Part shown: positions 1 to 64,000 of the stretch, one piece after another | How positions within the stretch are numbered: position 1 is the first letter of the stretch | Layout: each line of letters begins with the position of its first letter | Sequence record: OR167180 | Direction: 5' to 3' (one strand) | DNA length: 64,000 nt | From: Escherichia phage MIZ4 | Notes under the pieces: generated by a model | Database searches by the model: none | Told to the model about the DNA's origin: nothing | Seen by the model: only the letters and a program-made list of their open reading frames with translations | Translations under genes and position numbers: made by a program

Positions 1-1215
1 TCCACGGTGATATTTTTCAAGAACTAGCTTTGATTTTTCATTAGTAATCTCTACCAGTTCGTGTTCCAGTTTAGCAAGTTCTTCGGAATTGTCAACCCTT
101 TCTTTTTGTAATTCCTGAATTGCTTTCTGGATCTGTTTAGCCCGACCTACAGATGCCGTTAAATTCGCTCTCTGTGACTCTATAGCGCGTTTAATTTCCA
201 AGACCTTAGTTTGTGCTGTCTGGAAAGAATTGGCCTTCTCTGCGTATTCTACGCGTTTCTCGTCAATCAGAGACAGTTTATGTTCTGCTTGTGCTTTTTG
301 TTCGCGTACAGCTTGATCATTACCCTGAATGATCGGTTGTGTGCACGTAGGACAGACCCCGCCTTTCTCATGCATATGAATAACACGGTCAAAGTTCTGG
401 ATCTGCGCACCAATCTGTGCGATAGCCGTATTAATTTTAGCCAATGCCGCGCTAGGATCTTCCGGCATAACAACAGCCAATAGCTCATCGGTCAAGCGCG
501 TTTCTTCGGCTTTAAATGCTTTAGCCGATTCTACCTCTTTATCATACATATTCTGTAAACGCTGGAGATTCTCGGCACTCGCCTTGCTAGCGTCTTCTAT
601 GTACTTTTTATGAGTGTTGATTTGTTGCTGAACGTGATTAGCTTTCATTTCCTGCATTTGGATATTCTGGGTTATCTCGCGCACATACGCTTTATTCAGT
701 TTATCCATTTCTCCCAATGTGGCAATATCAAGCAAATCCTCGACCAGCTTACGGCGACCCGCTGCCGGAAGACTCATAAACGGAACATAACCAGCAGTGC
801 CTAAAACAACGATCTGTTTAAAGCTGGCTAGGTTCATGCCTATGATACCTTCAAAATATTCCTGAAAGTCTTTGGTGCTTGCGCTCTCGTCGATCTTTTG
901 TCCGTCGCGATGCACTTCGAATACTTCCGGCTTTTGTCCACGTTTAATATAAAATTCTTTCCCGTCCAGTTCAAACCAGACTTCGACTAACAGTTTCTTT
1001 TTGTTGACGCTGTTAATCAATTGGCCTTTCTTGATACTACGAAACGGTTTACCAAACAATACAAAGCAAAGCGCCTCAATCATGGTCGATTTACCAGCAC
1101 CGTTAACACCAGTGATTAGTGTCTTTTTGAATCCGTCTAGCTGAATCTCAACAGGTTCAGCACCCACGCTCATTATATTTTGATAGCGCAAGGTTTTAAA
1201 ATTTAACTTTGCCAT
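1..1215 (-). CDS. 46: Recombination endonuclease subunit gp46 (Rad50/SbcC-like ATPase), N-terminal ~405 aa; C-terminus lies beyond window start
   Basis: Minus-strand translation from ATG at 1213-1215 reads MAKLNFKTLRYQNIMSVGAEPVEIQLDGFKKTLITGVNGAGKSTM with Walker A motif, matching recalled T4 gp46 N-terminus; absent from ORF track because truncated at window edge; downstream of gp47 as in T4. Confidence 0.85.
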   Translation of the reverse strand, partial: MAKLNFKTLRYQNIMSVGAEPVEIQLDGFKKTLITGVNGAGKSTMIEALCFVLFGKPFRSIKKGQLINSVNKKKLLVEVWFELDGKEFYIKRGQKPEVFEVHRDGQKIDESASTKDFQEYFEGIIGMNLASFKQIVVLGTAGYVPFMSLPAAGRRKLVEDLLDIATLGEMDKLNKAYVREITQNIQMQEMKANHVQQQINTHKKYIEDASKASAENLQRLQNMYDKEVESAKAFKAEETRLTDELLAVVMPEDPSAALAKINTAIAQIGAQIQNFDRVIHMHEKGGVCPTCTQPIIQGNDQAVREQKAQAEHKLSLIDEKRVEYAEKANSFQTAQTKVLEIKRAIESQRANLTASVGRAKQIQKAIQELQKERVDNSEELAKLEHELVEITNEKSKLVLEKYHRG

Positions 1216-1459
1216 TAATCCACTCCGCAATCACACATTCCATAATATTAAATGCTAACACATCTTCATCAATGTTGTAAACACTTGCCGCCTTCACTTT
1301 AACTAATGTGTCTCTGCGATCTGGCAACATGATCACATAATCCAGTGTCGCCGGATCATATGTCATAAAGGGATCAACATAAATCCCTTTATTCAATGCC
1401 AGATATTCGCGAAGACCTTCTATAACCCTGTGTCTAAGGTAGGTCATCGATAGAATCAT
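1196..1459 (-). CDS. Hypothetical protein (87 aa) between gp47 and gp46
   Basis: ORF track; same strand and tightly packed with neighbours; overlaps gp46 start by ~20 nt; no recognisable motif. Confidence 0.5.
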   Translation of the reverse strand: MILSMTYLRHRVIEGLREYLALNKGIYVDPFMTYDPATLDYVIMLPDRRDTLVKVKAASVYNIDEDVLAFNIMECVIAEWINGKVKF

Positions 1460-2052
1460 TTTAGTTTATGTTCCTCTAAAAATTCTTCAATTTCACCTTG
1501 CAGGTCTTCCGCTTGTTGTTCCAGAATATCGCGAAATTCACCTACAGTCAAGCGGTAATCACACTTCACTAGTCGATGCGGGAGAATATACCCTTTATAC
1601 ATTGTCTCTGACGCTTCCAGGAATACCCCACTATGCATGACAGAGATCCAACCTGTTAGCGTCAATGGAGTATTCGGAAAATAATACTTGCTGGATTGTT
1701 TCCACTGGACGAAAGCACCATATACAATCGGATTATATTCACCAACCACACTCTTAATAATGGATTCTACTTTGTCTTTTACAAAGTCGCCAATGCCCAT
1801 AGTCACCATCAACTCTTGTGGGTGAATCACTTTAAGGTAACGACGGTAGCCGTCATCATACCACAGCTTAACCACTGGCTGACCCCACATTTTAGCAATA
1901 CGCGCTTTCAGATAACCATAGATCGGATTCTTGTAATATGATTGTTTTAGTGTGTATGCGTGCACCAATTCAATAAAATATTCCATTGCTATCGAATCAG
2001 GATCAGCCGCGACCATAGTCGTATTCATAATATGTTCCTCGTTCAATTTCAT
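1456..2052 (-). CDS. Hypothetical protein (198 aa)
   Basis: ORF track; long ORF in compact minus-strand array; no recognisable motif. Confidence 0.55.
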   Translation of the reverse strand: MKLNEEHIMNTTMVAADPDSIAMEYFIELVHAYTLKQSYYKNPIYGYLKARIAKMWGQPVVKLWYDDGYRRYLKVIHPQELMVTMGIGDFVKDKVESIIKSVVGEYNPIVYGAFVQWKQSSKYYFPNTPLTLTGWISVMHSGVFLEASETMYKGYILPHRLVKCDYRLTVGEFRDILEQQAEDLQGEIEEFLEEHKLK

Positions 2053-2320
2053 ATTGTTTCAGGTCTTCTAAAAGTTCATCCACTGCTTGTTTCAGTGTAT
2101 GACGCAGCGTAAAGTAATAGCTTTCATCAAATTCTATTTCCGCGCGAGGAATAGAGCGAATCTTACACTTAACAGTAGTATCGGTGAGTCGCTTTTCGAC
2201 CATCATCCGAACTTCTTCATGCTCTTTGGAATACCATACATCAACGGAGATTCCCTTACGGCGAGCGAACATAGGCAACGCTGCATTAAATTCCATTACT
2301 TTTTGTGCAAGTGTTTTCAT
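2003..2320 (-). CDS. Hypothetical protein (105 aa)
   Basis: ORF track; overlaps downstream ORF by 50 nt so true start may be internal. Confidence 0.45.
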   Translation of the reverse strand: MKTLAQKVMEFNAALPMFARRKGISVDVWYSKEHEEVRMMVEKRLTDTTVKCKIRSIPRAEIEFDESYYFTLRHTLKQAVDELLEDLKQYEIERGTYYEYDYGRG

Positions 2321-2580
2321 CGTACAGACTCCATAGATCCACGGGCAATTACATTCTGGGTAATATCAGCAATCTTACGGGATACGATATTTGTTAGCCC
2401 CTCTTTGGTGATATTTTCACGATCAAATGGGATTTCGTCATGAGTCCATAAACCATAGTTAGACCGAAATGATAGCATATACTGACCATCTCGCACAACC
2501 TCAAATACATGGATCTTAGTGAATTTCGATAAACCTTCGTTGATTTCTTTCAGTGCATTAGTAATCATAACAACCTCCAA
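2317..2580 (-). CDS. Hypothetical protein (87 aa)
   Basis: ORF track; ATGA-type overlap with next gene; preceded by promoter-like cassette at ~2595-2625. Confidence 0.5.
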   Translation of the reverse strand: MEVVMITNALKEINEGLSKFTKIHVFEVVRDGQYMLSFRSNYGLWTHDEIPFDRENITKEGLTNIVSRKIADITQNVIARGSMESVR

Positions 2581-2622
2581 TCAATTTTTATAGAGTATAA
2601 CGGGGATTTCTCCCCGCGTCAA

Positions 2623-3657
2623 CTAACTTTTTGCGCTATTTACTTCGGCTAAAAGTTCATCAGAAATACGCTTGACCGCCGCAAGTTCTTCCGGTTCTAG
2701 GTTTTGTTCTTCCAGATATTCATAGACCATCTGAATAGTGCTTTTAACTTCAATAACACCTGTTTCCTGTGATGCGCTACTCTCCAGCTTATGGACCACT
2801 TTTAGCTTGTGTACAACGGCCTCTAACGCGCTTTCTAACTTAGTTAACCCATTATCAGCGACCGTTGCGATAAGACGCACACTAAGCCCCTTAAAGCGTT
2901 CTACATCGATTTTATCATCTGACGGGTAAGTGATACGCACATGATAAGTTTTGTCATTCTGGATAAACTCTTTTTTGTGTGTATCGGTATCGAATACCCA
3001 AAACCCACGCGGATCGTTTTCGTCACCCGCCGTTAGTGTGTATGGTGTACCTATATACGTTACGTTACCGCCATCACTGATAGTATGAAAGTGACCCGAA
3101 AACACTTCACGGTATTTCTTTAGGAAGTCCGCGCTATAACCTTCGGATTTTAGCCCTTTATAGAAATAGTAACCGGACAATTCCCAATGGCCTACACAAT
3201 ATTCGCTGAATGAGTTTTGAATAAACTCTAAAATCTCTGATTTATTGTCATCACAAAACCACGGGAACAGATCAAATGATACACCATCAAAGGTGACTGT
3301 TTCCGGCTTATCAATAACCTTAATGCAATCATACTGGCTTAACACTTCACGCGGTGCGTTAGGCTGGATCTTGTTTCGTTTAAACATATCATGATTCCCA
3401 ACCGTGATATAACAAGTAATACCAGCCTCTTCCAGTAGCGGGATGATTTTCGTTCTATTAAAACGCATAGTTGCATGTGTGATTGCTTTTCGGCAATCAA
3501 ACCAGTCCCCTGTCTGAATCCATGCCTTAATATTATGTTTTTTTGAATAATCGACTGCCTTTTTAATAGTATCAAGAATATACTCATGTATCCACGGATC
3601 ATCGTTGCCGATACCAGTATGCAGATCACCCAAAAGCAAAATTTTCATATTATACAT
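2623..3657 (-). CDS. 47: Recombination endonuclease subunit gp47 (Mre11/SbcD-like phosphoesterase)
   Basis: MKILLLGDLHTG...IQTGDWFD...GNHD calcineurin-like phosphoesterase motifs; N-terminus aligns with recalled T4 gp47; true start may be the internal Met at ~3648. Confidence 0.9.
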   Translation of the reverse strand: MYNMKILLLGDLHTGIGNDDPWIHEYILDTIKKAVDYSKKHNIKAWIQTGDWFDCRKAITHATMRFNRTKIIPLLEEAGITCYITVGNHDMFKRNKIQPNAPREVLSQYDCIKVIDKPETVTFDGVSFDLFPWFCDDNKSEILEFIQNSFSEYCVGHWELSGYYFYKGLKSEGYSADFLKKYREVFSGHFHTISDGGNVTYIGTPYTLTAGDENDPRGFWVFDTDTHKKEFIQNDKTYHVRITYPSDDKIDVERFKGLSVRLIATVADNGLTKLESALEAVVHKLKVVHKLESSASQETGVIEVKSTIQMVYEYLEEQNLEPEELAAVKRISDELLAEVNSAKS

Positions 3658-3663
3658 AATCTC

Positions 3664-4218
3664 CTAAAAATTTTTAACACCATATTCACCAAAATAAAGA
3701 TCAACCGCTTTGTCATAAGCTCTGGCCGCATCTTCTTCGTTGACATAATACCCAAGAGATATTAGTTTATCATTATTTCGTATTCTTGCAACCCATTTCT
3801 TCGTATGTTTATGCCAGCTAACCCCTTTATACTTGCTTGCTTTATTCTTGTACTTTCCAACGTTACAAGCATTTTTCTTTGCGTCGGACTCTCTAAGATT
3901 GCGTGGTGCGTTGTTTAAAGGATTTCGGTCTATATGATCTATAATTTCTGGTTGTGTTCCATGCTCAAGAAACCATACAATACGATGTACATATGGCTTT
4001 AAAACCCTCCCATTATCCATAACAATTGCAATTTGGAGATGATCCTGACTTTTAAAAGTTTTTACTTTATCTCCTGCCTTATAAAACTTTCCTTCGTAAT
4101 TCTTTCCTCCGGCTCGGCTATTCTTTAAATGATAAAGAATACCATCGTCGTCATGTCTATATCTTTCTCGTATAATTCGTTGCGTTTCTTCATCCCACAA
4201 TTTGGAACGTCTACTCAT
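3664..4218 (-). CDS. HNH homing endonuclease with C-terminal AP2-type DNA-binding domain
   Basis: HNH motif IDHIDRNPLNN followed by AP2-like YKGVSWHKHTKKWVARIRNNDKLISLGYYVNEEDAARAYD; SD GAGGAAG upstream; sits where T4 carries alpha-gt. Confidence 0.75.
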   Translation of the reverse strand: MSRRSKLWDEETQRIIRERYRHDDDGILYHLKNSRAGGKNYEGKFYKAGDKVKTFKSQDHLQIAIVMDNGRVLKPYVHRIVWFLEHGTQPEIIDHIDRNPLNNAPRNLRESDAKKNACNVGKYKNKASKYKGVSWHKHTKKWVARIRNNDKLISLGYYVNEEDAARAYDKAVDLYFGEYGVKNF

Positions 4219-4308
4219 AGTCTCTTCCTCTCTTCGTTTTCGATGCTCTCACTATATCACAGAAAAATAAAAAGGGAAACCCCTTTCAGAGTCTCCCTTA
4301 TAAAGCCA

Positions 4309-4596
4309 TTACAGCATACTTAATACCGTTTGCCGTGTACTAATCCACATAGCAGAAAGCAGTTCTGGTGTGTGTGGCTGTTTGTAGATATCACGTAATT
4401 TTCCGATAGCGTAGATATACGCATCACGATTATCATCGATGATAGCTTGCTCAGCCCACCGCTTAAGTCGTGCAATCTCTCGCGAGTTCTTACGCAAGAT
4501 CTTTTCCGCTTTCTTAGCGGCTTTAGCCTCTAGTTCTGCTTGTACTTTGTCTACTTCATTCACTGCAATCTTGTCATGCTGTTCATTGCAAGTCAT
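4309..4596 (-). CDS. Hypothetical protein (95 aa), charged/coiled-coil
   Basis: ORF track; minus-strand array; no motif. Confidence 0.5.
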   Translation of the reverse strand: MTCNEQHDKIAVNEVDKVQAELEAKAAKKAEKILRKNSREIARLKRWAEQAIIDDNRDAYIYAIGKLRDIYKQPHTPELLSAMWISTRQTVLSML

Positions 4597-4597
4597 A

Positions 4598-4831
4598 TTA
4601 TTTTACCTCTGGGATATAATCAATTATTAAAGAAAATTCATCTTCTGATACATTATAGCTATGTGAGATTGTACCCGTCAAGACCTCAAGATCCGGTGAT
4701 TTGATATTGCACGGATCGATAATCACCGGAACGCCGCAATCTCTCAAAAATAATTTGGCGAAATACGGCACAAGGTCAGTTTCAAACTCTGCTTCTTCCA
4801 GCAAACGGGAAATGTTAATTTTCAATCTCAT
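4598..4831 (-). CDS. Hypothetical protein (77 aa)
   Basis: ORF track; abuts neighbours on same strand. Confidence 0.45.
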
Positions 4832-5348
4832 AAAATTGGTCCAGGCTAGGCAATTCCTCGGTCAATACATCTTCAACCTTTGGCGCTTTCGGTTTATTGA
4901 CCGATTCCTCGTAGTTGTTGATTTTATCGTAAATGTCCTGTATGAATGCCTCATCAGCAATCTGGCACATATCAGCGTCGCGTTCGTCATATACATGATG
5001 CACAAAATATTTGTATTTTGCGGCTGTCGCTGTTCTTTCTTTTTTAATGCGCTGCACAAAAGCATTAAAGCACGCTTGCGTGATGTAAGCATGAGGATTT
5101 TTATACTTTGTCTCGTCAAAATTAATCAAACCCTTGACCGCCGCTTCGATTCCATCGTCGATCATTTCTTCGCGCCATGTTTGACTATAGCCAGAAAAGT
5201 TAAAACGCCGTGATAGATTTTTAGAGATTTGCATAATTGCCAGGCCGATTTGGTCACTCATTGGCACTTGCCGACCTTCTGCTGCAATTCGTTGTTTCCA
5301 ACGGCAAATTTCTTCGTAAAGCTCTTTATTGTTTACATAATCAGACAC
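4815..5348 (-). CDS. 55: Late-transcription sigma factor gp55
   Basis: Central region [57 protein letters not shown] is nearly identical to recalled T4 gp55. Confidence 0.93.
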
Positions 5349-5388
5349 TTCGCACCCTCGCTATTATTTAGGAAATAACCCTTTCGGG

Positions 5389-6858
5389 CTATTCCCCATT
5401 ACCATTATACTTTCTTTGCTTAGTTATCCACACTCTAACCATCTCTACTGATTCACCGTCAGAGGGATCAAGAGTTTTTCCTTTTTTCTTCATGCGGTAC
5501 TTAAATCCGTTAAATCTTGCATTCTCTTGCTCGTTAAAGTCGAACATCTTTTTAAATGATTTTCTCCCTTTACGCTCACCGCATTCTAGCGGAATCATTC
5601 GGTCTGTTATTACATTGGCATTAGGTAGAAACGTTTTTAGATAATCTACCAACGCCCAATCAGGAACATATAGATTAACATTCTCCTTGCTCTCGTTGTC
5701 TCTCAGGTTACAACGCAAACATAATTGAAATGCTGGTTCCAGATAATCAGACACATGACGCGCTTTCAAAAACTCATTTGTCGGGAGATCACAACTATTA
5801 GCAAGACCTTTTAAAATATCAATCTCCCATCGTTGAGGGTTAAAGCTGAACATCACAGCAACATTTTTATGATGAATGTAAGAGTTAAGACCATAAGATC
5901 CGTAAGGTATCCGCTCACCAATACCATTTGTACACGCTTCACGGTCCCGATTCACGGTATAAATGAAGTCATCACCACATTCATTTTTAACCATATCAAC
6001 CAGACGTTCAAAGGTATTGTTTGTTTCTGACTGGTGACGCGACCATCGTTCGGAGTCCGTCATAAGGATGATGTTAACTCTATCTGTATTTTTATACTCT
6101 TTGAAATATAGTCTGGATTCTAGCGCACTCGGAACAAAATCGCAATTTGCATAGTATCGTAGATACTTCCCACTATATGTATCAAAGAGATTTGCACATG
6201 CTATCGTAACCTTTTTAAAGTCTCCCCACGTACCGTGTTTGTTATCGTTCAAGAAAACAATTTTCGACCCATTCTTCCGGTGGCCTTCGTTATGTTTTAC
6301 CATAACGTTGATTTTCTTCTCTAATAACGCCTCATAAAGCCCTCTAAGAGAAGAATCGATCATATCAGTACCATCCTTTGCACTTTCTATCTTTTCTTTG
6401 ATAGCGGCCTTCTCAGAGTCTTTTAGAACTAAGTTCTGTAGGCATTCCGATTCGTCGGCGATTGGTTCGCAATGCTTCGTGATAAGTTCAAGATTAGACT
6501 TAAACGGATACTCATTAAATTCAACCAGTTGAGGAACTTCATCAATGTAAAGAGCATAATCACCAAACATTTTTGAACGTTCCATATTAGATAACGCTGT
6601 ATGTGTAATGAATATCACATCAGCACCATCTTTAACTGATTGCATTATCGACGCTTGCACTGTCTTAAGGCTTCTTAGTCTTGTGCTATCAATCAAGACA
6701 GCACGACCGCCCATTCTTTTAAACTTATTGTAAGATTGTTCACTTAAAACACGAGATGGCGAAGCAATAACCGCTTTTTCTTTTGTCTCTAGGACGTGGG
6801 AAAGTATAGCATCAGTTTTCCCCGCCGCTGGCAATGCGATTAATGTTTCAATCTTCAT
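5389..6858 (-). CDS. P-loop NTPase of unknown function (489 aa)
   Basis: N-terminal Walker A-like ALPAAGKT and Walker B-like ALYIDEV; remainder Cys-containing with no recognised fold; not resembling T4 alpha-gt. Confidence 0.6.
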   Translation of the reverse strand: MKIETLIALPAAGKTDAILSHVLETKEKAVIASPSRVLSEQSYNKFKRMGGRAVLIDSTRLRSLKTVQASIMQSVKDGADVIFITHTALSNMERSKMFGDYALYIDEVPQLVEFNEYPFKSNLELITKHCEPIADESECLQNLVLKDSEKAAIKEKIESAKDGTDMIDSSLRGLYEALLEKKINVMVKHNEGHRKNGSKIVFLNDNKHGTWGDFKKVTIACANLFDTYSGKYLRYYANCDFVPSALESRLYFKEYKNTDRVNIILMTDSERWSRHQSETNNTFERLVDMVKNECGDDFIYTVNRDREACTNGIGERIPYGSYGLNSYIHHKNVAVMFSFNPQRWEIDILKGLANSCDLPTNEFLKARHVSDYLEPAFQLCLRCNLRDNESKENVNLYVPDWALVDYLKTFLPNANVITDRMIPLECGERKGRKSFKKMFDFNEQENARFNGFKYRMKKKGKTLDPSDGESVEMVRVWITKQRKYNGNGE

Positions 6859-7163
6859 TAGAAACCCTTACGTCGTGCTTTCTGGCATTTCTTGATCATT
6901 TTATCAGAAATTTCGCGCTTAGGTGCAATCTCTTTCACACCGAAAGCACTAATGCCAAATTCAGAGAGAATATATTCAACTAACAATTCACGCACACGCG
7001 CTTTACCGATATTCACGCCGTTATTTTTCAGATATGTCTGGCCTTCGACTTGCATCAGATCTAAATCAGCGTCGGTAATATTGATTTCTTCCATGCGCCC
7101 AAATCGAGAATAAACCATGTGTGCGATTGCATTGTGTACTAACATAATATATTCCTCACTCAA
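6858..7163 (-). CDS. Hypothetical protein (101 aa)
   Basis: ORF track; stop/start overlap with downstream P-loop gene. Confidence 0.5.
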   Translation of the reverse strand: MSEEYIMLVHNAIAHMVYSRFGRMEEINITDADLDLMQVEGQTYLKNNGVNIGKARVRELLVEYILSEFGISAFGVKEIAPKREISDKMIKKCQKARRKGF

Positions 7164-7164
7164 G

Positions 7165-7326
7165 AATTACTTAATGATACTTACTTTACCAGATCCATGA
7201 CAATGAGCGCAACACCCATCACCACGCAATCCTGTTCCGTTACAGTGTTTACACTTCTTCAACGGTAAAGCCATTATAGCAAATAAAGCAATAATGAACA
7301 CCGAAACTAAATTCTCAATAATCATA
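7165..7326 (-). CDS. Putative small membrane-anchored zinc-finger protein (~54 aa), not in ORF track
   Basis: Manual translation MIIENLVSVFIIALFAIMALPLKKCKHCNGTGLRGDGCCAHCHGSGKVSIIK: hydrophobic N-terminus then two CxxCxGxG repeats like a DnaJ-type zinc finger; start overlaps stop of upstream gene; coordinates approximate. Confidence 0.3.
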
Positions 7327-7584
7327 AATCTCCCTCAGTTCTTTATAGCCTCCAATGTGCTCGTTGTCAATGAATATCTGGGGGTATACAAATCGGAGGC
7401 TCTTTGAGTTCAGCCTCCCCGCCAGTTCTTCAATCATATCACGGTCGGGAATAATGTCAACCCCAACCTGCTTGAATACTGGTTTAAGTGTATACGGAAT
7501 ACCCAGATCATCCAGTAGCTTCATTGCACTAATACAACCATAACAATGATAAGCCTCTTTCGGTATGCCGTATATCTCGATCAT
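7315..7584 (-). CDS. nrdH: Glutaredoxin-like protein (NrdH-like redoxin)
   Basis: CxxC motif HCYGC near N-terminus, YPQIF and IGGYKEL motifs typical of glutaredoxin fold; positioned near nrdG/nrdD as in T4. Confidence 0.6.
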   Translation of the reverse strand: MIEIYGIPKEAYHCYGCISAMKLLDDLGIPYTLKPVFKQVGVDIIPDRDMIEELAGRLNSKSLRFVYPQIFIDNEHIGGYKELREIYDY

Positions 7585-8102
7585 TTCTCAGCCTTTAATC
7601 TTTCTAGTTCTTCTTCCAGTTCCTTGATCCGTTGGTCACGTTCAAAGTCACGCTGCAACTTAGTGGCGAATACTCGTTTAAACTGATTGTAATCATCGAT
7701 TTTAAACACTTCTTCTTCGCCATAGCGACGCACAGAAACTTCGTAGTTGTTGAAAAATTGTTCCAACATTGCATCAGTAGTCAGTTCTGACGACACCACT
7801 TTAAAATAACGTTCTTCGGATTGCAAAAACCAGTTGTGCGCGTATTCCCGTACATCATCAACATCTCGACAGGTGTATGTTTTTCCATCAATTTCAATCG
7901 CAGAAACATATTCGATATCTGATGCAATTTTTTCAAAAGCGATAACTTTAAATGTACGGTCACCGATAAAGTCTGCTATTGCATCATTTGCAACACTGGT
8001 TGCAAAGGCTTTCCGCGCTCGCTCGTTTTTCCACTGATAGGTCATACCAACAACAAACATATTACCATCAACAAACATATTACCATCCTCGCTCTTTACC
8101 AA
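7581..8102 (-). CDS. Hypothetical protein, member of paralogous family A/B with C-terminal coiled coil
   Basis: Shares VGMTY.WK, IEIDGKTYT and ERYFKVV blocks with the ORFs at 8080-9922 and 14285-16374; C-terminal RIKELEEELERLKAEK coiled coil. Confidence 0.55.
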   Translation of the reverse strand: MVKSEDGNMFVDGNMFVVGMTYQWKNERARKAFATSVANDAIADFIGDRTFKVIAFEKIASDIEYVSAIEIDGKTYTCRDVDDVREYAHNWFLQSEERYFKVVSSELTTDAMLEQFFNNYEVSVRRYGEEEVFKIDDYNQFKRVFATKLQRDFERDQRIKELEEELERLKAEK

Positions 8103-8904
8103 TCAAAAATTCAACTTCACGACGTTTAATGTCTTCTTGAAGGTCTTTAATCTTCTGGCGATCTTGCATTATTTCGTCCATCTTGTCAAGTGCTGCGATG
8201 AAATCATCGAAACGTTCAAAGGTTTTACCTTCATTTGCTTCGCCAAATTTAACCATTGTCAGGCCGTAACGACTACTAAACAGACGTTTCAACTGTCCAA
8301 CGATTTTAGAATCAGTGGTTATAACTTCCAATTCTTCTACTTCACGAAAGAATTTTCTATCAGAATCAATAAACCAGCTAGTTCCTTTATGGTTGCTATC
8401 TTCGGTTGCACTCATTAGAGTATGGTCTTTACCATCAATTTCAATTACATCAATTTGCCCACATGGACGAACATTTTTAACAGTAAAAGGTCTATAATTT
8501 ATTGCTCGTGCAATAACATAATTAAGATTAGATACGTTTTCAGCATAATGGCAGAAGTCGGTCATAGCATTCACGTCTTTCCAAGTATAAGTTTTACCAA
8601 CTTCCCATTTCTGGGGAACTTCTTCAACTTCACGAAAGAATTTTCTATCGAATGGACTAAAGAAATATGTTGCAGTCCAAATGTCTTTTCCTGTAGCAGT
8701 TTTCGCCGTATGATAAACACCGTCTAGCTCTATTGCATTAATCCAACCGTTGCCATCGATCTCGATGATGGTAAATGGCTTGTCACCAATAGCTGCACTA
8801 ATATCGCTGTTAAGTGGAGAAAGAACACCTTCTCCGTTAGTAATAAACTCAGTTTTAGCGTTTACATCTTTCCAAGTGTAAGTTTTACCAATTTCCCATT
8901 TCAT
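8080..8904 (-). CDS. Hypothetical protein with two tandem copies of the family A domain
   Basis: Internal duplication: MKWEIGKTYTWKDVNA...FDRKFFREVEE and KWEVGKTYTWKDVNA...DRKFFREVEE; C-terminal coiled coil. Confidence 0.6.
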   Translation of the reverse strand: MKWEIGKTYTWKDVNAKTEFITNGEGVLSPLNSDISAAIGDKPFTIIEIDGNGWINAIELDGVYHTAKTATGKDIWTATYFFSPFDRKFFREVEEVPQKWEVGKTYTWKDVNAMTDFCHYAENVSNLNYVIARAINYRPFTVKNVRPCGQIDVIEIDGKDHTLMSATEDSNHKGTSWFIDSDRKFFREVEELEVITTDSKIVGQLKRLFSSRYGLTMVKFGEANEGKTFERFDDFIAALDKMDEIMQDRQKIKDLQEDIKRREVEFLIGKERGW

Positions 8905-8916
8905 AATATATTCCCC

Positions 8917-9396
8917 TTAACCGATTTTATCAAGTTCGTTTAATGCTTTCTCAGCTTCCTGTATAGCTTGCACCCTTTCCGGCATTTTGTCAAGAAAATC
9001 TTTCAACTCTTCAAAACTGGAGATATGACGCAAGGCATTAGCACCGATAGCCGCATGTGATTTGCATTCAAAGCGAATTTTATAATTATCCATAGCCAAT
9101 TTGAGAAGATCAATTAATTTAGATTCTTCTGGAATAATAATTTCTTCAAATCTGCTACGGTCATGATCCAGAAACCAACAAGATAGACCTACATCGGTTG
9201 AACTCATATAAGTTCCATCATGAAGATAAACAGACCGCACGTATCCTTTTTTCGCATCAACCGACGCAACTTTAAACGGTAATCGCAGATATTTCAAATA
9301 ATCAACATCATACCATTTAAAAAATTGATTTGCATCTTTTACATCTTTCCACGCATAGGTCTTACCAGCTTCCCATTTCATAATATCATCTCTCAT
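8917..9396 (-). CDS. Hypothetical protein, family A paralog
   Basis: N-terminus MKWEAGKTYAWKDV; C-terminal coiled coil LKDFLDKMPERVQAIQEAEKALNELDKIG. Confidence 0.6.
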   Translation of the reverse strand: MRDDIMKWEAGKTYAWKDVKDANQFFKWYDVDYLKYLRLPFKVASVDAKKGYVRSVYLHDGTYMSSTDVGLSCWFLDHDRSRFEEIIIPEESKLIDLLKLAMDNYKIRFECKSHAAIGANALRHISSFEELKDFLDKMPERVQAIQEAEKALNELDKIG

Positions 9397-9922
9397 TTTT
9401 GATACGTGATTCTAATTGGATCATACGGTCGCGCGTTTGTTTGTATTCTCGGATAGCACCGATCCGGCTAGGCATACCATCCAGTACGCTCTTAATACCT
9501 TCTAGGGTAGTAATTTTGGCAATGCTATTATGTAACCCCATCTTATCGATCAACTGAATGTCGTAGGCTTCCATAAGCAGACCCAGGCGTTCTAAAGTTA
9601 GGTCTTCTTCTTTTTCTTCCGAATCTGGAATCTTATGTTCAATAGTAACTTCGGTAAAGAAACGACGCTCACCCGACCAAAACCACACGCCGGAACAGCC
9701 AATAGGGGATTCTTTTAACGTCATAGAGTCGAAATTACTACCAATAATAGTAATTTCTCTAACATCACCATCATCGTCAAGGTCTTCTACCCTAAACGGG
9801 CGACCAGCCAACAAGTCAACAATACATCTGTTAATAGACGACGAAAATTTAGTCAGTTCGGCTTTCGACGCTTCGCATTCAATCTTGTAAGTTTTACCAA
9901 CTTCCCATTCCATAATAATCAC
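9386..9922 (-). CDS. Hypothetical protein, family A paralog
   Basis: N-terminus MEWEVGKTY; RRFFTEV block; C-terminal coiled coil. Confidence 0.6.
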   Translation of the reverse strand: MIIMEWEVGKTYKIECEASKAELTKFSSSINRCIVDLLAGRPFRVEDLDDDGDVREITIIGSNFDSMTLKESPIGCSGVWFWSGERRFFTEVTIEHKIPDSEEKEEDLTLERLGLLMEAYDIQLIDKMGLHNSIAKITTLEGIKSVLDGMPSRIGAIREYKQTRDRMIQLESRIKNER

Positions 9923-9923
9923 C

Positions 9924-10433
9924 TCAAATAATTTTCACTGGAATACTATTAACAATCTTGTATTGTACTTGATTGTCAGACCCCCGCCACGGCTTCTTCG
10001 TTGGCATATCTTTAATATAACGCCCATCGATGAACATGTCAACTGATTCTACAATTTTTCTTTGCTCATCATTCAATTGGTCAAGGGTATAACCAGACCA
10101 TAGCCAAATATCTTTATTTGGCATCCATGATTTTACTTCATCGATGATCCGCTGTACACCCTTTAAATTGCGTTTATACAGTGGATCGCCACCTAAGAAT
10201 GTTAGCCCCTGAATAAAATCAGGTCTAAGCAGATCCAGAATCAATCCCATTGTATCATCGGTGAATGGTTCCCCGTTCTTAGGATTGAGTAGGCTAGCAT
10301 TAAAGCAACCATCACATGCGTGTGAACATCCGGTAACGTAAAGGGAGACTCTCACTCCCTCACCGTTCACCATATCACAATCTTTAATATCGGCATAGCG
10401 TAGTTTGCCGTATGTATCAGAACTCATATTCAA
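9924..10433 (-). CDS. nrdG: Anaerobic ribonucleotide reductase activating protein NrdG (radical SAM)
   Basis: CxxxCxxC radical-SAM cluster motif CSHACDGCFN; LTFLGGDPL and KDIWLWSGY blocks match recalled T4 NrdG. Confidence 0.9.
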   Translation of the reverse strand: MNMSSDTYGKLRYADIKDCDMVNGEGVRVSLYVTGCSHACDGCFNASLLNPKNGEPFTDDTMGLILDLLRPDFIQGLTFLGGDPLYKRNLKGVQRIIDEVKSWMPNKDIWLWSGYTLDQLNDEQRKIVESVDMFIDGRYIKDMPTKKPWRGSDNQVQYKIVNSIPVKII

Positions 10434-10569
10434 TTACCCCGAACTCGTTTACAATCTGCGCTTTATAGTAACCACCGCGAGATGCTAATAGATAAGCTGG
10501 GCTTAGGTATTCGTATTCACGGATTTCTACTTGTGCGTTTTCAGTTTCCCAAATCAGTAAAGTCCACAT
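10417..10569 (-). CDS. Hypothetical small protein (~50 aa)
   Basis: Track ORF 10417-10644 trimmed to the ATG that follows the conserved GGAGAATCAAAT leader; the longer reading runs through the upstream promoter cassette. Confidence 0.4.
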   Translation of the reverse strand: MWTLLIWETENAQVEIREYEYLSPAYLLASRGGYYKAQIVNEFGVIEYEF

Positions 10570-10644
10570 ATTTGATTCTCCTGTAAAGTTGTATCTCGTC
10601 TTGATGAATATAGTATAGGGGATCTCGTGATCCCCGTCAAGCAT

Positions 10645-11178
10645 TTATTTTAAATTTTTTCGAATGTATTCAGACCATTCCTTCCCTGTCATTTCGGACC
10701 CATTCTGGAAACTGAAATATTCATACGGCATCGAGTCAAGATAAAACAGGATCATACATCGCGCCATATAATACCAATCACGATTAAAGTAAACTACGTT
10801 ATCGCCAGTACCATCAACCCCTTTATCATAACCATCGCGGGTACGGGCGACCCATTGAATAGTATCAGTTTTCTCACGGATAGTAACAGGTTCCCAATAT
10901 CCAGCACATCCAGCATGACCACACGAACAAGTAAGGAAATATTGACCTTTTGCTTTGTTGTCATCCCATTCACGATGAATTGGTTTGATTTCGTGAAACA
11001 GTGCCAAACAATCATGATTATGCAACACTGGCTTACCATCAATCAATGCATGGAATGTATACAAACGACCCGTAGACAAATAGCTATCCTCACGCTCAAC
11101 CAGTTCAATAGCAATCTTTTTAGCTCGTTCTTTGTGTCGTTGTGCTTTACGTTTACGGTTTAATGATTTCATAGTCAC
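10645..11178 (-). CDS. Hypothetical Cys/His-rich protein (177 aa)
   Basis: ORF track; HNHDC and CSCGHAGC clusters suggest metal binding; no confident family. Confidence 0.55.
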   Translation of the reverse strand: MTMKSLNRKRKAQRHKERAKKIAIELVEREDSYLSTGRLYTFHALIDGKPVLHNHDCLALFHEIKPIHREWDDNKAKGQYFLTCSCGHAGCAGYWEPVTIREKTDTIQWVARTRDGYDKGVDGTGDNVVYFNRDWYYMARCMILFYLDSMPYEYFSFQNGSEMTGKEWSEYIRKNLK

Positions 11179-11189
11179 CTCACATTATT

Positions 11190-11729
11190 TCAAAGATCGC
11201 GATATTGTACATTATGAAAATGAGAACTTGCATTACCAATATTGTAGATAACAAATTCTTCATCCGGCGCTTGCGCTACAAATTGAGTATGAGCAACCGC
11301 TACGACTTTAAAAATACGATCCGTGATCTTGTGCTTAATTTCTGCCCCTACTTCCATAGGAACATATTCATTTGTTTCTGTTTCAGTCGCAAAACAGCCA
11401 TCTTCTTCATAAGCACGAACAAATCGGTCGCAATCAGTACGCTTAACAAATTCAAGAGTATATAATTCTCGTGAATTGTCGGTATAGACCAATACAGAAT
11501 TATTATGATAGCGAATCACATACAGGTTATTATCATCGTCAATTACGCAAAAGCTACGGATTCCTTCGCCTTGACTCCAGCAGACATTAACCACCGTTCC
11601 TCTAATAAAAAAACTTTCCTTTAAATTAAAACTAGTCAATGTGCTAGCGTGCATTTTAACAACAACACCATCACCAATTTCCAGTTTACGAAGTTTAACT
11701 TCTTTGCTCAGTACACAAAACATCATCAT
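11190..11729 (-). CDS. Hypothetical protein (179 aa)
   Basis: ORF track; start MMMFCVLSK directly after promoter cassette at 11758-11786. Confidence 0.55.
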   Translation of the reverse strand: MMMFCVLSKEVKLRKLEIGDGVVVKMHASTLTSFNLKESFFIRGTVVNVCWSQGEGIRSFCVIDDDNNLYVIRYHNNSVLVYTDNSRELYTLEFVKRTDCDRFVRAYEEDGCFATETETNEYVPMEVGAEIKHKITDRIFKVVAVAHTQFVAQAPDEEFVIYNIGNASSHFHNVQYRDL

Positions 11730-11789
11730 GTTGTCCTCTCGTTGTTTTCGATGTGAGCATTATACATTAGCTAATCATATTGTCAACAC

Positions 11790-11821
11790 CCCAAAACGAA
11801 AAGCCGACCCTTTCGGATCGG
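11790..11821 (-). terminator. Intrinsic terminator downstream of nrdD
   Basis: Hairpin GCCGACCC-TTTCGG-ATCGGC at 11802-11821 followed on the minus strand by TTTTCGTTTTGG. Confidence 0.6.
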
Positions 11822-11828
11822 CTAAAAA

Positions 11829-13691
11829 TTACATGTGCTTAACGCGGTTTACCATCTCGGAGTGTTTCCCGTGGTTGAATGGACGCAGATCAACAGATCC
11901 AAGATATCCACTAACGCGACGGATAACATTCATCTTTTCCAGATTGTCATTGCCGCAATCAGGACAAACAAAACCAGACTCGGTCGCTCTCATTTCCTTA
12001 GTAGATCCGCATACATGACATACATCAGAAGGAGTATTAACACCGAAGTAGTGCAATTTATCCATTGCATAATCGACTACAGTTTCAAGACCTTTCAGGT
12101 TGTTTTTCATGTCTGGGAACTCAACATAAGAGATCATGCCACCGGACGCCAGCCAGTGATAATCTTTCTCAAAGTCGATTTTCTCAAATGGAGTGACTTT
12201 CCGGTCTACGTCAAGGTGGAATGAGTTTGTGTACCAGTCTTTATCGGTAGCACCCTTAACAATACCAAACTGCTCTCTGTCCAGTCGATTAAATCGATAG
12301 CAAAGGCTCTCGGCTGGCGTACCGTAAAGACTAAACCCAAGTCCGGTTTCGTCCTTCCATTTTTCAGTATAATGACGCAAGATCTTAAGAATATGTTTAC
12401 CGTATCGCTGCGCATCTTCCGAATCAAACGGATGAACACCAAACAGGACGCTCAATACCTCATGTAAACCAATATATCCAAGAGAGATACTAGCGCGACC
12501 ATCTTTCAACACTTCCAAAATTTCATCGTTTTGATGAATACGGAAAAATGCACCTTCTGTATACAGCACCGGAGCAACATTGGCTTTAGCCCCTTTTAAA
12601 GCGTCTACGCGACTCATGAGCGCATCAAAGCAAATATGCATACGATTAGCTAGCTCTTGTTCGAATAGCTCAATTCTGCGCATTACAGACGCTTTACCAG
12701 CACGACGAGCGGCAATAAGGGCAATACGCGGAAGATTCAGAGTCACAACACCTAAGTTATTACGTCCGTCTAATACTTCCTCGCCTTTCTCATTATGCCA
12801 CACACCCAGGAAGCTACGACAACCCATCGGGCTAACCGGAACACTAGATCCAGTGATGCTACGGTTATTCTTCGCAGAGATATAATCAGGGTAAAGACGC
12901 TTACTAGAACATTCCAATGCAAGTTGCTTAATGTCGTAGTTCGGATCTTCCGGTTTAAGGTTTAATCCTTCTTCTAAGAACATCACCAGCTTAGGAAACA
13001 CCGGAGTGATACCATCTTTACCTAAACCTTTAGTTCGAACGTTCAGGATCGCTTTCTGAATCAGTTTTTCTTCCCAGCTAGTACCCATACCAAAGGTTAA
13101 AGTCACAAAAGGCGTTTGACCGTTGGTGGAGAACAAAGTGTTGATTTCATATTCCAACGCTTGATACCCGTCTAGCGTTTCTTTTTCTGTCTTCTCTTGT
13201 GCATAGAGAGTATCAGCTTTGATTCCGTAGGTCTCGGCATCAGCAAGGTGTTTATGATATGTTTTCTCAACGTATGGCGCTAAAACCTGATCGATGTTTG
13301 CAATTGTGGTCCCGCCATATTGATGACTTGCCACCTGTGCGATAATTTGAGCGGTTACAGCACAAGCAACGCCGATTGATTTCGGACTTTCGATTTGTGC
13401 GCTACCCAATTTAAAACCATTCTCTAACATGTCTTTGAGATTAACAAGACAGCAGTTAGTAAACGGCATAGCGGGTGCATAATCCATATCATGATAATGA
13501 ATGTCACCGTCTACATGCGCTTTATAGATGTGCTCAGGTAACACGGTTTTAGCAATCTGTTTAGACACAGCACCAGCAATCAGATCTCGACGTGTCGGGA
13601 ATGTTCGCGCGTCTTTGTTCGCGTTCTCTTTGCTTACTTCGTTTTCTTTACCCGTTGCGATCTCTGTAATGTCTTTGATTAGTTTTTCCAT
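11829..13691 (-). CDS. nrdD: Anaerobic ribonucleoside-triphosphate reductase NrdD (glycyl radical enzyme), uninterrupted
   Basis: 620-aa ORF aligns along its length with recalled T4 NrdD; C-terminal zinc ribbon CHVCGS...CPDCG and glycyl radical motif RRVSGYLG; no intron (T4 nrdD carries a group I intron). Confidence 0.95.
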   Translation of the reverse strand: MEKLIKDITEIATGKENEVSKENANKDARTFPTRRDLIAGAVSKQIAKTVLPEHIYKAHVDGDIHYHDMDYAPAMPFTNCCLVNLKDMLENGFKLGSAQIESPKSIGVACAVTAQIIAQVASHQYGGTTIANIDQVLAPYVEKTYHKHLADAETYGIKADTLYAQEKTEKETLDGYQALEYEINTLFSTNGQTPFVTLTFGMGTSWEEKLIQKAILNVRTKGLGKDGITPVFPKLVMFLEEGLNLKPEDPNYDIKQLALECSSKRLYPDYISAKNNRSITGSSVPVSPMGCRSFLGVWHNEKGEEVLDGRNNLGVVTLNLPRIALIAARRAGKASVMRRIELFEQELANRMHICFDALMSRVDALKGAKANVAPVLYTEGAFFRIHQNDEILEVLKDGRASISLGYIGLHEVLSVLFGVHPFDSEDAQRYGKHILKILRHYTEKWKDETGLGFSLYGTPAESLCYRFNRLDREQFGIVKGATDKDWYTNSFHLDVDRKVTPFEKIDFEKDYHWLASGGMISYVEFPDMKNNLKGLETVVDYAMDKLHYFGVNTPSDVCHVCGSTKEMRATESGFVCPDCGNDNLEKMNVIRRVSGYLGSVDLRPFNHGKHSEMVNRVKHM

Positions 13692-13702
13692 TGTATCACC
13701 TA

Positions 13703-13726
13703 TGAAAAAGCGGGATTTCTCCCGCT
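13703..13726 (-). terminator. Hairpin/weak terminator between ORF 13736-14230 and nrdD
   Basis: AGCGGGA-TTTCT-CCCGCT hairpin at 13709-13726 followed on the minus strand by a 5-nt U run. Confidence 0.4.
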
Positions 13727-13735
13727 CGTTGATAG

Positions 13736-14230
13736 TTATTTTACCAGTTCTGCTAATTCTTTTTCCGCCGCTTCCAGTTCAGCTTTAAGCTGTTTAATCT
13801 CTTGTCGCTTCTTATTAGCGGCTTCCTGCTTACTATTTCGGATAACCTGATCTAGATACAACTCCCAATCCTGAATATTTTTGATAATGTATCCGTCAAC
13901 ATTAATTGGTCGGAGATTCAGTACAGCTTCCAGTTTAGTCGCAAAAACTTTAATTGCTGGTGTGAAGTATTCATATTCGTTATCTTCAAACCAATAACCT
14001 AGACTTGCATTATCAATACGAAGACGAAGTTTAAGATCAAGGTCTTTATCGTCGGTGTAAAGATCTTTCACCTGCCCCATCGAGCTAACAACAACTTTAA
14101 AACGAATTTTATCTACACCGCCAAAAACATCTTCAAGAATATCAGCAATTGAGCTATTAGCGCAAGATTGGTCGCTGAATGCGTCAAGGTTTTCTTTAGT
14201 TACAGTATACCAAACATCTTGTACCCACAT
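13736..14230 (-). CDS. Hypothetical protein with C-terminal coiled coil (164 aa)
   Basis: ORF track; C-terminal KQLKAELEAAEKELAELVK; weak resemblance to family A/B. Confidence 0.55.
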   Translation of the reverse strand: MWVQDVWYTVTKENLDAFSDQSCANSSIADILEDVFGGVDKIRFKVVVSSMGQVKDLYTDDKDLDLKLRLRIDNASLGYWFEDNEYEYFTPAIKVFATKLEAVLNLRPINVDGYIIKNIQDWELYLDQVIRNSKQEAANKKRQEIKQLKAELEAAEKELAELVK

Positions 14231-14260
14231 AATATAATCCTCTCGTTGTTAAGTGGGAGT

Positions 14261-14288
14261 ATTATAGCATACTCCCTTCGCATGTCAA
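14261..14288 (-). promoter_or_regulatory. Sigma70-type early promoter (repeated cassette) for ORF 13736-14230
   Basis: Minus-strand TTGACA (14283-14288), 16-nt spacer, TATAAT (14261-14266); -10 lies inside palindrome GGGAGTAT..ATACTCCC. Confidence 0.5.
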
Positions 14289-15463
14289 GCACTAACTTTT
14301 TTCTTTACTGCTTTCACCTTCTGGCGAATTGCTCGAATCTCTTCGATCTCTTTTTCAGTATCTTTAACAATTTCTTTGCGATTCTGAATATCTTTATCGA
14401 GATTATCATCAAGTTTAGGCAGCATGTCAATCAAGAACTTTTTAAGGTCTTTCAGGTTGCGAATAACAGTACCTTCACCCATTACCGCCACGCCTACACC
14501 ATCCGGCAGATCACCAAACAGTTTAACCAGTTCAGACAGATGATCATGATCTTCTAGTGCTTCTTCCGGTTCAGATGGCAGTTCAACAAAGTAATAACGT
14601 TCATCATTGCTGATCAGGTGATACCAGCAAAGCCCAAAAGATTTAGGAGTATATTCTACACCACCAACTTCAACTGCGTCAACACTTCCATAATCATCTA
14701 CTTTAGTTACCTTAAATCCTTGTCCCAGCTTTTGAACAATTTCAACAACATGACTTGATACAGTTTCAGCGGTAAACCAATATGGCAAATTATGCTGATT
14801 TGGCTTGTAGCGTTCACCTACTTTAAATCTCTGACCAGCCGCTTGCATAGAATGAAATTGTTGTTTCGTGATTTCCGCGAAGTATTCAAATTCGCCACCA
14901 TCAAACACACAAGCCCATTGATCACAAAAACGATCTGCCTTAACAGTTTCACCTTTCGCGGTGATCATGGTAGCTGATCCGTGCAATTCTTCTTCAACTA
15001 AAAAGCCATATTCGACAAAATCAACAAGTTTCATAGCTTCTTTGTGATCTGGATCATGCTCTCCCCAGAATCGCTTAAATTCTTGCAAACCTTCTGGGGT
15101 AAACGAATAACATTTACCTTTTTCAAAGTAAGTCGGCATTGCATCCTCTTTCTTGTTCATCGCTTCGTATGCCTCTTTTGAGATGCGTTTAAAGTATTTA
15201 CGCTCATTGTGCATAATCATAGTAGCCCAATAATCAACAATATCATTAGCGGAATAAACTACATCTCCAGCTTCAATAGTAATAACATGACCGTGGTCAT
15301 CTTTTTCTAATACTTTAAAGCCCTTTTCTACGATTTCAGCAACTCGAATATGACCACGGCGCGAAGCATCGGTCAGAATAATTGAATAGCGAGAAAAGTC
15401 TAGAAACTCATCTTTACCGCCTTCACGGAATGCATAGTAATGACCTTCAAAGAATTTAGCCAT
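14285..15463 (-). CDS. Hypothetical protein (392 aa), family B, several domain repeats plus C-terminal coiled coil
   Basis: Contains NERKYFKRISK block shared with 15527-16105, and repeated F.KG..Y.F / GFKV..VD..G modules. Confidence 0.6.
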   Translation of the reverse strand: MAKFFEGHYYAFREGGKDEFLDFSRYSIILTDASRRGHIRVAEIVEKGFKVLEKDDHGHVITIEAGDVVYSANDIVDYWATMIMHNERKYFKRISKEAYEAMNKKEDAMPTYFEKGKCYSFTPEGLQEFKRFWGEHDPDHKEAMKLVDFVEYGFLVEEELHGSATMITAKGETVKADRFCDQWACVFDGGEFEYFAEITKQQFHSMQAAGQRFKVGERYKPNQHNLPYWFTAETVSSHVVEIVQKLGQGFKVTKVDDYGSVDAVEVGGVEYTPKSFGLCWYHLISNDERYYFVELPSEPEEALEDHDHLSELVKLFGDLPDGVGVAVMGEGTVIRNLKDLKKFLIDMLPKLDDNLDKDIQNRKEIVKDTEKEIEEIRAIRQKVKAVKKKVSA

Positions 15464-15526
15464 AATATAATCCTCTCGTTGTTTAGATGGGAGTATCTTA
15501 CTACTCCCGTTTCATCATGTCAAGCG

Positions 15527-16105
15527 TTAAAGTGACTTTTTAATCTCTTTCAGTTCTTCCACTTTCTCGGCGCTGAATTTAGCGTAGGTATCATGTCGAA
15601 TAATTTCACTTTCAAGAAAGGTTTCCAGTCGAGATCTATTTTCAATAAGGAACTCTTTCAGGTCTTCCGCGTTCTTGACAAAGATTTTATTGTCGGTAAT
15701 GTCATCTTCAATCGCAAAGGAGATAGAGCGAACTTTACCAAACAAGTTAATCAGATCTTCCAGAGATTCTTCTTTCTTAACTGGTTTCATTTCTTCAAAC
15801 TGCTTTTTAGTGATGCGTTTAAAGTATTTGCGCTCGTTTGCAGCAATCAGAACAGATGCACCTTCATACCCATGAGTTTCTACCAGATACACACGCCCCA
15901 TCGCATCAACAGTGAGAACTTTAAAGCCGTTACAAAGCACGTCATACAAGAACTTATTATGTTGCGGACATCGTTTGATAAATTCTGCGGCTGTTTCTGC
16001 ACTACGGAAAGTGTAATAACGACCTCGTTCAAAAACAGCATCATTTGAAGACTTAGCCGGATACAATTTATACATTTTCTGTACCATAATATAATCCTCT
16101 ATCAT
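15527..16105 (-). CDS. Hypothetical protein (192 aa), family B paralog
   Basis: GRYYTFRS...GFKVLTVDAMGRV...ANERKYFKRITKKQFEEM; C-terminal coiled coil. Confidence 0.6.
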   Translation of the reverse strand: MIEDYIMVQKMYKLYPAKSSNDAVFERGRYYTFRSAETAAEFIKRCPQHNKFLYDVLCNGFKVLTVDAMGRVYLVETHGYEGASVLIAANERKYFKRITKKQFEEMKPVKKEESLEDLINLFGKVRSISFAIEDDITDNKIFVKNAEDLKEFLIENRSRLETFLESEIIRHDTYAKFSAEKVEELKEIKKSL

Positions 16106-16374
16106 TTCACTAATTGAACAGCACGAAACAGAATGCGGTCACACGGAAGCAGCATAAATTCCCAACGCGGATCAAAGTCTTTAGCGGTGTATGTTTTCCC
16201 ATCAACAGAGATTTCACTTACATAACCAATAGGTGACACTTTAAGAACAGTAAATCCATTCTTGATTGCTTCGTAGGTATCTTTCAGACCTTCGTAGTCA
16301 TCCTCTAGGAAGTCTTTACGTGCTTGCTCAGATTTAAAAACATAGGCCACACCAGCTTTAAACATCTTACGCAT
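16102..16374 (-). CDS. Hypothetical protein (90 aa), single family A/B domain
   Basis: FKAGVAYVFKS...GFTVLKVSPIGYVSEISVDGKTYTAKDF...ILFRAV. Confidence 0.55.
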   Translation of the reverse strand: MRKMFKAGVAYVFKSEQARKDFLEDDYEGLKDTYEAIKNGFTVLKVSPIGYVSEISVDGKTYTAKDFDPRWEFMLLPCDRILFRAVQLVK

Positions 16375-16437
16375 TGTTGATTCTCCTTCTTGATTAGATG
16401 GGAGTATTTTACTACTCCCGTTTCATGTTGTCAACTC

Positions 16438-16926
16438 CTATCTTAATCTTTGTATGAATTGTTTCTTATACTTCTTCGTGATTTCTTCTCGTGTATCAGC
16501 GTCGCAGTATTCGAAACCTTCTGCGTCCATAATATCAACCATCTCCGCGCGTGTCAAGCGTGAAAATCGTTTTACTTTATCAACAGCATATTGAGGATGT
16601 AAATGATTGTTGGTGTAGTCTCCTTTGATGTAATTAACATAGTTTGTAGCCCAAACAACGAAATCAGCACCTAAAGCACCAACACCAAACCGTTTAAAGT
16701 CTCCGGTCAACGATCCTTCTAGGCGGTTGCAACACGAATGAAGCAATCCCCTTACGCGGCCTTGCCCTTTCCCATCTAGATCATGATCATGGTCAAGATG
16801 GTTTTTGCTCATATCCTCAAAAAGTGGCAATTGACAAAGGGGGCAAATGCCCCCCTGTTTTTCGAATAGTTCTTGTTTGTACTCTTTAGCACTCTTAGCA
16901 GTCAGTAACATAAATTCACCCTCCAA
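16438..16926 (-). CDS. 49: Endonuclease VII (Holliday junction resolvase gp49)
   Basis: NHLDHDHDLDGKGQGRVRGLL, KGDYTNNHLHP and FSRL blocks match recalled T4 endo VII; zinc-binding Cys pattern. Confidence 0.9.
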   Translation of the reverse strand: MEGEFMLLTAKSAKEYKQELFEKQGGICPLCQLPLFEDMSKNHLDHDHDLDGKGQGRVRGLLHSCCNRLEGSLTGDFKRFGVGALGADFVVWATNYVNYIKGDYTNNHLHPQYAVDKVKRFSRLTRAEMVDIMDAEGFEYCDADTREEITKKYKKQFIQRLR

Positions 16927-16935
16927 AGAAGGTAT

Positions 16936-17229
16936 TTAACCATTAATCTTGTTTTTGACTACAAAGGATCTGAACTCATCAAAACCACCTATATAATCAC
17001 CATTATAGAAAATCTGCGGCATGGTGGCAATAACTTCTACCCCTGCGCGATCCTGAATGTCGGCAATGATAGAATCAATCTTTACCGGACGACCGTTTTC
17101 GTCCACACCATCATTAACCGGAATGTAGATGTAAGGGATCTTACGCGATTCACAAAGGCGCTTTGCATTCTGGCAATACTTACAGTTGTAACCTTCAAAA
17201 CCAAAAATTTCTACCATGTTATACCTCAA
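16936..17229 (-). CDS. nrdC: Thioredoxin/glutaredoxin NrdC
   Basis: CKYCQNAKRL (T4 CVYCDNAKRL) and TMPQIF...IGGFDEFR match recalled T4 NrdC. Confidence 0.8.
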   Translation of the reverse strand: MRYNMVEIFGFEGYNCKYCQNAKRLCESRKIPYIYIPVNDGVDENGRPVKIDSIIADIQDRAGVEVIATMPQIFYNGDYIGGFDEFRSFVVKNKING

Positions 17230-18038
17230 TCTACGTTAGTTACATAAACTTCTTGCGTATCAGAAGACTTACCACCTGAACGATCTAGGCAATAGGTCTT
17301 ATTCAACAAGACGCAGTTTAAATCATTCCGCTTGATAAAGTCAAGAAGATGATCATTTACCTTTCCCTTATGATGTGTGACATTACTGATACCAAACTGA
17401 AAACCACGCGCCATAATAGATTCTACCCACTGATAGAATTTAATCTCTTCTTCTTCACTCCAGAACTTATTATATTCTGCCGATGTGATCCAATATGGCG
17501 GGTCCAAATAAACGAAATCACCTGGCAAGATCTCGATCTCGTCATAGCGACCAGACGTAAAACTGATTCGACCGTCTTTGTTTTCTTCCTTAAAATTCAG
17601 GACACGCTCTACCGCGTTTTCGTTAAAAGTCCGGCGACCAAAATTAGCATTAAATTCTCCCTTCCTGTTATGGCGGTTAATGTTGCTAAAACTGTGCTGA
17701 ATCAGAACAAACAGAGATAGCGGATCTGGATTCTCATTATACTTCTTACGGAATGCCATGTAAGCGTCTTTATCTTCGCGAGACAAACCATTTTCGGCAA
17801 TAATACGCTTGATCGTAGAAACCGGATCAGGACACTCGTCAATCGCTTTGTACGCGTCAATTAAGCGGTGATCATAGTCATTAGCCAGCACATCCCCTTC
17901 TACGTACAGAGACACGCTCAAGCCACCACAAAAGGCATCGACAAAGCGGTTATAGTGCTTAGGGAAATACTTACTAACACCAGGCAATAACTTTTCCTTA
18001 TTGCCCGTATAGGGAATTAAACCTAATGCTTTCTTCAT
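17226..18038 (-). CDS. dam: DNA N6-adenine methyltransferase Dam
   Basis: YTGNKEKLLP, FVDAFCGGLSVSL (AdoMet motif), GDFVYLDPPYWITSAEYNKFWSEEEE (DPPY) match recalled T4 Dam. Confidence 0.9.
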   Translation of the reverse strand: MKKALGLIPYTGNKEKLLPGVSKYFPKHYNRFVDAFCGGLSVSLYVEGDVLANDYDHRLIDAYKAIDECPDPVSTIKRIIAENGLSREDKDAYMAFRKKYNENPDPLSLFVLIQHSFSNINRHNRKGEFNANFGRRTFNENAVERVLNFKEENKDGRISFTSGRYDEIEILPGDFVYLDPPYWITSAEYNKFWSEEEEIKFYQWVESIMARGFQFGISNVTHHKGKVNDHLLDFIKRNDLNCVLLNKTYCLDRSGGKSSDTQEVYVTNVD

Positions 18039-18469
18039 TATCCCTTCCTCAAATAAGTTCGCTCAATCTCTACCAGTTCGAAAAATTCATCCCAATCACA
18101 CGGAAAGTTGCAGTTTCCAAAATGGTCTTCGTTATAGAGTTCTTTACCGGATGGCAGCTTAATATCTGTTACAGTATACCAACCGCAACAATCGCAATCA
18201 CCCTCAGCAACAGAAACCTTCGTAGGAATTTGCATCATTGCCAGATAGGTCGGTACGTCAGACTGCTCAAAGATCATGTAACCTTCATGGTCAAACGAGA
18301 CAAAATTGTCATCACCCAAAAAAGGAATGTAATGGTCATAATCGGTTACAGGTTGACCGTGCAATTCCCATTCTACAATTTTAACATTACCACTAAACTT
18401 TATACCCATCATATCAACCATAAAATGGGTATCATCAATGTAAATCTTACTAGGAGTTGGATAAACCAT
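18038..18469 (-). CDS. Hypothetical protein (143 aa)
   Basis: ORF track; compact minus-strand array. Confidence 0.5.
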   Translation of the reverse strand: MVYPTPSKIYIDDTHFMVDMMGIKFSGNVKIVEWELHGQPVTDYDHYIPFLGDDNFVSFDHEGYMIFEQSDVPTYLAMMQIPTKVSVAEGDCDCCGWYTVTDIKLPSGKELYNEDHFGNCNFPCDWDEFFELVEIERTYLRKG

Positions 18470-18479
18470 TATATAATCC

Positions 18480-18776
18480 TCATATCTCAGAGAATAGAAT
18501 CTCTGTTAGCTTCACTGACTGCTCTCTGAATGTTAGCGTATACTCGAAAGGAAAGTCAACACCTAATTTCAGAAGAGAATAGCCTACCGCCTCTTTATGC
18601 TTATCGGTTAGGGCGATCCTAACCAATTCCCGTTGAATCTCTTTAGGAGGTGAATGGATAGTAACACGGGTATCATGCAATGTCCAGTCACCATTACGAA
18701 TCAAGATTAACGGTTTATCGTCATTGAAGATCACCGACCCCTTTCCGGTCGGTGAGTGTTTTATACTAATCATCAA
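18480..18776 (-). CDS. Hypothetical protein (98 aa)
   Basis: ORF track. Confidence 0.5.
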   Translation of the reverse strand: MMISIKHSPTGKGSVIFNDDKPLILIRNGDWTLHDTRVTIHSPPKEIQRELVRIALTDKHKEAVGYSLLKLGVDFPFEYTLTFREQSVKLTEILFSEI

Positions 18777-18987
18777 ATTCTAAGAAATATTCTGGAACGA
18801 TATAACCGTTAAAGTCATTACACTTATAAAAATGTGGTGCATTTAATGCTGGATGAGCATTAGTAAAGAGTTTACCCTCTAGAAACAGAATGTAATTAAT
18901 AGGTCTAATACCTACAGAATCAGGGTCTAAACCTTTTTCTTTCAGTTCAGCCAGCGTTAAAACTCGTCCAGATCGTAACTTAGCCAT
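18766..18987 (-). CDS. Hypothetical protein (73 aa)
   Basis: ORF track. Confidence 0.45.
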   Translation of the reverse strand: MAKLRSGRVLTLAELKEKGLDPDSVGIRPINYILFLEGKLFTNAHPALNAPHFYKCNDFNGYIVPEYFLEFDD

Positions 18988-19273
18988 GATTTACCCCTAA
19001 TTCATCAAGATTATGTCGCAGCATTTCAGAGTATTTTTCTACTTCCTTGATCTTAGTGTGGATCTCCACGATCTCATCTTCACTATCAGATAGTTTAATG
19101 GCAATCGCGAGCGTGCTTTTACCAGCCTTGATCGCTTCTTTCAGTTCAACCAACATGTCCGCGTGTTTCAATAGCAATTCTTCACGTCGAACATAAGCGA
19201 CGGTCAAAGCCTCATCAGCGATTTCTAAAGCATTTTCAGCGACACCAACAACCATTTTACGAGTAGACAGCAT
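18980..19273 (-). CDS. Hypothetical coiled-coil protein (97 aa)
   Basis: ORF track. Confidence 0.5.
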   Translation of the reverse strand: MLSTRKMVVGVAENALEIADEALTVAYVRREELLLKHADMLVELKEAIKAGKSTLAIAIKLSDSEDEIVEIHTKIKEVEKYSEMLRHNLDELGVNHG

Positions 19274-19287
19274 AAATTCACCTCACA

Positions 19288-19596
19288 TTATTTCACATTA
19301 ACGCCGTTATCAATCCAGCCGACGCTATTTGGTTTAACAGTTTTACCATAGGATGCATACTTAATCAAGCATGGTTTAACATAATTATCAAATCTTCCTA
19401 AACGTACTCCCAAATCAGGAATATCCATGTATGCGGCTTTATATCCCCATGTGCCATATTCAGAATCAATCTCAACCGGACGGCCTTTAAAAGCATAAAC
19501 TACACCGTGACGGTCAACGATAACATAACAATAACCAGCCGGAAGATACACAGTTTCGCCGTAAACTTTAACTGGAGTAGCAGAAGAGATAAACAT
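19288..19596 (-). CDS. Hypothetical protein (~103 aa)
   Basis: Track ORF trimmed to MFISSATPV, the ATG after the GAGGATTATATT leader. Confidence 0.5.
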   Translation of the reverse strand: MFISSATPVKVYGETVYLPAGYCYVIVDRHGVVYAFKGRPVEIDSEYGTWGYKAAYMDIPDLGVRLGRFDNYVKPCLIKYASYGKTVKPNSVGWIDNGVNVK

Positions 19597-19630
19597 AATA
19601 TAATCCTCACATCGTTCATTTGATGCGGTC

Positions 19631-19659
19631 ATTATATGATAACCGCATTTTCATGTCAA
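19631..19659 (-). promoter_or_regulatory. Sigma70-type early promoter cassette
   Basis: Minus-strand TTGACA (19654-19659), 17-nt spacer, TATAAT (19631-19636); flanked by inverted repeat ATGCGGT..ACCGCAT. Confidence 0.5.
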
Positions 19660-19665
19660 CAGTTT

Positions 19666-20040
19666 TTAAAAATCTTCTTCCGGTTTATATCGACCGTCAT
19701 CGACTGGTTTTGGACTGAATCCTTTATGTGTGCGCGGCTTCGCTTCCGGTTTACCAGCAATCATCAAACCAAAACATTTCAGCCCTTTATAACACATAAC
19801 AATATTAACCACGGTCCAAGTTATAGGCCATATAATAGAACAAATGGCATATGCTCCAATATCGACCTCTTTGGTGTCCTTGTCGAATCTGGCGTACAAG
19901 CAAATTATAAGATAGGTGATCATTGCACCAGTAGGCCAAATATAAAGCACATTAACAATATCTTGTGTTGTCACGTTATCCTCCTTACATGTCTTGCAGT
20001 GCATAAAAGCATTTTTCTTCGTAGTCATAGAAAATGTCAA
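19666..20040 (-). CDS. Hypothetical membrane protein (124 aa)
   Basis: ORF track; two or three hydrophobic segments. Confidence 0.5.
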   Translation of the reverse strand: MTFSMTTKKNAFMHCKTCKEDNVTTQDIVNVLYIWPTGAMITYLIICLYARFDKDTKEVDIGAYAICSIIWPITWTVVNIVMCYKGLKCFGLMIAGKPEAKPRTHKGFSPKPVDDGRYKPEEDF

Positions 20041-20263
20041 AGTATGCTTTTTCTACATACTCACCATTGATCCAAGCGGCAGTAACAATCAGAGTGGTCC
20101 AGTTAGATCCGCTCTCAACGGTAAAGGTTTTAATACCCAGCTTAACAGCCAAGTCACGAGCAAACTGGTCGCAACCACGGCAGGAAGTGATATTGGAAGT
20201 TTTGATTTTAAAGCCACCGCGAGTTTTAGAAATTTCTACTTTAGCGAAAGACAGGTTGCTCAT
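19985..20263 (-). CDS. Hypothetical protein (92 aa)
   Basis: ORF track; start follows conserved leader after promoter at 20307-20335. Confidence 0.5.
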   Translation of the reverse strand: MSNLSFAKVEISKTRGGFKIKTSNITSCRGCDQFARDLAVKLGIKTFTVESGSNWTTLIVTAAWINGEYVEKAYFDIFYDYEEKCFYALQDM

Positions 20264-20342
20264 TTTTGATTCTCCTTAAGAAAGTATGTTTCGTTTTGAT
20301 GTGTGTAGTATAGGGGATACGTGATCCCCTGTCAACAACTTT

Positions 20343-20648
20343 TTATGATTTTAGTGAATTAACTAATACATCAAAATGATGTACAGAGCACACCTTATTA
20401 AACACATATTCATCATGTTTAGGAATAGCGCCTAACCGCTTTATTTCGCTCGTTGACACGATAAACCGTTTATCCGGTGCATTTACCTTATATGCTTCAA
20501 CAACGCACGGGAAACGCGTTTCAGAGAGTTCTGGATAGTTTTCTGAATCCATCAGGACAATGAATACCCTGTTACATTGATTGTAGAATCCTGTTTTTGA
20601 TTTCATCAAGTTTTCTTCTCTGTACAATTCGTGCAATCTTCCTTTCAT
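20343..20648 (-). CDS. Hypothetical protein; start uncertain
   Basis: Track ORF 20343-20672 begins at a GTG; first ATG at ~20648; overlaps upstream ORF in a different frame. Confidence 0.35.
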   Translation of the reverse strand: MKGRLHELYREENLMKSKTGFYNQCNRVFIVLMDSENYPELSETRFPCVVEAYKVNAPDKRFIVSTSEIKRLGAIPKHDEYVFNKVCSVHHFDVLVNSLKS

Positions 20649-20913
20649 GATTTCGTTGGTTCTTGTCTTCACAGTTTACCCACTCAACAAGATCTTTACC
20701 TAACTCGAAAGCCCATTCTCGGTCTTGCTTTACATTTTGTAGGTATGGACTTTCCGACACTCGACGAAGTGATCTTGTCGTAACAAGAATGATCCCAGGA
20801 ATGTTCGGATGTTCCTTTCCATATACAATAGGACGCGAGTCACTATCAATACCCTGTAAGAAGGTGTATCCTGAATCACTTAGGATCATATACATTTTCA
20901 TTTCATCCATCAC
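20572..20913 (-). CDS. Hypothetical protein (113 aa); overlaps next ORF by ~77-100 nt
   Basis: ORF track; unusually long out-of-frame overlap with ORF 20343-20672. Confidence 0.4.
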   Translation of the reverse strand: MMDEMKMYMILSDSGYTFLQGIDSDSRPIVYGKEHPNIPGIILVTTRSLRRVSESPYLQNVKQDREWAFELGKDLVEWVNCEDKNQRNHERKIARIVQRRKLDEIKNRILQSM

Positions 20914-21167
20914 AGTTTCCTCAACCAGTTATTAAAGCGAGTAAACCATGATGCTTTTCGTGCTTCTTTTACTTTATATGCACGCAAACCACTGAAACAC
21001 CATTCATAATCATCACTGAAACATGATTCAACAGGAACACCCGCATTTCGTAGTTCTCTGGTCTTTATCATAAATCCTTGACATAAGGGGCGACCTTCAA
21101 CAATGATAGGAAGTTTAACTTTTTCCATGAAAGTATACCCAGCACGGTCAATAATTTCAATCTTCAT
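20910..21167 (-). CDS. Hypothetical protein (85 aa), family C paralog
   Basis: MKIEIIDRAGYTFMEKVKLPIIVEGRP closely resembles 21186-21389. Confidence 0.5.
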   Translation of the reverse strand: MKIEIIDRAGYTFMEKVKLPIIVEGRPLCQGFMIKTRELRNAGVPVESCFSDDYEWCFSGLRAYKVKEARKASWFTRFNNWLRKL

Positions 21168-21185
21168 AATATAATCCTCAATTGA

Positions 21186-21389
21186 TTACACTTCCCAGGC
21201 TTCTTTGCTAAGAAAACACCATTTATACTCAGGAGAATAACCTTTAATCGGTACTCCAGCTTTTTGTAATTCCTGCGTTTCAACAACATAATCATGCCCA
21301 TACGGTCGGCCTTCCACGATGATAGGAAGTTTAACACCTTTCATGAAAGAATATCCACCATCGTCAAAAATTTCAATTTTAATTTTCAT
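21186..21389 (-). CDS. Hypothetical protein (67 aa), family C paralog
   Basis: MKIKIEIFDDGGYSFMKGVKLPIIVEGRP. Confidence 0.5.
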   Translation of the reverse strand: MKIKIEIFDDGGYSFMKGVKLPIIVEGRPYGHDYVVETQELQKAGVPIKGYSPEYKWCFLSKEAWEV

Positions 21390-21634
21390 TTTACATTATC
21401 TCCATAGATCTTTCCATCAATATCAATTTCACCAGCGCGAACATCTAGGATAAGATGCGGTAGGTGTATGCAATTTTCCCAACCAATGCGCTTCATTTCT
21501 TCTACGGTAACGTAAGCCCACCCGTTCGCTGTAATAAAGTCTACTTCAACCTTGAGAGGAAAGCAAGACTTTTCTATGTTTTCAAATCCGATAATGTGTT
21601 TTGTCGTTGAATATGGAATATATCCGGTGATCAT
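21386..21634 (-). CDS. Hypothetical protein (82 aa)
   Basis: ORF track. Confidence 0.5.
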   Translation of the reverse strand: MITGYIPYSTTKHIIGFENIEKSCFPLKVEVDFITANGWAYVTVEEMKRIGWENCIHLPHLILDVRAGEIDIDGKIYGDNVK

Positions 21635-22065
21635 TTTGTGATCTCCTTATACTCAACACACCATAAGCGGGTAGCCCATGATAAACGCTCATAACGCTGG
21701 CAGAAATCGGACCATAGATATTGTTTACCGTCTTGCATAGTTGAAATATGCGTTTTCTCGCCTACTTTCACGAAAGAAGTATTCGATTTTGTGATCTCGA
21801 CCGGAGTATATCCGAAAGCGGGTTCCAAGTCAACATCTAAACTAAATGCCAATTTAACAGAATTTGTTTTTCTGACCGCTGTCCGGTTTCCTTCTGGGTA
21901 TAGCACAGCAGGTTTAGCGCCTAAGCGGATAAACTCAGTATTTTTAATGAACAGAATATCATGATCACCGTCATATTCCGACACTTCCATAGTAACAGGA
22001 AAATCGATATGTGCTAAACCTGGTAGATCTCGCATATCATGAAATGTAGCCATCAACTTTTTCAT
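21631..22065 (-). CDS. Hypothetical protein (~144 aa)
   Basis: Track ORF trimmed to MKKLMATFHD, the ATG following an SD-like GAGGAATACAGG. Confidence 0.5.
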   Translation of the reverse strand: MKKLMATFHDMRDLPGLAHIDFPVTMEVSEYDGDHDILFIKNTEFIRLGAKPAVLYPEGNRTAVRKTNSVKLAFSLDVDLEPAFGYTPVEITKSNTSFVKVGEKTHISTMQDGKQYLWSDFCQRYERLSWATRLWCVEYKEITK

Positions 22066-22075
22066 CCTGTATTCC

Positions 22076-22312
22076 TCACTCTTCTGTTTCATTTCTTTTA
22101 TATGGTACTATAACAGGATTAATACAGCAAGCACCAATTACGTTATGAGCACCACAATTTAAGCATTTATAATCATGGAACTTATTAAGGAATCGCCCGA
22201 ACTCATAACCGACTAACGCCGCGTGTACTTGAGTCTCGATCTCATCCATATCAGCCAATGTTTTAACCTTCATAATATAATCCTCAAATACTGGTTTTGC
22301 GAAGATGGTCAT
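22076..22312 (-). CDS. Hypothetical Cys-containing protein (78 aa)
   Basis: ORF track; CLNCGAH...CC pattern. Confidence 0.45.
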   Translation of the reverse strand: MTIFAKPVFEDYIMKVKTLADMDEIETQVHAALVGYEFGRFLNKFHDYKCLNCGAHNVIGACCINPVIVPYKRNETEE

Positions 22313-22574
22313 TACATGATTTTAATGCATCAGTCGAGGTGTCATAGCGAGTATTATCATAGCACCAATAACCATCTGTCAACTGATAAATTAATCCATC
22401 CTTTTTAGCGTCGATGAAAGACAATTCTTTGAAAGTTTCTACTTTCTTTGCTGATACTCCACGGTCACGGCGTTTATAGAGTTTAGCTAAAACGCGTTCA
22501 GCTTGTTCCTCTTTATCGCCAGACAGATCCCAGATGACGTTTCTGATATGCTTGATTAATTGTTCAGTGGTCAT
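22284..22574 (-). CDS. Hypothetical protein (96 aa)
   Basis: ORF track; start follows promoter cassette 22605-22632. Confidence 0.5.
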   Translation of the reverse strand: MTTEQLIKHIRNVIWDLSGDKEEQAERVLAKLYKRRDRGVSAKKVETFKELSFIDAKKDGLIYQLTDGYWCYDNTRYDTSTDALKSCNDHLRKTSI

Positions 22575-22604
22575 ATTTGATTCTCCTTAGTTGGTATGGT
22601 TATC

Positions 22605-22632
22605 ATTATACGGGGATTTCTCCCCGTGTCAA
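22605..22632 (-). promoter_or_regulatory. Sigma70-type early promoter cassette with palindromic spacer
   Basis: Minus-strand TTGACA (22627-22632), spacer CGGGGAGAAATCCCCG (perfect palindrome), TATAAT (22605-22610). Confidence 0.55.
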
Positions 22633-22635
22633 CAA

Positions 22636-22858
22636 TTAAATGATCTCTGCTTCACCGTTAAGGAAGAAGGACCATGTTTTGTTAGGATAACGAAGCGCCC
22701 ATGATTCAGCAGTTTTAACACCAGCTTCGAACAATTGACGGCTGGTTACTTTAGCCATACCATCTTCGATGGCAACGTTTTCAATAATCATCGGGTACTT
22801 AGCGCCACGCATGAAACCGAAGCCAGCGGAAGATTTGATAATTTTAACAGTTGCCATT
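22636..22858 (-). CDS. Hypothetical protein (~74 aa), family C paralog
   Basis: Trimmed to MATVKIIKSSAGFGFMRGAKYPMIIEN; the track start at 22911 runs through the upstream promoter. Confidence 0.5.
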
Positions 22859-22943
22859 TTTGATTCTCCTAGAAAGTGTCGTGTTTCGATGGGTGTATTA
22901 TGCAATAACACCGGATCGCTGTCAACACTTTATAAGAAAAATT

Positions 22944-23228
22944 TTAAATTAATCGAATATAACCAAGAATTTCAGCGCCTTTAGCCAGTCCTAAAACTTC
23001 CCATTCAAGGTCGCCGTAGTCATAATTTGCAACCATCAACTGACCATTTTTCATGCAGCAATCATGAGAGAAAATTTGCCCAGCATAAACTACGATAGTA
23101 ATAAACTTTCCTGATTCTGGCGGTGTGGAAGACAAAGCGACCATATGACCATTCAGCTTAGTAACCAGTGATGGAACAATAAAATTCGGGCTTACCTTAA
23201 TACCGTTAAATTCGTTTGTGTCTTTCAT
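22944..23228 (-). CDS. Hypothetical protein (94 aa)
   Basis: ORF track. Confidence 0.5.
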   Translation of the reverse strand: MKDTNEFNGIKVSPNFIVPSLVTKLNGHMVALSSTPPESGKFITIVVYAGQIFSHDCCMKNGQLMVANYDYGDLEWEVLGLAKGAEILGYIRLI

Positions 23229-23575
23229 GCCAGACCTCGCAAAACACTAATAGCATAATCATGCTGGTTATTCATAATATCAATTGCATTGTGATAACGA
23301 GCTAAACCATCAAGGATAAATTCTTGTTTATCCTGTTTCAGTTTGGTATCACGCGCAGCCATAAGAGCATCGAGAACAGGTCCAAAGTGATTATCTAATT
23401 CATCTTCGGTTGCAATGTTTCCTATTGCCTCGTCGATCCGTGATTCTAATGCTTGCTTTTCGTTGATCACTTGCTGGGTATATTCCAACACATCAAGAAT
23501 ATCGCGGGTAACGTCGCCATGATAAGGTATTCCCGCATGAAGATGATCAATTAATCGCTGAATATCAATGTTCAT
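23225..23575 (-). CDS. Hypothetical protein (116 aa)
   Basis: ORF track; ATGA overlap with neighbours. Confidence 0.5.
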   Translation of the reverse strand: MNIDIQRLIDHLHAGIPYHGDVTRDILDVLEYTQQVINEKQALESRIDEAIGNIATEDELDNHFGPVLDALMAARDTKLKQDKQEFILDGLARYHNAIDIMNNQHDYAISVLRGLA

Positions 23576-23910
23576 TTGTAACCCTCCTCTGAAAGCACAT
23601 CCCAGATCGTTGAGTCAAGATGCATTAAATTCCACATAATAGAGTCATAACTACCGAAGCCAGAAGTAAAAATTACATCACACTGGCGATAGGTCTTATG
23701 AAAATCGGTGGCTGTCTCTGCATCAATAGGCATATCGTCACCGGAAAGCACCAGACATTTAAGAATCATAACTCTGTTAGCCGTTGGCGCTTGCTTAGTC
23801 TTTTCAGCATATTTTTCGATGATCCGTTTTGCCTTTTCTTCTTTGATACGTCCAGACCAAATCCGGTTTCGGTATTGATTCATAATAATTTCAATCACAT
23901 CATTTTGCAT
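23572..23910 (-). CDS. Hypothetical protein (112 aa)
   Basis: ORF track. Confidence 0.5.
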   Translation of the reverse strand: MQNDVIEIIMNQYRNRIWSGRIKEEKAKRIIEKYAEKTKQAPTANRVMILKCLVLSGDDMPIDAETATDFHKTYRQCDVIFTSGFGSYDSIMWNLMHLDSTIWDVLSEEGYK

Positions 23911-24109
23911 TCTTCACGGTCTCCATAATTGTTTTGTAAGCCAGTTTAAGATGATCACCGAAAAACTTTGCATTGTTACCCTTCGGATCGCGGAGCATGG
24001 TTTCTACGATCTCATAGGCAGTAACAATTTCTCCTTTCTTTGCTGCATGTTCTACCATATACTTCAAAGTTTCTTCGGAGGAAAGTGCTGCGGCTACTGG
24101 ATTAATCAT
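23900..24109 (-). CDS. Hypothetical protein (69 aa)
   Basis: ORF track; start directly after conserved leader of promoter cassette. Confidence 0.5.
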   Translation of the reverse strand: MINPVAAALSSEETLKYMVEHAAKKGEIVTAYEIVETMLRDPKGNNAKFFGDHLKLAYKTIMETVKNAK

Positions 24110-24138
24110 TTTGGTTCTCCTTTGTTGTCGATGTGTGC

Positions 24139-24167
24139 ATTATGCTATACCATATTCCGGTTGTCAA
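24139..24167 (-). promoter_or_regulatory. Sigma70-type early promoter cassette
   Basis: Minus-strand TTGACA (24162-24167), 17-nt spacer, CATAAT (24139-24144), immediately downstream of terminator hairpin. Confidence 0.55.
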
Positions 24168-24171
24168 CACC

Positions 24172-24207
24172 TAAAAACGAAAAAGCCACCCTTTCGGATG
24201 GCTTTTT
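24172..24207 (-). terminator. Intrinsic terminator (hairpin flanked by A and T runs)
   Basis: GCCACCC-TTTCGG-ATGGC hairpin at 24185-24202 with flanking AAAAA/TTTTT; terminator plus promoter forms a PeSL-like unit. Confidence 0.6.
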
Positions 24208-24437
24208 GATTATATTTTATTCACGTCCATTTGTATAGTAGTGTTTGAATCGACCTTTGCTAAACTCGTTAAACATAGTAACCAATTCACCATCCCTTTC
24301 CAATGATAAACCTTCCTCGTCTTAGACGGGTCTTCCGATTAGGTAGTAATTGAACACGCGAAAGTATGAGGAAGCCAAATAGTTGTGTTAATGCTAGTAT
24401 TCTTTTACTTCTGGTATGCATCCCACAGTGACTAACA

Positions 24438-24836
24438 TTAAGCCAGTCGAGTGAGTTTATAAATTGTTTTAAAGCATAGAGCTTTGATATCGTCTAAAAC
24501 GCTCTGTAACGAGCTATCAACATCATTATAAATCTCACTAGCCATTTGCGTTAACTCTTGCAAATAGGCAATTTCGCTAATCTCCTTGCGGACGACCAAC
24601 TTTGGCTGATAACGACCAGTGATCCCAATATTGGTTTCAGTGAAATTATCAACCAATTCTTGCATTTCAAGATAGAACTCTTCTAGAGCCTTATGTTTTG
24701 CATAAGATCCAGGACCAGTTACCCCAAAATGCGCAGAATGCATATAAGTAACACTCATCAGACATTCACCGATAAAGCGGTCAACTTTATTAGCCTTTCC
24801 CTCTTCGGACGTCTTTAGAAAATCACTGAATTTCAT
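24438..24836 (-). CDS. Hypothetical protein (132 aa)
   Basis: ORF track; followed by ~230 nt ORF-free spacer. Confidence 0.5.
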   Translation of the reverse strand: MKFSDFLKTSEEGKANKVDRFIGECLMSVTYMHSAHFGVTGPGSYAKHKALEEFYLEMQELVDNFTETNIGITGRYQPKLVVRKEISEIAYLQELTQMASEIYNDVDSSLQSVLDDIKALCFKTIYKLTRLA

Positions 24837-25125
24837 GTTCTCGATTCTCCATATTATTCAACAGAACAAATTGTTGTGCGGCATATCCCCCCATAATAAA
24901 ACACTGCCTAGAATCCATACATTTACTACGAGCATACATCTTCATAATATGGGCATGAAATTTCTGGCTGGTTTCAATGGAAGGAGATATTTTGTTTACA
25001 TATACTATCATTGCGCCGTCGAAATAATCAGTAAAGTCACCAGTTGGATCATATTGATCAGCACTGACACTTCCGACCGCAGTCAAGCATATTGCCGCTG
25101 TTAGAGTTTTACGAATAAATGACAT
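24823..25125 (-). CDS. Hypothetical secreted protein (100 aa) with N-terminal signal peptide
   Basis: MSFIRKTLTAAICLTAVGSVSADQ looks like a Sec signal peptide with AxA cleavage site. Confidence 0.5.
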   Translation of the reverse strand: MSFIRKTLTAAICLTAVGSVSADQYDPTGDFTDYFDGAMIVYVNKISPSIETSQKFHAHIMKMYARSKCMDSRQCFIMGGYAAQQFVLLNNMENREHEIQ

Positions 25126-25193
25126 AAGTCATTCCCCCAGATTGAAAATATTCAATTATATTTATAATCTGGGGCTTTATTTATGATTAACTC

Positions 25194-25790
25194 TTATTTG
25201 GTAGTACCGTCAATAAAATGTTTACGGCACACAGAAACATATTTATCCTCTGCACCAACTTCTATTTGAGCACCATCGCGAATAACATTACCCTCTTTAT
25301 CTACACGAAGGACCATTGTTGCTTTCTTACCACAATGACAAATACCCTTCATTTCGACCAGTTTATCAGCAAATGCCATTAATGCCGCAGATCCTTCAAA
25401 TAGATTGCCCTGAAAGTCAGTGCGAAGGCCATAGCACAGTACAGGGATATTAGCATCATCAACAAGCGCACACAAGCCTAAAACATGCTCTTTAGTCATA
25501 AATTGGGCTTCGTCTACAAAAACTGCATCTGGACGCCATCGATCCGGTCTACGCTTACCTAACGATTCACGATAAACCAAGTCGAAAAGATCATCCGATT
25601 TAGTGAAGGTGATCGCTGGAGCACTTAGACCAATTCGGGAAACGACTTCACTTTCTGAATCTCGATTATCAATCGCTGGCTTAAGAATTAATACTCGCAT
25701 ATCACGTTCGGTATAGTTATAAGCACTTTGTAACAGGGAAGTTGATTTGCCAGCGTTCATAGATGCATAGTAGAAATATAATTGCGCCAT
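25194..25790 (-). CDS. tk: Thymidine kinase
   Basis: YASMNAGKSTSLL (P-loop), VLILKPAIDNRDS, VFVDEAQF, GLRTDFQGNLFEGS, CHCGKKAT, VCRKH match recalled T4 Tk. Confidence 0.93.
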   Translation of the reverse strand: MAQLYFYYASMNAGKSTSLLQSAYNYTERDMRVLILKPAIDNRDSESEVVSRIGLSAPAITFTKSDDLFDLVYRESLGKRRPDRWRPDAVFVDEAQFMTKEHVLGLCALVDDANIPVLCYGLRTDFQGNLFEGSAALMAFADKLVEMKGICHCGKKATMVLRVDKEGNVIRDGAQIEVGAEDKYVSVCRKHFIDGTTK

Positions 25791-26083
25791 TAATTAATCT
25801 CCAAAAATCCAGCAAGACCTAAACCGATATAAGTCCAGATACAAAGGAAAAAGAAGCAAACACCCATAGCAAAGATAAATCCGCGTAGTGTCTTTGGATA
25901 ACCTACCCAATATTCCCGACCATCTTCTAACCGGATCAGTTTATTTCCTTGCGAGTCCATATCAACTACAACATGTTTATTTCGAGATTGCAATAGATAT
26001 TGTTTTACAATCTCAATACCCGCCATAATAACAATAACGAAAATAAAAGTCCACACAACAAGATTAATGATAGTCTCAAGCAT
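25790..26083 (-). CDS. Hypothetical membrane protein (97 aa)
   Basis: ORF track; two hydrophobic helices. Confidence 0.5.
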   Translation of the reverse strand: MLETIINLVVWTFIFVIVIMAGIEIVKQYLLQSRNKHVVVDMDSQGNKLIRLEDGREYWVGYPKTLRGFIFAMGVCFFFLCIWTYIGLGLAGFLEIN

Positions 26084-26318
26084 TTTCTATCACCTCCACC
26101 CAATCAGGTGTTTCCTGAAAGACTCCTTCACCTTCATGATGGTCACAACCTTTATTGCTGCAATACATCCACCAATCCCACATTCCCCACGGTAAACGCT
26201 GCATATCGTCGTTACAGCAAGTGAATATAATAGGCCAACCACATCTAACACATTGGCAGTTTTCTTTCATGTGAGCGGTATTCGGCTTCTTCATAGATGA
26301 CTCCAATATAATCGACAT
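26076..26318 (-). CDS. Hypothetical Cys/Trp-rich protein (80 aa)
   Basis: ORF track; CQCVRCGW...CCNDD...CSNKGCDHH suggests zinc binding. Confidence 0.45.
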   Translation of the reverse strand: MSIILESSMKKPNTAHMKENCQCVRCGWPIIFTCCNDDMQRLPWGMWDWWMYCSNKGCDHHEGEGVFQETPDWVEVIENA

Positions 26319-26521
26319 TTACATTTAGGGCAATGCGGTTCTTTAATATAATACCCGTCTGTCTTTGGAACACTAACAGGAGCGGTTTTTATATTGTATT
26401 CAGTGAAACAACGAAAACAAGTTACGTTTTCTACAGACTGACGTTTCACCCAATCACCGGAATATAGATCATTTTTATTTGTCATATTCAACCACCACAA
26501 TGTTAATGTCTGGAGTAGCAA
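26291..26521 (-). CDS. Hypothetical zinc-ribbon protein (76 aa)
   Basis: ORF track; CFRC...CPKCKC pattern. Confidence 0.45.
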   Translation of the reverse strand: MLLQTLTLWWLNMTNKNDLYSGDWVKRQSVENVTCFRCFTEYNIKTAPVSVPKTDGYYIKEPHCPKCKCRLYWSHL

Positions 26522-26930
26522 TATTAATGATCTCTTCTACACATTCCCACTCAAGGCCACCGATACCGCAACCGATTTTAGGAATATAGAAAGGCTGTAT
26601 AGCACCTTCAAAAACATCATTGATAGTCTCAAATCCTTTCAGGATAGCACCATATTCAGCATTTGGACCCGGTCGGAATTGGGTATATAGATTCACCCCG
26701 CACCAGTTATAACCATTAACTTGATGCGTCCAGACACTAAACCAACCCAGCTTTTCTACCTTACCGCGAGAAGTTTGCTTGTCAATCTCTAACGTTTGCG
26801 GGAACTCTTTCGCGATCTTTGCAGCAATACCAGCGCCCATAGTATGAAAACAATTACAACCATGAATTAAATGACCGTTTCCTTGTTTAAACAGGGCGAT
26901 GAGATCGCCCTTTACAGTATCAATAATCAT
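26475..26930 (-). CDS. Putative macro-domain (ADP-ribose binding/processing) protein
   Basis: GDLIALFKQGNGHLIHGCNCFHTMGAGIAAKI resembles macro-domain N-terminal Gly-rich ADP-ribose loop; second Gly-rich loop IPKIGCGIGGL; motif-level only. Confidence 0.5.
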   Translation of the reverse strand: MIIDTVKGDLIALFKQGNGHLIHGCNCFHTMGAGIAAKIAKEFPQTLEIDKQTSRGKVEKLGWFSVWTHQVNGYNWCGVNLYTQFRPGPNAEYGAILKGFETINDVFEGAIQPFYIPKIGCGIGGLEWECVEEIINIATPDINIVVVEYDK

Positions 26931-26945
26931 AATATAAACCTCTCA

Positions 26946-27305
26946 TTAGTCACGGGAAGACAACCCAGCCATAAAACGGCTTAACAGTGTGTCGCGATAA
27001 GCAAAGCATAATTGCTTATCAGGGGCAGTATCACAAAGGTTGCGTTTTGTTTTAGCAAAGCTGGCAATACTCAGATCCCACGCTCGATTTTTTCGTTTTT
27101 CGTCTCGACCTTGTTTGTATGCTTCATCAAGTTCGAGCGCGATAAAATCACTACACATGTTATCATCATCACAGAAAGTTTTAATGATCTTTTTGTTGAT
27201 CTCAAATCCTTTGTATTCAAACTTTGGATAAGGGCGCTCATTACTAGCAAGCGCACCAGCCGAGAACATCATAGCAATCATAGCAATTATTGTCAACTTT
27301 TTCAT
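26946..27305 (-). CDS. Hypothetical secreted protein (119 aa)
   Basis: N-terminal signal peptide MKKLTIIAMIAMMFSAGALASNE; several Cys. Confidence 0.5.
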   Translation of the reverse strand: MKKLTIIAMIAMMFSAGALASNERPYPKFEYKGFEINKKIIKTFCDDDNMCSDFIALELDEAYKQGRDEKRKNRAWDLSIASFAKTKRNLCDTAPDKQLCFAYRDTLLSRFMAGLSSRD

Positions 27306-27312
27306 ATATTCC

Positions 27313-27903
27313 TCAATAGCGTTTAGTCTTAAGAATGCCTTTACTCTTTAGATGGTTAGCCTTTTTTAGTACGTCATCAGCATAACCTAATCCGGCTTTA
27401 TAGTTCCATCCAGCATTGTAAGAAGCTAGCGCGAGTCGGATATTACCGTTTCGAACATCCAGCCAGTATGCTAACTCATCCATCGCGTAGAATGCAGAAA
27501 CCTCGCGATTCATGATAAAGTTGATAGTCTGGCGATCACTCATTTTAACACCGCGCTTTGCATTTTTCGCTTTCACCGTTTTAAGGTAATTTTGAAATAA
27601 TCCATAAGCATGATGATTTTTCTTTGGTGCTAAGTTTGCACCCGCGCTTGATTCTTGCCATGCGATACCCGCCAGGATGTGACCTAAACCCTTTCCGTTA
27701 TAGCGAATATTCGGATGGTACTTTTTCAACTTACCGCTTTTCTCGAATTGCTCGCCGTATTGATAGGCGAAATGTAAATTATCTAGTTGGTGTGCTGTAA
27801 AGTTGTCTATCGGCGCTTTTTTGATCGGTGCGCTAGTCGATGCGTGTGTAGCACCAACGGCTAGTGACAGACTCAATACTATCGCTTTTAGAACTTTTAA
27901 CAT
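27313..27903 (-). CDS. Secreted SLT-domain lytic transglycosylase-like protein
   Basis: Signal peptide MLKVLKAIVLSLSLAVGATHAST; catalytic-type motifs AWQESSAG (E-S), AYGLFQ, ASYNAGWNY. Confidence 0.65.
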   Translation of the reverse strand: MLKVLKAIVLSLSLAVGATHASTSAPIKKAPIDNFTAHQLDNLHFAYQYGEQFEKSGKLKKYHPNIRYNGKGLGHILAGIAWQESSAGANLAPKKNHHAYGLFQNYLKTVKAKNAKRGVKMSDRQTINFIMNREVSAFYAMDELAYWLDVRNGNIRLALASYNAGWNYKAGLGYADDVLKKANHLKSKGILKTKRY

Positions 27904-27988
27904 TAATTTCTCCTGTTTGGCTTAACTTTCTGATTCCATAATATAGCCCTATCACCAGAAAGTCAAGCATTATTTTAACCAATTTCCA

Positions 27989-28411
27989 TTATTGGTCTAC
28001 CTTCAAAACAACCGCCGACATTTTACCCGCCAGTCGTTTTGGATTCTCTATAATCATTCGGCAGCATAGACCGTGATATGGCTTACCCTCTTCGATTAGA
28101 TCTACTGTCATCCCGATCCACATGTTACCGTCAGTAATTTCTAATCGATTCGGTCGGTCTTCCATTTTCAGGAAGTCGAAGATCTCCGGCAAACGAGTTT
28201 CTATCTTATTGAATAGTTCCATTGTCTTATGTTCATCGATATGACGATCGGTTAGACGGTCGATCATATGCGGACTAAATCGAATGAAAATATACTCACC
28301 GTAACCATCATTCAAGCACTTTTCTTTGATCTGCGCATTGGTTTTGCGCATTTCGGTTTCGAAGAATCTACGCAGCTTACTACGGCGAACATGTACGTTA
28401 ATTGTTTCCAT
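27989..28411 (-). CDS. regB: RegB-like sequence-specific endoribonuclease
   Basis: Trimmed to METINVHVRRSKLRRFFETE...NRLEITDGNMWIG, which resembles the recalled T4 RegB N-terminus and RLEITDGNLW block; position between tk and the endolysin fits T4. Confidence 0.5.
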   Translation of the reverse strand: METINVHVRRSKLRRFFETEMRKTNAQIKEKCLNDGYGEYIFIRFSPHMIDRLTDRHIDEHKTMELFNKIETRLPEIFDFLKMEDRPNRLEITDGNMWIGMTVDLIEEGKPYHGLCCRMIIENPKRLAGKMSAVVLKVDQ

Positions 28412-28415
28412 TTTA

Positions 28416-28751
28416 TTATCCTTTCTTAAACAAATTGCGAAGCCAGTATACAAACGGGATTTCTTTAAACTTGAATTTCTCAATAGTTAATTCTTTAGTA
28501 GCAAGATGAATACCATAAGCATCATGTGTAACTATATGCCATTTTCTATAGTCCAAATGTGAACAACCGTCTGGATCTAGGTTAATAAGAGTTTCTCGCT
28601 CACTAGGATTATTTTTCCACAATTTTGTAATAGGATCGCACATAATTCGACCTAGCGTACCATGAATAATCTCACAACGGTAAAGTTTTCCAGCAGTGAG
28701 ATAGGCGCACCCGTCATAGTCGGTATAAACAAACACTTCTTTAACACTCAT
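28416..28751 (-). CDS. Hypothetical protein (~111 aa), family D paralog
   Basis: Trimmed to MSVKEVFVYTDYDGCAYL; shares CSHLDYRKWHIV-type C-terminal block with the next two ORFs. Confidence 0.5.
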   Translation of the reverse strand: MSVKEVFVYTDYDGCAYLTAGKLYRCEIIHGTLGRIMCDPITKLWKNNPSERETLINLDPDGCSHLDYRKWHIVTHDAYGIHLATKELTIEKFKFKEIPFVYWLRNLFKKG

Positions 28752-28782
28752 TTTAATACTCCTTTGTTGTTTCGATGGGGGT

Positions 28783-28811
28783 ATATTACTACCCCCGATC
28801 ATGTGTGTCAA
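28783..28811 (-). promoter_or_regulatory. Sigma70-type early promoter cassette
   Basis: Minus-strand TTGACA (28806-28811), 17-nt spacer, TAATAT (28783-28788) within palindrome GGGGGTA..TACCCCC. Confidence 0.45.
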
Positions 28812-29072
28812 CTACTTTTTCAAGATTTTTTTAATTGCATTCCAAAGACCTTTATTCCCAGGTTGTTTTGGTTCTTCGATCAGTGTCCATGTTCGACCGT
28901 CTAAGTGTGCACAATTTTTAAGACAAATAAAAATCTGGTGTCCTTTATCATCACGGATATAACCACTATTCGCAAATCTTTCATGTGGTGTATATTCATA
29001 CAGTGTATTTGGTGTAATATACTTGCGGTTACTATAAGGTGTCATCACATACATCATGGTACTAACTCCCAT
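28812..29072 (-). CDS. Hypothetical protein (86 aa), family D paralog
   Basis: YEYTPHERFANSGYIRDDKGHQIFICLKNCAHLDGRTWTLI. Confidence 0.5.
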   Translation of the reverse strand: MGVSTMMYVMTPYSNRKYITPNTLYEYTPHERFANSGYIRDDKGHQIFICLKNCAHLDGRTWTLIEEPKQPGNKGLWNAIKKILKK

Positions 29073-29248
29073 TTATCACCGCGAAGATGAGAACATACAC
29101 CATCAAGAAGGATCGTAATACGATAACCTATATCATCTTTGATGTAACCGATTGTCGGTGGATGTTCGTCGTCTCGTGCCGGGGTAAAATCATACATCTT
29201 TCCAGGCGTAATATCTTGTCCTTTATTGCTATTGGTATAAACTTGCAT
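29054..29248 (-). CDS. Hypothetical protein (64 aa), family D paralog
   Basis: YDFTPARDDEHPPTIGYIKDDIGYRITILLDGVCSHLRGDKWELV. Confidence 0.5.
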   Translation of the reverse strand: MQVYTNSNKGQDITPGKMYDFTPARDDEHPPTIGYIKDDIGYRITILLDGVCSHLRGDKWELVP

Positions 29249-29269
29249 TTTCTTAATCTCCTATATTAA

Positions 29270-29968
29270 CTAACCACGGGTATAGTGTTCCAGAACAACT
29301 GTCAGATGAATATATTCTAATAGATCTTTCCAAAAGTCAACATCTGGTTCTTCCGGCATACCGTTTTTCTTTGCCTCTTCACGCGCGAGTTTAACACGCT
29401 CGTAGAGATCTTTCAATTCTTCCCGCACATTATCAAAGGTTCTTTCTCCTAACTTACACGCTAAAATAGAAGAACGTCGCGCGAGCGGGAATTGTAGATC
29501 ACCAGTTTGATAGATTTCAAGTAGCTGATAACCAACACGCAGAGCATGAGAAAGATCTTTCCAGTTACTGAAATACTTTTCAGATTTTGCTACCTGTTTC
29601 TTGAGATAACCAGACAAACCCCACATCCCAACATGATAGAATTTATCGCGATGTGTTCGGATGTATTCCCATTCTCTGGAGGATTCAACCAACATGTTAC
29701 TAGGCGCGTGCACCATATCAATAGCGCCGATATCACCTTTACATGCCAGATTGATAAACCGTTTTAGACTGAACATATTAACGTCAATATCGTCTTTGGT
29801 GTTCTTGATACCTTGACCGCTAGTGCTTTGGTCATAGTGTTCTTTCATAGATCCTAAGATAATTTCTTTCGCAGTCGGAACAAAGATACCACGATAATCT
29901 TTATCTGAATTTTCAGTATCAAGGCCGTACAAGTGAGATCCGAAGACCATTTTAACCATTGTATGCAT
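29270..29968 (-). CDS. Predicted pol-beta-superfamily nucleotidyltransferase
   Basis: N-terminal FGSHLYGLDTENSDKDYRGIF fits the GS-x(9-13)-DxD minimal nucleotidyltransferase signature. Confidence 0.55.
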   Translation of the reverse strand: MHTMVKMVFGSHLYGLDTENSDKDYRGIFVPTAKEIILGSMKEHYDQSTSGQGIKNTKDDIDVNMFSLKRFINLACKGDIGAIDMVHAPSNMLVESSREWEYIRTHRDKFYHVGMWGLSGYLKKQVAKSEKYFSNWKDLSHALRVGYQLLEIYQTGDLQFPLARRSSILACKLGERTFDNVREELKDLYERVKLAREEAKKNGMPEEPDVDFWKDLLEYIHLTVVLEHYTRG

Positions 29969-29986
29969 AATTAAACCCTCAGTTGA

Positions 29987-30580
29987 TTAAACGTATTCAG
30001 CAACAACATTATGTTTAAAATTACCGCTCCTTTTTGGATTTGGATTTTTCAATCGACTATGTATTAAATTTTTGTTGTATCCGGTTGCTTTAGACGCTTC
30101 GCCAATACTTTGATAAACAACACCATTAACACGAATCGGACGAGACTTATTAAACAGTTTATTCAATCCGGCATCATATGCATGGTTTTGGTTTTCTTGC
30201 CTCGTTGCGATCTCAAGATTCCAAACACAATTACAAGATTTTACCCCACTTTTATGATTAATTTCAAGACCTTCACAATCACCTATAAAGTGTTCAGCAA
30301 CTAGTCTATGAATATAGCGATATTTCTTACTTTCCCCATCATGCAAGCATACATTATAATAACCATCACCAGCGCGTTTAGGTCGGAGTAGTTTACCTTT
30401 AACACGTTTTATAGTAGGGAACTCACCAAATTGATTTCTCTGGATAAACGGAATCTCGCGGTCTAATGAACGGATTCGACCATAGTTAGACACTTGATAA
30501 AAACTTTCATATCCTTTAATTGGCTTCCATATCTCAGGGATTTCTACACCATCAATAACAACAAGTTTAAATTCTTCCAT
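29987..30580 (-). CDS. HNH homing endonuclease (NUMOD4-HNH-NUMOD1-like architecture)
   Basis: YQVSNYGRIRS (NUMOD4-like), HNH region CLHDGESKKYRYIHRLVAEHF...INHKSG...NLEIATRQEN, C-terminal VNGVVYQSIGEASKATG helix-turn-helix-like. Confidence 0.8.
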   Translation of the reverse strand: MEEFKLVVIDGVEIPEIWKPIKGYESFYQVSNYGRIRSLDREIPFIQRNQFGEFPTIKRVKGKLLRPKRAGDGYYNVCLHDGESKKYRYIHRLVAEHFIGDCEGLEINHKSGVKSCNCVWNLEIATRQENQNHAYDAGLNKLFNKSRPIRVNGVVYQSIGEASKATGYNKNLIHSRLKNPNPKRSGNFKHNVVAEYV

Positions 30581-30587
30581 ACTTCAC

Positions 30588-30622
30588 CTCATAAAAATAA
30601 AGCCAACCCTTTCGGATTGGCT
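30588..30622 (-). terminator. Intrinsic terminator downstream of GrcA-like gene
   Basis: AGCCAACCC-TTTCGG-ATTGGCT hairpin at 30601-30622 followed on the minus strand by TTATTTTTAT. Confidence 0.55.
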
Positions 30623-30628
30623 TGTTGA

Positions 30629-31042
30629 TTACATAGATTCCGTAAAGGTACGGGTGATAATATCAAGTTGTTGTTCGCGTGTCAAGGCGTTGAAGCGGGT
30701 AGCATAACCACTGATTCGAATTGTAAGCTGCGGGTACTTCTCAGGATGTTCAACCGCATCAAGAAGAGTCTCCCGACGCAGTACATTCGCGTTGAGATGA
30801 TGACCCGCGTTACTATTTACCCCGTTATCAATTGCTAAAGGACGGAAGCTAGTTGTGTGCAGTTCCAGCGAATCGACGTCTTCTGCGGTGATCACATGAT
30901 CTTCTGCGAAAGTTTTACTAACAATTACTTTAGCGCCGATCAGTGCTTTCGGTTCGGATACCAGAATCATAGGCGCGAAATGTCCACCGATAATAGTACC
31001 TTTATGCTCACCTTTCATGATTTGAATTGCTTTAAATTCCAT
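30629..31042 (-). CDS. Autonomous glycyl radical cofactor (GrcA/YfiD-like, PFL C-terminal domain homolog)
   Basis: C-terminal [29 protein letters not shown] matches the PFL/GrcA glycyl-radical signature; a T4 YfiD homolog is known. Confidence 0.85.
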
Positions 31043-31177
31043 AATTCACCTCTTATAGATCAGGACGTTCGTCATTAATTTTACCAACCAAAACCCCATA
31101 GAGTTTATCAGGTTGGACTTTACGATTCTTATTGATTGTAGCACGGAATCGACGAGCCACGCTATCTTTATTTTTCA

Positions 31178-31663
31178 TTAGTTGATACCTAAGCCAATGA
31201 AAATAGGTTGGTCTTCTACATTACCCATCCCAACACTAAGTCGATTTACTTCTAAAAACTGCAATACGCTGTCAGTAAATCCGCGCATGGTAGTATCTAG
31301 GATAAAAATTGTTTTGTCAAGACTACGACCTCGCCATGTGATCGGATTCAGGAAAGTTCGGATCGACGTACAATCTACATTTGAAATATTTACATTTTCA
31401 CCGCGACCGCGATCTCGGATCGTTTTTGCATGTTCCCGCGTCGTTGAAACGATAAAGACACTATAGCCTTTTCTCGTATAATGGTCATATAACTTGATTG
31501 TAGCGTCTGTATGCCCTGTCTGACGGCCTAAATTGATTGAGACAATGGAATCTAGGTCATCAGCAAAATTGCGTCGCTTACGACGTTCTATGATGCCATT
31601 TACGGCAGAAATACACGCAGCATAAATCAAATCTTTACTTTCTAATTTTACATCAATATTCAT
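31178..31663 (-). CDS. Hypothetical protein (161 aa)
   Basis: ORF track; no motif recognised. Confidence 0.55.
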   Translation of the reverse strand: MNIDVKLESKDLIYAACISAVNGIIERRKRRNFADDLDSIVSINLGRQTGHTDATIKLYDHYTRKGYSVFIVSTTREHAKTIRDRGRGENVNISNVDCTSIRTFLNPITWRGRSLDKTIFILDTTMRGFTDSVLQFLEVNRLSVGMGNVEDQPIFIGLGIN

Positions 31664-31725
31664 GGTAAAGTCTCCAGTGAACGGGGAGAGATCCTTAGAT
31701 TGTCTCCCCGTTGATGGTTAATATT

Positions 31726-32115
31726 TTATTTTGGATCTGGGTATTTGCTGTGTGGTAGCTGAAAATGAACACCGTCTTTAAAACTAGTCCAATCCCCACC
31801 CCATTCAACAGGAACACCCAATTCTCGACCAGCTTGTTTAAATGCATCCGCGATCATGCGGTAGTATTTCATGTTCCATGTATCCTTATCTTTCGGATAC
31901 GCTACAACGTCAACCGCGAAACCGTGAAGATGACGAGATTTCATAGTCTTAGATTTACCTTCCGCAACATATTTCTTTTGCGTTTCTAGACTACGTACAC
32001 CTTCCGTAATACCAAAATCGACCGGAGTCAGTTCTAACGCACGATGAACGACTTTTACCAGGTCAGGATGCACACCAACAAGCCGATCTTTGCTTCTTTG
32101 AGATAATTTAAACAT
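31726..32115 (-). CDS. Endolysin, peptidase M15 family (L-alanyl-D-glutamate endopeptidase-like)
   Basis: Zinc-ligand pattern SRHLHGFAVDV ... DGVHFQL; overall resemblance to recalled T5-type endolysin; replaces T4 lysozyme e at the equivalent position. Confidence 0.8.
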   Translation of the reverse strand: MFKLSQRSKDRLVGVHPDLVKVVHRALELTPVDFGITEGVRSLETQKKYVAEGKSKTMKSRHLHGFAVDVVAYPKDKDTWNMKYYRMIADAFKQAGRELGVPVEWGGDWTSFKDGVHFQLPHSKYPDPK

Positions 32116-32143
32116 TATTCACCCCCTTTGTGAGTGATAATAT

Positions 32144-32335
32144 TTAGATTCCGGCGATCCTGCATAGATTTCTTGTATTAGCACCAATCAGGATCGCATT
32201 AACGACAACCATTCCCCAATCAACCCACTGATTATTATAAATGCTAAACCCGTTTGCAAGACCAAATACAAGCATTCCGGTCCACATACTCAGAGCAATA
32301 ATCAACATCAAAGTAAAACCAAATGCAAATTTCAT
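32144..32335 (-). CDS. Small hydrophobic membrane protein (63 aa)
   Basis: ORF track; two predicted TM helices. Confidence 0.5.
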   Translation of the reverse strand: MKFAFGFTLMLIIALSMWTGMLVFGLANGFSIYNNQWVDWGMVVVNAILIGANTRNLCRIAGI

Positions 32336-32336
32336 A

Positions 32337-32603
32337 TTATTTTCCTTTTCTCTGTTTACGTTTATAAAAGTAATACATTACCTCATCACGTCCGGTGATC
32401 CAACATGCTAGGGCGGTAAACAGGTTTACAATTCCCAACACACCTACTGACGCGGCGCTGTCAACAGACATAGGAACAGTAAAGGCCATAGATAACATAG
32501 CAACGCCACAAATGACATTAAGCACCATTATAATAAGACCGAAGAAAACCATTGTCAATCCTCCGACACAAGAAAACCAACAATCACGCCAGTGATAAGA
32601 CAT
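32337..32603 (-). CDS. Small hydrophobic membrane protein (88 aa)
   Basis: ORF track; hydrophobic core, basic C-terminus KRKQRKGK. Confidence 0.5.
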   Translation of the reverse strand: MSYHWRDCWFSCVGGLTMVFFGLIIMVLNVICGVAMLSMAFTVPMSVDSAASVGVLGIVNLFTALACWITGRDEVMYYFYKRKQRKGK

Positions 32604-32746
32604 GATGCGCCGCTAATCAGACAACCCGCACCAAGTGATTCCCACCAGATCAGAGAAGCGACAACAACACAGAATCCCCATACTACCGCAATCACAACAT
32701 AGACAAGGGTCGCCCACAACATATATTTGTTCATAATAAATCCCAT
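32555..32746 (-). CDS. Small hydrophobic membrane protein (63 aa)
   Basis: ORF track; overlaps neighbour so start uncertain. Confidence 0.45.
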   Translation of the reverse strand: MGFIMNKYMLWATLVYVVIAVVWGFCVVVASLIWWESLGAGCLISGASCLITGVIVGFLVSED

Positions 32747-32919
32747 TCACCAAACAAATAAGAAAAAAGCCATATCAACAGAAACGAGGCAATTGATCCG
32801 GCAAGCAAAATGATATTAGAGAATCCGCCGTCTATCCAGGCGACAAAACAGAATACGCCAGTATAGAAGCATAAACCAATTACAAAGCATACTATAAGCA
32901 ACCATAGACAAAACGCCAT
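32731..32919 (-). CDS. Small hydrophobic membrane protein (62 aa)
   Basis: ORF track. Confidence 0.45.
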   Translation of the reverse strand: MAFCLWLLIVCFVIGLCFYTGVFCFVAWIDGGFSNIILLAGSIASFLLIWLFSYLFGEWDLL

Positions 32920-32980
32920 AGAAAGCCCTCCATCGAGATAAATTAGTGCGGGTAGGGGACTGCACTACCCGCTTTGTTAA

Positions 32981-33139
32981 TCATCGCAGAGCTTCTTCTA
33001 GCGCGATCCCAAACCATCCACAAACAACTCCCATACAGACAGCTACAAGAAGATTCATTCTCTCTTTAGGGATCATTGCAATCATAACAACAACCATACA
33101 GAAAGCCATTACCATTGAAGTTAACATTTGTTCAACCAT
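32981..33139 (-). CDS. Small hydrophobic membrane protein (~52 aa), not in ORF track
   Basis: Manual translation MVEQMLTSMVMAFCMVVVMIAMIPKERMNLLVAVCMGVVCGWFGIALEEALR; coordinates approximate. Confidence 0.3.
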   Translation of the reverse strand: MVEQMLTSMVMAFCMVVVMIAMIPKERMNLLVAVCMGVVCGWFGIALEEALR

Positions 33140-33141
33140 TA

Positions 33142-33480
33142 TCACACCTTTAAAGTCATAGACGCATAAACATTAATGCCAGGCCAGTTAGGATCGCAAT
33201 TATACTCAACATCCCACAAATAAAGCGGTTTAGATGTATCAGCCAAGTTTTTAAAATCTTCTACCCACATTTCAAGGCTATATGATGGATAAACTAGGCT
33301 ATCATATCCGCCGTAACGTTGGCCTACTGGTCGGTCAGTAAAAACTACATCAAGATCCGGTAATTCTTTTTCAAGGATAACCGCCAGCGCATAAATCAGA
33401 CGGTCTTCCTTGTTACGCTGCCGTAGGACCGTTGTCAGTTGGTTTTTCTGGTTCACTAGCAAGCACCTCCACATTTTCAC
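33142..33480 (-). CDS. Hypothetical protein (112 aa)
   Basis: ORF track; overlaps upstream ORF by ~68 nt so start uncertain. Confidence 0.45.
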   Translation of the reverse strand: MKMWRCLLVNQKNQLTTVLRQRNKEDRLIYALAVILEKELPDLDVVFTDRPVGQRYGGYDSLVYPSYSLEMWVEDFKNLADTSKPLYLWDVEYNCDPNWPGINVYASMTLKV

Positions 33481-33733
33481 AGAATGAAATTTTCACAGAC
33501 ACAATTTTACCATAAGTGAAGAATGAATATACATTATCGATATATTCAACGTCACCTACAATCACATCAAACTGCGGATCAGCAACCGCCGCAACATATT
33601 CTACCAGTTCATCAAGAGAATGCAACTTAATTTCATCAATTCGGCTGTATTTGGTTGCATCTTTGATTTTAAAACCACGTTCTTTCAGCTTATCAATTAG
33701 AATTTCACGCGGAGTTTCAAACAGTTTGCTCAT
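33413..33733 (-). CDS. Hypothetical protein (106 aa)
   Basis: ORF track. Confidence 0.5.
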   Translation of the reverse strand: MSKLFETPREILIDKLKERGFKIKDATKYSRIDEIKLHSLDELVEYVAAVADPQFDVIVGDVEYIDNVYSFFTYGKIVSVKISFCENVEVLASEPEKPTDNGPTAA

Positions 33734-33755
33734 AGTATAATCCTCACATAGTTAA

Positions 33756-33950
33756 TCAATGGTCAATAATCTTGCACATTATAACAGAAAGAACAAAGAC
33801 CGCAACCCACATATAGATCCCAGCAATCAATGCAATTTCAATATCACAATATCCAAGATATACAACAGGAATAAAAACAAACATACAGACCAGCGCAAAG
33901 AAACTAGCAAAGGCGCTAGAAAATCCGATAGCAGTATTAGTAATATTCAT
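33756..33950 (-). CDS. Small hydrophobic membrane protein (64 aa)
   Basis: ORF track. Confidence 0.5.
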   Translation of the reverse strand: MNITNTAIGFSSAFASFFALVCMFVFIPVVYLGYCDIEIALIAGIYMWVAVFVLSVIMCKIIDH

Positions 33951-33951
33951 A

Positions 33952-34134
33952 TTAACAATCCTCGCGGCTTAAGTCAACAGCAATTGCATACAGCATAATG
34001 AATATGCTAGCCGATCCGAGAATCAATACACCCTCACATTTTGAAACTCGCTCATCAAAATGTAACATTATCCATCCGAGGATGTTAAAGGCGCAGACCG
34101 CGCCTATGTTCGCTAACCAATTAATCTTTTTCAT
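33952..34134 (-). CDS. Small hydrophobic membrane protein (60 aa)
   Basis: ORF track. Confidence 0.5.
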   Translation of the reverse strand: MKKINWLANIGAVCAFNILGWIMLHFDERVSKCEGVLILGSASIFIMLYAIAVDLSREDC

Positions 34135-34142
34135 AATATACC

Positions 34143-34469
34143 TTAGAAAGAAACAGTTTTCAAGAAATCCAGATTTTTAGTACCGAAAACAGAAAAGTAG
34201 TGTTTTCCTTTTTCGGTTTTAGAGAAAGCGATTGTCTTCTCTACATGGTGACGGAAGCCAGACAGACGATCACCCAGGTCAAGGCGGCAAGCGTAAGTAG
34301 TGCCGTTTTCGAAAGTAACCTCGATTTGAGTTTTGTCATATTCGCTTTCATAGGCTTTTGCTGCCGCTTCCAGTGCTTTACGCTCGAAGTCTTCGAAGTG
34401 GAATACTTCGTTTGCGTTAGCGAATACAGAAGATTCAGAGAAGATAACTTTAACAGATACTGGTTTCAT
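34143..34469 (-). CDS. Hypothetical protein (108 aa)
   Basis: ORF track; start directly after conserved leader GGAGTATCAAA. Confidence 0.55.
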   Translation of the reverse strand: MKPVSVKVIFSESSVFANANEVFHFEDFERKALEAAAKAYESEYDKTQIEVTFENGTTYACRLDLGDRLSGFRHHVEKTIAFSKTEKGKHYFSVFGTKNLDFLKTVSF

Positions 34470-34511
34470 TTTGATACTCCTTAGTAGTTCGTGTTTCGTT
34501 TCGATGGGTGT

Positions 34512-34540
34512 ATTATGCTATACACCCTCTCGCGTGTCAA
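34512..34540 (-). promoter_or_regulatory. Sigma70-type early promoter cassette
   Basis: Minus-strand TTGACA (34535-34540), 17-nt spacer, CATAAT (34512-34517); palindrome GGGTGTAT..ATACACCC spans the -10. Confidence 0.55.
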
Positions 34541-34548
34541 CAACTTTT

Positions 34549-34737
34549 TTAGTATTTTTTCATAATTTCTAGAGCAGTTTCTACAGCACCTTTCCAACCT
34601 TCCCACATAATGGACATAGTAAGGAAGTTAAAGCACCCGCAGGAATCAACCTTTTTAGAGATAAACCATTCTACAAACGCTTCGCTCATACCATGCTCTT
34701 TAGCGGATTCGCGTAATTGTTCAATTTGGTCTTCCAT
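34549..34737 (-). CDS. Hypothetical protein (62 aa)
   Basis: ORF track. Confidence 0.45.
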   Translation of the reverse strand: MEDQIEQLRESAKEHGMSEAFVEWFISKKVDSCGCFNFLTMSIMWEGWKGAVETALEIMKKY

Positions 34738-34746
34738 AGTATCACC

Positions 34747-34935
34747 TCAGCATTTAACATTATTCAAACGATTTTGAAAGTACACATAGCAAGCATAATT
34801 TTGCTTTGGCTGTACTGTATCAGATAAACATGCTTTTACAGCCTCGCGGTCCGATGGGTCTACACCCTCAGCTTTAAGTAATGCTAAAATCTGGTTATAG
34901 CGTACTCTTAGTTGCACTAATGGTTTCTCCCCCAT
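34747..34935 (-). CDS. Hypothetical protein (62 aa)
   Basis: ORF track. Confidence 0.45.
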   Translation of the reverse strand: MGEKPLVQLRVRYNQILALLKAEGVDPSDREAVKACLSDTVQPKQNYACYVYFQNRLNNVKC

Positions 34936-34945
34936 ATTACCCCCC

Positions 34946-35167
34946 TTATAGTTGGTCAGCGATGTAAGCGTGACAAGCGCGGAGTTTCATTAATGCACTA
35001 CCTTTCACTTCGCCTACGATGTTCATAACTTCTAAGCGGTCGGATGGATTCATCTTAGAGCACCAGATCTGGTTAGCCAATTCCAGTTTACTCATATTTG
35101 GTTCCATCTCAAACAGTTCACGCTCAAAGTCGATAATTTCTTTTGCTGCGTCTTTAAAGTTAATCAT
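34946..35167 (-). CDS. Hypothetical protein (73 aa)
   Basis: ORF track; start after conserved leader GGGAGAATCAAA. Confidence 0.5.
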   Translation of the reverse strand: MINFKDAAKEIIDFERELFEMEPNMSKLELANQIWCSKMNPSDRLEVMNIVGEVKGSALMKLRACHAYIADQL

Positions 35168-35233
35168 TTTGATTCTCCCGTTTCGTTGATGGTTGTATTG
35201 TAGGGGAGTTATCCTCCCCTGTCAACACTTTTA

Positions 35234-35419
35234 TCAGAAATATGCAATATAGTTTGCCAGTCCTACAGAGTCATCATTCGGCATTGCTTTTACTGCCAGT
35301 TCAAACCCTGCTTCAACTTTCTGTTTAGCGGATTCTTCGTTATAACCCCAGATTACCAGAATAGCTACTACGTTTTCTTTGCTTACTGCTTTCAGTGCTT
35401 TAGTGATGCGACGTGCCAT
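35234..35419 (-). CDS. Hypothetical protein (61 aa)
   Basis: ORF track; start after conserved leader. Confidence 0.5.
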   Translation of the reverse strand: MARRITKALKAVSKENVVAILVIWGYNEESAKQKVEAGFELAVKAMPNDDSVGLANYIAYF

Positions 35420-35471
35420 AATTTGATTCTCCGTTTAAGAAAGTGTGTTTCGTTTCGATGGGTGTATTATG

Positions 35472-35500
35472 CTATAGGCCGGATCTGGTGTCAACAACTT
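35472..35500 (-). promoter_or_regulatory. Sigma70-type early promoter cassette
   Basis: Minus-strand TTGACA (35495-35500), 17-nt spacer, CATAAT (35472-35477), then conserved leader CATCGAAACGAAACAC...GGAGAATCAAATT-ATG. Confidence 0.55.
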
Positions 35501-35515
35501 TTTTAAAAAAATTTT

Positions 35516-35547
35516 AGGCAATAAAAAAGCCACTCCGAAGAGTGGCT
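35516..35547 (-). terminator. Intrinsic terminator
   Basis: GCCACTC-TTCGG-AGTGGC hairpin at 35529-35546 followed on the minus strand by TTTTTTATTGCC. Confidence 0.65.
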
Positions 35548-35695
35548 TATAGGGAAGGTAGCGAATCTTCCTTGTCTCCAACCTGCTAGCGGCCTAGCAA
35601 GTGAATGCTTTAGCGTACCGGGTCGCCCATACGCTGTAATAAATGCGGCTAGGTGACGTCCAAATCATTCTAACCGCGCTGTCTTTAGTTCACTA
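35548..35695 (-). ncRNA. Candidate structured non-coding RNA / structured 3' UTR (uncharacterised)
   Basis: ~150 nt ORF-free segment between ORF 35696-35914 and the terminator; relatively GC-rich with several short inverted repeats (GGAAG..CTTCC, TGCTAG-CGGC-CTAGCA, GCGTA..TACGC, GCGG..CCGC); no tRNA-like T-loop. Confidence 0.25.
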
Positions 35696-35914
35696 TTATT
35701 TATATCGCTTTCTCTCGCGACGTTTTTGATCTTCTTCCTTGATAGAGTTAAATGCATCAAAAAGACACATGACACTAATAATAAACATAACCGTATTTTC
35801 TACGATATCCCACGGCTTCGCATCAGTACAGATCCCCCAAACGGTAAGAAATGCAAATAGTGCAGAAGAGATCACAAGCATGATACTTGCTAAGATATAA
35901 AAAGTCATTTTCAT
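35696..35914 (-). CDS. Small hydrophobic membrane protein (72 aa)
   Basis: ORF track; TM helices; basic C-terminus. Confidence 0.5.
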   Translation of the reverse strand: MKMTFYILASIMLVISSALFAFLTVWGICTDAKPWDIVENTVMFIISVMCLFDAFNSIKEEDQKRRERKRYK

Positions 35915-36105
35915 GGTTTTACCTCAATTCTTCGATATTCATCACACATCCACACAGTAAGCAAGAATCCCAACACATAAGCAACAAAATACGTTAATAC
36001 TTCTTCTGGTTCGGTGCTATGCGCCATCATCAGACCAGCGAGAAAGGTCTTAACAATTACATTTAAAATAATTAGCCACGCAAATAATTTCATCGTTTGC
36101 CCCAT
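35911..36105 (-). CDS. Small hydrophobic membrane protein (64 aa)
   Basis: ORF track. Confidence 0.5.
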   Translation of the reverse strand: MGQTMKLFAWLIILNVIVKTFLAGLMMAHSTEPEEVLTYFVAYVLGFLLTVWMCDEYRRIEVKP

Positions 36106-36329
36106 TTCGGTCGAGTCTTTTCAAACTTATACATTCCGTAACAATCTCGAATCATCCACGTAACAAGAGCACCAGTCAACACCGACAATACACAGAAGAA
36201 GTAAAACGGTCCGGTTGCATTATCAACATGAGCAAGCCAGGTAAAGAAAACACATGCTAAGAATGTAAAGAACATCATAAAGCACAAGAAAGCGAAATAT
36301 TTTATACTACTCATAGCGCCACCATACAA
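36090..36329 (-). CDS. Small hydrophobic membrane protein (79 aa)
   Basis: ORF track. Confidence 0.5.
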   Translation of the reverse strand: MYGGAMSSIKYFAFLCFMMFFTFLACVFFTWLAHVDNATGPFYFFCVLSVLTGALVTWMIRDCYGMYKFEKTRPKWGKR

Positions 36330-36417
36330 CAGATCATAAGAAACCCCAACGCAATAAGAATTGCATCAAATTTAGTGAACTCCGGTCCACCTATCAACAT
36401 CATTCGTTCCTGTTCAT

Positions 36418-36615
36418 TCATAGATCACAGAGCCATCTTAAAGCACCACATAAAGCGAGCAGAATACTAGGTATAAACGAGACTAAAACAAGTTTACAAA
36501 AATCATCTAAGGTAACACCGGAATAGCTACCTACTGTAACAACACCGATCATCAGACACAGAAAGAAAACAAATGCAATCAGAAACAAAGTATTGCTAAA
36601 CAGTTTAGTGATCAT
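36418..36615 (-). CDS. Small hydrophobic membrane protein (65 aa)
   Basis: ORF track. Confidence 0.5.
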   Translation of the reverse strand: MITKLFSNTLFLIAFVFFLCLMIGVVTVGSYSGVTLDDFCKLVLVSFIPSILLALCGALRWLCDL

Positions 36616-36639
36616 TAGACACCCCCACGACGATCAATT

Positions 36640-36810
36640 TCAAAAACTTTTTTTACCATCAACGAAGCATGTCACAACTGCCTCGTTGACTTCCGCAAAT
36701 TGTTGTGTTACCCACTTAAGGTCAGATCGAAACAATGTTCTATTAATAACAAATGTTTTACCGCTCTTATCCTTACCCATAAATTTTGCTTTAACCATAT
36801 CCAATTCCAT
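36640..36810 (-). CDS. Hypothetical small protein (~56 aa), not in ORF track
   Basis: Manual translation MELDMVKAKFMGKDKSGKTFVINRTLFRSDLKWVTQQFAEVNEAVVTCFVDGKKSF preceded by SD AGGTGA; coordinates approximate. Confidence 0.35.
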   Translation of the reverse strand: MELDMVKAKFMGKDKSGKTFVINRTLFRSDLKWVTQQFAEVNEAVVTCFVDGKKSF

Positions 36811-36819
36811 ATTATCACC

Positions 36820-36978
36820 TTATTTGCTAATCGCTAAACCTAATCCGAAGAGAGCACCCGAGGCTACAGTATACCCGAAAGTTTCAAAGGCAGTAAAGAC
36901 ATCTAAGCCACCAGCTAACAGAGTTGCAGTAAACAGAGTACCAGCTACGAACATAAAAGTTTTACCGATAAATTTCAT
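36820..36978 (-). CDS. Small hydrophobic membrane protein (~52 aa), not in ORF track
   Basis: Manual translation MKFIGKTFMFVAGTLFTATLLAGGLDVFTAFETFGYTVASGALFGLGLAISK directly after the conserved GGAGAATCAAA leader; coordinates approximate. Confidence 0.4.
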   Translation of the reverse strand: MKFIGKTFMFVAGTLFTATLLAGGLDVFTAFETFGYTVASGALFGLGLAISK

Positions 36979-37044
36979 TTTGATTCTCCTTTCGTTTGTT
37001 TGTGGGGGTATCTTACTACCCCCGTTTCATGTTGTCAACTATTT

Positions 37045-37422
37045 TTAAGAATATTTTACTTCGTCTACAATGTCTTTCATGACATTGATTTCCATTCCGG
37101 TCAGAACACGTTGGAACATGTGCTGCACATACGCTTTCAGGTATTCATTTGATGGCTTACTATCGAAAGTCTTTTTAGTGTAGTAGTCATCACCGAAAGC
37201 TACTGTAATTACATTTTCGTCGTCGTTCCAAGCGATATAAGCAAATTTGCCGTTATCCCAGAAGCGAGCACTAATTGCTACTTTTGTTGAATCGAATCCT
37301 ACTTCGCTGTGAGATTCAAGAACTACTTGCGTACCAGTTTCTTTATGAATGTAGTAGCGGGATACTAAGTCAAAGTTACGGGTGTAGTGACATTCGAATT
37401 TATCTTTAAACATCATCATCAT
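37045..37422 (-). CDS. Hypothetical protein (~125 aa)
   Basis: Trimmed to MMMMFKDKFECHY, the ATG after the GGAGAATCAAA leader; the track start at 37491 runs through the promoter. Confidence 0.5.
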   Translation of the reverse strand: MMMMFKDKFECHYTRNFDLVSRYYIHKETGTQVVLESHSEVGFDSTKVAISARFWDNGKFAYIAWNDDENVITVAFGDDYYTKKTFDSKPSNEYLKAYVQHMFQRVLTGMEINVMKDIVDEVKYS

Positions 37423-37459
37423 TTTGATTCTCCTAAGTGTGTTTCGTTTCGATATGTGC

Positions 37460-37488
37460 ATTATGCTATAGTCGTTTATGGTTGTCAA
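37460..37488 (-). promoter_or_regulatory. Sigma70-type early promoter cassette
   Basis: Minus-strand TTGACA (37483-37488), 17-nt spacer, CATAAT (37460-37465), immediately downstream of terminator hairpin. Confidence 0.55.
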
Positions 37489-37493
37489 CACCT

Positions 37494-37524
37494 AAAAACA
37501 AAAAACCCCGAAAAATTTTCGGGG
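37494..37524 (-). terminator. Intrinsic terminator downstream of 57B-like gene
   Basis: CCCCGAAAA-ATTTTCGGGG hairpin at 37506-37524 followed on the minus strand by TTTTTTGTTTTT. Confidence 0.65.
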
Positions 37525-37531
37525 TATAAAA

Positions 37532-38002
37532 TTACAGTTTGGTCGTCCACTCCAGGTCTAGATCTTCGACATACTCATGAGATCGGACAATCTCTAAATC
37601 GAACTCTAGGTCAGTGCCAAATTTACGCGCACCAACATCATAAGAAAGCGTGATATGCGGTACATATTCAGGATAATCCCACGTCGCACCTAAAGCAGTG
37701 CCGATATCGTGTCTGAATTGCATGTAGTCGCTTTCAAATGCCAGCACAAGCGCATTAGTACTGGATTGAGTTTCAAACACTTTCAGATGGCATAGAGAGC
37801 CTAAGAACTTCTCCCCTTCTTCTGGGATAAACGGAACATAGACACGAGAATATAAGATAGTGCTATGCAGTTTATCACGAGGAACGGCATTAGGCAGATC
37901 GTAGAACTCCTGCAATTTTTCAATGCGGTCTAGTGTATCCTCAGTGAATTTAACCGCAGCATATGTACCTTTAACGGATTCTCGAAACGGGGTCATAATC
38001 AA
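37532..38002 (-). CDS. 57B: 2H-phosphoesterase family protein, gp57B-like (candidate Acb1-type cyclic-oligonucleotide phosphodiesterase)
   Basis: Two H-x-T/S-x motifs (HSTILYS and HITLSY) spaced as in 2H phosphoesterases; position immediately before 57A and gene 1 matches T4 57B. Confidence 0.55.
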   Translation of the reverse strand: MIMTPFRESVKGTYAAVKFTEDTLDRIEKLQEFYDLPNAVPRDKLHSTILYSRVYVPFIPEEGEKFLGSLCHLKVFETQSSTNALVLAFESDYMQFRHDIGTALGATWDYPEYVPHITLSYDVGARKFGTDLEFDLEIVRSHEYVEDLDLEWTTKL

Positions 38003-38265
38003 GCCTCCGTGATCAGTTCTACTTCCTCTTCTGCTTCTTCTGCGGCTTCGTCTTTAGGGAGAAGTGCTTTCACTTCTTCGACGATAGCATCAAGGGAAAC
38101 AGTCCCGTTTTCGTCTGGCTGAATACCCAGAATGCGTACCAGTTCCATCAATACACGCTCACGATCTTTCAGTTGGCCTTCTAAGAATGCGGCCTTTTCT
38201 TGAGTGTCAAACAGACGTACTTTCAGGACATTAATCATTTGTTCATGCTGATTGGACATATTCAC
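37999..38265 (-). CDS. 57A: gp57A-like tail-fibre assembly chaperone (small coiled-coil protein)
   Basis: 88-aa coiled-coil with acidic C-terminus; positional equivalence between 57B and gene 1; similarity not verified. Confidence 0.5.
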   Translation of the reverse strand: MNMSNQHEQMINVLKVRLFDTQEKAAFLEGQLKDRERVLMELVRILGIQPDENGTVSLDAIVEEVKALLPKDEAAEEAEEEVELITEA

Positions 38266-38291
38266 ATCTCCTACTTGTTGATAACTTTTTA

Positions 38292-38948
38292 TTAAATGTT
38301 CGCGAGAATCGCGCTTTCAAATTCTTCTAATGTACCATTATTTATGATAATGGTTTCACCGTCAATAGGCAAAATTCCTTTTTCGGTGGAGTGAGTCGAT
38401 ACAATACCAGTATCACGCTGAATATGCAACACCTTAGCACCCATAGCACGCACGAGAGCAATTTCAATAGGCTGACGCACATCAACCACTACAAAATAAC
38501 CTTCTTCATTTTTGCGCTTCATAAACTCATTCACGAAGAGATTACACCAATAAAGCGGATTGATCAAGTTAACCATTATATCAGTACCGAGAGTGGTTAA
38601 CATGAGACGAATAGACCAGACGTTATTATGTTTTTCGCCGATCTCATTAACGACCTTGTAAATCTCAGCCAGACAATCACAAGTAAAGGAACTACCGCCA
38701 TACTTCGAATCTAGCATAAGCAGACACTGAATAAACCACTTATGCGCGGTATAGGTATCAATACCTAGATCGGCTTCTCTGTCACGCCCTAACCCGTCAA
38801 AGTCAAGATAAGTCAGACCTAAGTCTGGTTGACATTCGCATAAGATTTCTTTGATCGGTGCTGCCAGTTGATAACTGTGTCCATCAATGATTAACGCGGC
38901 AGTGTCTTTTCCTACTCGCTTTTTACCACAAAGTGCAATCAATTTCAT
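38292..38948 (-). CDS. 1: Deoxynucleoside monophosphate kinase gp1
   Basis: MKLIALCGKKRVGKDT (P-loop), QLAAPIK, SIRLMLTTLGTD, VVVDVRQ...ALVRAMGAKVLHIQRD match recalled T4 gp1. Confidence 0.9.
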   Translation of the reverse strand: MKLIALCGKKRVGKDTAALIIDGHSYQLAAPIKEILCECQPDLGLTYLDFDGLGRDREADLGIDTYTAHKWFIQCLLMLDSKYGGSSFTCDCLAEIYKVVNEIGEKHNNVWSIRLMLTTLGTDIMVNLINPLYWCNLFVNEFMKRKNEEGYFVVVDVRQPIEIALVRAMGAKVLHIQRDTGIVSTHSTEKGILPIDGETIIINNGTLEEFESAILANI

Positions 38949-38963
38949 TATATAAGCCTCTTA

Positions 38964-39554
38964 TTACTTTCTAAAAGCAGGGTGCATAGCTTTAATACCT
39001 TCCACCCGCTGACGATCCGCCGCCTGAATTGCTGGGCGAGGAACGATCAGTTGACCATCACGTTCAATGCTCATTGTCTTAAATGGAAGAATTGCAGTAC
39101 ACACCAGAGATTCATGCATATCATCGGTGTATGTTAACTCAAGTTCCCCCAATTGTGAACACCAACAACCATAAAAGTTAAAAGTGCACACAATGTTACG
39201 TCGTTCATTGTCCATCATATGAACTTGAACGGCTTCCGGCATTGAATCCTTCCACGCTGTGGAGTTACCGTTATTATAGTCTACTATAGAAAGCATCCAT
39301 GTGTAAAGGTTTAGATAGCTTTCCAAATGCTCATCGACAATAAACCGGACTACCAACGGGTCAAACTCCACATGACTAGACGGATAATCAGCGACCGCCA
39401 AACCATATTGACCAGCAACTTGCTTAGTCGGTGGAATGGTTATAGCCGGAAGTGTAACACCTTGACAGTTTAAAGTAAAGCCTTTTGTTAGTTGACCATC
39501 TGGAATGGCAATCTGCCAGTTGCTAGGGTTAGCATAGTTAAAGAGATTAGACAT
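38964..39554 (-). CDS. 3: gp3-like tail completion / sheath stabiliser (positional assignment)
   Basis: 196-aa ORF immediately after gene 1 as in T4; assignment is positional only. Confidence 0.5.
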   Translation of the reverse strand: MSNLFNYANPSNWQIAIPDGQLTKGFTLNCQGVTLPAITIPPTKQVAGQYGLAVADYPSSHVEFDPLVVRFIVDEHLESYLNLYTWMLSIVDYNNGNSTAWKDSMPEAVQVHMMDNERRNIVCTFNFYGCWCSQLGELELTYTDDMHESLVCTAILPFKTMSIERDGQLIVPRPAIQAADRQRVEGIKAMHPAFRK

Positions 39555-39743
39555 TACTGATTCCTCAAATGAAAATATTTATTAACAATTGTCGCTTTGC
39601 GACGTGCCGTAGGCACTGACTACTTTTTAACCGAAACAAATTTTTATTATTCTAAAGATCTTTCTTCGTTTTGGTTATGTTTTAACCAATAACTATATTT
39701 TTATACAGTAATAAATAAAACGGGTACTATACGAGGACTTCTT

Positions 39744-39998
39744 ATGACAGAAGACATTTTGTTAAAACTCTATGATCGTTTGGATAACGAATTAGCAACA
39801 TTGCGGGGTGAAGTTCTCTATTTGTCGAAATGCAATACAGATCTGCTTAAGCAGATTGCAGAAAGGGATGATCAAATAAAATCCCTTTCAGGTGCATTAC
39901 GTGATCGCGACAAGGCATTAGAGATTTTACAGCGTGTTACCAATAAGGAAGAATTAAAAGACTTCTTACATGGTTATGCTCATGCCATCGATCTATAA
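39744..39998 (+). CDS. Hypothetical coiled-coil protein (84 aa), plus-strand gene inside minus-strand block
   Basis: ORF track; SD GAGGA before ATG; upstream TAATAAATA late-promoter-like box; no equivalent between genes 3 and 2 in T4. Confidence 0.35.
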   Translation: MTEDILLKLYDRLDNELATLRGEVLYLSKCNTDLLKQIAERDDQIKSLSGALRDRDKALEILQRVTNKEELKDFLHGYAHAIDL

Positions 39999-40023
39999 TA
40001 AAAAAGCCCGTCATTGACGGGCT
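39994..40023 (-). terminator. Intrinsic terminator after gp2 (bidirectional hairpin)
   Basis: AGCCCGTCA-TTG-ACGGGCT hairpin at 40005-40023 followed on the minus strand by TTTTTTATTAT. Confidence 0.6.
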
Positions 40024-40028
40024 TAATC

Positions 40029-40850
40029 TTATGCATCCTTCCACACCTTCCTTGCATCATAGTTTTTACCTTTAGAAACAAATTTATATGTGTTAAGGTA
40101 GATAATATTGCTCCAGTCTTTCGGGCTAATCTCAACAAGTTTTGTTTTAATGTGTCCCGGTAGATATGCTTTGATCATGTGATCACTTCCACGCATACCT
40201 TTTACATCGCTCCATTTGATTTTTAAGCGTGTTTTATTGCTCAAGGTAGGAGTAGATGCATATTGCTTTAAAAGTGCTTCCAGAAACTGCTGACGGGCTT
40301 TAGGCGTTACATAGTGTAAGTTAAGACCCAGCATTACAGTATTACCCGCCTTTGTCTTAGAATCACCCAGACAAATGATCAGCGGGAAAACATCCCAATA
40401 TGGCAAAGTGTCTTTATACTTCGCATCATACATAAAGGTATAGATTCGCCCTACTTGCGGTTTTACAATCTGGTGTCCCTTTATTCCCGCTTTTATTGTT
40501 TTAGTAAACCACTCCTGTGATTTTTCTTTAGGACGACTCTTTGATACAGCACGCATAGACGCACGAAAATCATTAATCATCATCATTGCGCGTTGCTGCT
40601 TATTGAGACCCTTTGCGCCTTTCCCTTTTAGTTTTTCAACTTCTATTGCTGTTTTAATTTCGCTAGCATAACGAGACATACTTTTAGTGAAAGTCGCATA
40701 GGCTATTCCCTTAGAATCTGCAAATGCTTTAGCTGTCATGCCTTTGGCTTTTGCTTTCGCAAATTCTACACCCAATTCGACCCACTGTTTAGACTTTCGT
40801 TTTTGGGGAGACGGCTTTTCGTCTTCGGTGATTATTTCAAATACGCTCAT
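40029..40850 (-). CDS. 2: gp2-like DNA end protector protein
   Basis: 273-aa basic protein (T4 gp2 is 274 aa) directly downstream of gp4; positional and size match, sequence similarity not verified. Confidence 0.55.
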   Translation of the reverse strand: MSVFEIITEDEKPSPQKRKSKQWVELGVEFAKAKAKGMTAKAFADSKGIAYATFTKSMSRYASEIKTAIEVEKLKGKGAKGLNKQQRAMMMINDFRASMRAVSKSRPKEKSQEWFTKTIKAGIKGHQIVKPQVGRIYTFMYDAKYKDTLPYWDVFPLIICLGDSKTKAGNTVMLGLNLHYVTPKARQQFLEALLKQYASTPTLSNKTRLKIKWSDVKGMRGSDHMIKAYLPGHIKTKLVEISPKDWSNIIYLNTYKFVSKGKNYDARKVWKDA

Positions 40851-40861
40851 AATATTATCCT

Positions 40862-41335
40862 CTATTTGTTAAGCCCTTTAAAACCAAACACTTTCTTTAA
40901 TGCATGTTCGGTTATGATCTTAAACTCCATGTTATGCTTTTGGCATAATTTCACGGCAGCTAACCATTTTTCAGTATTTTTTGTGTACGTCCACACTTCA
41001 TGCATATATCGTTGCTTTGTCTTCGCGGTCATTCTTTTTGGCTTTTCCGGTGGCCTTGTCTCTTTAGCTGGTTTAACTTCCCATAAATGCTCCTTGCCAT
41101 CATCAAACTTAACGTAAAAATCCATAAAGTATCTGTGTCTTTTCCCGTCTGTTGATGACTCATAAGGAATTACTACGGTCTCAGATCCCCATTTTGCAAC
41201 TCTAGGATTGCGGTCTAGCCACTGCATGATCCATCTTTCCCAGCTTGAACGGTATGTGATCTTACGTATATCCCCTTTATACTTTTCCTTATTCTCAGGA
41301 ACATACTTGCCCTTATAAGTGTTAGATCCTCCCAT
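40862..41335 (-). CDS. 4: gp4 head completion protein
   Basis: YKGKYVPENKEKYKG...YRSSWE...VIPYESSTDGKRHRYFMDFYVKF...EVKPAKETRPP resembles recalled T4 gp4; divergent from gp53 as in T4. Confidence 0.7.
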   Translation of the reverse strand: MGGSNTYKGKYVPENKEKYKGDIRKITYRSSWERWIMQWLDRNPRVAKWGSETVVIPYESSTDGKRHRYFMDFYVKFDDGKEHLWEVKPAKETRPPEKPKRMTAKTKQRYMHEVWTYTKNTEKWLAAVKLCQKHNMEFKIITEHALKKVFGFKGLNK

Positions 41336-41350
41336 TTTAGCACCCTTTAT

Positions 41351-41358
41351 TATAAATA
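41351..41358 (+). promoter_or_regulatory. T4-type late promoter box TATAAATA upstream of gp53
   Basis: Exact TATAAATA 33 nt upstream of the gp53 ATG; lies between the two arms of an 11-bp inverted repeat TTTAGCACCCT/AGGGTGCTAAA. Confidence 0.6.
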
Positions 41359-41390
41359 CATAATACTATTTATCAATTGAGGGTGCTAAA

Positions 41391-41945
41391 ATGCTCTTTT
41401 CTTTCTTCCCTGCCATTGAATACAACGGCAAGATGATTACTGACATTGTGCGCAATTACCGCGCATATTTCAACGCAATAATTTCTGATTATAACATACA
41501 AACATATTACATTCAAGGTAGTCCACGACCGGAACAAGTTGCATATGAAGTATACGGAAACCAACAACTTTACTGGATCTTGCTGATGCTTAATGACGTA
41601 TACGATCCGTTCCATGACTGGATCACCGATCAAGAGACAGCATATGAATCAGCCGAACAACGATATGCAAATGTAGGAGGAAATCAAGTATTATACCACG
41701 TTGATATTGACGGAAACAAGTATTGGAATCTTACCGAATATCCGAAAGGATCAAGCAATTGGTATGATAAAGGGGATATTCATCATCGTCATTTGCAGTT
41801 TCAAGGTGCATTATCGGCGGTAGACACACTGGAAGATGCGATCCTCCGCAATGAGGAACGACGCAAGATCAAGATCATAGATCCTACACAAATTAAACAA
41901 TTTATTAACGCATTCATACGAGAAATGGAAAAGGCTGATGTGTAA
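41391..41945 (+). CDS. 53: Baseplate wedge protein gp53
   Basis: 184-aa ORF immediately upstream of gp5; size and position as T4 gp53. Confidence 0.75.
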   Translation: MLFSFFPAIEYNGKMITDIVRNYRAYFNAIISDYNIQTYYIQGSPRPEQVAYEVYGNQQLYWILLMLNDVYDPFHDWITDQETAYESAEQRYANVGGNQVLYHVDIDGNKYWNLTEYPKGSSNWYDKGDIHHRHLQFQGALSAVDTLEDAILRNEERRKIKIIDPTQIKQFINAFIREMEKADV

Positions 41946-41956
41946 GGTGATTAATT

Positions 41957-43756
41957 ATGCTAATGTTTAATAACTCCGTTAAATGGTTTACCGGAATTGT
42001 AGAAAACAGGGAAGACCCATTAATGCTGGGGCGTGTTCAGGTTAGGATTCATGGTATACATCCCTCGCTATCCGCACACGGTGACATTCAAGGTCTTCCA
42101 ACCGAAGATCTATTATGGATTACGCCAGTACAAGATATTACAAGCGCGGCGATCTCCGGTATAGGTCAAAGCCCTACTGGTATTGTTGAAGGTTCAATGG
42201 TATTTGGTTTGGCTTTAGATGAACGTTATTTAAACTGCGTTATTCTTGGTACTATTGCCGGACAATATACAGAGAAACCACTTACTACAGAGGGTTTTTG
42301 CGACCCTTCTGGTGCATATCCTCGTTATATTGGTAATGATGTTAATATTCTTGCTCGTGGCGGTATTAACCCAGAAACCGGACAAACAACAAAACCTGAT
42401 AGTGTCTATATTCGAGATGAAAACACTGGAGTTGCAGTAAATCCAGACGACGAGCCATTAGACCAAATTCCGGTTGATGATAATCCTGATTTTACAATCG
42501 AAAAAATGCTGCGGGGCGATGAGGGATATCGCGAGAAATGGTATCTTGATTCAGAAGGATATCCGACAATAGGCATCGGGCATTTGATCATTTATAAGAA
42601 AACCAGTGATCTGGGTATTATCAATAATGAACTTTCTAAGCTGGTAGGGCGTGAAGTTACAAACGGAAGACTTACCGCCGAAGAAGTTAGTAAAGTATTT
42701 GCTGACGATATAGAAAAGACTCGTCGTGATATGCGCAAACATCCACGAATTGCACCTGTCTATAATAAATGTAATGCCTCACGTCGTATGGCATTAGAAA
42801 ATATGGCGTTTCAAATGGGTGTTGGAGGATTGGGTAAATTTAAGAATAGTCTTGCTGCGATGTTAGCGGAAGAATGGAAACAAGCCTATGATGGATTACG
42901 TCAATCGGTATGGGCTAACCAAACTCCAGGACGCTCCAGCCGTGTTTCTAAAATTATTTTAACTGGTAACTTAGAATCATATGGCGTAATTGCTCCAAAG
43001 AAAGAGGAATCAATTTCGGATGATCCGCGAGCACGTTTGAGAAATGCCCGTATTGCTGCCTATAAGACGCAGAGAGCAGAAGAAGACCCAGAAGCACCGT
43101 TTACCCCACAAGACACACGAATCATGTTTAAAGAGCCTAAGAGTTCGTATTCTGCGAGGTATCCTTATAACCATGTGTACGAGTCAGAGAGCGGTCATAT
43201 TATCGAGATTGATGATACTCCTTCTCATGAGCGATATCATCGTAAACATCCTTCTGGTACATTTGAAGAAACCAGACCGGACGGAACGAGGGTAGAAAAG
43301 ATTGAAGGTGATGACTATTTGATCGTTAAGCAAGGCCGCAAAGTCAACGTTAAAGGCAATCTGCAAGTTGTTGTTGAAGGTGACGCGCAAGTTTATTATA
43401 TGGGTAATGTAATGCAAACCGTTGATGGTAACGTCACGGAATTTATTCGTGGCAATGTTAATCAGACCGTTGAGGGTACAGCTAATATGCATGTTGTAGG
43501 TGATGTTACCGCACAGCTTGACGCTAATTTGACGGCTAACGTCAAGGGTAATGCTGAATTAATGATCGAGGGTAACACTACCGAAACAATTAAAGGTAAC
43601 TATGATTTAACCGTTGAGGGTAATTTTAATATGACCGTCAATGGCACTAAATCAGATCAGGTTAATGGTGACTGGTCCCGTAATTGTGGTGCAAGCGTTA
43701 AAGATATTGCATCTGGTACAGTTAAAATTGATGGTAGCCGTATTGATCTTGGGTGA
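41957..43756 (+). CDS. 5: Baseplate hub and tail lysozyme gp5
   Basis: N-terminus VKWFTGIVENREDP...SAAISGIGQSPTG, lysozyme block GYPTIGIGHLI, and C-terminal beta-helix VxGx repeats match recalled T4 gp5 architecture. Confidence 0.93.
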   Translation: MLMFNNSVKWFTGIVENREDPLMLGRVQVRIHGIHPSLSAHGDIQGLPTEDLLWITPVQDITSAAISGIGQSPTGIVEGSMVFGLALDERYLNCVILGTIAGQYTEKPLTTEGFCDPSGAYPRYIGNDVNILARGGINPETGQTTKPDSVYIRDENTGVAVNPDDEPLDQIPVDDNPDFTIEKMLRGDEGYREKWYLDSEGYPTIGIGHLIIYKKTSDLGIINNELSKLVGREVTNGRLTAEEVSKVFADDIEKTRRDMRKHPRIAPVYNKCNASRRMALENMAFQMGVGGLGKFKNSLAAMLAEEWKQAYDGLRQSVWANQTPGRSSRVSKIILTGNLESYGVIAPKKEESISDDPRARLRNARIAAYKTQRAEEDPEAPFTPQDTRIMFKEPKSSYSARYPYNHVYESESGHIIEIDDTPSHERYHRKHPSGTFEETRPDGTRVEKIEGDDYLIVKQGRKVNVKGNLQVVVEGDAQVYYMGNVMQTVDGNVTEFIRGNVNQTVEGTANMHVVGDVTAQLDANLTANVKGNAELMIEGNTTETIKGNYDLTVEGNFNMTVNGTKSDQVNGDWSRNCGASVKDIASGTVKIDGSRIDLG

Positions 43757-43764
43757 GGTAACTA

Positions 43765-44334
43765 ATGGTTGAAATTCTTCCGATGAGTTCAAAATTGGAG
43801 GATATCAGCGAGCGAGAAATCTTTGAGGTGGTGTTCTCTTATAAAGCAACGCCACCGGATGCAAATACCACATACACGATTAAAGAGTTTAAGATCAGCG
43901 AGTATCGCCCTAATAAGGGCGTTACCGTTGAAGAAACTAAAATATCTGGTGAGTATCGGGATAGTTTTTCGCTTGGCGCGGATTCTCTTAAATATATAAC
44001 GAAAGATAGAATTAAAAAATCTGCCGGAAGTTTTGATGATTTACCAGATCCAACTACCGCAGATCTATATTATTTTAACGCTCCTACACGTCTACAGGAG
44101 GTTTATACTTATAAAGTAACCCTAACCTATATCCAATCTGTTTCAGAGTCTTCTGGTGGTTCTGATGAAGGAAATAGTGGTGGTTCCAATAGCCGAGAGG
44201 GTGCTGGTGAAACTAATCCGCCTCCGGTAGTAACCGAGCACACAATAGAGAAAGTTTATACTCAAACCGTTTTTGGAAATTGGGATGTGTGGAGTAAACA
44301 GTTAAGAGATTATGTTAGAAGAAGTGAGGGATAA
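43765..44334 (+). CDS. Hypothetical protein (189 aa), at the T4 5.1 position
   Basis: ORF track; Ser/Gly-rich segment; positional only. Confidence 0.5.
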   Translation: MVEILPMSSKLEDISEREIFEVVFSYKATPPDANTTYTIKEFKISEYRPNKGVTVEETKISGEYRDSFSLGADSLKYITKDRIKKSAGSFDDLPDPTTADLYYFNAPTRLQEVYTYKVTLTYIQSVSESSGGSDEGNSGGSNSREGAGETNPPPVVTEHTIEKVYTQTVFGNWDVWSKQLRDYVRRSEG

Positions 44335-44335
44335 T

Positions 44336-44875
44336 ATGATTGAAGTAATTCATTACACCAAAGAAGATGAAATTTTATATAATAGACTACATGAACTATT
44401 TTATGAAGTTGACGGAAAGGTTTATAGAAGGTTCTCTCGTGGACGTTCTAAAGCCGGAAGTCTAGTTGGTGGATTGAAGATAAATCCATGTGGATATAGA
44501 TATTGGAGACTTGCTGTTGATGGTAAAGAGTTTCAGAGGTCTCATGTTGTTTATCATATGCATCACGGACACACTCCGAGAAAACCACTACAAATAGATC
44601 ATATTAACACAAACTCCCTTGACGACCGAGTTAGCAATTTAAGACCAGCAACCGTTACCCAACAAATGTACAACCAAAATAAACAATCCGATTGCACATC
44701 TTCATATATTGGTGTTAATTGGAATAAAAATTCCAAAAAATGGGAAGCTAGAATTAGAGCTAATGGAAAACGAATCCGTTTAGGTCTATTTGATAATGAA
44801 ATTGACGCTGCGATTGCCTATAACACCGCTGCATTATCTAGAGATTCAAAAGTTAACAAATTAAACAATGTATGA
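44336..44875 (+). CDS. HNH homing endonuclease with AP2-type DNA-binding domain
   Basis: HNH motif HVVYHMHHGHTP...IDHINTNSLDD and AP2-like YIGVNWNKNSKKWEARIRANGKRIRLGLFDNEIDAAIAYN; start set at ATG 44336 (SD GAGGGA 5 nt upstream); same architecture as ORF 3664-4218. Confidence 0.75.
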   Translation: MIEVIHYTKEDEILYNRLHELFYEVDGKVYRRFSRGRSKAGSLVGGLKINPCGYRYWRLAVDGKEFQRSHVVYHMHHGHTPRKPLQIDHINTNSLDDRVSNLRPATVTQQMYNQNKQSDCTSSYIGVNWNKNSKKWEARIRANGKRIRLGLFDNEIDAAIAYNTAALSRDSKVNKLNNV

Positions 44876-44890
44876 AGATGGGGGTGTTTA

Positions 44891-45184
44891 ATGGCTGGAT
44901 TATCCTACGATAAAGCTAAAACTACAGGGCACGGAAACTACCCACCTACTGTAATTAATGCAACTCAATCTAAGGTATTTGTTGAGGGTATCCCTGTATT
45001 AGTCGAAGGAGACCCAATTACACCACATACAAAAACAACAAAGCCTTATGATACACACGGGGGAACTACGGTCGCCAGTACCCCGAAAGTATTTGTTACC
45101 GGAAAGAAAGCAATTCAAATGGCAGATCGTATTAGCTGTGGCGATACCGTCGCTATGGCATCACCGAAGGTATTCATAAAATGA
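44891..45184 (+). CDS. 5.4: PAAR-repeat tail spike tip protein gp5.4
   Basis: 97 aa (same as T4 gp5.4); PAAR-like repeats [18 protein letters not shown]...[19 protein letters not shown]. Confidence 0.8.
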
Positions 45185-47085
45185 CAAAGCAAAAGATTAC
45201 ACAAATTCCTGATATTTTTAATGCTGCTACATTCGATGAAATTAAAAGCGCATTAACAGACTGGATGAGAAACCAGGAAGAATTTAAAGATTTTGATTTT
45301 AATGGTGCTGGTATTAACGTATTGATGGACTTGCTCGCATATAATACCCTTTATATTCAGCAATTCGCCAACGCCGCGCTATATGAATCTTTTATCAGAA
45401 CGGCAATTAAGCGTAGTTCAGTTGTTCAAGCCGCGCAAGATTTAGGATATTTGCCAGCAAGTAAAACTAGTGCATCGACTACAATTATGTTGCATGTATC
45501 ACATCCGCGAAATCCGGCAAGTATTCGAATCCCACGAGGAACTAAATTTATTGCAAGTGTGGATCGCCAGACGTCTTATCCGTTTGTGACTACAGAAGAC
45601 GTTGTGAGCGTTTTAGGTTCAATTGGTTTATATACGCCTATGCTTAAAGTCGCACAAGGTCGTATTGTTCGTACAGAAATGTTATTTGATCCGAAGAAAC
45701 AAATTCTGATCCGCGATCCTGATATTGACCGCGCTCAGGTTAAGTTGTGGGTAGACGGCGCTGAATGGAAAGACTGGACGCGAGAAAGCATTGTTAATGC
45801 AACTGGCGCTAGTAATATTTTCTATATGCGTGAAACCGTAGACGGTCATACAGAAATCTTCTTTGGTGAGGGTGAATCAACTTTATCTGCTGCTGGCGGT
45901 GCACTGGAAGCAAATTATATTGGTGGACTTAAGCCGTCAACTGGCGCTAATATTGTTATCGAATATATCAGCACTAAAGGCGCGGAAGCAAACGGTTCAG
46001 TTAATTTCACATACGCGGATACCCTTGCATCTATCTCTATTGTTAAAATTATTGAGAATCCGACAAATGACCGTGATTATGTCGGTGCGGATGGTGGTGG
46101 TGATCCTGAATCAATCGAACGTATCCGTGAACTTGCTCCGGTAATGCGTGAATCTCAGCGTCGTTGTGTAACTGCTTCCGACTATGAGGCTTTTGTGTCT
46201 AGCCGTTTTGGTAGTATTGTTCAGGCGGTACAATGTTTCACCGACCGAGAAAAACCGGGTTATGCTTTTGTTGCTGTTAAGCCTAAATCTGGCTTGCGCT
46301 TGACAACCGTTCAAAAAGAAGATATGCGGGATTATCTGGCAAAATATAACCTTGCCCCTATCACGCCGAGCATCATTGACCCTAACTATCTGTATATTAA
46401 ACAGAATATTAAAGTTTCCTATTCAATCAACGACTTGTCAGAATCAGAGCAGTGGTTGCGCGGTGCGGTTATTGATCAGATTGATGCATATTATACCGAC
46501 GAAGTGGAAATTTTTAACCAGACCTTTAGTAAGTCTAAAATGCTTGCGCGTATTGACAAAGCTGATGTATCTGTGATAGGTTCTAGTGCAGAAATCGAGA
46601 TGGTGCGAGAGATCGACAACTTCTATAAAGCACCGATGGCTGGAATCAAGTTTTTAAACCAGTATAAGAGCGGAATCAAGTCTAGTTCATTCAACTTCGA
46701 AAAGGACGACAAGCAATATCCGATCCATTATGTAAGTACAGAAATGAACAAAGAATCCGGTTTAGCTAAATTGCTGGTTGGACCTTTCCCTGTTGATTCT
46801 ACAATCGCTTTACCGCACTATTCCGGCACTGATTTTGATAAAGAGGTTATCGACGGTGCGGACCTATACTTTGAGGTTGGAGAGGTTCAGCATTATGACG
46901 ACCTTATTTCATGGGATCTGGGTAAACTGAATATCAATAGCGATCGCTTTACTGGTTCATATATTGAGTTGACAGCTAAACCGATTGCTGATAACATCTT
47001 TACTAAAGACGGTTCTTTGATCGTGTTTGAAAACGATCTCCGTCCTCAGTACACAACTATTAGTCTGGAGGCAATTGCTCAATGA
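45181..47085 (+). CDS. 6: Baseplate wedge protein gp6
   Basis: [47 protein letters not shown] nearly identical to recalled T4 gp6. Confidence 0.93.
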
Positions 47086-50000
47086 TTAAAGCGCCTAGTG
47101 TAACTAGCTTGACAATAGAAAAATTGTCTGCTAATCAGGCGTATATCACATGGGATGACGTAGGCGAAAACTTCTTTTATTTTGTGGAGTTAGCCGAAAC
47201 CAGAACACGAGACGGGGAGATCATCCCCGTCGATGAGTTAAGCTGGGTAAACCTGGGATATACTGCCGAACAAAACTGGTTTGAGGATAAAAACCTTTTT
47301 CCAGAATATTATTACAAGTTTCGTGTAGCAGTAGCCGCAGAAGGATTTGAACAAAGTAAATGGGTTGAGACCGAAGAGTTTCAGACATTTAAAACAAACG
47401 CATATAATTTTTCTATGATGCGAGAGTTCAACCTTGCAAACGAGTTTATAAAGGAAAAATTTACATACGATAATCGAGAGTATGTCAAGTTTAATACCGA
47501 CCTTATTCAAGCATCATTGATGAAGGAAGATTTTGTCTTTAGTCCTGAATATGCAAACATGACAAATATCTCAAACTACATTGTAGTTGATGAGAACTTT
47601 CATGAAATACAGGACCACATAGAAAAAGTTTGTACTGATATAAACCGCACAATGTTAGCGGAAATGAACGGTGTTTTGTACCTTTTCGAACGGTTCCAGC
47701 CGATCGTGAAAGTGTCAAATGATAAAGGTCAATCATGGAAAGCATACAAGGCTTTTAATGATCGTGTAGGCAATCCGGTTTCCCGCACATGCGTTTATCA
47801 GTCTAAAACCACTACTTACGTTTTAGGATATGACCGAATCTTTTACGGACGACAAGCTAGCGATACTCGATGGAGCGCGGACGATGTTCGATTTAGTGAT
47901 GATACGATCACTTTTGCAAAGGTTGGTGACGAGAACGATTTAGGATTTGACGTTGAGGTCTTTGGTGTATTTTCCAGATTAACAGGGGACACCACAAAAT
48001 ACGCCGAAGCTATGGCGTGCAGTGATGACTATTTGTGGGTTGGTGCTAAAGATGTTATTCGCCGGATTCGTCTTAAGAATACTCCTGTTGATACCGTACA
48101 GGGTTCTCCTACGTTTGGAGAAAAAATATTCGATCCTGATGTTATCCGAGTAACAGGAAATGATAAAGCTGTCATTCAGAAAATGGATGTGATCGACGGT
48201 AAATTGCTTGTATTTGTTACTGGTGAAGTTAAACAGCGTTATCAAGATCCGACTAAACCTGAAAACGTTGTCCCGTCAGACGATGCGGGTGTATACTTAA
48301 TTGGGAGTGATGGTCTGTCTTTTCAGAGAGTATTTGGCAACACTCCGCAGGAAAGGGAATATATTCAGCATGGGTTCAGTAATATGTCAACAAACGGTGA
48401 TGAGGTGTTCATAAGCCATTATAATCATCACTTCGAAAGCATTTTACCAGATCCAGAAACTGCCGCGAAATATGAATTAAGCGAAGCTGTAAAATATTCT
48501 CAGGAGCCAACTTATCTAACTGATAAGAAAATACATCAAACTACTTTCAGAGCAAGTTATGATGATTTGCGTATTTGGGAATTAGGACCGCAAGCGTATT
48601 ATAATGAGGCTGATTATACATGGATGCGTCGAAACGGTGTTCGTGTATGGATCACAAATGATAATCGCCCGTTGGTTGTTTATCCAGAAGTTGTCTATAC
48701 GCAGGAAGTTGATACTTCCGGCATTCTTGATAAAAACAGAATTAACCGTGAAGTTTATGATAAAGGGACCGTGACCTGTTATCTTAACAATGTTAAATTT
48801 GAAGGATTCAAACAATATGCATCCGGTGTAATGTTCCATAAAAACACGGGGGAGATCATTGGGTTCTATCAATTTAACTATCGCGTTCGTGATCAGGTTG
48901 GTGTATATTGGAAACCTACAAATGTAGCATTTGTAGCTGAATTGCAAAATCAGGTTCGGGAGGTTCCCTGGGTTCCGGTTCACTACGATCGAGAGCAAGA
49001 TCCAGATTTGCGACCTTTACTGAATAAGATGACACCGGATAGCTTTTTACTTGAGAACGAAAATTTCAGAAAATTCTCTGAATATTATCTGCAATTCTTA
49101 AGTGATGGTTCAGGAACATATTATAATAAACTAAAAAATCTGATTAAAAACAAATATCCACGCGAGCAAGATGCATATGAGTATCTTTGGTCAGAGATGA
49201 ACAAACGAAACATCTATGCAGATAAAAACAAGCGAGATGCGGTCGTAAGATTCTTTGAATCCCGCAAATCAGATTTTTATTCCACTAAGGGCGTGGAGGC
49301 TTCTTACAAGTTCTTGTTTAAGTTACTTTATAATGAAGATGTGGAAATTGAGGTTGAATCACAAGCCGGACTAGAGTATGATATTGTTGTTAGTTCAACG
49401 AACATTGACGAGGATATCGTAGGTCGCACGATTTATACTCCAACCGGACGGGCTAACGTGACGTATCTTGAAAGGGAATATGAAGGTGGACGTCTACGCT
49501 GGCGAGTAACCATTCATAACCTGATCGGGCGGTTTGAAGAAGGTCAAGTGATCAAATCAGAGAAAACAGCGTTTGAGGGGATGATCCTTGTTGGTGTACG
49601 TGGTAAAGAGTTGTTGAGTAGTTCAATCGACTATATCAACCGCTCACGAAGCCAATACACCATGAAGATTAAAAGTGCATTGCCAGTTTCGCGCTATGCA
49701 AATGATGTAATGCGATTCGTTCATCCTGTCGGCTTTGGGTTTATCGGTGTTACCCTGCTTACGATGTTCATTAACAGTGGGTTGAGCATGAAGCACACCG
49801 AGACTATAATTCAATCTCTGAAAAATTATAAGTTTGACAGCGGATTGCCTAGCGTGTATCCTGATCGGGTGGCAGACCTTGACGTTGACGGAAACATTAA
49901 GAAAGACCCGCTTACCGGAAAAGCATTATACTTAACGTCACCGACAATGGGCGAAGAGTTCCCCGTTCCTCCTGAATATGATCAGGAGAACAGCGAATTG

Positions 50001-50168
50001 TTCCACGGACTTAAAGCAAGCGAACGAAGATTTGCAATGAGTCCACTGTTTGACCAGTCGGCGGTAACATTCTCTATGTTCCGTGAACTTGTAGATAAAC
50101 GGTTGAAGGATAATATAGGAAATCCACGCGATCCGAAGAATCCGACACAGAGGAAAATTAATGGCTAA
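47082..50168 (+). CDS. 7: Baseplate wedge initiator gp7
   Basis: 1028-aa ORF (T4 gp7 1032 aa) between gp6 and gp8 with overlapping start/stop codons. Confidence 0.88.
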   Translation: MIKAPSVTSLTIEKLSANQAYITWDDVGENFFYFVELAETRTRDGEIIPVDELSWVNLGYTAEQNWFEDKNLFPEYYYKFRVAVAAEGFEQSKWVETEEFQTFKTNAYNFSMMREFNLANEFIKEKFTYDNREYVKFNTDLIQASLMKEDFVFSPEYANMTNISNYIVVDENFHEIQDHIEKVCTDINRTMLAEMNGVLYLFERFQPIVKVSNDKGQSWKAYKAFNDRVGNPVSRTCVYQSKTTTYVLGYDRIFYGRQASDTRWSADDVRFSDDTITFAKVGDENDLGFDVEVFGVFSRLTGDTTKYAEAMACSDDYLWVGAKDVIRRIRLKNTPVDTVQGSPTFGEKIFDPDVIRVTGNDKAVIQKMDVIDGKLLVFVTGEVKQRYQDPTKPENVVPSDDAGVYLIGSDGLSFQRVFGNTPQEREYIQHGFSNMSTNGDEVFISHYNHHFESILPDPETAAKYELSEAVKYSQEPTYLTDKKIHQTTFRASYDDLRIWELGPQAYYNEADYTWMRRNGVRVWITNDNRPLVVYPEVVYTQEVDTSGILDKNRINREVYDKGTVTCYLNNVKFEGFKQYASGVMFHKNTGEIIGFYQFNYRVRDQVGVYWKPTNVAFVAELQNQVREVPWVPVHYDREQDPDLRPLLNKMTPDSFLLENENFRKFSEYYLQFLSDGSGTYYNKLKNLIKNKYPREQDAYEYLWSEMNKRNIYADKNKRDAVVRFFESRKSDFYSTKGVEASYKFLFKLLYNEDVEIEVESQAGLEYDIVVSSTNIDEDIVGRTIYTPTGRANVTYLEREYEGGRLRWRVTIHNLIGRFEEGQVIKSEKTAFEGMILVGVRGKELLSSSIDYINRSRSQYTMKIKSALPVSRYANDVMRFVHPVGFGFIGVTLLTMFINSGLSMKHTETIIQSLKNYKFDSGLPSVYPDRVADLDVDGNIKKDPLTGKALYLTSPTMGEEFPVPPEYDQENSELFHGLKASERRFAMSPLFDQSAVTFSMFRELVDKRLKDNIGNPRDPKNPTQRKING

Positions 50169-51156
50169 TGAAAATAGTGTGATCTATCGCTCAATCATTA
50201 CTAGCAAATTCAGAACAGAAAAACTTCTGAACTTCTATAATTCTGTAGGCGATGGAGCAAATCAAATTACAATTTATGGAACGTTTGGACGTTCGGAGCC
50301 GTGGTCAGAAAACGAAAAAGAGGTGGGCTTTGCCCCACCTTATCCGACCGATTCAACGGCTGGTGTTGTTGACATGTGGACCCATATGATGGGGGCGGTT
50401 AAGATTAACAAATCACTTCTTGATGCGGTTATCCCTCGTAAAGATTGGGGTGATACCGGACAGGATAACCCGCGCACGTTCTTTATCAATGACATTGTTG
50501 TCGTAAACTCAGCACCATATAACCGAACTGATGTTGGTAGCGGCTGGATGGTGTATCGCGTAACCGATGTTCCTGATCGCGGTTACTGCTCGATTTCAAG
50601 CATTGACGCTAAAGTAGAGTGTTTGAAGTTGGGCGGAAAGTGGACCCCCACTCATGAATCAATTGCGCCACCTGTAGGAAAGGGCGATTCTATTGATATG
50701 GGTGATGGGTATCGTTGGGAATATCTGTACACAATTCCACCTGATGCGGCGATCAACCGTTGCACCAATGAACATATTGTTGTACCGTTCCCCGATGAAC
50801 TGCGACAAGATCCGGCGCGTTGGGGCTATGACAATGTGATCACCTGGTATAATGACTATAATCTGCTTTATCGGCTGAAAGTAGTAACTTTGCGTTTTCA
50901 GGCTTATATGGACTCTGCGCAATTCCCAACTACCGCGTTAGTGGGTAATACTGGTTTCCGTCAGTTAAGCATTATCCTTAACCCATTGGAAAAGAAAGCA
51001 CGCCCTAGCGATCCAGACGTTAAAGCGGTCAAAGATAAGTACCGACCGCAAGACTTAGAGCCACACTCAGGCGAAATGATCTACATGGAAAACCGACAAC
51101 CTATCGTTCGGTCATTAGATCAAACAGAACTTGTTTCTGTATTGTTTGAGTTCTAA
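50161..51156 (+). CDS. 8: Baseplate wedge protein gp8
   Basis: SVIYRSIITSKFRTEKLLNFYNSVG, FGRSEPWSENEKEVGFAPPYPTDS, CLKLGGKWTP, SGEMIYMENRQPI match recalled T4 gp8. Confidence 0.95.
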   Translation: MANENSVIYRSIITSKFRTEKLLNFYNSVGDGANQITIYGTFGRSEPWSENEKEVGFAPPYPTDSTAGVVDMWTHMMGAVKINKSLLDAVIPRKDWGDTGQDNPRTFFINDIVVVNSAPYNRTDVGSGWMVYRVTDVPDRGYCSISSIDAKVECLKLGGKWTPTHESIAPPVGKGDSIDMGDGYRWEYLYTIPPDAAINRCTNEHIVVPFPDELRQDPARWGYDNVITWYNDYNLLYRLKVVTLRFQAYMDSAQFPTTALVGNTGFRQLSIILNPLEKKARPSDPDVKAVKDKYRPQDLEPHSGEMIYMENRQPIVRSLDQTELVSVLFEF

Positions 51157-51170
51157 GTGTATGATTTTAA

Positions 51171-51206
51171 AAGCCAATTCGAGAGAGTTGGCTTTTCCAT
51201 TTTTGG
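51171..51206 (+). terminator. Intrinsic terminator after gp8
   Basis: AAGCCAA-TTCGAGAGAG-TTGGCTT hairpin followed by TTCCATTTTTGG. Confidence 0.55.
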
Positions 51207-51208
51207 TG

Positions 51209-51236
51209 TTGACAATCTTATTTGGTAAGGTATAAT
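51209..51236 (+). promoter_or_regulatory. Near-consensus sigma70 (early) promoter driving the methyltransferase cassette
   Basis: TTGACA (51209-51214), 16-nt spacer, TATAAT (51231-51236), ~30 nt upstream of ATG 51266. Confidence 0.65.
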
Positions 51237-51265
51237 ACACACATCTAAACAACGGAGGATAAATT

Positions 51266-51523
51266 ATGGCACGTCGTAAATTTACAGATAATTGTGAAGC
51301 AATTCAGGTATCCCCTTGCGGTTGGGATGTGATCGCGAACGGTGAAAAGATTGGAGAGATCATCGATCATACTCATTCATCACTAGCCGATTACACCGAT
51401 GAACTATGGGAGGGTATCAACTTCATGAATGACACTAAACGATTCAAGACTATCGACGAAGCTATCTATTTTGTGTATAATCCAACTTTCGGTATGTGGG
51501 GAACTAGAAAATGGCACGCGTAA
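51266..51523 (+). CDS. Hypothetical protein (85 aa), first gene of inserted cassette
   Basis: ORF track; SD GGAGGA; starts MARRKF as do the next two genes. Confidence 0.55.
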   Translation: MARRKFTDNCEAIQVSPCGWDVIANGEKIGEIIDHTHSSLADYTDELWEGINFMNDTKRFKTIDEAIYFVYNPTFGMWGTRKWHA

Positions 51524-51840
51524 ATATTAAACTGCATTATACAATGGGTAAACCAAAACATCCAATGCATAAAGTGTTTTGGGGCTTGCATCTTCAAGAA
51601 AAATGGCATGATAACTATTGGTTTTGTGACCATGATAAGAAGTGGCATTCTCAAGATGAAGTTAATGCGATGATGGAACAGGGTATCAAATTTAATTACT
51701 CTAATTATGACCATAGCATTACTTGTATTCGAAAATTGAAACGGTTTATTCGAAAGAATCCGCAATTTAAAAACTTTGTGTTCTTTATGTCTCATGTTTA
51801 TTTGGGGCATAGCGTTACCGTAACAGTAAAGGTTAAATAA
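51511..51840 (+). CDS. Hypothetical His/Trp-rich protein (109 aa), second gene of inserted cassette
   Basis: ORF track; overlapping start/stop with neighbours. Confidence 0.55.
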   Translation: MARVNIKLHYTMGKPKHPMHKVFWGLHLQEKWHDNYWFCDHDKKWHSQDEVNAMMEQGIKFNYSNYDHSITCIRKLKRFIRKNPQFKNFVFFMSHVYLGHSVTVTVKVK

Positions 51841-52679
51841 TGGCACGACTTTCTAAACAAGAGCAAAAATTACACGATCGGGCGATGGAGTTGATTAATT
51901 CAGATCGTCCATTGACATTTGAAGAAAAAGAATTTTGCTATAACAACTATCATGGCGATGGACTAGGTGGTTCCGGTGCATTCTTTACCCCAGAATGGCT
52001 TGCCTGGGATTTTACCATTGATGCATATTGCACCGGAAAAGTATTAGATCTTTGTGCGGGGATCGGTCGCTTATCTTTTTGTATGTTACATCGTTGTAAG
52101 CCAGAAAAGATCGTATGCGTCGAACTCAATCCAGAATTTGCGCGGATTGGCAAGCGACTATTACCGGAGGCAGAATGGATCACCAGCGATGTATTCGAAT
52201 TTGAGTCAAACGAAAAATTCGATGTGGTGATCAGCAATCCACCTTTCGGTAAAATCAATACTACAGACACAAAGGATGTATTTGAATATACTGGCGGTGA
52301 GTTTGAATTTAAGGTTATGACGTTAGGCCAGAAGTTTGCCGATGTAGGTTATTTTATTGTTCCTGCTAGTTCCGCTGGGTTTGCTTATTCCGGCAGACCT
52401 TATTATGATGAATCAGTGAAGTCTAATAAATATCTAAAATGGAGCAAACAAACTGGTTTGGTGACTTACGCCGGATGTGGGATCGATACATCAATCTATC
52501 GCGATGAATGGCATAGTACCAACGTTTTAACAGAAGTGGTTGAGGTTCGGTATTACGAGAAAGAAGCCGTAGAAGCGCCTAAATCACGTCCCAACGAACA
52601 AATAGAAGAAAGTAAGGAGATTACCTTACCGAAACAGGAAAGCGAGTCTGGGACGCTCTCAGATTTGTTTGACATTTAA
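51840..52679 (+). CDS. Gamma-class amino-methyltransferase (probable DNA N6-adenine MTase), orphan
   Basis: Motif X GAFFTPEWL, motif I VLDLCAGIGRLS, motif IV VISNPPFG in X-I-IV order; no adjacent specificity or restriction subunit. Confidence 0.7.
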   Translation: MARLSKQEQKLHDRAMELINSDRPLTFEEKEFCYNNYHGDGLGGSGAFFTPEWLAWDFTIDAYCTGKVLDLCAGIGRLSFCMLHRCKPEKIVCVELNPEFARIGKRLLPEAEWITSDVFEFESNEKFDVVISNPPFGKINTTDTKDVFEYTGGEFEFKVMTLGQKFADVGYFIVPASSAGFAYSGRPYYDESVKSNKYLKWSKQTGLVTYAGCGIDTSIYRDEWHSTNVLTEVVEVRYYEKEAVEAPKSRPNEQIEESKEITLPKQESESGTLSDLFDI

Positions 52680-52683
52680 TTAT

Positions 52684-52709
52684 AAGCCGTCCTTGTGGGC
52701 GGCTTTTTT
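52684..52709 (+). terminator. Intrinsic terminator closing the methyltransferase cassette
   Basis: AAGCCG-TCCTTGTGGG-CGGCTT hairpin followed by TTTTTT. Confidence 0.65.
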
Positions 52710-52719
52710 GTATGTATTT

Positions 52720-52727
52720 TATAAATA
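52720..52727 (+). promoter_or_regulatory. T4-type late promoter box TATAAATA upstream of gp9
   Basis: Exact TATAAATA ~28 nt upstream of gp9 ATG at 52755. Confidence 0.6.
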
Positions 52728-52754
52728 ATACATCATAACATGAGGAATTAAACA

Positions 52755-53609
52755 ATGGCACAAGTTCCAAAGAAAAGAATAGACACAGGTACTGTCGGCA
52801 ATCCATCGACTGGCGATATCTTATATGATGGCGGTAATAAAATTAACGATAACTTTGATTCAATATATGACGCATTTGCTGATCAACGGTTTAAAGACGT
52901 AGACCACGGCGTAGGAAGAATGGTTATTCATGCAACCGGATACTATCAGAAACATCCACGTCAAAGCTACGCTGGGTCCGCTGTTGAGATTGGGAGTCTA
53001 CACGATATCGATACAACTCAAGGCGCACTTATTGCTATTCTACCTAAAGCAAAGGTTGGTGAGGGTGTTGTATTCATAAATAGTAACGGTAGCTTTTCAA
53101 CGACGACACCGCTCAATATTAGAACTCAAGCAGGTGATTCTATTAGCGGGTATTCCGGTGATGCTATAATAACACAACCATTTTCAAAAGTCACTGTTTG
53201 GTGTACTGCCGTTGAAGGTAGTCGCGTAACATGGCGATTGGGTATCGAAAGTATGTTTACCGATACAACAACGCCATTAGATAAAACAGTTAACGTAACT
53301 GGAGTAGCAACAAACGTTGCTATTTCCGCAAAAACAGAATACGTTTCCATCAAATTATTAACTACCGCTAGCAATACATCCGGTTCAAAAATGCGTTCAA
53401 GTGAAACGCTACTGATGATTGATTCTAAAGCCGGAAAAGTTTATGCGACGGAATATGCAGTTTTGCAGAAGACAGAAGATGAGCTATACACGGTTCGTTA
53501 TTTCATCGGTTCCGGCGATAAAGTATATGCAGAGTATAAGGCTACTGGCGAAAATATTCGTTTAGCAGTTAAAGCCGTAGACACTATTAAAATCGGGGTT
53601 GCTACATGA
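52755..53609 (+). CDS. 9: Baseplate wedge tail-fibre connector gp9
   Basis: KKRIDTGTVGNPSTGDILYDGGNKINDNFDSIYDAF, IHATGYYQKH, NSNGSFSTTTPLNI match recalled T4 gp9. Confidence 0.93.
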   Translation: MAQVPKKRIDTGTVGNPSTGDILYDGGNKINDNFDSIYDAFADQRFKDVDHGVGRMVIHATGYYQKHPRQSYAGSAVEIGSLHDIDTTQGALIAILPKAKVGEGVVFINSNGSFSTTTPLNIRTQAGDSISGYSGDAIITQPFSKVTVWCTAVEGSRVTWRLGIESMFTDTTTPLDKTVNVTGVATNVAISAKTEYVSIKLLTTASNTSGSKMRSSETLLMIDSKAGKVYATEYAVLQKTEDELYTVRYFIGSGDKVYAEYKATGENIRLAVKAVDTIKIGVAT

Positions 53610-55408
53610 AACAATTAATTAATATCGGTAACGTTGTTGATGACGGTACAGGTGATTATCTAAGAAAAGGCGGTCAAAAGATTAATGACAACTTTTCTGA
53701 ACTTTATACTAAGCTGGGGGACGGTGATATCCCTCATGCATCCGGAGCGTGGAAAACTCACACACAACCAGTATTAAAACCAAATTTTGGTGATGCATGG
53801 GCGATTAATACAACGAACAACGCTGTTTCTGTTGAATTGCCTAAAGGAAGCGCGAGTGATTACAATAAAACAATTAAACTTCGTGATGTTTGGCGCTCAT
53901 GGGCTGCACATAACGTAACATTGAAGCCAGCACAAGGTGATACCATTAAGGGATCTCCAATCGACCGTGAGTTGTATAAAGATTTTATGGATGTTGAACT
54001 GGTTTATTGTGCGCCTGGACGCTGGGAATATATCGAAAACAAGCGAGTTGACACGATCACCACGTCTGACCTAAGCACAGTAGCTAAGGAAGTTTATATT
54101 GCCACAGAAGGGCAAACAGATTTCCCTAATGTATTTGGTTCTAACACATATAACACTCGAAATGTTGAAGTATATTATCGAGGAAACCTTTTATATTATG
54201 GCAAGTCTTTTAGTAATGACTCTAACTACGGTTCAATTGGTGAGGATGGATCACTTGTTGAACTTGATGGCAAAAGCATAAAACTTCGTTTTCCTTGTTC
54301 GGCTGGGGATACCGTTCAAATTATTACATATATGGACGGAATTGCATCATTCCGATCTAGTTATATCACACACACAATTAGAGTGTATGATACCGGAATG
54401 ACAGCACTAGAAACTATTCCGGGTGAAGTGTGGGTAGGTGATTTATCGACGAAAAAAGAATTTACCAATGCTGATTTGGGAGTTAGTAAACGTGATATAA
54501 TTAACCCAAATTCATTTGAGTTATTAATAAATGGTACTCAAATGATTAAAGCTGGTGATGCTGATCTTCCTTCGTTTGTTTGTGAAGGTGCTGACGGAGA
54601 AACCGAAGAGAGTTGCGCACTTGCTGGCGGTCAGTGGGTACAGTCTGGAGAAGATTATTCACTGGTATTTGATGAGAATAGCATTGTAACAGGGATTAAA
54701 TTAGCTAAAGCGTTGGACAATAGAGATACTATAACAATTCGTTGGTTTAATAACGATATCGGAACTCTATTAGAATGGGATGGTGTCGGCGGAATTAAAG
54801 AAAAAGCAGACAAGATTTATCTCAATAACGAAGACGAAGTTAATTTAACAAAACAAATTGAATATACTGACTTCCAGAATCCTAGCCAGAAAAACACTCG
54901 TCCGGCAGAAGAGTATTCAGGTCGAATTATGGATATATATGCACTGTTTGATATTTTCCATCCGATCGGCACGATATACGAAAACGCACATAACCCAGCT
55001 AACCCAGCGACCTATATGGGGTTTGGTATCTGGGTTCGGTATGCGGAAGGAGAATTTCTTGCTGGTTGGTCTTCCGATGCCAACGACCAGAATTTTGCAT
55101 TAAACAATAACGATCTTGATATTCATGGACAACCTACACACACCGCTGGTGGTACTGGTGGTGAAGTTGCCTATCAAATCAAGAAAGATATGATTCCTGA
55201 ATTACAATCCAGCGATCGTGTTTTGGTGAAAGACGATACAGGGTCAATTATCATTGGTGGTTGTCAAGTTGATCCTGATGCGGCAGGTCCAGCGTTTACG
55301 AAATATAGAGAGGATATCGTAAAAGTTAATTCTGGAAATGCTGATCCATCAATGATGGGTATTCTTCCTCCATATCGCACCGTTCATCGCTGGTTAAGGG
55401 TAGGTTAA
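53606..55408 (+). CDS. 10: Baseplate wedge subunit and tail pin gp10
   Basis: MKQLINIGNVVDDGTGDYLRKGGQKINDNFSELY, ELVYCAPGRWEY, TIRWFNNDIGTLL, IGTIYENAHNPANPATYMGFG, NFALNNNDLD, HTAGGTGG, TKYRE match recalled T4 gp10. Confidence 0.95.
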   Translation: MKQLINIGNVVDDGTGDYLRKGGQKINDNFSELYTKLGDGDIPHASGAWKTHTQPVLKPNFGDAWAINTTNNAVSVELPKGSASDYNKTIKLRDVWRSWAAHNVTLKPAQGDTIKGSPIDRELYKDFMDVELVYCAPGRWEYIENKRVDTITTSDLSTVAKEVYIATEGQTDFPNVFGSNTYNTRNVEVYYRGNLLYYGKSFSNDSNYGSIGEDGSLVELDGKSIKLRFPCSAGDTVQIITYMDGIASFRSSYITHTIRVYDTGMTALETIPGEVWVGDLSTKKEFTNADLGVSKRDIINPNSFELLINGTQMIKAGDADLPSFVCEGADGETEESCALAGGQWVQSGEDYSLVFDENSIVTGIKLAKALDNRDTITIRWFNNDIGTLLEWDGVGGIKEKADKIYLNNEDEVNLTKQIEYTDFQNPSQKNTRPAEEYSGRIMDIYALFDIFHPIGTIYENAHNPANPATYMGFGIWVRYAEGEFLAGWSSDANDQNFALNNNDLDIHGQPTHTAGGTGGEVAYQIKKDMIPELQSSDRVLVKDDTGSIIIGGCQVDPDAAGPAFTKYREDIVKVNSGNADPSMMGILPPYRTVHRWLRVG

Positions 55409-55409
55409 T

Positions 55410-56054
55410 ATGATTTCTAAAACACGTTCTAAAGCAAGCGTATTTTCTAGCGACGCAGCATTCATTTCATACGATCCGGGGTCGAAAGACCCCATTATTG
55501 GTGACATTCGCCCAATTGGTGGATTAAACGTAGACCAATCTCGCAAAGGTTCTTTTATTAACAACGTACAATCAGCCATTGATGATTTGTATAGCATTTC
55601 TATGCTTAATGTCGGTGATGTATTGGTAACTACAAATTCAACTCCACCGGAAGCGGCTGGACAAATAGAAACTCTTTCTTTCACTGGAACGGTAACAAAT
55701 AAACACGATCCAGCCGCGACAAAAGTTGTAATTGAAGTTTTGGGTTATCCATTTGTTGTTAATGTTGGAACATCGAATGTTGCATTATGCGAAATGGTCA
55801 CAACAAAATTTACTGAATTGAAAGACAAAAGTATCTTATTCTCTAAAGTTGAGAGGAAAGGTACTGGTAATGATAAAATAGAGATTCAGTATATTGATTC
55901 AAACGCACACGAAGCAACGGTCGTAGAAAAATATGGTATTAGCGTTCGTGGGGAAATAAATTCCCCTGCTCGTTATGGTTATGGTGCATGGTCCAGATTG
56001 GGAACGGAAGAAAAATTTGATTCAACACTATTTTATTTTAAGCGTATTGCGTAA
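55410..56054 (+). CDS. 11: Baseplate wedge subunit and tail pin gp11
   Basis: 214 aa; C-terminal YGYGAWSRLGTEEKFDSTLFYFKRIA resembles T4 gp11 C-terminus. Confidence 0.9.
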   Translation: MISKTRSKASVFSSDAAFISYDPGSKDPIIGDIRPIGGLNVDQSRKGSFINNVQSAIDDLYSISMLNVGDVLVTTNSTPPEAAGQIETLSFTGTVTNKHDPAATKVVIEVLGYPFVVNVGTSNVALCEMVTTKFTELKDKSILFSKVERKGTGNDKIEIQYIDSNAHEATVVEKYGISVRGEINSPARYGYGAWSRLGTEEKFDSTLFYFKRIA

Positions 56055-56065
56055 GGTGTAAAATT

Positions 56066-57469
56066 ATGAATAACACTATTAATCACGTAAAAGACGATGC
56101 ACAGTATGTTAAGTTTGACCCTACCGGAAATTGGCCTAGCAATATAAAAAACGTACAAGCGGCATTAGCCGCTATTCAGGGATTTGCTATTGCAGGTCTT
56201 CCAACGGCAACCGAAGAAACAGCGGGTATTGCTGAAATTGCTACTCAACAAGAAGTAGATGATGGGTTGGATGGAACTAAAATTGTTACCCCCAAAACAT
56301 TGGCTGTTAAGCTGTCAAGACCGGACGCAACAAAACTTGTCAAAGGGATCACTCGCTATGCTAATAACGATGAAGCTATGGGCGATACTCCAAATATTGC
56401 AATTGGTCCTGATACATTAACCCATGTATTCGAGAACAAGAAAGCAACGGAAACCGTACAGGGTACAATTAAAATCTGTTCTATGGATGCGGCAAAAATA
56501 GGTAGCGATGACACTATGGCAGTAACTCCTAAAAAGATGCACGCTGCTATTGCTCAGATTGTTCCAGGGTTGATTCCAGAACAAAACACGGCGACCGAGT
56601 CCCGTGAGGGTTTAGTTAGACTGGCGACAAGCCAACAAACGCTTGCTGGTATTATCAGAGAAGGATTTGCCGTTAGTCCATATGCATTTTCCAACGCAAG
56701 AGCCAATGAAAATCAGGCGGGTACTGTTAAAATTGCCTCATCCCAACAAATGATTGACGGCAATGACAACACAGTAGTAGTATCAGCACAAAAATTTGCG
56801 AACACTAAAGCAACCACTGGACAATTCGGTGTTGTTAAGCTAACAGATAACCCAGGATCAGGCGAGGCAAACACAGCACTGTCGGCAAATGCTCGTGTAT
56901 TGCCTCTAAGTGGTGGTGTCGTTACTGGTGATGTGTATCGTCATAGCGGAGGCGACGGAAACCAGTTTATCATTAAAAATGAACTGGATGGTCTTTGTAT
57001 GCCTATTGGTGGCATCATTCTTACAGCATTTAACAGTTTCGACCACGCACAATTCAAAATCTGTAACGGTCAATGGTTAAATAAACACCAATATCCAGTA
57101 TTATTTTCACGAATCGGTTTCACTTACGGCGGAGATGGCGGAGACAACTTTGCTCTACCCGATATGCGAGGGCTTGTTGCTAGAGGATGCGACCACGGTC
57201 GAGGACTAGACCCAGGTCGTGGATTTGGTACTTATCAAGACGACACCATGCAACATATGACAGGTAACTTCCCTGTAGCTAACCGTTGGCGCGGTTGGAC
57301 TGGTGGTGCATTTACCATCACAGGTGGTCAATGGAGCACGAACTATAAAAACGGTGGTGGTGATGATTGGGGTAGTATTGTTAACTTTGACAGCGCAAGA
57401 CAGGTTAGAACGTCTGGCGAAACTCGCGTTAAAAGCCTTGCATTAAACTACATGATAAGGGTACAATAA
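56066..57469 (+). CDS. 12: Short tail fibre protein gp12
   Basis: 467-aa ORF at gene 12 position; repetitive Gly/Thr-rich fibre sequence. Confidence 0.85.
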   Translation: MNNTINHVKDDAQYVKFDPTGNWPSNIKNVQAALAAIQGFAIAGLPTATEETAGIAEIATQQEVDDGLDGTKIVTPKTLAVKLSRPDATKLVKGITRYANNDEAMGDTPNIAIGPDTLTHVFENKKATETVQGTIKICSMDAAKIGSDDTMAVTPKKMHAAIAQIVPGLIPEQNTATESREGLVRLATSQQTLAGIIREGFAVSPYAFSNARANENQAGTVKIASSQQMIDGNDNTVVVSAQKFANTKATTGQFGVVKLTDNPGSGEANTALSANARVLPLSGGVVTGDVYRHSGGDGNQFIIKNELDGLCMPIGGIILTAFNSFDHAQFKICNGQWLNKHQYPVLFSRIGFTYGGDGGDNFALPDMRGLVARGCDHGRGLDPGRGFGTYQDDTMQHMTGNFPVANRWRGWTGGAFTITGGQWSTNYKNGGGDDWGSIVNFDSARQVRTSGETRVKSLALNYMIRVQ

Positions 57470-59238
57470 TGATCGAACAGTTAAACATTCGAAAGATCCC
57501 TAACGTCGATGGTGTCCCTGGAGAGGGACAGCATTCTATTAGCTGGATTAAAAATGGTGAATGTCTAAGCGCAGCAACCACAGAAACAGGACACGAGGGG
57601 ACGCTTAACCGCGCCCCTTATGCGATTCAAGAAAATATTGTTCGTCTGGATGAAAATTCTAAGACAACGGTAACAAAAGTTAACGAAGTTGTTACAGCAG
57701 TTAATGATATTAAAACTACTTTAGGCGCGGTTGCTGATGGTAGTATTATTGATATTGTCAATCAAACTATTTCAAAGGTTGAGTCTGTAGAAGAAAATTT
57801 AGGAGAAACTTCAAGGACATTACAAACCACAGTAGATGAACTGGCGGAGACCGGAAAGAAAATTGGTGTTCGTCCGGCAGCAGATCCGAGCACACGAACA
57901 ATATATGGTGATATTTCTTTCATCAAACAAGAATTGGGCGCTTTCCCTAACTTCAATATCAACGGTTATCCAGATCCAGGTAGTTCCGGTTCCGGTATCA
58001 AATATCGAGTTATCCAGAATACGGAAGCATTAAACAACCACGGTCAGCGAATCCGCCAACTAGAAAACGACTGGCAAGATTCTGACGTTGGAGAGCTAAC
58101 AGAACAAGTTAACAAAATGCGAAGCGAGCTAGGCGACACATCACTAGCAACACAGGACAATGTTTATCTTCGTCTTCGCACAAATACTCGCAATATCGCT
58201 AGTATATCAAACGAAGTTCAGGAAGTAAAGAAAGCGATTCGATTTGAATCAATTCCTGATATCGGTACTAAAGTAACTAAGCTACAATCTGATTATACAC
58301 AGCTTAATGATGAAGTCAACGGCGTTGACGCTGGTATCCGTCCTCGTTTAACTCTTCTGGAAAATACGATTGGCAGTCCTCAAGCCGCTGGAAGTATTGA
58401 TTATCGATTGACTAATCAAGAAAGGGAATTTGTAGATCTTAAATCTATTGTCGGTGTTAGTGGTGCTGATGGCCTACGTGGTGAGGTTGCACGAATCTCT
58501 AACACAGTTGGTACTGATAGTGAGCGTCATACTATCGCAGGTCGTCTAAAAATTGTAGAAAATACACAGGGACGACTAGAAGCTAGCGTACAGGATATCG
58601 AGCAAATGATCGGAGATCGAGATTCCGGTCTAACCGCCGGGGTTATTAAGCTGTCAAGCGACATGTACGGCAATCCAGAAGGAAGCACGCAGCTTGAACA
58701 AGATGGGATCGTGAAAACTGTTAAGGAATTGAGCACATCAAATGCAAGCAAGGTAACAGACGTTCCTGATGATGGTTTCCATTATCTACGTAAGCACGGG
58801 GAATGGGTTCAGGTCGCATGGGCGGCTGGTACATTTAAAAACACCGCTCAGATTGATATTACTCTCGACGGACAAGATCAATACAAAGGAATCCCGCTAA
58901 ACGATATGACCGAAGAAGTTCCTGCGCGTGGAATGGTTAAGAGCGAATCTCTTGTTACGGTTAACGACAAAGGCTTATTCCGTTGTGATTTCCGTTGTTC
59001 TGTACATGCGGCAAATAACGCTACTTTCGTAGTCGGTATTGCTAAAAATGGTCTGATTGTACATGAGGTACGAAATGGTCATTATGGAACTGATGATTTA
59101 ATTAGCTATTCTACCAGTGCTTTCCTAAATATTGAAAAGGGCGACCGGATCGATATTCGCATTAAGGGCGTATCCGAAGAAACATTAGCGCAACAGCTAC
59201 AAATTAAAGAGTTCCTCTTTGGAATTTCTCCGGTATAA
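57469..59238 (+). CDS. wac: Fibritin (whisker antigen control, Wac) with extended C-terminal domain
   Basis: N-terminus PNVDGVPGEGQHSISWIKNGE matches recalled T4 Wac; long coiled-coil middle; foldon-like GFHYLRKHGEWVQV followed by an extra ~110 aa. Confidence 0.88.
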   Translation: MIEQLNIRKIPNVDGVPGEGQHSISWIKNGECLSAATTETGHEGTLNRAPYAIQENIVRLDENSKTTVTKVNEVVTAVNDIKTTLGAVADGSIIDIVNQTISKVESVEENLGETSRTLQTTVDELAETGKKIGVRPAADPSTRTIYGDISFIKQELGAFPNFNINGYPDPGSSGSGIKYRVIQNTEALNNHGQRIRQLENDWQDSDVGELTEQVNKMRSELGDTSLATQDNVYLRLRTNTRNIASISNEVQEVKKAIRFESIPDIGTKVTKLQSDYTQLNDEVNGVDAGIRPRLTLLENTIGSPQAAGSIDYRLTNQEREFVDLKSIVGVSGADGLRGEVARISNTVGTDSERHTIAGRLKIVENTQGRLEASVQDIEQMIGDRDSGLTAGVIKLSSDMYGNPEGSTQLEQDGIVKTVKELSTSNASKVTDVPDDGFHYLRKHGEWVQVAWAAGTFKNTAQIDITLDGQDQYKGIPLNDMTEEVPARGMVKSESLVTVNDKGLFRCDFRCSVHAANNATFVVGIAKNGLIVHEVRNGHYGTDDLISYSTSAFLNIEKGDRIDIRIKGVSEETLAQQLQIKEFLFGISPV

Positions 59239-59244
59239 GAAATT

Positions 59245-59273
59245 AAAGGGGCGTTAAGCCCCTTTTCCGTTTA
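59245..59273 (+). terminator. Intrinsic terminator after wac
   Basis: AAAGGGGC-GTTA-GCCCCTTT hairpin followed by TCCGTTTAT. Confidence 0.6.
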
Positions 59274-59284
59274 TAGGTGATATT

Positions 59285-60217
59285 ATGTCAGGATATGTAA
59301 CCAATAACCCAAGAGAATTAAAAGACGCTATTCTGCGTCGTTTAGGCGCACCAGTAATTAACGTAGAAGTCACAGAAGACCAGATTTACGATTGTATTCA
59401 GAGAGCACTAGAACTCTATGGGGAATATCATTTCGATGGTGTGAATAAAGGATATAAAGTATTTCGTGTTAGTGCAGAGCAAGCTCAACACGGGGTATTT
59501 GATTTAAGCGATTCTGGTGTATTCGCAGTAACTAAAATAATTCGAACAAACGTAGGTAGCGCGGCTACGATGGATGGTACTGCCGTTTATCCGTGGTTTA
59601 CTGACTTTCTGTTGGGTTTAGCGGGTGTAAATGGCGGTTTAGGATCTGGCTGTAGTAAATTTTATGGTCCAAATGCGATGGGCGGTGATCTGGGATATTT
59701 CGAACAGCTTATGAGCTATCGCGCAACTATGCAAAACATGCTTAATCCGCTGCCAGATTATTGGTATAATAGCGCAAACGGACAACTTAAGATCACTGGT
59801 AATTTTCGAGAAGGTGATCTCATTGTTGTTGAATTATATGTTAAAAGCTATGTAGACGTTCCTGATATGATCGGCGCGGTTGCTGGTTATGCTCATGCGG
59901 GAGGATGTTCTACCGCTGGCGGGATTAGCGCCGTTTATGATAATCCAACTGCTGGTTTAAGCGGGATTGTTGCGGGCATGGGACCAATTAGAGAAAACAA
60001 GCAGGGCGCATATAATAACCGTTGGGTTAAAGACATGGCAACCGCTTTCACTAAGGAGGTGTGGGGGTCCATCATGGCTAAACATCAAGGTCTGCAATTG
60101 CCCGGCGGTGTCACTGTTGATGGTATACGAATCATTGAAGAAGCACGCGCCGACATTGAGAAATTGCGGCAAGAATTACTTGACTTAGATCCACCATTTG
60201 GTATACTAATGATATAA
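59285..60217 (+). CDS. 13: Neck protein gp13
   Basis: [72 protein letters not shown] match recalled T4 gp13. Confidence 0.95.
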
Positions 60218-60270
60218 AATAAATATGGGTATATGTTATCATATACCCTATGTTATATCGGAGATACTAA

Positions 60271-61086
60271 ATGGAACATTATGTGTACAAAATAACCAAC
60301 AAAATAAACGATAATATTTACGTGGGTGTTCGGTCTTGTGATGGATTGGCAGAAGACGATACAAAATACATGGGAAGCGGAAAAATAATAAAACAAGCTA
60401 TTAAGCATCACGGATTAGAAAATTTCACTAAAGAGATATTGTCAAAATTTGATAGCAGAGAAGACGCTGATAAAGAAGAGGCAAGGATTGTTACGGTTGA
60501 TTTTGTCAGGAGAGAAGACACATATAATATAGCAGAAGGCGGTGGCACTGTTTGTATGTGGAAGGTTTCTGATGAAGCAAAGATAGAAGAAATGAGAAAA
60601 AAGATCTCAGAGAAAAATACCGGCAGAAAACATACTAAAGACGCAAGACAAAAGATGTCCGCATCTCAAAAGGGAAGGAAGCACACGGAAGAAACAAAAG
60701 AAAAGATGAGGCAAAATAACTTAGGAAAAGTTATTGCAGAAGAGACAAAAGAAAAGTTAAGGATGATTAATTTAGGAAAAAGACATACAGAAGAAACGCG
60801 AAGAAAAATGTCTGATTCACATAAGGGTCTATCGTTATCCGATGAGGTGAAAGATAAGATAAGACAAAAACACACCGGACGTGTTTTTACTAAAGAATGG
60901 AGAGAAAGAATTAGTAAATCTAGACTCGGAATAACTAGCACTAGATCAAGAAGAATAAGCATCAACGGAGTGATATACAATAGCATAGGAGAAGCTGTTA
61001 TAAAATTAAACGTTAAGCGAGGATTGATTGTCGGAAGACTTAAATCAAATACCGATAAAAACAAAAATTATTTCTTCGTAGATTAA
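60271..61086 (+). CDS. GIY-YIG homing endonuclease (Seg-like) with repeated NUMOD3-type DNA-binding motifs
   Basis: N-terminal YVYKITNKINDNIYVGVRS...YMGSG GIY-YIG-type module; four KHTEET/RHTEET repeats; inserted between genes 13 and 14. Confidence 0.8.
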   Translation: MEHYVYKITNKINDNIYVGVRSCDGLAEDDTKYMGSGKIIKQAIKHHGLENFTKEILSKFDSREDADKEEARIVTVDFVRREDTYNIAEGGGTVCMWKVSDEAKIEEMRKKISEKNTGRKHTKDARQKMSASQKGRKHTEETKEKMRQNNLGKVIAEETKEKLRMINLGKRHTEETRRKMSDSHKGLSLSDEVKDKIRQKHTGRVFTKEWRERISKSRLGITSTRSRRISINGVIYNSIGEAVIKLNVKRGLIVGRLKSNTDKNKNYFFVD

Positions 61087-61122
61087 TAAATTGGGGGAGT
61101 ATTCCCCCATTTGGAGTAACAT

Positions 61123-61863
61123 ATGTTTAACAACACTCTTTTTGCTCGCCTTGAATCGCAGAAGGACTACGAGAATACACGACAAACAGAGATTCTTAAT
61201 CCTTATGTGAACTTTCACAAATATACAAATACTCAGACGTTAGCCGACGTTATGGTCGCCGAAGCTATTCAGATGCGAGGTGTAGAATTATATTACATCC
61301 CTCGTGAATTTGTCAAACCAGATATGATCTTTGGTGAGGATGTTCAAAGCAAATTTACTAAAGCATGGAAATTTGCGGCTTATATTAACTCATTTGATGG
61401 GTATGAAGGAGCGGGTAATTTCTTCTCTAGTTTCGGGTATCAAGCTAATGATGAACTAACTTTTACGGTTAACCCCAACCTATTCAAGCATCAAGTAGAT
61501 GATCAAGAGCCAAAATCAGGTGACTTAATTTATATTCCTATGAGCAATGATTTATTTGAAATCTCATATGTAGAGCCATATCAGCCGTTTTTTCAGGCTG
61601 GCAAAAATGCCATGCGTAAAATTATTGCAGAGAAATTCGTGTATAGCGGTGAGGAATTGCGACCAGAATTACAACGCAATGAGGGAATTAATGTTGATGA
61701 GTTTGCGGATCTGGATCTTGCACCGATCACTAATCTGGACGGGTTAACAGATATCAACTTAGATCAGTACAAAGAAGATAAGCAATTCAGAAGCGAAGGA
61801 CAAGATTTTATTGATCCGTTTGATCCTATTAATGGCAAGGGTTCACCTTTCGCCGATTTTTGA
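61123..61863 (+). CDS. 14: Neck protein gp14
   Basis: [81 protein letters not shown] match recalled T4 gp14. Confidence 0.95.
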
Positions 61864-61903
61864 TAAATACTTGTATTGATATAATATAAGGATCTAATGA
61901 CTT

Positions 61904-62659
61904 ATGAAAAACTATTATCTATACGAAATAAAGAACAATATAAATGGTAAGATATATGTTGGCATTCGTGGGTATGATGGTGACATAAGTCAAGATCCTT
62001 ATATGGGTAGTGGATTGACTCTTAAGAGGTCTATTAAAAAGAACGGGATAGAAAACTTCACAAAAACAATTCTCAAAACGTTTGACTCATGGAAAGAGGC
62101 AAGGAAAGCAGAAAGAGAAATAGTTACAGAGGAATTTGTAAAAAGAGAAGATACCTATAATGTTTCGGTTGGTGGACAAGGTGGAAATACTCACGCTGGG
62201 ATGAGCGAAGAACGAAGAAAACTTGCAAGCGAAAGACACGCAGAAGCAAACCGAAATAGAGTATGGAAGCAAGAATCTAGAGATAAGGTTAGCGCAAGAT
62301 TCAAAGGTCATAAGCTATCACAGAAGCAGATAGACGCGCTAAAGAAGGCAAACACAGGAAGAAAGTTCACAGAAGAACACAAGTTCAAAATAGGTAAAAC
62401 GTGGCGAGGAAAGAAACGACCAGATATAGGAGAGAAGGTTGCGGCAAAATTAACAGGGAGAAAACTACCCCCAGAACATGTGGCAGCAATAACGCAAAAT
62501 ACACCGAGAGGAAAACAACACTTTAGGGCAAAAAGATTCTTCATCGACGATATGGAATTTTATATTTTGAGTGATGCAGCTAAAATGTTTGATATAAGTT
62601 ATAAAACGGTTAAAGCTAGACTTCTCTCAGATAAGTTTCCTACATGGAGATATGAATAA
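61904..62659 (+). CDS. GIY-YIG homing endonuclease (Seg-like)
   Basis: N-terminal YYLYEIKNNINGKIYVGIRG...YMGSG; related to ORF 60271-61086; inserted between genes 14 and 15. Confidence 0.8.
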   Translation: MKNYYLYEIKNNINGKIYVGIRGYDGDISQDPYMGSGLTLKRSIKKNGIENFTKTILKTFDSWKEARKAEREIVTEEFVKREDTYNVSVGGQGGNTHAGMSEERRKLASERHAEANRNRVWKQESRDKVSARFKGHKLSQKQIDALKKANTGRKFTEEHKFKIGKTWRGKKRPDIGEKVAAKLTGRKLPPEHVAAITQNTPRGKQHFRAKRFFIDDMEFYILSDAAKMFDISYKTVKARLLSDKFPTWRYE

Positions 62660-63493
62660 ATGTTTTCACATTTTTACAATTCGTCAATTAGACGGTATAT
62701 TGTATTGCTGGGTAATTTATTCTCCGGCGTACAAATTAAAAGGGTGCGTAGCGACGGTGAGCGTTTTATTAAAGTTCCTATCACCTACGCAAAGAAAGAA
62801 AAATTCATGATGAGTCTAGACAAATATAACAATATCTTAAGCGAGGAAGACGTCGCAAAGGTAGAAACTATTTTACCTCGTATGTGTCTTTCTTTGATTG
62901 ATATGACATACGCCCAGAACTTTAAAACAAATATTGCAAATAAGACAGTACCAAAATATACAGCGGATGGAATCAGGAGCGTAACACAATATAATCCTGT
63001 ACCATATAAGTTTACTTTCGAGTTAGGGATTTATACGCGCAACGAAGATGATATGTTTCAGATAATTGAACAGATTCTTCCTTACTTCCAGCCTCATTTT
63101 AACTGTAAGATTAAAGAACTACACGGTAATGATGTATGGATTGATCGAGATATTCAGGTCACAATTAGTTCTATTACTCCAGATGAACAGGTAGGCGAAG
63201 ATAAGTTTTCTCGTCGTCGTCTTGAGTGGACCATTATGTTTGAGTTCATCGGGTTTATCTATCCTCCAGCTACCGACGTTAAGGGGGAAATCAGAACGAT
63301 TTATCTTGATTTTCATGCTAATTCTCGTGAATTAAATCCTAGCGGTAATTTTGAATCAGTGGACCATGAAGTTGTTAAACGTGACGTCGAGCAAGAAGAA
63401 TGGGATGGAACTGTCAAAGAATCATATTCTAGTGATATTCCAATACCAGTTGCACCGACTCCACCGGGTCCACGTATTGTAAGAGAATTTTAA
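62660..63493 (+). CDS. 15: Tail sheath stabiliser / connector protein gp15
   Basis: FIKVPITYAKKEKFMM, EDVAKVETILPRM, DDMFQIIEQILPYFQPHFN, SRRRLEWT, TPPGPR match recalled T4 gp15. Confidence 0.95.
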   Translation: MFSHFYNSSIRRYIVLLGNLFSGVQIKRVRSDGERFIKVPITYAKKEKFMMSLDKYNNILSEEDVAKVETILPRMCLSLIDMTYAQNFKTNIANKTVPKYTADGIRSVTQYNPVPYKFTFELGIYTRNEDDMFQIIEQILPYFQPHFNCKIKELHGNDVWIDRDIQVTISSITPDEQVGEDKFSRRRLEWTIMFEFIGFIYPPATDVKGEIRTIYLDFHANSRELNPSGNFESVDHEVVKRDVEQEEWDGTVKESYSSDIPIPVAPTPPGPRIVREF

Positions 63494-63506
63494 GAGGTAA
63501 TTTATT

Positions 63507-64000
63507 ATGTCAGATCTAGGCTTAGATATGAAGCAATTAATGAATTTCGAAAGTCTAGGTCTTCCGGGGACATTCGACGCGGAAGAAGATCGAGTGAGCT
63601 ATGATCCGCTCGTCTTGACTCCGGTCGAAAGCCATCCAGAAGATCGTAATATTGACTTACAACGAGATTATAATGAGGCACGTCAGAATATTCATTTTCA
63701 GAATCAGATGATGATGGACGCAGCAAAGATTTATCTTGAACTTGCAAAAAACAGTGAGTCTCCGAGGTTCTTACAAGCATTTAACGGCCTCATGCAGCAA
63801 ATGAGCAACAACAATAAAGAATTGCTGAATATCCATAAGGATATGAAGAAAATCACCGAGCAAGCTGGAGAGAAAAAGAAAGATAATACTCCAGCCGCAC
63901 CAGTTAATATCCAGAATGCGACCGTCTTTATGGGTTCTCCTAGTGATTTAATGGATGAAATCGAAGACGAGGAAGCGCGAGTTATTGAAGGCGAGACAGT
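63507..64000 (+). CDS. 16: Terminase small subunit gp16 (N-terminal part; continues beyond window end)
   Basis: Translation from ATG 63507: MSDLGLDMKQLMNFESLGLPG...NIHFQNQMMMDAAKIYLELAKNSESPR...HKDMKKITEQ...NIQNATVFMGSPSDLMDEI matches recalled T4 gp16; the track lists only an opposite-strand shadow ORF. Confidence 0.9.
   Translation, partial: MSDLGLDMKQLMNFESLGLPGTFDAEEDRVSYDPLVLTPVESHPEDRNIDLQRDYNEARQNIHFQNQMMMDAAKIYLELAKNSESPRFLQAFNGLMQQMSNNNKELLNIHKDMKKITEQAGEKKKDNTPAAPVNIQNATVFMGSPSDLMDEIEDEEARVIEGET

Follow-up and report, generated by a model that had tools for sequence, protein, structure and literature searches.

The window, the 64,000-nt stretch of Escherichia phage MIZ4 analysed here (OR167180), derives from a Krischvirus, of the RB49 group of T4-type coliphages. 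Its positions 14000-24000 (the 10-kb stretch compared) are 100% identical to phage MIZ5, one extra A being the sole difference between the whole window and the MIZ5 record, and share 95.3% identity with RB49 and 94.7% with Phi1 (about 95-96% as a summary figure). The window carries a series of promoter-early stem-loop (PeSL) cassettes, in a region where the RNA-metabolism genes regB and dmd and a goF-like gene are annotated. The copies with a stem embedded in the promoter, whether it lies within the spacer or spans the -10, are listed below.

2569..2622, minus strand: spacer stem CGGGGAGAAATCCCCG 2601-2616 (-12.9 kcal/mol, z -3.7); -35 TTGACG 2617-2622, -10 TATACT 2594-2599; the sbcD (gene 47) stop codon directly adjoins the -35
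10570..10644, minus strand: spacer stem GGGGATCACGAGATCCCC 10618-10635 (z -3.3); -35 TTGACG 10635-10640, -10 TATACT 10612-10617; variation among relatives restricted to loop bases
14231..14288, minus strand: -10-spanning stem GGGAGTAT..ATACTCCC 14255-14276 (z -3.8); -35 14283-14288, -10 TATAAT 14261-14266; leader GAGAGGATTATATT-ATG; the upstream gene's stop codon TGA falls within the -35
15464..15526, minus strand: -10-spanning stem GGGAGTA..TACTCCC 15489-15508; -35 15518-15523, -10 TAAGAT 15495-15500
16375..16437, minus strand: -10-spanning stem 16400-16419; -35 16429-16434, -10 TAAAAT 16406-16411; upstream of the ORF next after gene 49
19597..19665, minus strand: -10-spanning stem ATGCGGTTAT..ATGACCGCAT 19623-19648, unrelated to the others (z -3.9); -35 19654-19659, -10 19631-19636
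20264..20342, minus strand: spacer stem GGGGAT..ATCCCC 20313-20329; -35 20330-20335, -10 TATACT 20307-20312
22575..22635, minus strand: spacer stem CGGGGAGAAATCCCCG 22611-22626
28752..28811, minus strand: -10-spanning stem GGGGGTA..TACCCCC 28777-28796 (-15.8 kcal/mol); -35 28806-28811, -10 TAATAT 28783-28788
34470..34548, minus strand: -10-spanning stem GGGTGTAT..ATACACCC 34506-34527 (z -4.6); -35 34535-34540, -10 CATAAT 34512-34517
35168..35233, minus strand: spacer stem GGGGAG..CTCCCC 35203-35219 (z -4.5); -35 35220-35225, -10 TACAAT 35197-35202
36979..37044, minus strand: -10-spanning stem GGGGGTA..TACCCCC 37004-37023 (z -3.9); -35 37033-37038, -10 TAAGAT 37010-37015

The remaining copies have a weak stem, an upstream terminator or a degenerate promoter; folding of the promoter segments found no embedded stem in the four terminator-type copies of the minus strand.

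22858..22943, minus strand: weak -10-spanning stem GGTGT..ACACC 22892-22912 (-8.3 kcal/mol, z -1.4); -35 22920-22925
11730..11828, minus strand: canonical terminator 11802-11823 with T-tract, then promoter TTGACA-16-TATAAT 11759-11786
24110..24212, minus strand: canonical terminator 24185-24202 with T-tract, then promoter TTGACA-17-CATAAT 24139-24167
35420..35550, minus strand: canonical terminator 35529-35546 with T-tract, then promoter 35466-35494
37423..37531, minus strand: canonical terminator 37506-37524 with T-tract, then promoter 37460-37488
51157..51265, plus strand (the sole copy there): terminator 51173-51192, then promoter 51209-51236; it precedes small ORFs inserted among baseplate genes
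4219..4308, minus strand: degenerate copy seen by eye; canonical terminator hairpin 4272-4299 with T-tract, extended -10 TGATATAGT 4251-4259, leader CATCGAAAAC
27904..27988, minus strand: divergent copy seen by eye; TTGACT 27961-27966, 15-nt spacer, TATATT 27940-27945, the promoter enclosed by a long imperfect inverted repeat 27926-27962 (-13.6 kcal/mol)

All 16 copies reported in the initial annotation are present on the minus strand. Its coordinates, which give the low end of TTGACA in plus-strand numbering, are exact for 14 and displaced by 2 and 6 bases for the others: the degenerate -35 placed near 2615 lies at 2617-2622 and the one placed at 35495 lies at 35489-35494. An HMM profile trained on these 16 copies (E<0.05) matches 17 copies between 2589 and 37498 on the minus strand, of which the one at 11759-11786 had been overlooked, and a single plus-strand copy at 51209-51236; the degenerate units 4219..4308 and 27904..27988 have no match to this profile, and the latter site is annotated as a promoter in GEC-3S. 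There are 29 occurrences of the pattern TTGACA-N15-19-TANNNT, where chance predicts 5.55 +/- 2.41, and 0/100 shuffles reach the observed number. The recurrence of a promoter/hairpin/leader unit is borne out by these counts, and both leader types that had been described, CATCGAAACGAAAC...GGAGAATCAAA-ATG and GAGAGGATTATATT-ATG, are found. The cassettes are mosaics in which the promoter half or the leader half is common to different partners, and long identical stretches are common to many copies.

RB49, phi1, and GEC-3S contain positional orthologues of most window cassettes at the same loci, and the GEC-3S record has promoter annotations at orthologous sites. A close relative has 46 cassettes by profile (E up to 1), and 51-52 PeSLs per genome are reported for RB49/phi1 by Arbiol, Comeau, Kutateladze, Adamia, and Krisch (2010, Genome Biol Evol 2:140; PMC2839356), where the PeSL was defined in these two phages. 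A search of 2.9 million IMG/VR contigs found the exact window patterns confined to Krischvirus-like contigs. The original label "PeSL-like" is correct, since the window phage belongs to the group in which PeSLs were defined and most of its copies are orthologous to RB49, phi1, and GEC-3S cassettes.

The palindromes are real: of the 18 promoter segments, 12 form hairpins of -10 to -16 kcal/mol (z -2.6 to -4.6), one is intermediate (the copy with its -35 at 22925, -8.3 kcal/mol), and five have no hairpin. Most stems open with GGG(G) and close with (C)CCC. Among 22 distinct -10-spanning stems, 98.7% of cells are paired and at two pairs both partners are substituted (AU/GC/UA/GU and GC/AU), with a covariation score reached by 0/500 shuffles, although this score represents few independent events because it was computed on paralogues of common ancestry. 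Across six relatives, varying columns amount to 8/185 in stems and 23/88 in unpaired spacer or loop positions (p = 4e-7). In the GC-rich core of well-formed stems every non-Watson-Crick pair is, on the sense strand, G·T or T·G, and none is A·C; apart from these, the mismatches amount to one G·A and one T·C, in two degenerate copies. A C·A mismatch at the stem base is repaired in two ways: relatives have T-A in the copy with its -35 at 16434, and the close relative OZ035808 has C-G in that of 15523. The pairing of embedded stems is under selection, and the earlier proposal that symmetry is kept rather than sequence is backed both by covariation and by the greater conservation of stems relative to nearby spacer and loop bases.

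Embedded stem and canonical upstream terminator are mutually exclusive: in the window such a terminator accompanies 0/12 embedded-stem copies and 5/6 copies without one (Fisher p = 7e-4), and in the whole OZ035808 genome 0/25 and 11/20, respectively (p = 1.7e-5). Where the stem is embedded, 0-18 nt separate the upstream stop codon from the -35. A U-tract was sought after the embedded stems of the window copies and is absent; -10-spanning stems are followed by AUCGAAAC-like, almost U-free tails, and spacer-type stems by the -10 hexamer (UAUAAU) only. A d'Aubenton-Carafa-type score, used for ranking only, gives -11 to -69 for embedded stems and +13 to +35 for the canonical terminators of the window. 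The missing U-tracts and these scores show that embedded stems are not canonical intrinsic terminators; the finding that the initial annotation would have counted against its proposal, palindromes that are simply terminators with canonical U tracts, is not observed.

Published reporter data concern spacer-type copies of phi1 only, which showed promoter activity and a terminator-like effect (PMC2839356). In particular, promoter activity of PeSL206/205 reached about 13,000 Miller units, and the spacer-type stem-loop of PeSL211/210 lowered lacZ expression to a degree similar to rrnB T1, a drop in which termination, RNA processing, and destabilisation are not told apart. The tested cassettes are spacer-type paralogues of the window copies with -35 at 20335 and 10640, and the stem of 20264..20342 is of the same type as both. 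According to Nolan et al. (2006), the 5' ends mapped for early transcripts of RB49 fit its early-promoter consensus.

The best explanation (probability roughly 0.9) is that these are PeSL early cassettes whose stems act on upstream read-through RNA and that also provide recombination homology. Each cassette fills the 55-110 bp from an early-gene stop codon to the next ATG. It contains A-rich sequence upstream, a sigma-70 promoter close to consensus that the unmodified host RNA polymerase probably reads immediately on infection, and a G-poor short leader with a strong Shine-Dalgarno sequence at its end. The promoter is accompanied by a GC-rich hairpin: given room, this is an ordinary terminator upstream of the -35; with a stop codon 0-18 nt from the -35, it is instead part of the promoter, lying in the spacer or covering the -10 and discriminator. 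Transcription is predicted to start about 7 nt past the -10, at the A of CCCATC, and, since the cassette's own transcript would then start downstream of the stem, the stem should appear solely in RNA from upstream. There it would act by termination or attenuation, as a 3'-end barrier, or both, and neighbouring small early transcription units would be insulated from one another; we infer that the -10-spanning stems, too, terminate or attenuate transcription.

A role restricted to the 3' end is compatible with this explanation, since upstream RNA is the target in both. The embedded stems, chiefly the -10-spanning ones, would then be putative 3'-end stabilisers or processing signals and not terminators, with read-through RNA trimmed to the hairpin, or cleaved beside it, into discrete stable monocistronic early mRNAs. 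The lack of a U-tract, the selected sense-strand pairing, and the location of the stems, right where the upstream ORF ends, agree with this, as does the annotation of regB, dmd, and a goF-like gene in the same region. Of 18 cassette-led genes, 14 have GGAG, the cleavage motif of T4 RegB, in their Shine-Dalgarno region, against 21/78 other genes. The reporter drop matching rrnB T1 (PMC2839356) is nevertheless more simply explained by termination, and a purely 3'-end function is a possible but rather unlikely alternative.

Still less probable are two explanations that do not involve RNA function. Palindromes serving as double-stranded DNA sites, as operators or recombination targets, would be bound by a dimeric or structure-specific phage protein on GGGG...CCCC in early promoters, with shut-off or the start of cassette exchange as the result; the stems do overlap the spacer or -10, so that protein binding there would obstruct RNA polymerase, and most share their G-rich start and C-rich end. 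However, the half-sites vary (GGGAGTA, GGGGGTA, GGGTGTA, GGGGATA, GGGGATC, CGGGGA, ATGCGGT), as do their spacing (3-6 nt loops) and their position relative to the promoter, arm positions 4-5 covary freely, and the restriction of mismatches in well-formed stems to sense-strand G·T is expected for RNA, not for duplex DNA. Moreover, the palindrome is missing wherever an ordinary upstream terminator is present, which fits a terminator substitute and not a promoter operator, so that a DNA site is improbable. The mosaic structure, the long shared stretches, and the few independent events behind the covariation would also suit functionless stems, passively inherited from a few duplicated or converted ancestral cassettes. 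Such drift is very hard to reconcile with double-sided changes that preserve pairing, with one mismatch repaired by two different single substitutions, with a variation in orthologues six times more frequent at unpaired spacer or loop bases near the stems than at stem bases, and with the strict either/or relation to canonical terminators.

As regards the recombination part of the preferred explanation, about 50 near-identical cassettes spread across variable genome regions would offer homology, so that recombination between cassettes could insert, delete, or swap the intervening genes; these particular window copies presumably take part. At the site of 22575..22635, RB49, phi1, GEC-3S, and JK32 have a module of about 1.1 kb (terminator-gene 38-terminator-promoter), which in the window is replaced by one cassette, with breakpoints at the upstream stop codon and just past the -10. 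Comparison with synteny breakpoints, a check proposed initially, places the gene 38 adhesin module, the only indel clearly of this kind, inside a cassette, but the overall link is weak: 4/23 breakpoint ends fall at cassettes (binomial P = 0.03, the ends not being independent), and four indel events are insertions of homing-endonuclease genes that have no relation to cassettes.

The initial observation is confirmed and its interpretation is essentially right, except that hairpins inside the spacer, considered less usual, are in fact the published norm, because the 2010 paper gives the space between -35 and -10, or an overlap with the -10, as the commonest stem positions in phi1/RB49 (PMC2839356). 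The window units are PeSL early-promoter cassettes already published, embedded hairpins included: a correct rediscovery and nothing new. What is added here, beyond the available text of Arbiol et al. (2010), is the quantification of the terminator either/or relation, of stem-versus-loop conservation, and of U-tract absence.

The RB49/phi1 PeSLs belong to the same phage genus, occupy the same loci in similar number per genome, and have the same anatomy (stop codon, A-rich tract, sigma-70 -35/-10, Shine-Dalgarno sequence, ATG), with a GGGG..CCCC stem that occupies the spacer, overlaps the -10, or lies upstream; nothing substantive distinguishes them, the window having a lone cassette at the gene 38 module site. 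Canonical Rho-independent terminators share with embedded stems a 7-8 bp GC-rich hairpin at a gene end and the same, mutually exclusive, cassette position, whereas embedded stems have no U-tract and overlap a functional promoter. The PeSL-like motifs of T4/PST and KVP40/nt-1 and the elements of the T-even internal-protein locus are likewise composite early-promoter/stem-loop units, found on either side of variable genes and put forward as recombination linkers (Comeau, Arbiol, and Krisch 2014; PMC4122927); they, however, have a T4-type early promoter and weaker AT-rich stems without polyG/polyC, and are analogues, not homologues, according to their authors. Finally, lambdoid morons and integron gene cassettes, a comparison drawn by the PeSL authors themselves, are also small accessory genes with their own promoter and terminator between conserved genes; in PeSLs, in contrast, exchange is proposed to use the repeated regulatory unit as its homology, and no integrase or attC-type site is involved.

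The repeated cassettes of the window are promoter-early stem-loops (PeSLs) of the RB49/phi1 type, an already known family that Arbiol et al. 2010 (PMC2839356) described in the RB49/phi1 group and Comeau et al. 2014 (PMC4122927) extended to other T4-like phages. In positions 14000-24000 the identity is 100% with Escherichia phage MIZ5 (OR167181.1, genus Krischvirus), 95.3% with RB49, and 94.7% with Phi1; over all 64 kb, the sole difference from the MIZ5 GenBank record is one extra A at 37505, a T on the coding strand, located in the terminator T-tract upstream of the 37488 promoter (copies are named by the high coordinate of their -35). Positions 1-41,000 form a minus-strand early-gene array including gene 46/47, nrdG/D, 49, dam, tk, vs, regB, e, dmd, 57B/57A, 1, 3, 2, and 4, while baseplate and neck genes follow beyond 41,000 on the plus strand. 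A tRNA scan of the window found no tRNAs, RB49 being likewise published without them, and Rfam 15 at gathering thresholds gave zero matches over the whole window.

All 16 copies listed in the initial annotation are present; 14 of their -35 positions, given as the low end of TTGACA, are exact, whereas those placed at 35495 and 2615 are corrected to 35489-35494 and 2617-2622. A profile HMM built from these 16 copies gave 17 minus-strand matches (E<0.05, 2589-37498); the match at 11759-11786, on the minus strand, lies beyond the original list, one plus-strand copy was detected at 51209, and the list of intergenic gaps shows two further degenerate units at 27904-27988 and 4219-4308. The pattern TTGACA-N15-19-TANNNT occurs 29 times in the window against 5.55 +/- 2.41 expected, a count reached by 0 of 100 shuffles. 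The 18 copies considered share TTGACA or TTGACG, a spacer of 16-17 nt, and a -10 of TATAAT, CATAAT, TAAGAT, TATACT, or similar, in agreement with the sigma-70 consensus and the 16-18 nt spacing of PeSLs. An AT-rich, AAAAAGTTG-like tract holding the upstream gene's stop codon precedes the -35, and the 3' end of the cassette provides a Shine-Dalgarno sequence and the downstream start codon. In the copies with an embedded stem, that is, a hairpin inside the promoter, 0-18 nt separate the upstream stop codon from the -35, and at 14285-14287 this codon even falls within the hexamer. As expected for the hyperplastic region, 17 of the 18 copies are found in the minus-strand early array, from gene 47 to gene 57B, and the genes downstream of them are mostly annotated as hypothetical.

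The hairpins proposed from the sequence are real: 12 of the 18 promoter segments fold singly at -10 to -16 kcal/mol (z -2.6 to -4.6), one has an intermediate fold, and five are without a hairpin. These stable stem-loops, usually polyG...polyC, occupy positions relative to the promoter that belong to the five known for PeSLs: the spacer holds five stems, eight others (seven strong, one weak) lie over the -10, and five copies plus a degenerate one have upstream terminators. Spacer stems begin at or beside the last -35 base and end at the -10, whereas in the -10-spanning stems the 3' arm fills the discriminator to about -1. With a transcription start some 7 nt beyond the -10, the stem is absent from the RNA of its own cassette and present only in RNA coming from upstream.

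The same parts, namely a stop codon in an AT-rich tract, sigma-70 -35/-10, a polyG/polyC stem-loop, a Shine-Dalgarno sequence, and ATG, are listed by Arbiol et al. 2010 (PMC2839356), where five subclasses are distinguished by stem position, the commonest having the stem between -35 and -10 or over the -10, and where 51-52 copies per genome are reported. The PeSL-like label is also confirmed by orthology: for most cassettes, RB49, Phi1, and GEC-3S align at 93-100% with the cassette as well as with both of its flanks, and the GEC-3S record carries annotated promoters and terminators at the orthologous sites. A profile search of the complete OZ035808 genome, that of a close relative, returned 46 matches at E up to 1, of which 45 are on the minus strand, and exact cassette patterns searched in 2.9 million viral contigs matched only Krischvirus-like contigs and no other genera. 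The initial annotation thus stands in its observation and interpretation and fails in considering hairpins inside the promoter less usual, since the commonest stem positions of Arbiol et al. 2010 make them the published norm of the family.

The suggestion that stem symmetry rather than sequence is selected was borne out by covariation analysis of 22 distinct -10-spanning stems, in which 98.7% of cells pair, double-sided changes occur at two pairs (AU/GC/UA/GU and GC/AU), and the covariation score is reached by 0 of 500 shuffles, slid registers pairing at 44-73%; the rows are paralogues, so that these values reflect few independent events. The first MAFFT alignments (A1 and A2) set 20-nt and 22-nt hairpins out of register and were unusable; in alignment A3 two central loop bases were dropped from six 22-nt hairpins to obtain one structure line, the edits being confined to the loop. 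Among six relatives, variable columns amount to 8/185 in stems versus 23/88 in unpaired spacer or loop (p = 4e-7), with 1/78 in the -35 and 0/78 in the -10, and metagenomic relatives retain intact stems even where identity in the flanks falls to 85-87%.

The palindromes could instead be read as DNA sites, a model also raised by the original authors. This reading is disfavoured, as half-site sequence, spacing, and position vary among the palindromes, their arms covary with G·T pairs tolerated, and the copies with a separate terminator carry no palindrome. In particular, the non-Watson-Crick pairs in the GC-rich cores of well-formed stems are solely G·T/T·G on the sense strand, whereas two degenerate copies have one G·A and one T·C; core pairs alone were used, because the automatic count is inflated by helices running into the -35 ACA and the -10 TAT. 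The restriction to G·T/T·G speaks for a stem folded in the sense RNA rather than for a site in duplex DNA, the numbers being small. Single-stranded hairpin promoters of the N4 type are unlikely because the RB49-type phage group is not known to have a virion RNA polymerase; cruciform extrusion is unlikely for stems of 7-8 bp, which are too short, and the same holds for a Rho-utilisation role of the C-rich leader, of only ~25 nt.

The possibility, admitted at the outset, that the palindromes are simply Rho-independent terminators with canonical U-tracts applies to the upstream hairpins of five copies and not to the embedded stems, whose nT values are 0-2.4 versus 3.3-5.4 in the canonical terminators of the window. 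The tail 3' of the -10-spanning stems is AUCGAAAC-like and that of the spacer stems is the -10 hexamer; embedded stems also score far below the canonical terminators of the window with a d'Aubenton-Carafa-type formula, applied for ranking only. A canonical upstream terminator accompanies 0/12 embedded-stem copies versus 5/6 of the others in the window (p = 7e-4), and 0/25 versus 11/20 in the genome of the close relative (p = 1.7e-5). Owing to this mutual exclusion and to the nearby stop codon, the embedded stem looks like a space-saving counterpart of the upstream terminator. Read-through RNA is the proposed target of the embedded stems, which would serve there as attenuators and/or 3'-end barriers, the -10-spanning ones in the same way as the spacer type.

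Arbiol et al. 2010 (PMC2839356) reported in vivo promoter and terminator activities for spacer-type cassettes of phi1, namely 206/205, 193/192, and 211/210: the PeSL206/205 promoter gave about 13,000 Miller units, most clones having gained -35/-10 mutations, and the PeSL211/210 stem-loop had a terminator-like effect comparable with rrnB T1. Mini-circle formation has also been shown by others. The sequences of 206/205 and 211/210, read directly, are of the spacer type with TTGACAGGGGATCnnnGATCCCCT(T)ATAmT, and these cassettes are paralogues of window copies 20335 and 10640. The RB49 early-promoter consensus fits the 5'-end mapping of early transcripts (Nolan et al. 2006) and includes a preference for C at -3 to -1, positions that the 3' arm occupies in the -10-spanning stems. 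Apart from the citation of Desplats et al. 2002, the literature searched yielded no further transcription-start mapping in Krischvirus.

A further feature of the cassettes is GGAG within 20 nt of the start codon, present in 14/18 cassette-led genes versus 21/78 other minus-strand genes (p about 1e-4); examples of their Shine-Dalgarno regions are:

20264-20285, minus strand, Shine-Dalgarno region of a cassette-led gene
22575-22595, minus strand, Shine-Dalgarno region of a cassette-led gene
34470-34490, minus strand, Shine-Dalgarno region of a cassette-led gene

GGAG is the cleavage motif of T4 RegB, and a gene annotated as endoribonuclease, a RegB homologue, is located at 27989-28411. Some cassettes carry GAGAGGATTATATT instead, and there GGAG is absent or found solely in a stem arm (GGGAGTA) and not in the Shine-Dalgarno sequence. 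A link between RegB and the GGAG of the cassettes, as putative targets, is possible. The lack of a U-tract suggests that the -10-spanning hairpins are possibly not terminators; that they serve instead as an RNA-level 3'-end barrier or processing mark, which together with GGAG targets of RegB would set the lifetime of early mini-transcripts, is a speculative and rather unlikely proposal.

Comparison with six relatives revealed about eleven indel or replacement events in the window, and one of them, that of the gene 38 module, is clearly bounded by a cassette (22598/22636). RB49, phi1, GEC-3S, and JK32 have a terminator-gene 38-terminator-promoter arrangement of ~1.1 kb (the module is at 20369-21302 in RB49), whereas in the window a lone spacer-type cassette (22575-22635) takes its place, an arrangement shared by LF73P4, also without the module; one junction coincides with the upstream stop codon and the other directly follows the -10. 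No homologue of gp38, the tail-fibre adhesin, was found by tblastn in the 64-kb window. This swap indicates that a host-range gene behaves as a cassette-bounded module. Overall, 4/23 breakpoint ends are at cassettes, a weak enrichment (P = 0.03) among ends that are not independent, and four of the roughly eleven events are insertions of HNH/AP2-HNH homing-endonuclease genes unrelated to cassettes:

3664-4218, HNH/AP2-HNH homing-endonuclease gene, variable among relatives
29987-30580, HNH/AP2-HNH homing-endonuclease gene, variable among relatives
near 17232, homing-endonuclease insertion point
31741-31772, homing-endonuclease insertion point

Homing endonucleases account for at least as many indels as cassettes in this stretch. 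The cassettes themselves are mosaic, copy 15523 matching 16434 in the promoter half and 14288 in the leader half, a pattern that is consistent with exchange among cassettes.

Non-coding gaps are also present in the array. The 276-nt gap at 35420-35695 (minus strand), between the endolysin gene and 57B, ends with a canonical terminator, reaches 96-99% conservation across about 58 Krischvirus genomes, and is absent elsewhere; its portion 35520-35695 (176 nt) folds at -62.9 kcal/mol (z -4.2, 0/200 shuffles) into four or five hairpins, and the region, without Rfam match, is a candidate stable small RNA. In T4 this interval holds the tRNA/rnaC/rnaD cluster; the RB49 group lacks tRNAs. The 328-nt gap at 24110-24437 (minus strand), ahead of a terminator and a promoter, has a fold z of -2.4 versus shuffles and is variable, with a 2139-bp ORF in JK32 and, in phi1, a different middle with the annotated 43-aa ORF084.1. 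Lenient Rfam scans of both gaps gave sub-threshold, chance-level matches only. Finally, 32735-32980 is unannotated in MIZ5 and overlaps a 62-aa ATG ORF (32731-32919, minus strand), probably the homologue of RB49 ORF106c judging from position and equal length; a strong hairpin, GCGGGTAG..CTACCCGC, lies ahead of it.

The idea behind PeSLs, of promoter, insulator, and recombination linker united in one cassette, helps to explain the shuffling of accessory genes in T4-type phages, among them a host-range adhesin. For the cassettes of the window the present analysis establishes family identity, selection on pairing, the either-or relation of stem and terminator, and the missing U-tracts. The idea itself was published in 2010 and extended in 2014, for exactly the RB49-type phage group (PMC2839356, PMC4122927), and the cassettes of the window are a correct rediscovery of PeSLs.

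Follow-up and report, generated by a model that had tools for sequence, protein, structure and literature searches.

Freestanding homing endonuclease genes in an RB49-like coliphage genome and their probable spread by intronless homing

Five endonuclease-like reading frames, two of them flanking the neck gene 14, lie between other phage genes in the window analysed here (the whole stretch of 64,000 nt). The question raised by this arrangement is whether these are homing endonuclease genes (HEGs) that have moved among related phages, and whether they are intact. Our main reading is that these are five independent freestanding HEGs in an RB49-like genome that most likely spread by intronless homing, to which we assign a probability of roughly 80%.

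Gene inventory and domain architecture

The window is a portion of an RB49-like (Krischvirus, T4-related) coliphage genome. It is identical to Escherichia phage MIZ5 (OR167181.1, Krischvirus) save for one extra A in a homopolymer run at about position 37500. The preliminary description had proposed five reading frames with HNH or GIY-YIG domains at the coordinates of Table 1 and had identified them as freestanding homing endonuclease genes. Both proposals were borne out by the reading frames, by Pfam and by PHROGs, where the five proteins fall into HNH or homing endonuclease families with E-values of 1e-41 to 1e-58, as well as by the annotation of OR167181.1, which labels the five matching CDS 'HNH endonuclease' or 'homing endonuclease'. 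The genes are freestanding, since no group I intron, other Rfam family or tRNA was found in the window. A phmmer search of all six-frame segments of the window with 12 endonuclease queries returned no sixth endonuclease gene, and endonuclease domains were absent from ten larger hypothetical proteins. The five genes are a textbook case of ordinary known biology and represent no new element type.

Table 1 Coordinates of the endonuclease genes, their insertions and associated features in the window
Feature	Position	Strand	Description
HEG1	3664..4218	-	Freestanding HEG with HNH_3 + AP2 domains, 184 aa, gene 47 / a-gt.4 interval
HEG1 insertion	3645..4214	-	Alignment against empty site in phage Phi1
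HEG2	29987..30580	-	Freestanding HEG with NUMOD4 + HNH_3 domains (I-HmuI-like), 197 aa, vs.6 / nrdC.11 interval
HEG2 insertion	29998..30576	-	Versus RB49 empty site, boundaries approximate
Late promoter	41351..41358	+	T4-type, TATAAATA, 33 nt upstream of gene 53
HEG3	44336..44875	+	Freestanding HEG with HNH_3 + AP2 domains, 179 aa, 5.1 / 5.4 (PAAR spike tip) interval
HEG3 insertion	44316..44875	+	Versus RB49
Late promoter	52720..52727	+	T4-type, TATAAATA, 28 nt upstream of gene 9
Recoded gene 13 3' end	60188..60217	+	8 substitutions in 30 nt
HEG4 insertion	60214..61082	+	Versus RB49 and JSE
HEG4	60271..61086	+	Seg-like HEG of the GIY-YIG type, 271 aa, 13 / 14 interval (neck genes)
HEG5 insertion/replacement	61872..62674	+	Versus RB49 and Makalu_001
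HEG5	61904..62659	+	Seg-like HEG of the GIY-YIG type, 251 aa, 14 / 15 interval

The first three genes encode HNH proteins. HEG2 (Pfam NUMOD4, E=1.7e-18; HNH_3, E=2.5e-10) aligns over both domains to I-HmuI, the intron-encoded HNH nicking endonuclease of Bacillus phage SPO1 (1U3E, E=2.9e-12). HEG1 (HNH_3, E=1e-11; AP2, E=2.4e-10) and HEG3 (HNH_3, E=2.3e-9; AP2, E=1e-7, at 32.6 bits slightly below the Pfam cut-off of 33.3 bits) share the HNH_3 core with I-HmuI, but carry an AP2 domain in place of its C-terminal DNA-binding modules; the AP2 domain of HEG1 matches that of plant WRI1 in the PDB. Whereas I-HmuI is intron-encoded, HEG1-HEG3 are freestanding. An alternative ATG of HEG3 lies upstream at 44312.

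Loss of catalytic residues, a concern of the preliminary description, was looked for by alignment, and the residues were intact save for two metal-ligand substitutions. Judged from these alignments, the general-base His is kept in all three HNH proteins and the Tyr/Tyr/Arg/Glu/Asn set in both GIY-YIG proteins. The motif is an intact D-H-N-N in HEG1. In HEG2 it reads N-H-N-N, with Asn where I-HmuI has D74, while the general-base His, the structural Asn and the metal-ligand Asn of I-HmuI are conserved. In HEG3 it reads D-H-N-Q, with Gln at the position equivalent to I-HmuI N96. The homolog P0020, which is 41% identical, has the same Gln, and this suggests a tolerated variant rather than decay. 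Either substitution could nevertheless leave the HEG2 or HEG3 enzyme impaired.

HEG4 and HEG5 resemble I-TevI and the Seg proteins of T4 (SegA-G; freestanding GIY-YIG, intronless homing). Both have an N-terminal GIY-YIG domain, in which the five-residue set aligns to the I-TevI catalytic domain (1LN0, 1MK0), followed by NUMOD3 repeats and a C-terminal I-TevI-type helix-turn-helix (1I3J, E=7e-9). Pfam detects NUMOD3 (1.2e-11 in HEG4, 2.8e-3 in HEG5), the I-TevI DNA-binding domain (1.9e-6 and 3e-7) and SegE_GIY-YIG (4.6e-5 and 7.8e-4, the scores of 24.1 and 20.1 being slightly below the cut-off of 25). HEG4 also exceeds the cut-off of TIGR01453 with 76.5 bits. As with seg genes, both are sited between conserved genes. 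However, their identity to any T4 Seg is just 30-40%, the closest characterised relative of HEG4 being SegB (39% over 184 aa), and T4 lacks such a gene at the 13/14 and 14/15 sites.

The HNH-AP2 layout corresponds to a class of homing endonucleases that includes RB49 ORF040c and genes of RB43 and RB16 (Magnani et al. 2004, as relayed in PMC1524935 and PMC2993671). HEG1 is the ortholog of ORF040c, at the same site and with 98.6% nucleotide identity; ORF040c had earlier been placed among the AP2-HNH homing endonuclease genes (PMC1524935). HEG3 shares this HNH_3 + AP2 layout and belongs to a distinct lineage at a different site. In the literature we found no mapped target for any HNH-AP2 member in these phages. 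The shared architecture of HEG1 and HEG3 had been taken to suggest paralogous spread. The architecture is indeed shared, but the two proteins are 43% identical over 96 aa only, HEG1 being closer to phiS gp018 and HEG3 to Whisky ORF135 than they are to each other. Since HEG4 and HEG5 are likewise just 33% identical, recent paralogous spread is unsupported for either pair.

The map positions also recall T4, where mobB lies in the 47-to-55 interval (as HEG1), mobD directly upstream of nrdC.11 (as HEG2), and segC between 5.1 and 5.3 (HEG3 lies between 5.1 and 5.4) (PMC2988022). HEG1-HEG3 have no detectable similarity to MobB, MobC or MobD (blastp E>0.2), and segC is a GIY-YIG gene whereas HEG3 is HNH-AP2. 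The genes in the two phages therefore represent independent colonisations of shared hotspots.

Insertion sites and expression context

In order to define the insertions, the window was compared with relatives having empty sites, as the preliminary description had suggested. The comparison gave clean insertions between genes, with exact end points except for HEG2, where they are approximate. The positions given for the genes were correct: HEG3 lies within the 5-to-6 block, and HEG4 and HEG5 bracket gene 14 in the order 13 / HEG4 / 14 / HEG5 / 15.

In the alignment against Phi1, HEG1 uses the ATG and ribosome-binding site that originally belonged to gene 47, for which the insertion provides a new AGGAG plus ATG. 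The HEG2 insertion falls between the terminator hairpin of vs.6 and the start of nrdC.11. The adjoining vs.6 (30629-31042) is over its entire length a diverged allele in HEG2-bearing genomes; on this side, identity between RB49 and the window is 74% across the first 100 nt and 87% across 600 nt. Around HEG2, flank identity reaches 95% or more in each of the 8 carriers, and no other Krischvirus genome exceeds 93.1%. The HEG3 insertion replaces the final codons of 5.1 (…DYVHRGV* in RB49, …DYVRRSEG* here) and breaks the native overlap of the 5.1 stop and the 5.4 start, although 5.4 retains its GGGGGTG ribosome-binding site. About 8 genomes whose site is empty share the patch upstream of HEG3, which is therefore not diagnostic.

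The HEG4 insertion follows the gene 13 stop. It precedes both the hairpin native to the 13/14 junction (61092-61109) and the ribosome-binding site of gene 14, and it brings its own hairpin (60227-60248) and GGAG site. The recoded gene 13 end has 7 synonymous third-position changes plus TGA→TAA, and the last 9 codons specify the same protein end DPPFGILMI* (binomial P ~5e-6 for the excess at 3.4% background divergence). The 80-nt end of gene 13 is at least 95% identical in 5/5 HEG4 carriers and in G37-3 and G5211, and 79-87% identical in all remaining records. We regard it as a putative HEG4-linked cleavage-resistant allele. The HEG5 insertion or replacement takes in the 14/15 spacer and HEG5, which ends in a TAA stop directly adjoining the gene 15 ATG, and extends over 5 codons at the start of gene 15, where MFSHF replaces MFGWH. 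The match to these 15 nt is restricted to the 7 HEG5-bearing genomes. Flank recoding thus tracks HEG presence, in association statistics that ignore phylogenetic non-independence.

Gene order and late promoters place HEG3, HEG4 and HEG5 inside late structural transcription units, in agreement with the preliminary description. The promoter upstream of gene 53 is the likely source of the HEG3 transcript (53-5-5.1-HEG3-5.4-6…), with no exact late-promoter match nearer to HEG3. The promoter upstream of gene 9 likely serves HEG4 and HEG5 by read-through (9-10-11-12-wac-13-HEG4-14-HEG5-15). No exact late promoter was found adjoining any of the five genes, and sigma-70-like matches occur at chance frequency.

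Distribution, mobility and selection

Presence was counted in about 52 distinct Krischvirus genomes. HEG1 is present in 3 (MIZ5, JK32, RB49), HEG2 in 8, HEG3 and HEG4 in 5 each, and HEG5 in 7, so universal presence at these positions, raised as a possible objection, does not apply. Only MIZ5 has all five genes, or both of those flanking gene 14; every other genome has at most two of the five, and the sister isolates MIZ2, MIZ3 and MIZ6 have none. The combinations are incongruent across genomes, and all four presence/absence states are seen, e.g. for HEG2 and HEG5 (both in FL20, HEG2 only in JK32, HEG5 only in JSE, neither in RB49). The HEGs are not essential, since most close relatives lack them. 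The same insertion sites in relatives hold other, unrelated endonuclease genes, and phage Brandy has a frameshifted copy of a G37-3-type gene; these observations fit the known cycle of gain, decay and replacement of such genes.

Recent mobility, as proposed earlier, is supported by endonuclease genes that are 99.8-100% identical between genomes with flanks at 92-98%. HEG1 and its JK32 copy are identical at 555/555 positions (flanks ~97.5%), HEG2 and its FL20 copy at 593/594, and HEG3 and its KFS-EC copy at 536/540. HEG5 and its JSE copy are identical at 755/756 (pS=0), and the adjoining gene 14 has pS=0.29 in the same genome pair. HEG4 shows no sign of very recent transfer because its identity between genomes, 96.7%, does not exceed that of the flanks. 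The reading frames are intact and under purifying selection: pN/pS is 0.04-0.10 for the four measurable genes HEG1-HEG4 (0.04 for HEG4 versus Makalu_001, 0.10 for HEG2 versus G37-3), comparable to 0.05-0.10 for the essential gene 14.

Intronless homing and competing explanations

Under intronless homing, in a co-infection with a HEG-less relative the endonuclease would cut or nick the empty allele, either exactly where the insertion would lie or close by. T4-type recombination-dependent repair would then use the carrier genome as template for the HEG and part of its flanks, so that adjacent markers would preferentially be inherited from MIZ5 (localized marker exclusion). Protection of the carrier allele may come from the insertion, which would disrupt the target, or from closely linked recoded patches. 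Candidate patches are, for HEG4, the synonymously recoded end of gene 13; for HEG5, the five changed codons that open gene 15; and for HEG2, the diverged allele of vs.6. Cassettes at gene boundaries would keep neighbours expressed, with ribosome-binding sites retained or supplied or the next start abutted, and the HEGs themselves would probably be expressed by read-through from existing transcription units. Intronless homing and marker exclusion are documented for T4 seg and mob genes (PMC2988022), and endonuclease gene counts are tabulated for RB49, Phi1 and JSE (PMC2993671). In the literature we found neither biochemical nor genetic tests of these proteins or of their orthologs, and what is said here of their enzymatic activity, their targets, their expression and their part in marker exclusion is inferred.

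Some or all of the five genes may instead be inactive or domesticated relics that no longer home, their reading frames persisting through linkage to essential genes or because neighbours, gene 47 and gene 15 among them, now receive translation signals from them. The metal-ligand changes in HEG3 (N to Q) and HEG2 (D to N), the flank-level identity of HEG4, the structural entanglement of HEG1 and HEG5 with downstream gene starts, and the Brandy frameshift, which shows that such sites do undergo decay, are all consistent with this. We consider it unlikely, because pN/pS over 555-816 nt argues for continuing protein selection, the near-identity of HEG1, HEG2, HEG3 and HEG5 despite diverged flanks speaks for recent transfer, and the Gln of HEG3 recurs in P0020. 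A benefit to the phage rather than self-propagation, with the enzymes acting as weapons against co-infecting relatives or in recombination or amplification of adjacent loci, is less likely still. A carrier genome gains from marker exclusion (PMC2988022), alleles of the essential virion genes adjoining three of the HEGs would be driven along, and T-even SegB is reported to promote segmental amplification of anti-defence loci (PMC13096335). However, the flanks here are conserved structural genes and not anti-defence genes, patchy and rare presence (3-8 of ~52 genomes) gives no hint of a strong fitness gain, and no sequence feature separates phage benefit from plain selfish homing.

That the reading frames are due to chance or mis-annotation, or that they encode HNH proteins with another function such as terminase-associated HNH proteins or AP2 transcription factors, is the least probable reading. 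Packaging accessory proteins of cos phages also have HNH domains, and AP2 in plants is a transcription-factor domain. T4-type phages package DNA by a headful mechanism. No HEG adjoins terminase genes, and the HNH-AP2 layout is a published homing endonuclease class (PMC1524935). The strong Pfam and PHROGs E-values, together with absence of the genes from most close relatives, effectively refute this explanation.

Identity of the five endonuclease genes

Apart from a single additional A within an intergenic run of A near 37500, the window is identical to the sequence of Escherichia phage MIZ5, a Krischvirus (Straboviridae) with E. coli B as host (OR167181.1; 165,508 bp), and its part 41000-64000 matches the end of that record at 100% identity; the name MIZ5 is used below. 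The extra A, the sole difference in 64 kb, lies at 37495-37505 directly before the hairpin CCCCGAAAAATTTTCGGGG (A6 in the window, A5 in OR167181.1); a sequencing difference in the homopolymer or a difference between versions is its probable origin. The RB49-like members of the T4-related phages make up Krischvirus.

All five endonuclease reading frames of the preliminary description were found at the positions listed in the table, where they are named HEG1 to HEG5 in coordinate order. The count of exactly five also held, as 12 endonuclease queries, run with phmmer against the window in six frames (988 segments), matched these genes alone and found no sixth or degenerate endonuclease gene. Among 10 larger hypothetical proteins of the window, Pfam recognised no nuclease domain. 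Each of the five belongs to an HNH or homing endonuclease family of PHROGs (E 1e-41 to 1e-58), and the GenBank record already labels them 'HNH endonuclease' or 'homing endonuclease'. Rfam found no group I intron in the window, and the genes are therefore freestanding (ARAGORN found no tRNA there). All five occur sporadically and have neighbours that are contiguous in relatives, as is seen in the empty sites (sites without the endonuclease gene) of RB49, Phi1 and JSE. The proposed identity as freestanding homing endonucleases is thus borne out by the Pfam and PHROGs matches together with the lack of an intron. These are known mobile endonuclease classes in a phage group that has been studied well, and the genes had been annotated before; the main value of the analysis is a sound annotation, and the understanding of homing endonucleases is unchanged.

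Homing endonuclease genes of the window, their insertions as bounded by alignment of MIZ5 with empty sites in relatives, and the Krischvirus genomes that carry them
Gene	Position	Strand	Pfam domains	Neighbours	Insertion	Insertion setting	Carriers
HEG1	3664-4218	-	HNH_3 + AP2	47 / a-gt.4	3645-4214	begins exactly at original ATG of gene 47, using gene 47 ribosome-binding site	MIZ5, JK32, RB49 (3)
HEG2	29987-30580	-	NUMOD4 + HNH_3	vs.6 / nrdC.11	~29998-30576	between vs.6 terminator hairpin and nrdC.11 start	MIZ5, pEJ01, FL20, AV108, LF73P4, JK32, FL04, G37-3 (8)
HEG3	44336-44875	+	HNH_3 + AP2	5.1 / 5.4 PAAR gene	44316-44875	last codons of 5.1 replaced; native 5.1/5.4 stop/start overlap broken	MIZ5, G37-3, G5211, KFS-EC, Makalu_003 (5)
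HEG4	60271-61086	+	GIY-YIG + NUMOD3 + I-TevI DNA-binding domain	13 / 14	60214-61082	3' of gene 13 stop, before native hairpin and gene 14 ribosome-binding site	MIZ5, Makalu_001, Makalu_002, KFS-EC, PHB13 (5)
HEG5	61904-62659	+	GIY-YIG + NUMOD3 + I-TevI DNA-binding domain	14 / 15	~61872-62674	14/15 spacer and first five gene 15 codons replaced	MIZ5, FL20, G2494, AV108, SAP, TB34, JSE (7)

HEG1, HEG2 and HEG3 score 37-45 bits against HNH_3 (cut-off 24.8), and HEG2 aligns with I-HmuI (PDB 1U3E) at E=2.9e-12. The HNH cores were aligned with I-HmuI and relatives, and the positions equivalent to D74, H75, N87 and N96 were compared. They read D-H-N-N in HEG1, which is intact, N-H-N-N in HEG2 (D74→N) and D-H-N-Q in HEG3 (N96→Q). 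All three proteins have the ββα-metal HNH core with the general-base His (His75 equivalent) and the structural Asn (Asn87 equivalent); D74 and N96 are reportedly metal ligands in the I-HmuI structure. The catalytic cores are intact and speak against the loss of catalytic residues that the preliminary description had named as a sign of inactive remnants: the His of HEG1-HEG3 and the Y/Y/R/E/N set of HEG4 and HEG5 are kept, but a metal ligand is substituted in HEG2 and HEG3. The D74→N change of HEG2 recurs in an unrelated JSE gene at the same site. The N96 equivalent is N in 19 of 22 aligned sequences, and the Q of HEG3 is common to its homolog P0020 (41% identical). The recurrence of Q in P0020 within the same NLRPATVTQQ motif argues for a tolerated variant. 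HEG1 and HEG3 combine an HNH domain with an AP2 DNA-binding domain at the C-terminus and are of the HNH-AP2 class, with AP2 scores of 41.0 bits in HEG1 (above the cut-off, and matching the WRI1 and TEM1 AP2 structures) and 32.6 bits in HEG3 (E=1e-7, 0.7 bit below the cut-off). The C-terminus of HEG2 (29987-30130) resembles the I-TevI-type DNA-binding C-terminus of HEG4 (60950-61086) in phmmer at E=3e-5, and HEG2 has a weak match to Pfam I-TevI_DNA-bd. Shuffling of DNA-binding modules between nuclease families is known, and this likeness is consistent with it.

In a protein alignment of HEG4, HEG5 and their relatives (A1), Y4, Y17, G19, R21, E70 and N86 are invariant; both proteins have the GIY…YIG motif with catalytic Arg, Glu and Asn, and a separate C-terminal DNA-binding region recognised by NUMOD3 and I-TevI_DNA-bd. 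A single-sequence PDB search with HEG4 gave no match. A GIY-YIG profile built from five sequences matched the I-TevI catalytic domain (1LN0/1MK0) at E ~0.008, with Y6, Y17 and N90 in register and E70 at most one residue from E75, and the I-TevI DNA-binding domain (1I3J) at E=6.8e-9. With TIGR01453, HEG4 reached 76.5 bits and passed the cut-off, and HEG5 at 39.5 bits stayed under the 56-bit threshold. As members of this class, HEG4 and HEG5 would be predicted to make site-specific double-strand cuts with 2-nt 3' overhangs in alleles without the respective gene. The closest characterised relative of HEG4 is T4 SegB (39% over 184 aa), and its homologs are found in ~900 phage records.

Two origins of the genes were considered and rejected. 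Paralogous spread, proposed from the architecture common to the two HNH-AP2 proteins, is not supported as a recent duplication within the genome: HEG1 and HEG3 are 43% identical over 96 aa, HEG4 and HEG5 33%, and each gene is nearer to genes in other phages. RB49 ORF040c, described in 2006 as a homing endonuclease gene of the AP2-HNH type (PMC1524935), is the ortholog of HEG1. Descent in common with T4 genes was suggested by the map. T4 has the freestanding genes mobD by nrdC.11, mobB in the stretch from 47 to 55, and segC flanked by 5.1 and 5.3 (PMC2988022 Table 1), at positions equivalent to those of MIZ5 endonuclease genes. However, the best blastp match of HEG1-HEG3 to MobB, MobC or MobD has E=0.24, and the T4 Mob family (MobA-E; HNH of the HHIIPR…NLV.LT..EH type) has map position alone in common with them. 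Judged from the sequences, the MIZ5 and T4 genes are independent colonisations of recurrent hotspots, and such recolonisation is an already known phenomenon in T4-like phages.

Two further regions of the window were noted. At 14285-16087 (-), two adjoining coding sequences of ~1179 and ~561 nt each bear the label 'goF mRNA metabolism modulator' and may be two parts of one gene or a duplication. At 51266-52679, baseplate genes 8 and 9 are separated by two small ORFs and a DNA methyltransferase gene, three genes that we take to be inserted relative to the order in T4. Coverage figures suggest that this block is also in RB49, and its methyltransferase region presumably corresponds to RB49ORF143w. 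That ORF is listed as a methyltransferase-domain ORF only, with its position not given (PMC1524935).

Distribution, identity excess and flank recoding

The comparison set was the GenBank phage collection (a gp14 search of IMG/VR gave just 3 loci), in which each site is covered by ~58 Krischvirus records from ~52 distinct genomes. Universal presence at identical positions, which would have spoken against mobility, was not observed: each gene occurs in 3-8 of the ~52 genomes, and the co-isolated phages MIZ2, MIZ3 and MIZ6 have none of the five. Apart from MIZ5, no genome of the ~52 has more than two, and the combinations are incongruent. Published counts of endonuclease genes are 2 in RB49, 2 in Phi1 and 7 in JSE (PMC2993671). 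Unrelated endonuclease genes occupy the HEG1 site in phiS, the HEG2 site in JSE and the HEG3 site in GEC-3S and Whisky. The 5-to-6 block of Whisky has two such genes, an HNH gene of 741 nt that separates 5.1 from 5.4 and an HNH-AP2 gene that separates 5.4 from 6 (locus L014, 2087-2641); of the sequences compared, the latter is nearest to HEG3 (phmmer E=1e-36). The record OZ035808.1 (search hit H53, 'Krischvirus RB49', 162,105 bp) is without HEG1 and the RB49 reference NC_005066 has it, and one species name therefore spans differing endonuclease gene content.

Recent mobility, as the preliminary description had supposed, is supported for four of the genes, which are more similar between genomes than their flanks are. 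HEG1 is identical to the JK32 copy at 555/555 positions with flanks at ~97.5%, HEG2 to that of FL20 at 593/594, HEG3 to that of KFS-EC at 536/540 and HEG5 to that of JSE at 755/756, with zero synonymous differences in HEG5 and pS=0.29 in the adjoining gene 14 of the same pair. HEG4 is the exception, its identity to Makalu_001 (96.7%) not exceeding that of the flanks. The pN/pS values against orthologs are 0.08 for HEG1 and 0.09 for HEG3 (from just 8 and 4 differences, respectively), 0.10 for HEG2 and 0.04 for HEG4, compared to 0.05-0.10 for the essential gene 14. By this measure the genes are not decaying remnants.

The flanks differ between carriers and empty alleles. In the last nine codons of gene 13, HEG4 carriers have 8 differences from empty alleles, namely 7 synonymous third positions and TGA→TAA, which leave the protein unaltered (binomial P ~5e-6 at background divergence). 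This recoded end is found in 5/5 HEG4 genomes, in G37-3 and G5211, and in 0 of ~44 others, in association statistics that, as for the other flanks, ignore relatedness among genomes. G37-3 and G5211 have it beside another endonuclease gene; Brandy, on the other hand, has the G37-3-type gene next to a native gene 13 end, and the recoded end is therefore part of the history of HEG4. The first 15 nt of gene 15 match in the seven HEG5 genomes only. In HEG2 genomes the whole of vs.6 is a diverged allele, of which the 100 nt nearest HEG2 are 74% identical in RB49; flanks of HEG2 are at least 95% identical among carriers and at most 93.1% in the remaining genomes. An upstream patch in 5.1 was considered as an immunity allele for HEG3 and rejected as not diagnostic, being present in ~8 empty-site genomes too; for HEG3, the target is probably disrupted by the insertion as such. 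Dense recoding marks the first ~65 nt of gene 5.4 in KFS-EC (locus L011, 1527-1626; 81.6% over 100 nt, 97-99% elsewhere), a stretch that is RB49-like in MIZ5, and thus the downstream flank is not the same in these two HEG3 genomes. Both the identity excess and the flank recoding would be expected from intronless homing with co-conversion and target-site immunity (PMC2988022). As signs of biased inheritance and co-conversion of neighbouring markers in mixed infection, these features are indirect.

Effects on neighbouring genes and expression

The placement of endonuclease genes in late operons, as first described, is supported. The HEG1 insertion provides a new AGGAG and ATG for gene 47, the HEG3 insertion leaves the 5.4 ribosome-binding site in place, and the stop codon of HEG5 directly adjoins the ATG of gene 15. 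Exact late promoters (TATAAATA) lie upstream of gene 53 (41351) and gene 9 (52720) only, and none adjoins any of the five genes. Because of this, HEG3, HEG4 and HEG5 are probably expressed by read-through, which would match the 'promoter-less cassette' pattern of several T4 seg and mob genes (PMC2988022). Sigma-70-like hexamers lie just upstream of HEG4, inside the recoded gene 13 end (TTGACT-16-TATACT with upstream TG, 60180-60207), and just upstream of HEG2, inside the vs.6 end (TTGACA-17-TATTAT, ~30660-30700, minus strand), and are absent from the empty alleles. As dedicated promoters they were set aside, since the 16 matches found compared to 14.1 expected correspond to chance frequency in AT-rich DNA.

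Marker exclusion by the MIZ5 genes, foreseen in the preliminary description, is what we would infer from these sequences. The five sites are where MIZ5 likely imposes its alleles on co-infecting Krischvirus phages, with candidate targets in the 3' end of gene 13, the 5' end of gene 15, the 5.1/5.4 junction, the start of gene 47 and, upstream of where HEG2 is inserted, vs.6. Phage-therapy cocktails often mix RB49-like phages, and mosaicism in such cocktails is where these sites are relevant.

Cassettes at the 13-14-15 junctions

The neck-gene junctions 13-14-15 could be an arena of competing and stacking endonuclease cassettes, a tentative reading to which we give a probability of about 0.35. 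At least four unrelated cassettes are found in the 13/14 spacer (HEG4 of the MIZ5 type and those of the G37-3, Phi1 'segC-like' and E26 types), each with a recoded flank; the genes of Phi1, G37-3 and E26 are unrelated to HEG4. The Seg-like cassette of Phi1 (locus L018, 885-1469) is accompanied by numerous synonymous changes in the first ~20 gene 14 codons, and that of E26 (locus L020, 841-1776) by a variant gene 13 end of its own. At 13/14, different endonuclease genes therefore seem, from these cassette-specific changes, to target different flanks. HEG4 and HEG5 stand together around gene 14 only in MIZ5 among the ~58 records. If both are active with targets in genes 13 and 15, gene 14 as a whole would be driven by MIZ5 as a doubly flanked cassette, and would offer a natural setting in which to study how one site is immunised and re-invaded in succession. 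Of modest interest are this arrangement of two stacked Seg-like genes, which only MIZ5 has within the collection, and the possible competition of several cassettes with synonymous recoding of targets at 13/14.

A different GIY-YIG gene is located inside the native 13/14 hairpin in G37-3 (locus L019, 819-1480) and in Brandy (locus L026, 819-1480), and the 5' end of gene 14 is heavily recoded with this type of insertion. The Brandy copy is 98.9% identical and has a 1-nt frameshift, so that it is a pseudogene.

What the first reader, a model, noticed from the sequence alone, without database searches (positions are those of the whole stretch)
5389..6858. Large P-loop protein of unknown function between gp55 and the nrd cluster
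The 489-aa protein has an N-terminal Walker A-like ALPAAGKT, a following VIASPSRVL segment and Walker B-like ALYIDEV, loosely reminiscent of the first motifs of Dda-type SF1 helicases. I could not find the later helicase motifs, and the C-terminal ~350 aa (several Cys pairs, basic tail) has no fold I recognise. It is the largest uncharacterised ORF in the early region and sits where T4 has small 55.x ORFs.
Basis: seen in the sequence. Interest (0 to 1): 0.55.

Follow-up and report, generated by a model that had tools for sequence, protein, structure and literature searches.

The report
Uncharacterised XPD/DinG-like phage helicase
The 489-residue protein is a complete, strongly conserved DNA-helicase-type motor whose predicted fold is closest to the XPD/DinG repair helicases; it belongs to a phage and mobile-element family that nobody has tested experimentally, so it is a solid but moderately novel gene.

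Summary
The ORF is real: window 5389-6858, minus strand, 489 aa, with a good ribosome-binding site, typical codon usage and dN/dS 0.03. The window is an RB49-like Krischvirus.

The "missing" later helicase motifs are all present (III, IV, V, VI), and the catalytic residues are invariant across 94 distant relatives. It is a superfamily 2 protein, not a Dda-type SF1 helicase.

- There is no iron-sulfur cluster.
- There is no Pfam DEAD_2/Helicase_C_2 signature.
- Profile comparison shows no sequence preference for DinG.

The "unknown C-terminal 350 aa" consists of an insertion at the Arch position, the second RecA domain and a basic helical tail.

The family (PHROG 2467) has over 1,300 representative clusters. 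One major branch is fused to, or sits next to, an AEP primase-polymerase plus PriCT domain in phages and integrative islands.

Best reading: an accessory ATP-driven DNA helicase of phage replication or recombination, present in addition to gp41, Dda and gp61. [quoted passage not shown] Function, polarity and substrate remain untested. Interest is moderate.

The parts
5389..6858 (-). Complete gene for the 489-aa SF2 helicase-like protein. It is identical to JSE ACL77994.1 and is a PHROG 2467 member.
   Evidence: ORF list. tblastn gives 100% identity to JSE, KMB43 and FL38. PHROG 2467 matches full length at E=2.9e-175. dN/dS is 0.03.
6865..6869 (-). Shine-Dalgarno AAGGG, 6 nt before the ATG. The ATG (6856-6858) overlaps the TAA stop of 55.2 (6858-6860).
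   Evidence: Read directly from the sequence.
6814..6837 (-). Motif I / Walker A, ALPAAGKT (aa 8-15). No Q motif can precede it, because only 7 residues lie upstream.
   Evidence: P10, G13, K14 and T15 are invariant in 31 homologues. K14 is invariant in 94 distant relatives.
6733..6771 (-). Motif Ia, VIASPSRVLSEQS (aa 30-42).
   Evidence: S33, L38 and S42 are invariant. It lies within the Pfam DEAD match, residues 11-130.
6532..6555 (-). Motif II / Walker B, ALYIDEVP (aa 102-109).
   Evidence: D106 and E107 are invariant in 94 relatives.
6214..6531 (-). Insertion domain of about 105 aa (aa 110-215) inside RecA1, between motifs II and III. This is the topological position of the Arch domain in XPD/DinG. 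It holds the invariant C130.
   Evidence: Secondary structure of the model: strands 112-119, 186-189 and 198-205; helices 147-162 and 166-179. XPD/DinG hits align 320-363 residues, against at most 256 for generic SF2 cores. Homology to the Arch domain is inferred, not shown.
6190..6213 (-). Motif III, KVTIACAN (aa 216-223).
   Evidence: T218 and N223 are nearly invariant. A222 is conserved in at least 90% of 94 relatives.
5599..6096 (-). Second RecA-like domain (aa 255-420). It carries motif IV (FIYTVNRDR, 5941-5967), motif V (YGLNSY...NP, 5836-5904) and motif VI (EPAFQLCLRCNLR, 5701-5739).
5392..5571 (-). Basic C-terminal tail (aa 430-489; aa 421-489 have pI 9.8). It follows a low-confidence linker and forms three helices.
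   Evidence: Model helices 435-438, 443-458 and 468-484; pLDDT is below 50 at 426-431. Composition. E445 and W477 are invariant. There is no similarity to the AEP extension of the long relatives.
6858..7145 (-). Upstream, translationally coupled 55.2 homologue (DUF7570). T4 gp55.2 is an inhibitor of E. coli topoisomerase I.
   Evidence: Pfam DUF7570, E=1.4e-28. JSE annotation. PMC4396842.
7174..7203 (-). Sigma-70-like promoter match (TTGTCA-18-TATCAT) about 25 nt upstream of the 55.2 ATG. It is a candidate early promoter for 55.2 plus the helicase.
   Evidence: Consensus scan only. This is not evidence of function.

Best explanation
**What it is.** The gene encodes an active NTP-driven nucleic-acid motor of helicase superfamily 2. 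It has two RecA-like domains with a full motif set (I, Ia, II, III, IV, V, VI).

**Fold.** The predicted fold is closest to the XPD/Rad3/DinG/CasDinG group.
- It has an extra domain inserted in RecA1 between motifs II and III, where XPD has its Arch domain.
- It has no iron-sulfur domain.
- It ends in a short basic helical tail.

**Family.** It belongs to a large, sequence-orphan helicase family restricted to phages and integrative mobile elements (PHROG 2467/31024). This is probably the 'pVOG1685/9714' helicases predicted in 2018.

**Most likely mechanism.**
- It binds single-stranded DNA across the two RecA domains and steps along it using NTP hydrolysis. Polarity is probably 5'->3', as in every characterised XPD/DinG relative.
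- The insertion domain helps to split the duplex or displace an annealed strand (R-loop, D-loop or fork).
- The basic tail adds DNA or partner binding.

**Role in the phage.** It is an early-expressed accessory helicase of DNA replication, recombination or restart, working beside the canonical gp41, Dda and gp61.

**Shown:**
- gene reality and purifying selection
- SF2 motifs and their conservation
- the predicted fold and its nearest neighbours
- the recurrent linkage of relatives to an AEP primase-polymerase

**Inferred:**
- DNA rather than RNA as substrate
- polarity
- the role of the insertion and the tail
- the replication/recombination role
For: **SF2 motor with conserved catalytic residues.**
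- Pfam DEAD match, E=3.4e-6, above the gathering cut-off.
- K14, D106, E107, G323, N325, Q378, R382 and R386 are invariant in 94 relatives sharing only 16-43% identity.

**Fold.**
- The AF2 model has pLDDT 87.2 and pTM 0.76.
- Foldseek gives the same ranking, E 7e-10 to 1e-7.

**Link to priming.**
- 26 of the 94 aligned relatives carry a 300-426-aa C-terminal extension.
- The extension has invariant D..D / D acidic residues and a PriCT-like end.
- In alphaproteobacterial genomes the helicase and the AEP-like protein are adjacent genes.
- Those genes sit in islands with an integrase and a resolvase.
- The jumbo phage Atu_ph07 carries the fused form.

**Literature.** PMC5862659 reports AEPs fused to remote SF2 helicase domains whose closest homologues are 'in some T4-like phages'.

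**Conservation and context.**
- dN/dS is 0.03.
- The position nrd - 55.x - helicase - 55 - 47 - 46 is conserved across Krischvirus, Biquartavirus, Roskildevirus, Ceceduovirus and Bragavirus. In Pseudotevenvirus RB16 gene 34 follows the helicase instead of gene 55.
- The neighbourhood consists of DNA-metabolism genes.
Against: - There is no biochemical or genetic data for any family member.
- At the sequence level there is no specific link to XPD/DinG. No Pfam DEAD_2 or Helicase_C_2 hit appears at E<=1. hhalign against E. coli DinG and YoaA is no better than against RecG, UvrB or RhlE, and covers only the Walker A/Ia region.
- Polarity and the DNA substrate are therefore extrapolated from a predicted fold.
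- In a crude NJ tree, the T4-like proteins sit in a major clade of short forms only. The AEP-fused forms fall in the other clade. The primase link is thus indirect for this protein.
- The phage already has a complete T4-type replisome.
- T4 itself lacks the gene, so it cannot be a core replication function.
Confidence: 0.6

Rival explanations
1. Host-takeover or counter-defence motor. The helicase is an accessory early protein that strips, remodels or out-competes host or defence nucleoprotein complexes on phage DNA. It would not serve replication itself.
For: - It lies in the variable early region, next to the homologue of a host topoisomerase I inhibitor (55.2).
- It is absent from T4-type genera and present in only 243 of the phage records.
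- Relatives sit in islands that carry restriction-modification cargo.
Against: - There is no meaningful PADLOC match; the best is E=0.0089 to an unrelated model.
- dN/dS of 0.03 and a fixed genomic position across six genera look like a housekeeping-type constraint, not an arms-race gene.
- The recurrent partner in relatives is a primase-polymerase, not a nuclease or sensor.
Confidence: 0.17
2. RNA helicase or RNA chaperone of the DEAD-box type, acting on phage or host transcripts.
For: - The only Pfam family above threshold is DEAD/DEAH.
Against: - There is no room for a Q motif, since the P-loop starts at residue 8.
- Motif II is DEVP, not DEAD.
- Motif III is ACAN, not SAT.
- Motif VI is QLCxRxxxR, not HRIGRxGR.
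- The full-length best structural matches are DNA helicases of the XPD/DinG group.
- Relatives are coupled to a DNA primase-polymerase.
Confidence: 0.07
3. R-loop or origin helicase functionally paired with the 55.2 topoisomerase I inhibitor. In this reading 55.2 raises negative supercoiling and R-loop formation, and the helicase opens or resolves these structures to start or clear replication on phage DNA.
For: - The 55.2 stop and the helicase start overlap in the window, and the two genes also overlap in RB16 and CC2 and abut in Pm5461.
- T4 gp55.2 inhibits Topo I and raises the copy number of R-loop-primed plasmids (PMC4396842).
- From established knowledge, E. coli DinG unwinds R-loops and D-loops.
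- A 1.1-kb repeat-dense, gene-free stretch follows the homologue in L010. It could be an origin.
Against: - In 44RR and Cronus the 55.2 homologue lies 1.2-2 kb away, with other ORFs between.
- T4 keeps 55.2 without the helicase.
- No origin is known at this locus.
- The pairing is inference only.
Confidence: 0.12
4. Dda-like SF1B helicase, or a decayed, inactive P-loop relic.
For: - Walker A, Ia-like and Walker B motifs are present at the N-terminus.
- Foldseek lists SF1 Ighmbp2 and Dna2 at E about 1e-6.
Against: - Those SF1 hits have TM of only 0.28-0.31, against 0.44-0.49 for XPD/DinG.
- A genuine dda gene exists elsewhere in the genome.
- The catalytic residues of both RecA domains are invariant, and the gene is under strong purifying selection. 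That argues against decay.
Confidence: 0.03

Closest known systems
XPD/Rad3/DinG/CasDinG group of SF2 DNA helicases (5'->3')
   Same: - It has a two-RecA SF2 core.
- An extra domain is inserted in RecA1 between motifs II and III.
- Like CasDinG and S. aureus DinG, it lacks a functional Fe-S cluster.
   Different: - There is no Fe-S domain at all: no cysteines lie between motifs Ia and II.
- There is no Pfam DEAD_2 or Helicase_C_2 signature.
- Profile comparison shows no preferential sequence similarity to E. coli DinG or YoaA.
- The insertion is much smaller, and the protein is shorter (489 aa).
- It has a unique basic C-terminal tail.
- Polarity is untested.
[quoted passage not shown] 2018, PMC5862659); PHROG 2467 and 31024
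   Same: [quoted passage not shown]
- This protein is a full-length PHROG 2467 member.
- Its relatives carry AEP + PriCT domains.
   Different: - Identity with the pVOGs could not be checked, because no pVOG library was available and the supplementary alignment is an image.
- In the paper the helicase is C-terminal to the primase. In the fused relatives whose extension was analysed here it is N-terminal.
- The family has only been predicted, never tested.
Mobile-element primase-helicases (pRN1 ORF904, P4 alpha, vaccinia D5-type AEP-SF3 fusions, T7 gp4)
   Same: The long relatives combine a primase-polymerase with a helicase in one polypeptide, or in adjacent genes, inside phages and integrative islands.
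   Different: - The helicase here is SF2 with an XPD-like fold, not SF3 or SF4.
- The domain order is reversed.
- The window protein itself has no primase domain.
- It sits in the short-form clade.
T4 UvsW and Dda, the known accessory helicases of T4-like phages
   Same: They are accessory phage helicases acting on forks, R-loops and D-loops, and they are plausible functional analogues.
   Different: - Dda is SF1B and is separately encoded.
- This gene is absent from T4.
Herpesvirus UL9 origin-binding SF2 helicase
   Same: The 2018 paper notes that pVOG9714 members resemble UL9. UL9 is also an SF2 helicase with a C-terminal DNA-binding part.
   Different: - There is no Pfam Herpes_ori_bp hit at E<=1.

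Membership tests
Helicase superfamily 2 | Conserved motifs I, Ia, II, III, IV, V and VI in order | tested here: met
   PAAGKT, ASPSRxLSxQS, YIDEVP, TIAxAN, FIYTxNxxR, GLN and QLCxRxxxR are all found. The catalytic residues are invariant in 94 relatives.
Helicase superfamily 2 | Two tandem RecA-like domains | tested here: met
   [not shown]
Helicase superfamily 2 | Pfam DEAD/ResIII-type N-terminal domain above the curated threshold | tested here: met
   PF00270 scores 27.3 bits against a cut-off of 26, a marginal pass. Relatives also hit ResIII.
XPD/Rad3/DinG family | 4Fe-4S cluster domain with four cysteines between motifs Ia and II | tested here: not met
   There are no cysteines between residues 43 and 101. 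Only C130 and C380 are invariant.
XPD/Rad3/DinG family | Arch domain inserted in RecA1 between motifs II and III | tested here: inconclusive
   A ~105-aa insertion is present at exactly this position, and XPD/DinG hits align about 80-100 more residues than other SF2 cores. Residue-level superposition on the Arch domain could not be inspected.
XPD/Rad3/DinG family | Sequence signature (Pfam DEAD_2 PF06733 / Helicase_C_2 PF13307; profile similarity to DinG/YoaA) | tested here: not met
   There is no such Pfam hit at E<=1. hhalign gives probability 0.6-5.7% for DinG and 13-73% for YoaA, limited to the Walker A region. That is no better than RecG (91%) or UvrB (81%).
XPD/Rad3/DinG family | Closest overall three-dimensional similarity | tested here: met
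   [not shown]
XPD/Rad3/DinG family | 5'->3' translocation on single-stranded DNA | not testable with these tools
   This needs a strand-displacement assay with 5'- and 3'-tailed substrates.
DEAD-box RNA helicases | Q motif, DEAD, SAT and HRIGRxGR motifs | tested here: not met
   The P-loop begins at residue 8, leaving no room for a Q motif. The motifs found are DEVP, ACAN and QLCLRCNLR.
SF1B Dda/RecD2-like helicases | SF1 motif set and 1B/2B accessory domains; closest fold | tested here: not met
   [not shown]
PHROG 2467 | Full-length match to the family profile | tested here: met
   E=2.9e-175; residues 1-489 match profile positions 8-502 of 502.
Helicase-AEP primase-polymerase fusion proteins (long branch of the same family) | C-terminal AEP-like domain with DxD...D acidic residues plus a PriCT-like end | tested here: not met
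   The window protein ends 60-70 residues after the core. hhalign of A1 against the extension profile gives probability 0.2%. The domain is present in relatives.
pVOG1685/9714 helicases (PMC5862659) | Membership of the orthologous group | not testable with these tools
   No pVOG library was available. The supplementary alignment panel is an image. The textual description fits.
Known anti-phage defence helicases (PADLOC) | Match to a defence-system profile | tested here: not met
   The only hit is a chance-level E=0.0089 match to an unrelated SLATT model.

The most novel reading that the evidence does not exclude
The protein may be a domesticated mobile-element replication-initiator helicase. 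In this reading it belongs to an untested, Fe-S-less XPD-like clade that normally works with an AEP primase-polymerase. Many non-T4 Straboviridae would have kept it, coupled to the topoisomerase I inhibitor 55.2, to open or clear R-loop or origin structures. That would give these phages a second, gp41-independent route to start or restart DNA replication.
Probability: 0.15. Interest if true: 0.65.

Novelty: new variant of a known kind. Interest (0 to 1): 0.42.

Why it matters
T4-like phages are the reference system for replication and recombination. Yet many genera carry this additional, strongly conserved helicase that T4 lacks and that no one has studied.

Showing what it unwinds, and in which direction, would do several things:
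- It would define a new branch of SF2 helicases: XPD/DinG-like in fold, without an iron-sulfur cluster, and orphan in sequence.
- It would explain why a sister branch is welded to a primase-polymerase in phages and integrative islands. That arrangement would be a helicase-primase built from SF2 and AEP parts in reversed order.
- It could reveal an alternative replication-initiation or restart pathway.

In practical terms, the gene should be re-annotated from "hypothetical protein" to "SF2 (XPD/DinG-like) helicase" in about 240 phage genomes.

Tried and rejected
**Sequence searches against solved structures.** The single sequence and the 31-sequence profile gave nothing usable.

**NCBIfam and PADLOC.** Neither gave a family.

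**hhalign against E. coli helicases.** I compared the family profiles with DinG, YoaA, RecG, RecQ, UvrB and RhlE to test XPD/DinG membership by sequence. Only the Walker A/Ia region matched, with no preference for DinG or YoaA.

**Link to unmodified cytosine.** I considered that the gene marks T4-like phages with unmodified cytosine, because RB49 and RB43 lack hmC enzymes (PMC8056088). I rejected this:
- Erwinia phage Cronus carries both the helicase and an alpha-glucosyltransferase.
- The Proteus phages with base-modification genes also have the helicase.

**Obligatory pairing with 55.2.** The pairing is only partial. The genes overlap or abut in four genera and are separated in 44RR and Cronus.

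**Tail as a primase remnant.** I tested whether the C-terminal tail is a remnant of the AEP extension. It is not.

**UL9-like origin-binding protein.** There is no Pfam support, and the UL9 core is DEAD-box-like.

**Literature on Krischvirus/BASEL phages and on phage helicases as defence triggers.** Nothing concerns this gene; the retron triggers are UvsW and D10.

**Searches that failed technically or found little.**
- The search for related loci with the broad alignment failed because no stretch was conserved enough.
- The genome scan with the bacterial homologue found only two alphaproteobacterial MAG loci.
Full report
**The observation**

The window is an RB49-like Krischvirus. Bases 2600-7200 are 100% identical to Escherichia phage MIZ5 and 98.5% identical to RB49. 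The protein in question is identical to JSE ACL77994.1, which is annotated 'hypothetical protein'.

The ORF runs from 6858 down to 5389 on the minus strand and encodes 489 aa.
- It has an AAGGG Shine-Dalgarno sequence 6 nt before the ATG.
- The ATG overlaps the TAA of the upstream 55.2 homologue (TAATG).
- Gene 55 follows after a 40-nt spacer.
- No ORF longer than 65 aa lies on the opposite strand.

Composition and codon usage are typical of the window (GC 0.389, GC3 0.356, codon distance 0.71 against a mean of 1.15). Against the 93%-identical gene of Shigella phage SSG23 there are 87.5 synonymous and 12.5 non-synonymous differences, giving dN/dS 0.03. The gene is therefore real, expressed in a normal context and under strong purifying selection.

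**What the protein is**

Pfam places residues 11-130 in the DEAD/DEAH helicase family (E=3.4e-6, just above the curated cut-off). PHROGs gives a full-length match to PHROG 2467, function unknown (E=2.9e-175). NCBIfam, PADLOC and sequence searches of the PDB give nothing useful.

An alignment of 31 homologues with 33-74% identity to it shows that the later helicase motifs are all there and highly conserved (positions):
- III: TIAxAN, 218-223
- IV: FIYTxNxxR, 298-306
- V: GLN, 323-325
- VI: EPAFQLCxRxxxR, 374-386

A full HMMER scan of 1.84 billion representative proteins found 1,335 clusters at E<=0.001. In an alignment of 94 of them (16-43% identity), the invariant columns are exactly the catalytic ones: K14, D106, E107, G323, N325, Q378, R382 and R386. 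This is the signature of an active SF2 NTPase, not a decayed one.

**Fold**

AlphaFold2 with the 31-sequence alignment gave a confident model (pLDDT 87.2, pTM 0.76). It contains:
- RecA1: residues 1-108, plus 216 to about 250
- a ~105-residue insertion between motifs II and III (110-215)
- RecA2: about 255-420
- a low-confidence linker, then a basic three-helix tail (430-489; pI 9.8 for residues 421-489)

The insertion sits where XPD and DinG carry the Arch domain. Nothing is inserted where they carry the Fe-S domain, there are no cysteines between motifs Ia and II, and only C130 and C380 are invariant. So the 'Cys pairs' are not a conserved metal site.

At the sequence level there is no specific tie to XPD/DinG. 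There is no DEAD_2 or Helicase_C_2 hit. In hhalign, E. coli DinG and YoaA score no better than RecG, UvrB or RhlE, and only over the Walker A/Ia region. I therefore describe it as 'XPD/DinG-like in predicted fold' and do not file it as a member of that family.

It is not Dda-like. SF1 structures score poorly (TM about 0.3), and the genome has its own dda, gene 41, gene 61 and uvsX. It is not a DEAD-box RNA helicase either: there is no room for a Q motif, and the motifs are DEVP, ACAN and QLCLRCNLR.

**Relatives and context**

Among cultured phages the gene occurs in 243 records:
- Krischvirus, at 95% identity or more
- at less than 45% identity in the rows listed (all under 60%): Aeromonas, Cronobacter, Enterobacter, Citrobacter, Klebsiella, Serratia, Proteus, Morganella and Erwinia T4-like phages, and the RB16/RB43 group
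- no T4-type phage appears among the organisms and rows listed

Its place in the genome is conserved (nrdD/G/H - 55.x - helicase - gene 55 - 47 - 46) in Biquartavirus, Roskildevirus, Ceceduovirus, Bragavirus and Krischvirus. In Pseudotevenvirus it still follows 55.2.

The family has two architectures: about 490 aa, and about 720-850 aa. The 300-426-residue extension of the long forms has a conserved LDxDgG ... NSxS ... RxRv ... GxDxSK ... FYxP pattern with invariant acidic residues.
- One member hits Pfam PriCT_2 (E=1.6e-7) and another hits PriCT_1 weakly.
- In alphaproteobacterial genomes the helicase and the AEP-like protein are adjacent genes. The helicase gene matches the family profile at hhalign probability 99.4%.
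- They sit in elements with an integrase and a resolvase. One such element also carries Ku, HU and a methyltransferase; a related island carries a type I restriction-modification system.
- A bacterial short form sits between an integrase and a resolvase.
- The fused form occurs in a wastewater phage contig and in the jumbo phage Atu_ph07 (762 aa; hhalign probability 99.2% to the extension).

This agrees with a remark in Kazlauskas et al. 2018. [quoted passage not shown] I could not verify that pVOG1685 is this family.

In a crude neighbour-joining tree the T4-like proteins lie in a major clade that contains only short forms. The AEP-fused forms lie in the other clade. The primase link is real for the family but indirect for this protein, whose tail shows no similarity to the extension.

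**How it most likely works**

Shown:
- It is a conserved SF2 NTPase with an XPD/DinG-like predicted architecture.
- It is encoded among DNA-metabolism genes.
- Its family recurrently partners with a primase-polymerase in self-replicating mobile elements.

Inferred:
- It translocates on single-stranded DNA, probably 5'->3' like all characterised XPD/DinG relatives.
- The insertion domain helps to separate strands.
- The basic tail binds DNA or a partner.
- In the phage it is an early accessory helicase for replication, recombination or restart.

I put about 0.85 on 'active SF2 helicase/translocase with an XPD/DinG-like fold' and about 0.5 on the replication/recombination role, for 0.6 overall.

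Rivals are a counter-defence or host-takeover motor (0.17), a specific R-loop/origin partnership with 55.2 (0.12), an RNA helicase (0.07), and a Dda-like or decayed protein (0.03). T4 gp55.2 inhibits E. coli topoisomerase I and boosts R-loop-primed plasmid replication (PMC4396842). That makes the 55.2 pairing attractive, but adjacency is not universal and T4 keeps 55.2 without the helicase.

**Novelty and verdict**

No experimental work on any member was found. All database records call it hypothetical.

The kind (an SF2 helicase) is known, and the family was noticed in passing in 2018. Several points go beyond the annotation:
- the full motif set
- the XPD/DinG-like, Fe-S-less architecture
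- the size of the family
- the helicase-first fusion to an AEP + PriCT module

I rate it a new variant of a known kind, with interest 0.42. It is a worthwhile target for biochemistry and a clear re-annotation, but not a surprise in kind.

Noticed in passing
window 7581-9922 (minus strand): Four adjacent ORFs between nrdH and nrdG (7581..8102, 8080..8904, 8917..9396, 9386..9922) carry five copies of one ~90-aa domain (M.WE.GKTY.WKDV ... PF.V ... IEIDG ... WF..DR.FF.EV). There is no Pfam family for it. It looks like a tandemly expanded paralogue family of unknown function.
   Followed up: partly
window 3664-4218 (minus strand): An HNH_3 + AP2 homing-endonuclease gene lies immediately upstream of gene 47. 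It is present in MIZ5, RB49 and JK32. It is absent from JSE, Phi1, ECD7 and other listed Krischvirus genomes, which match this stretch in two pieces at 88% coverage. It appears to be a mobile insertion polymorphism.
   Followed up: partly
window 6858-7145 (minus strand): The upstream gene is a homologue of T4 55.2 (DUF7570), whose T4 product inhibits E. coli topoisomerase I (PMC4396842). Its stop codon overlaps the helicase start codon (TAATG), which suggests translational coupling.
   Followed up: partly
window 7167-7325 (minus strand): A 52-aa ORF with a hydrophobic N-terminal half and a CxxC...CxxC C-terminal half lies between nrdH and 55.2. It could be a small membrane-anchored zinc-ribbon protein. 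It has only sub-threshold Pfam matches.
   Followed up: no
L010 9500-10670 (146-kb phage-like metagenome contig); also L013 9641-10630: A gene-free stretch of about 1.1 kb, dense in direct and inverted repeats, lies directly downstream of the helicase homologue P0051. Motifs such as ATACCCC..AAAATATC recur, and there is a 39-nt inverted repeat. It could be a replication origin next to the helicase gene. A gene-poor 1 kb also follows the bacterial-island homologue P0056.
   Followed up: partly
L003 8527-11080 and L008 8402-10789 (alphaproteobacterial genomes): The helicase homologue and the AEP-like primase-polymerase are separate adjacent genes, overlapping in L003 and about 200 nt apart in L008. 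In L003 they lie in an island with an integrase, a resolvase, Ku, HU and a DNA methyltransferase; the L008 pair has none of these nearby. In L008 a T1R_D3-like protein follows. This looks like a possible new replication module of integrative elements.
   Followed up: partly
L022 17062-20204 (phage JSE, outside the window): The JSE DNA polymerase is annotated as two separate CDS (17062-18468 and 18996-20204) with a ~530-nt gap. This indicates a split gene 43 in this phage group.
   Followed up: no
window 5349-5388 (minus strand): The 40-nt spacer between the helicase stop and the GTG start of gene 55 contains a minimal CCC-GAAA-GGG hairpin and a GAGGGTG ribosome-binding site, but no convincing terminator. 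Proteus phage Pm5461 has an annotated rho-independent terminator at the equivalent place.
   Followed up: no
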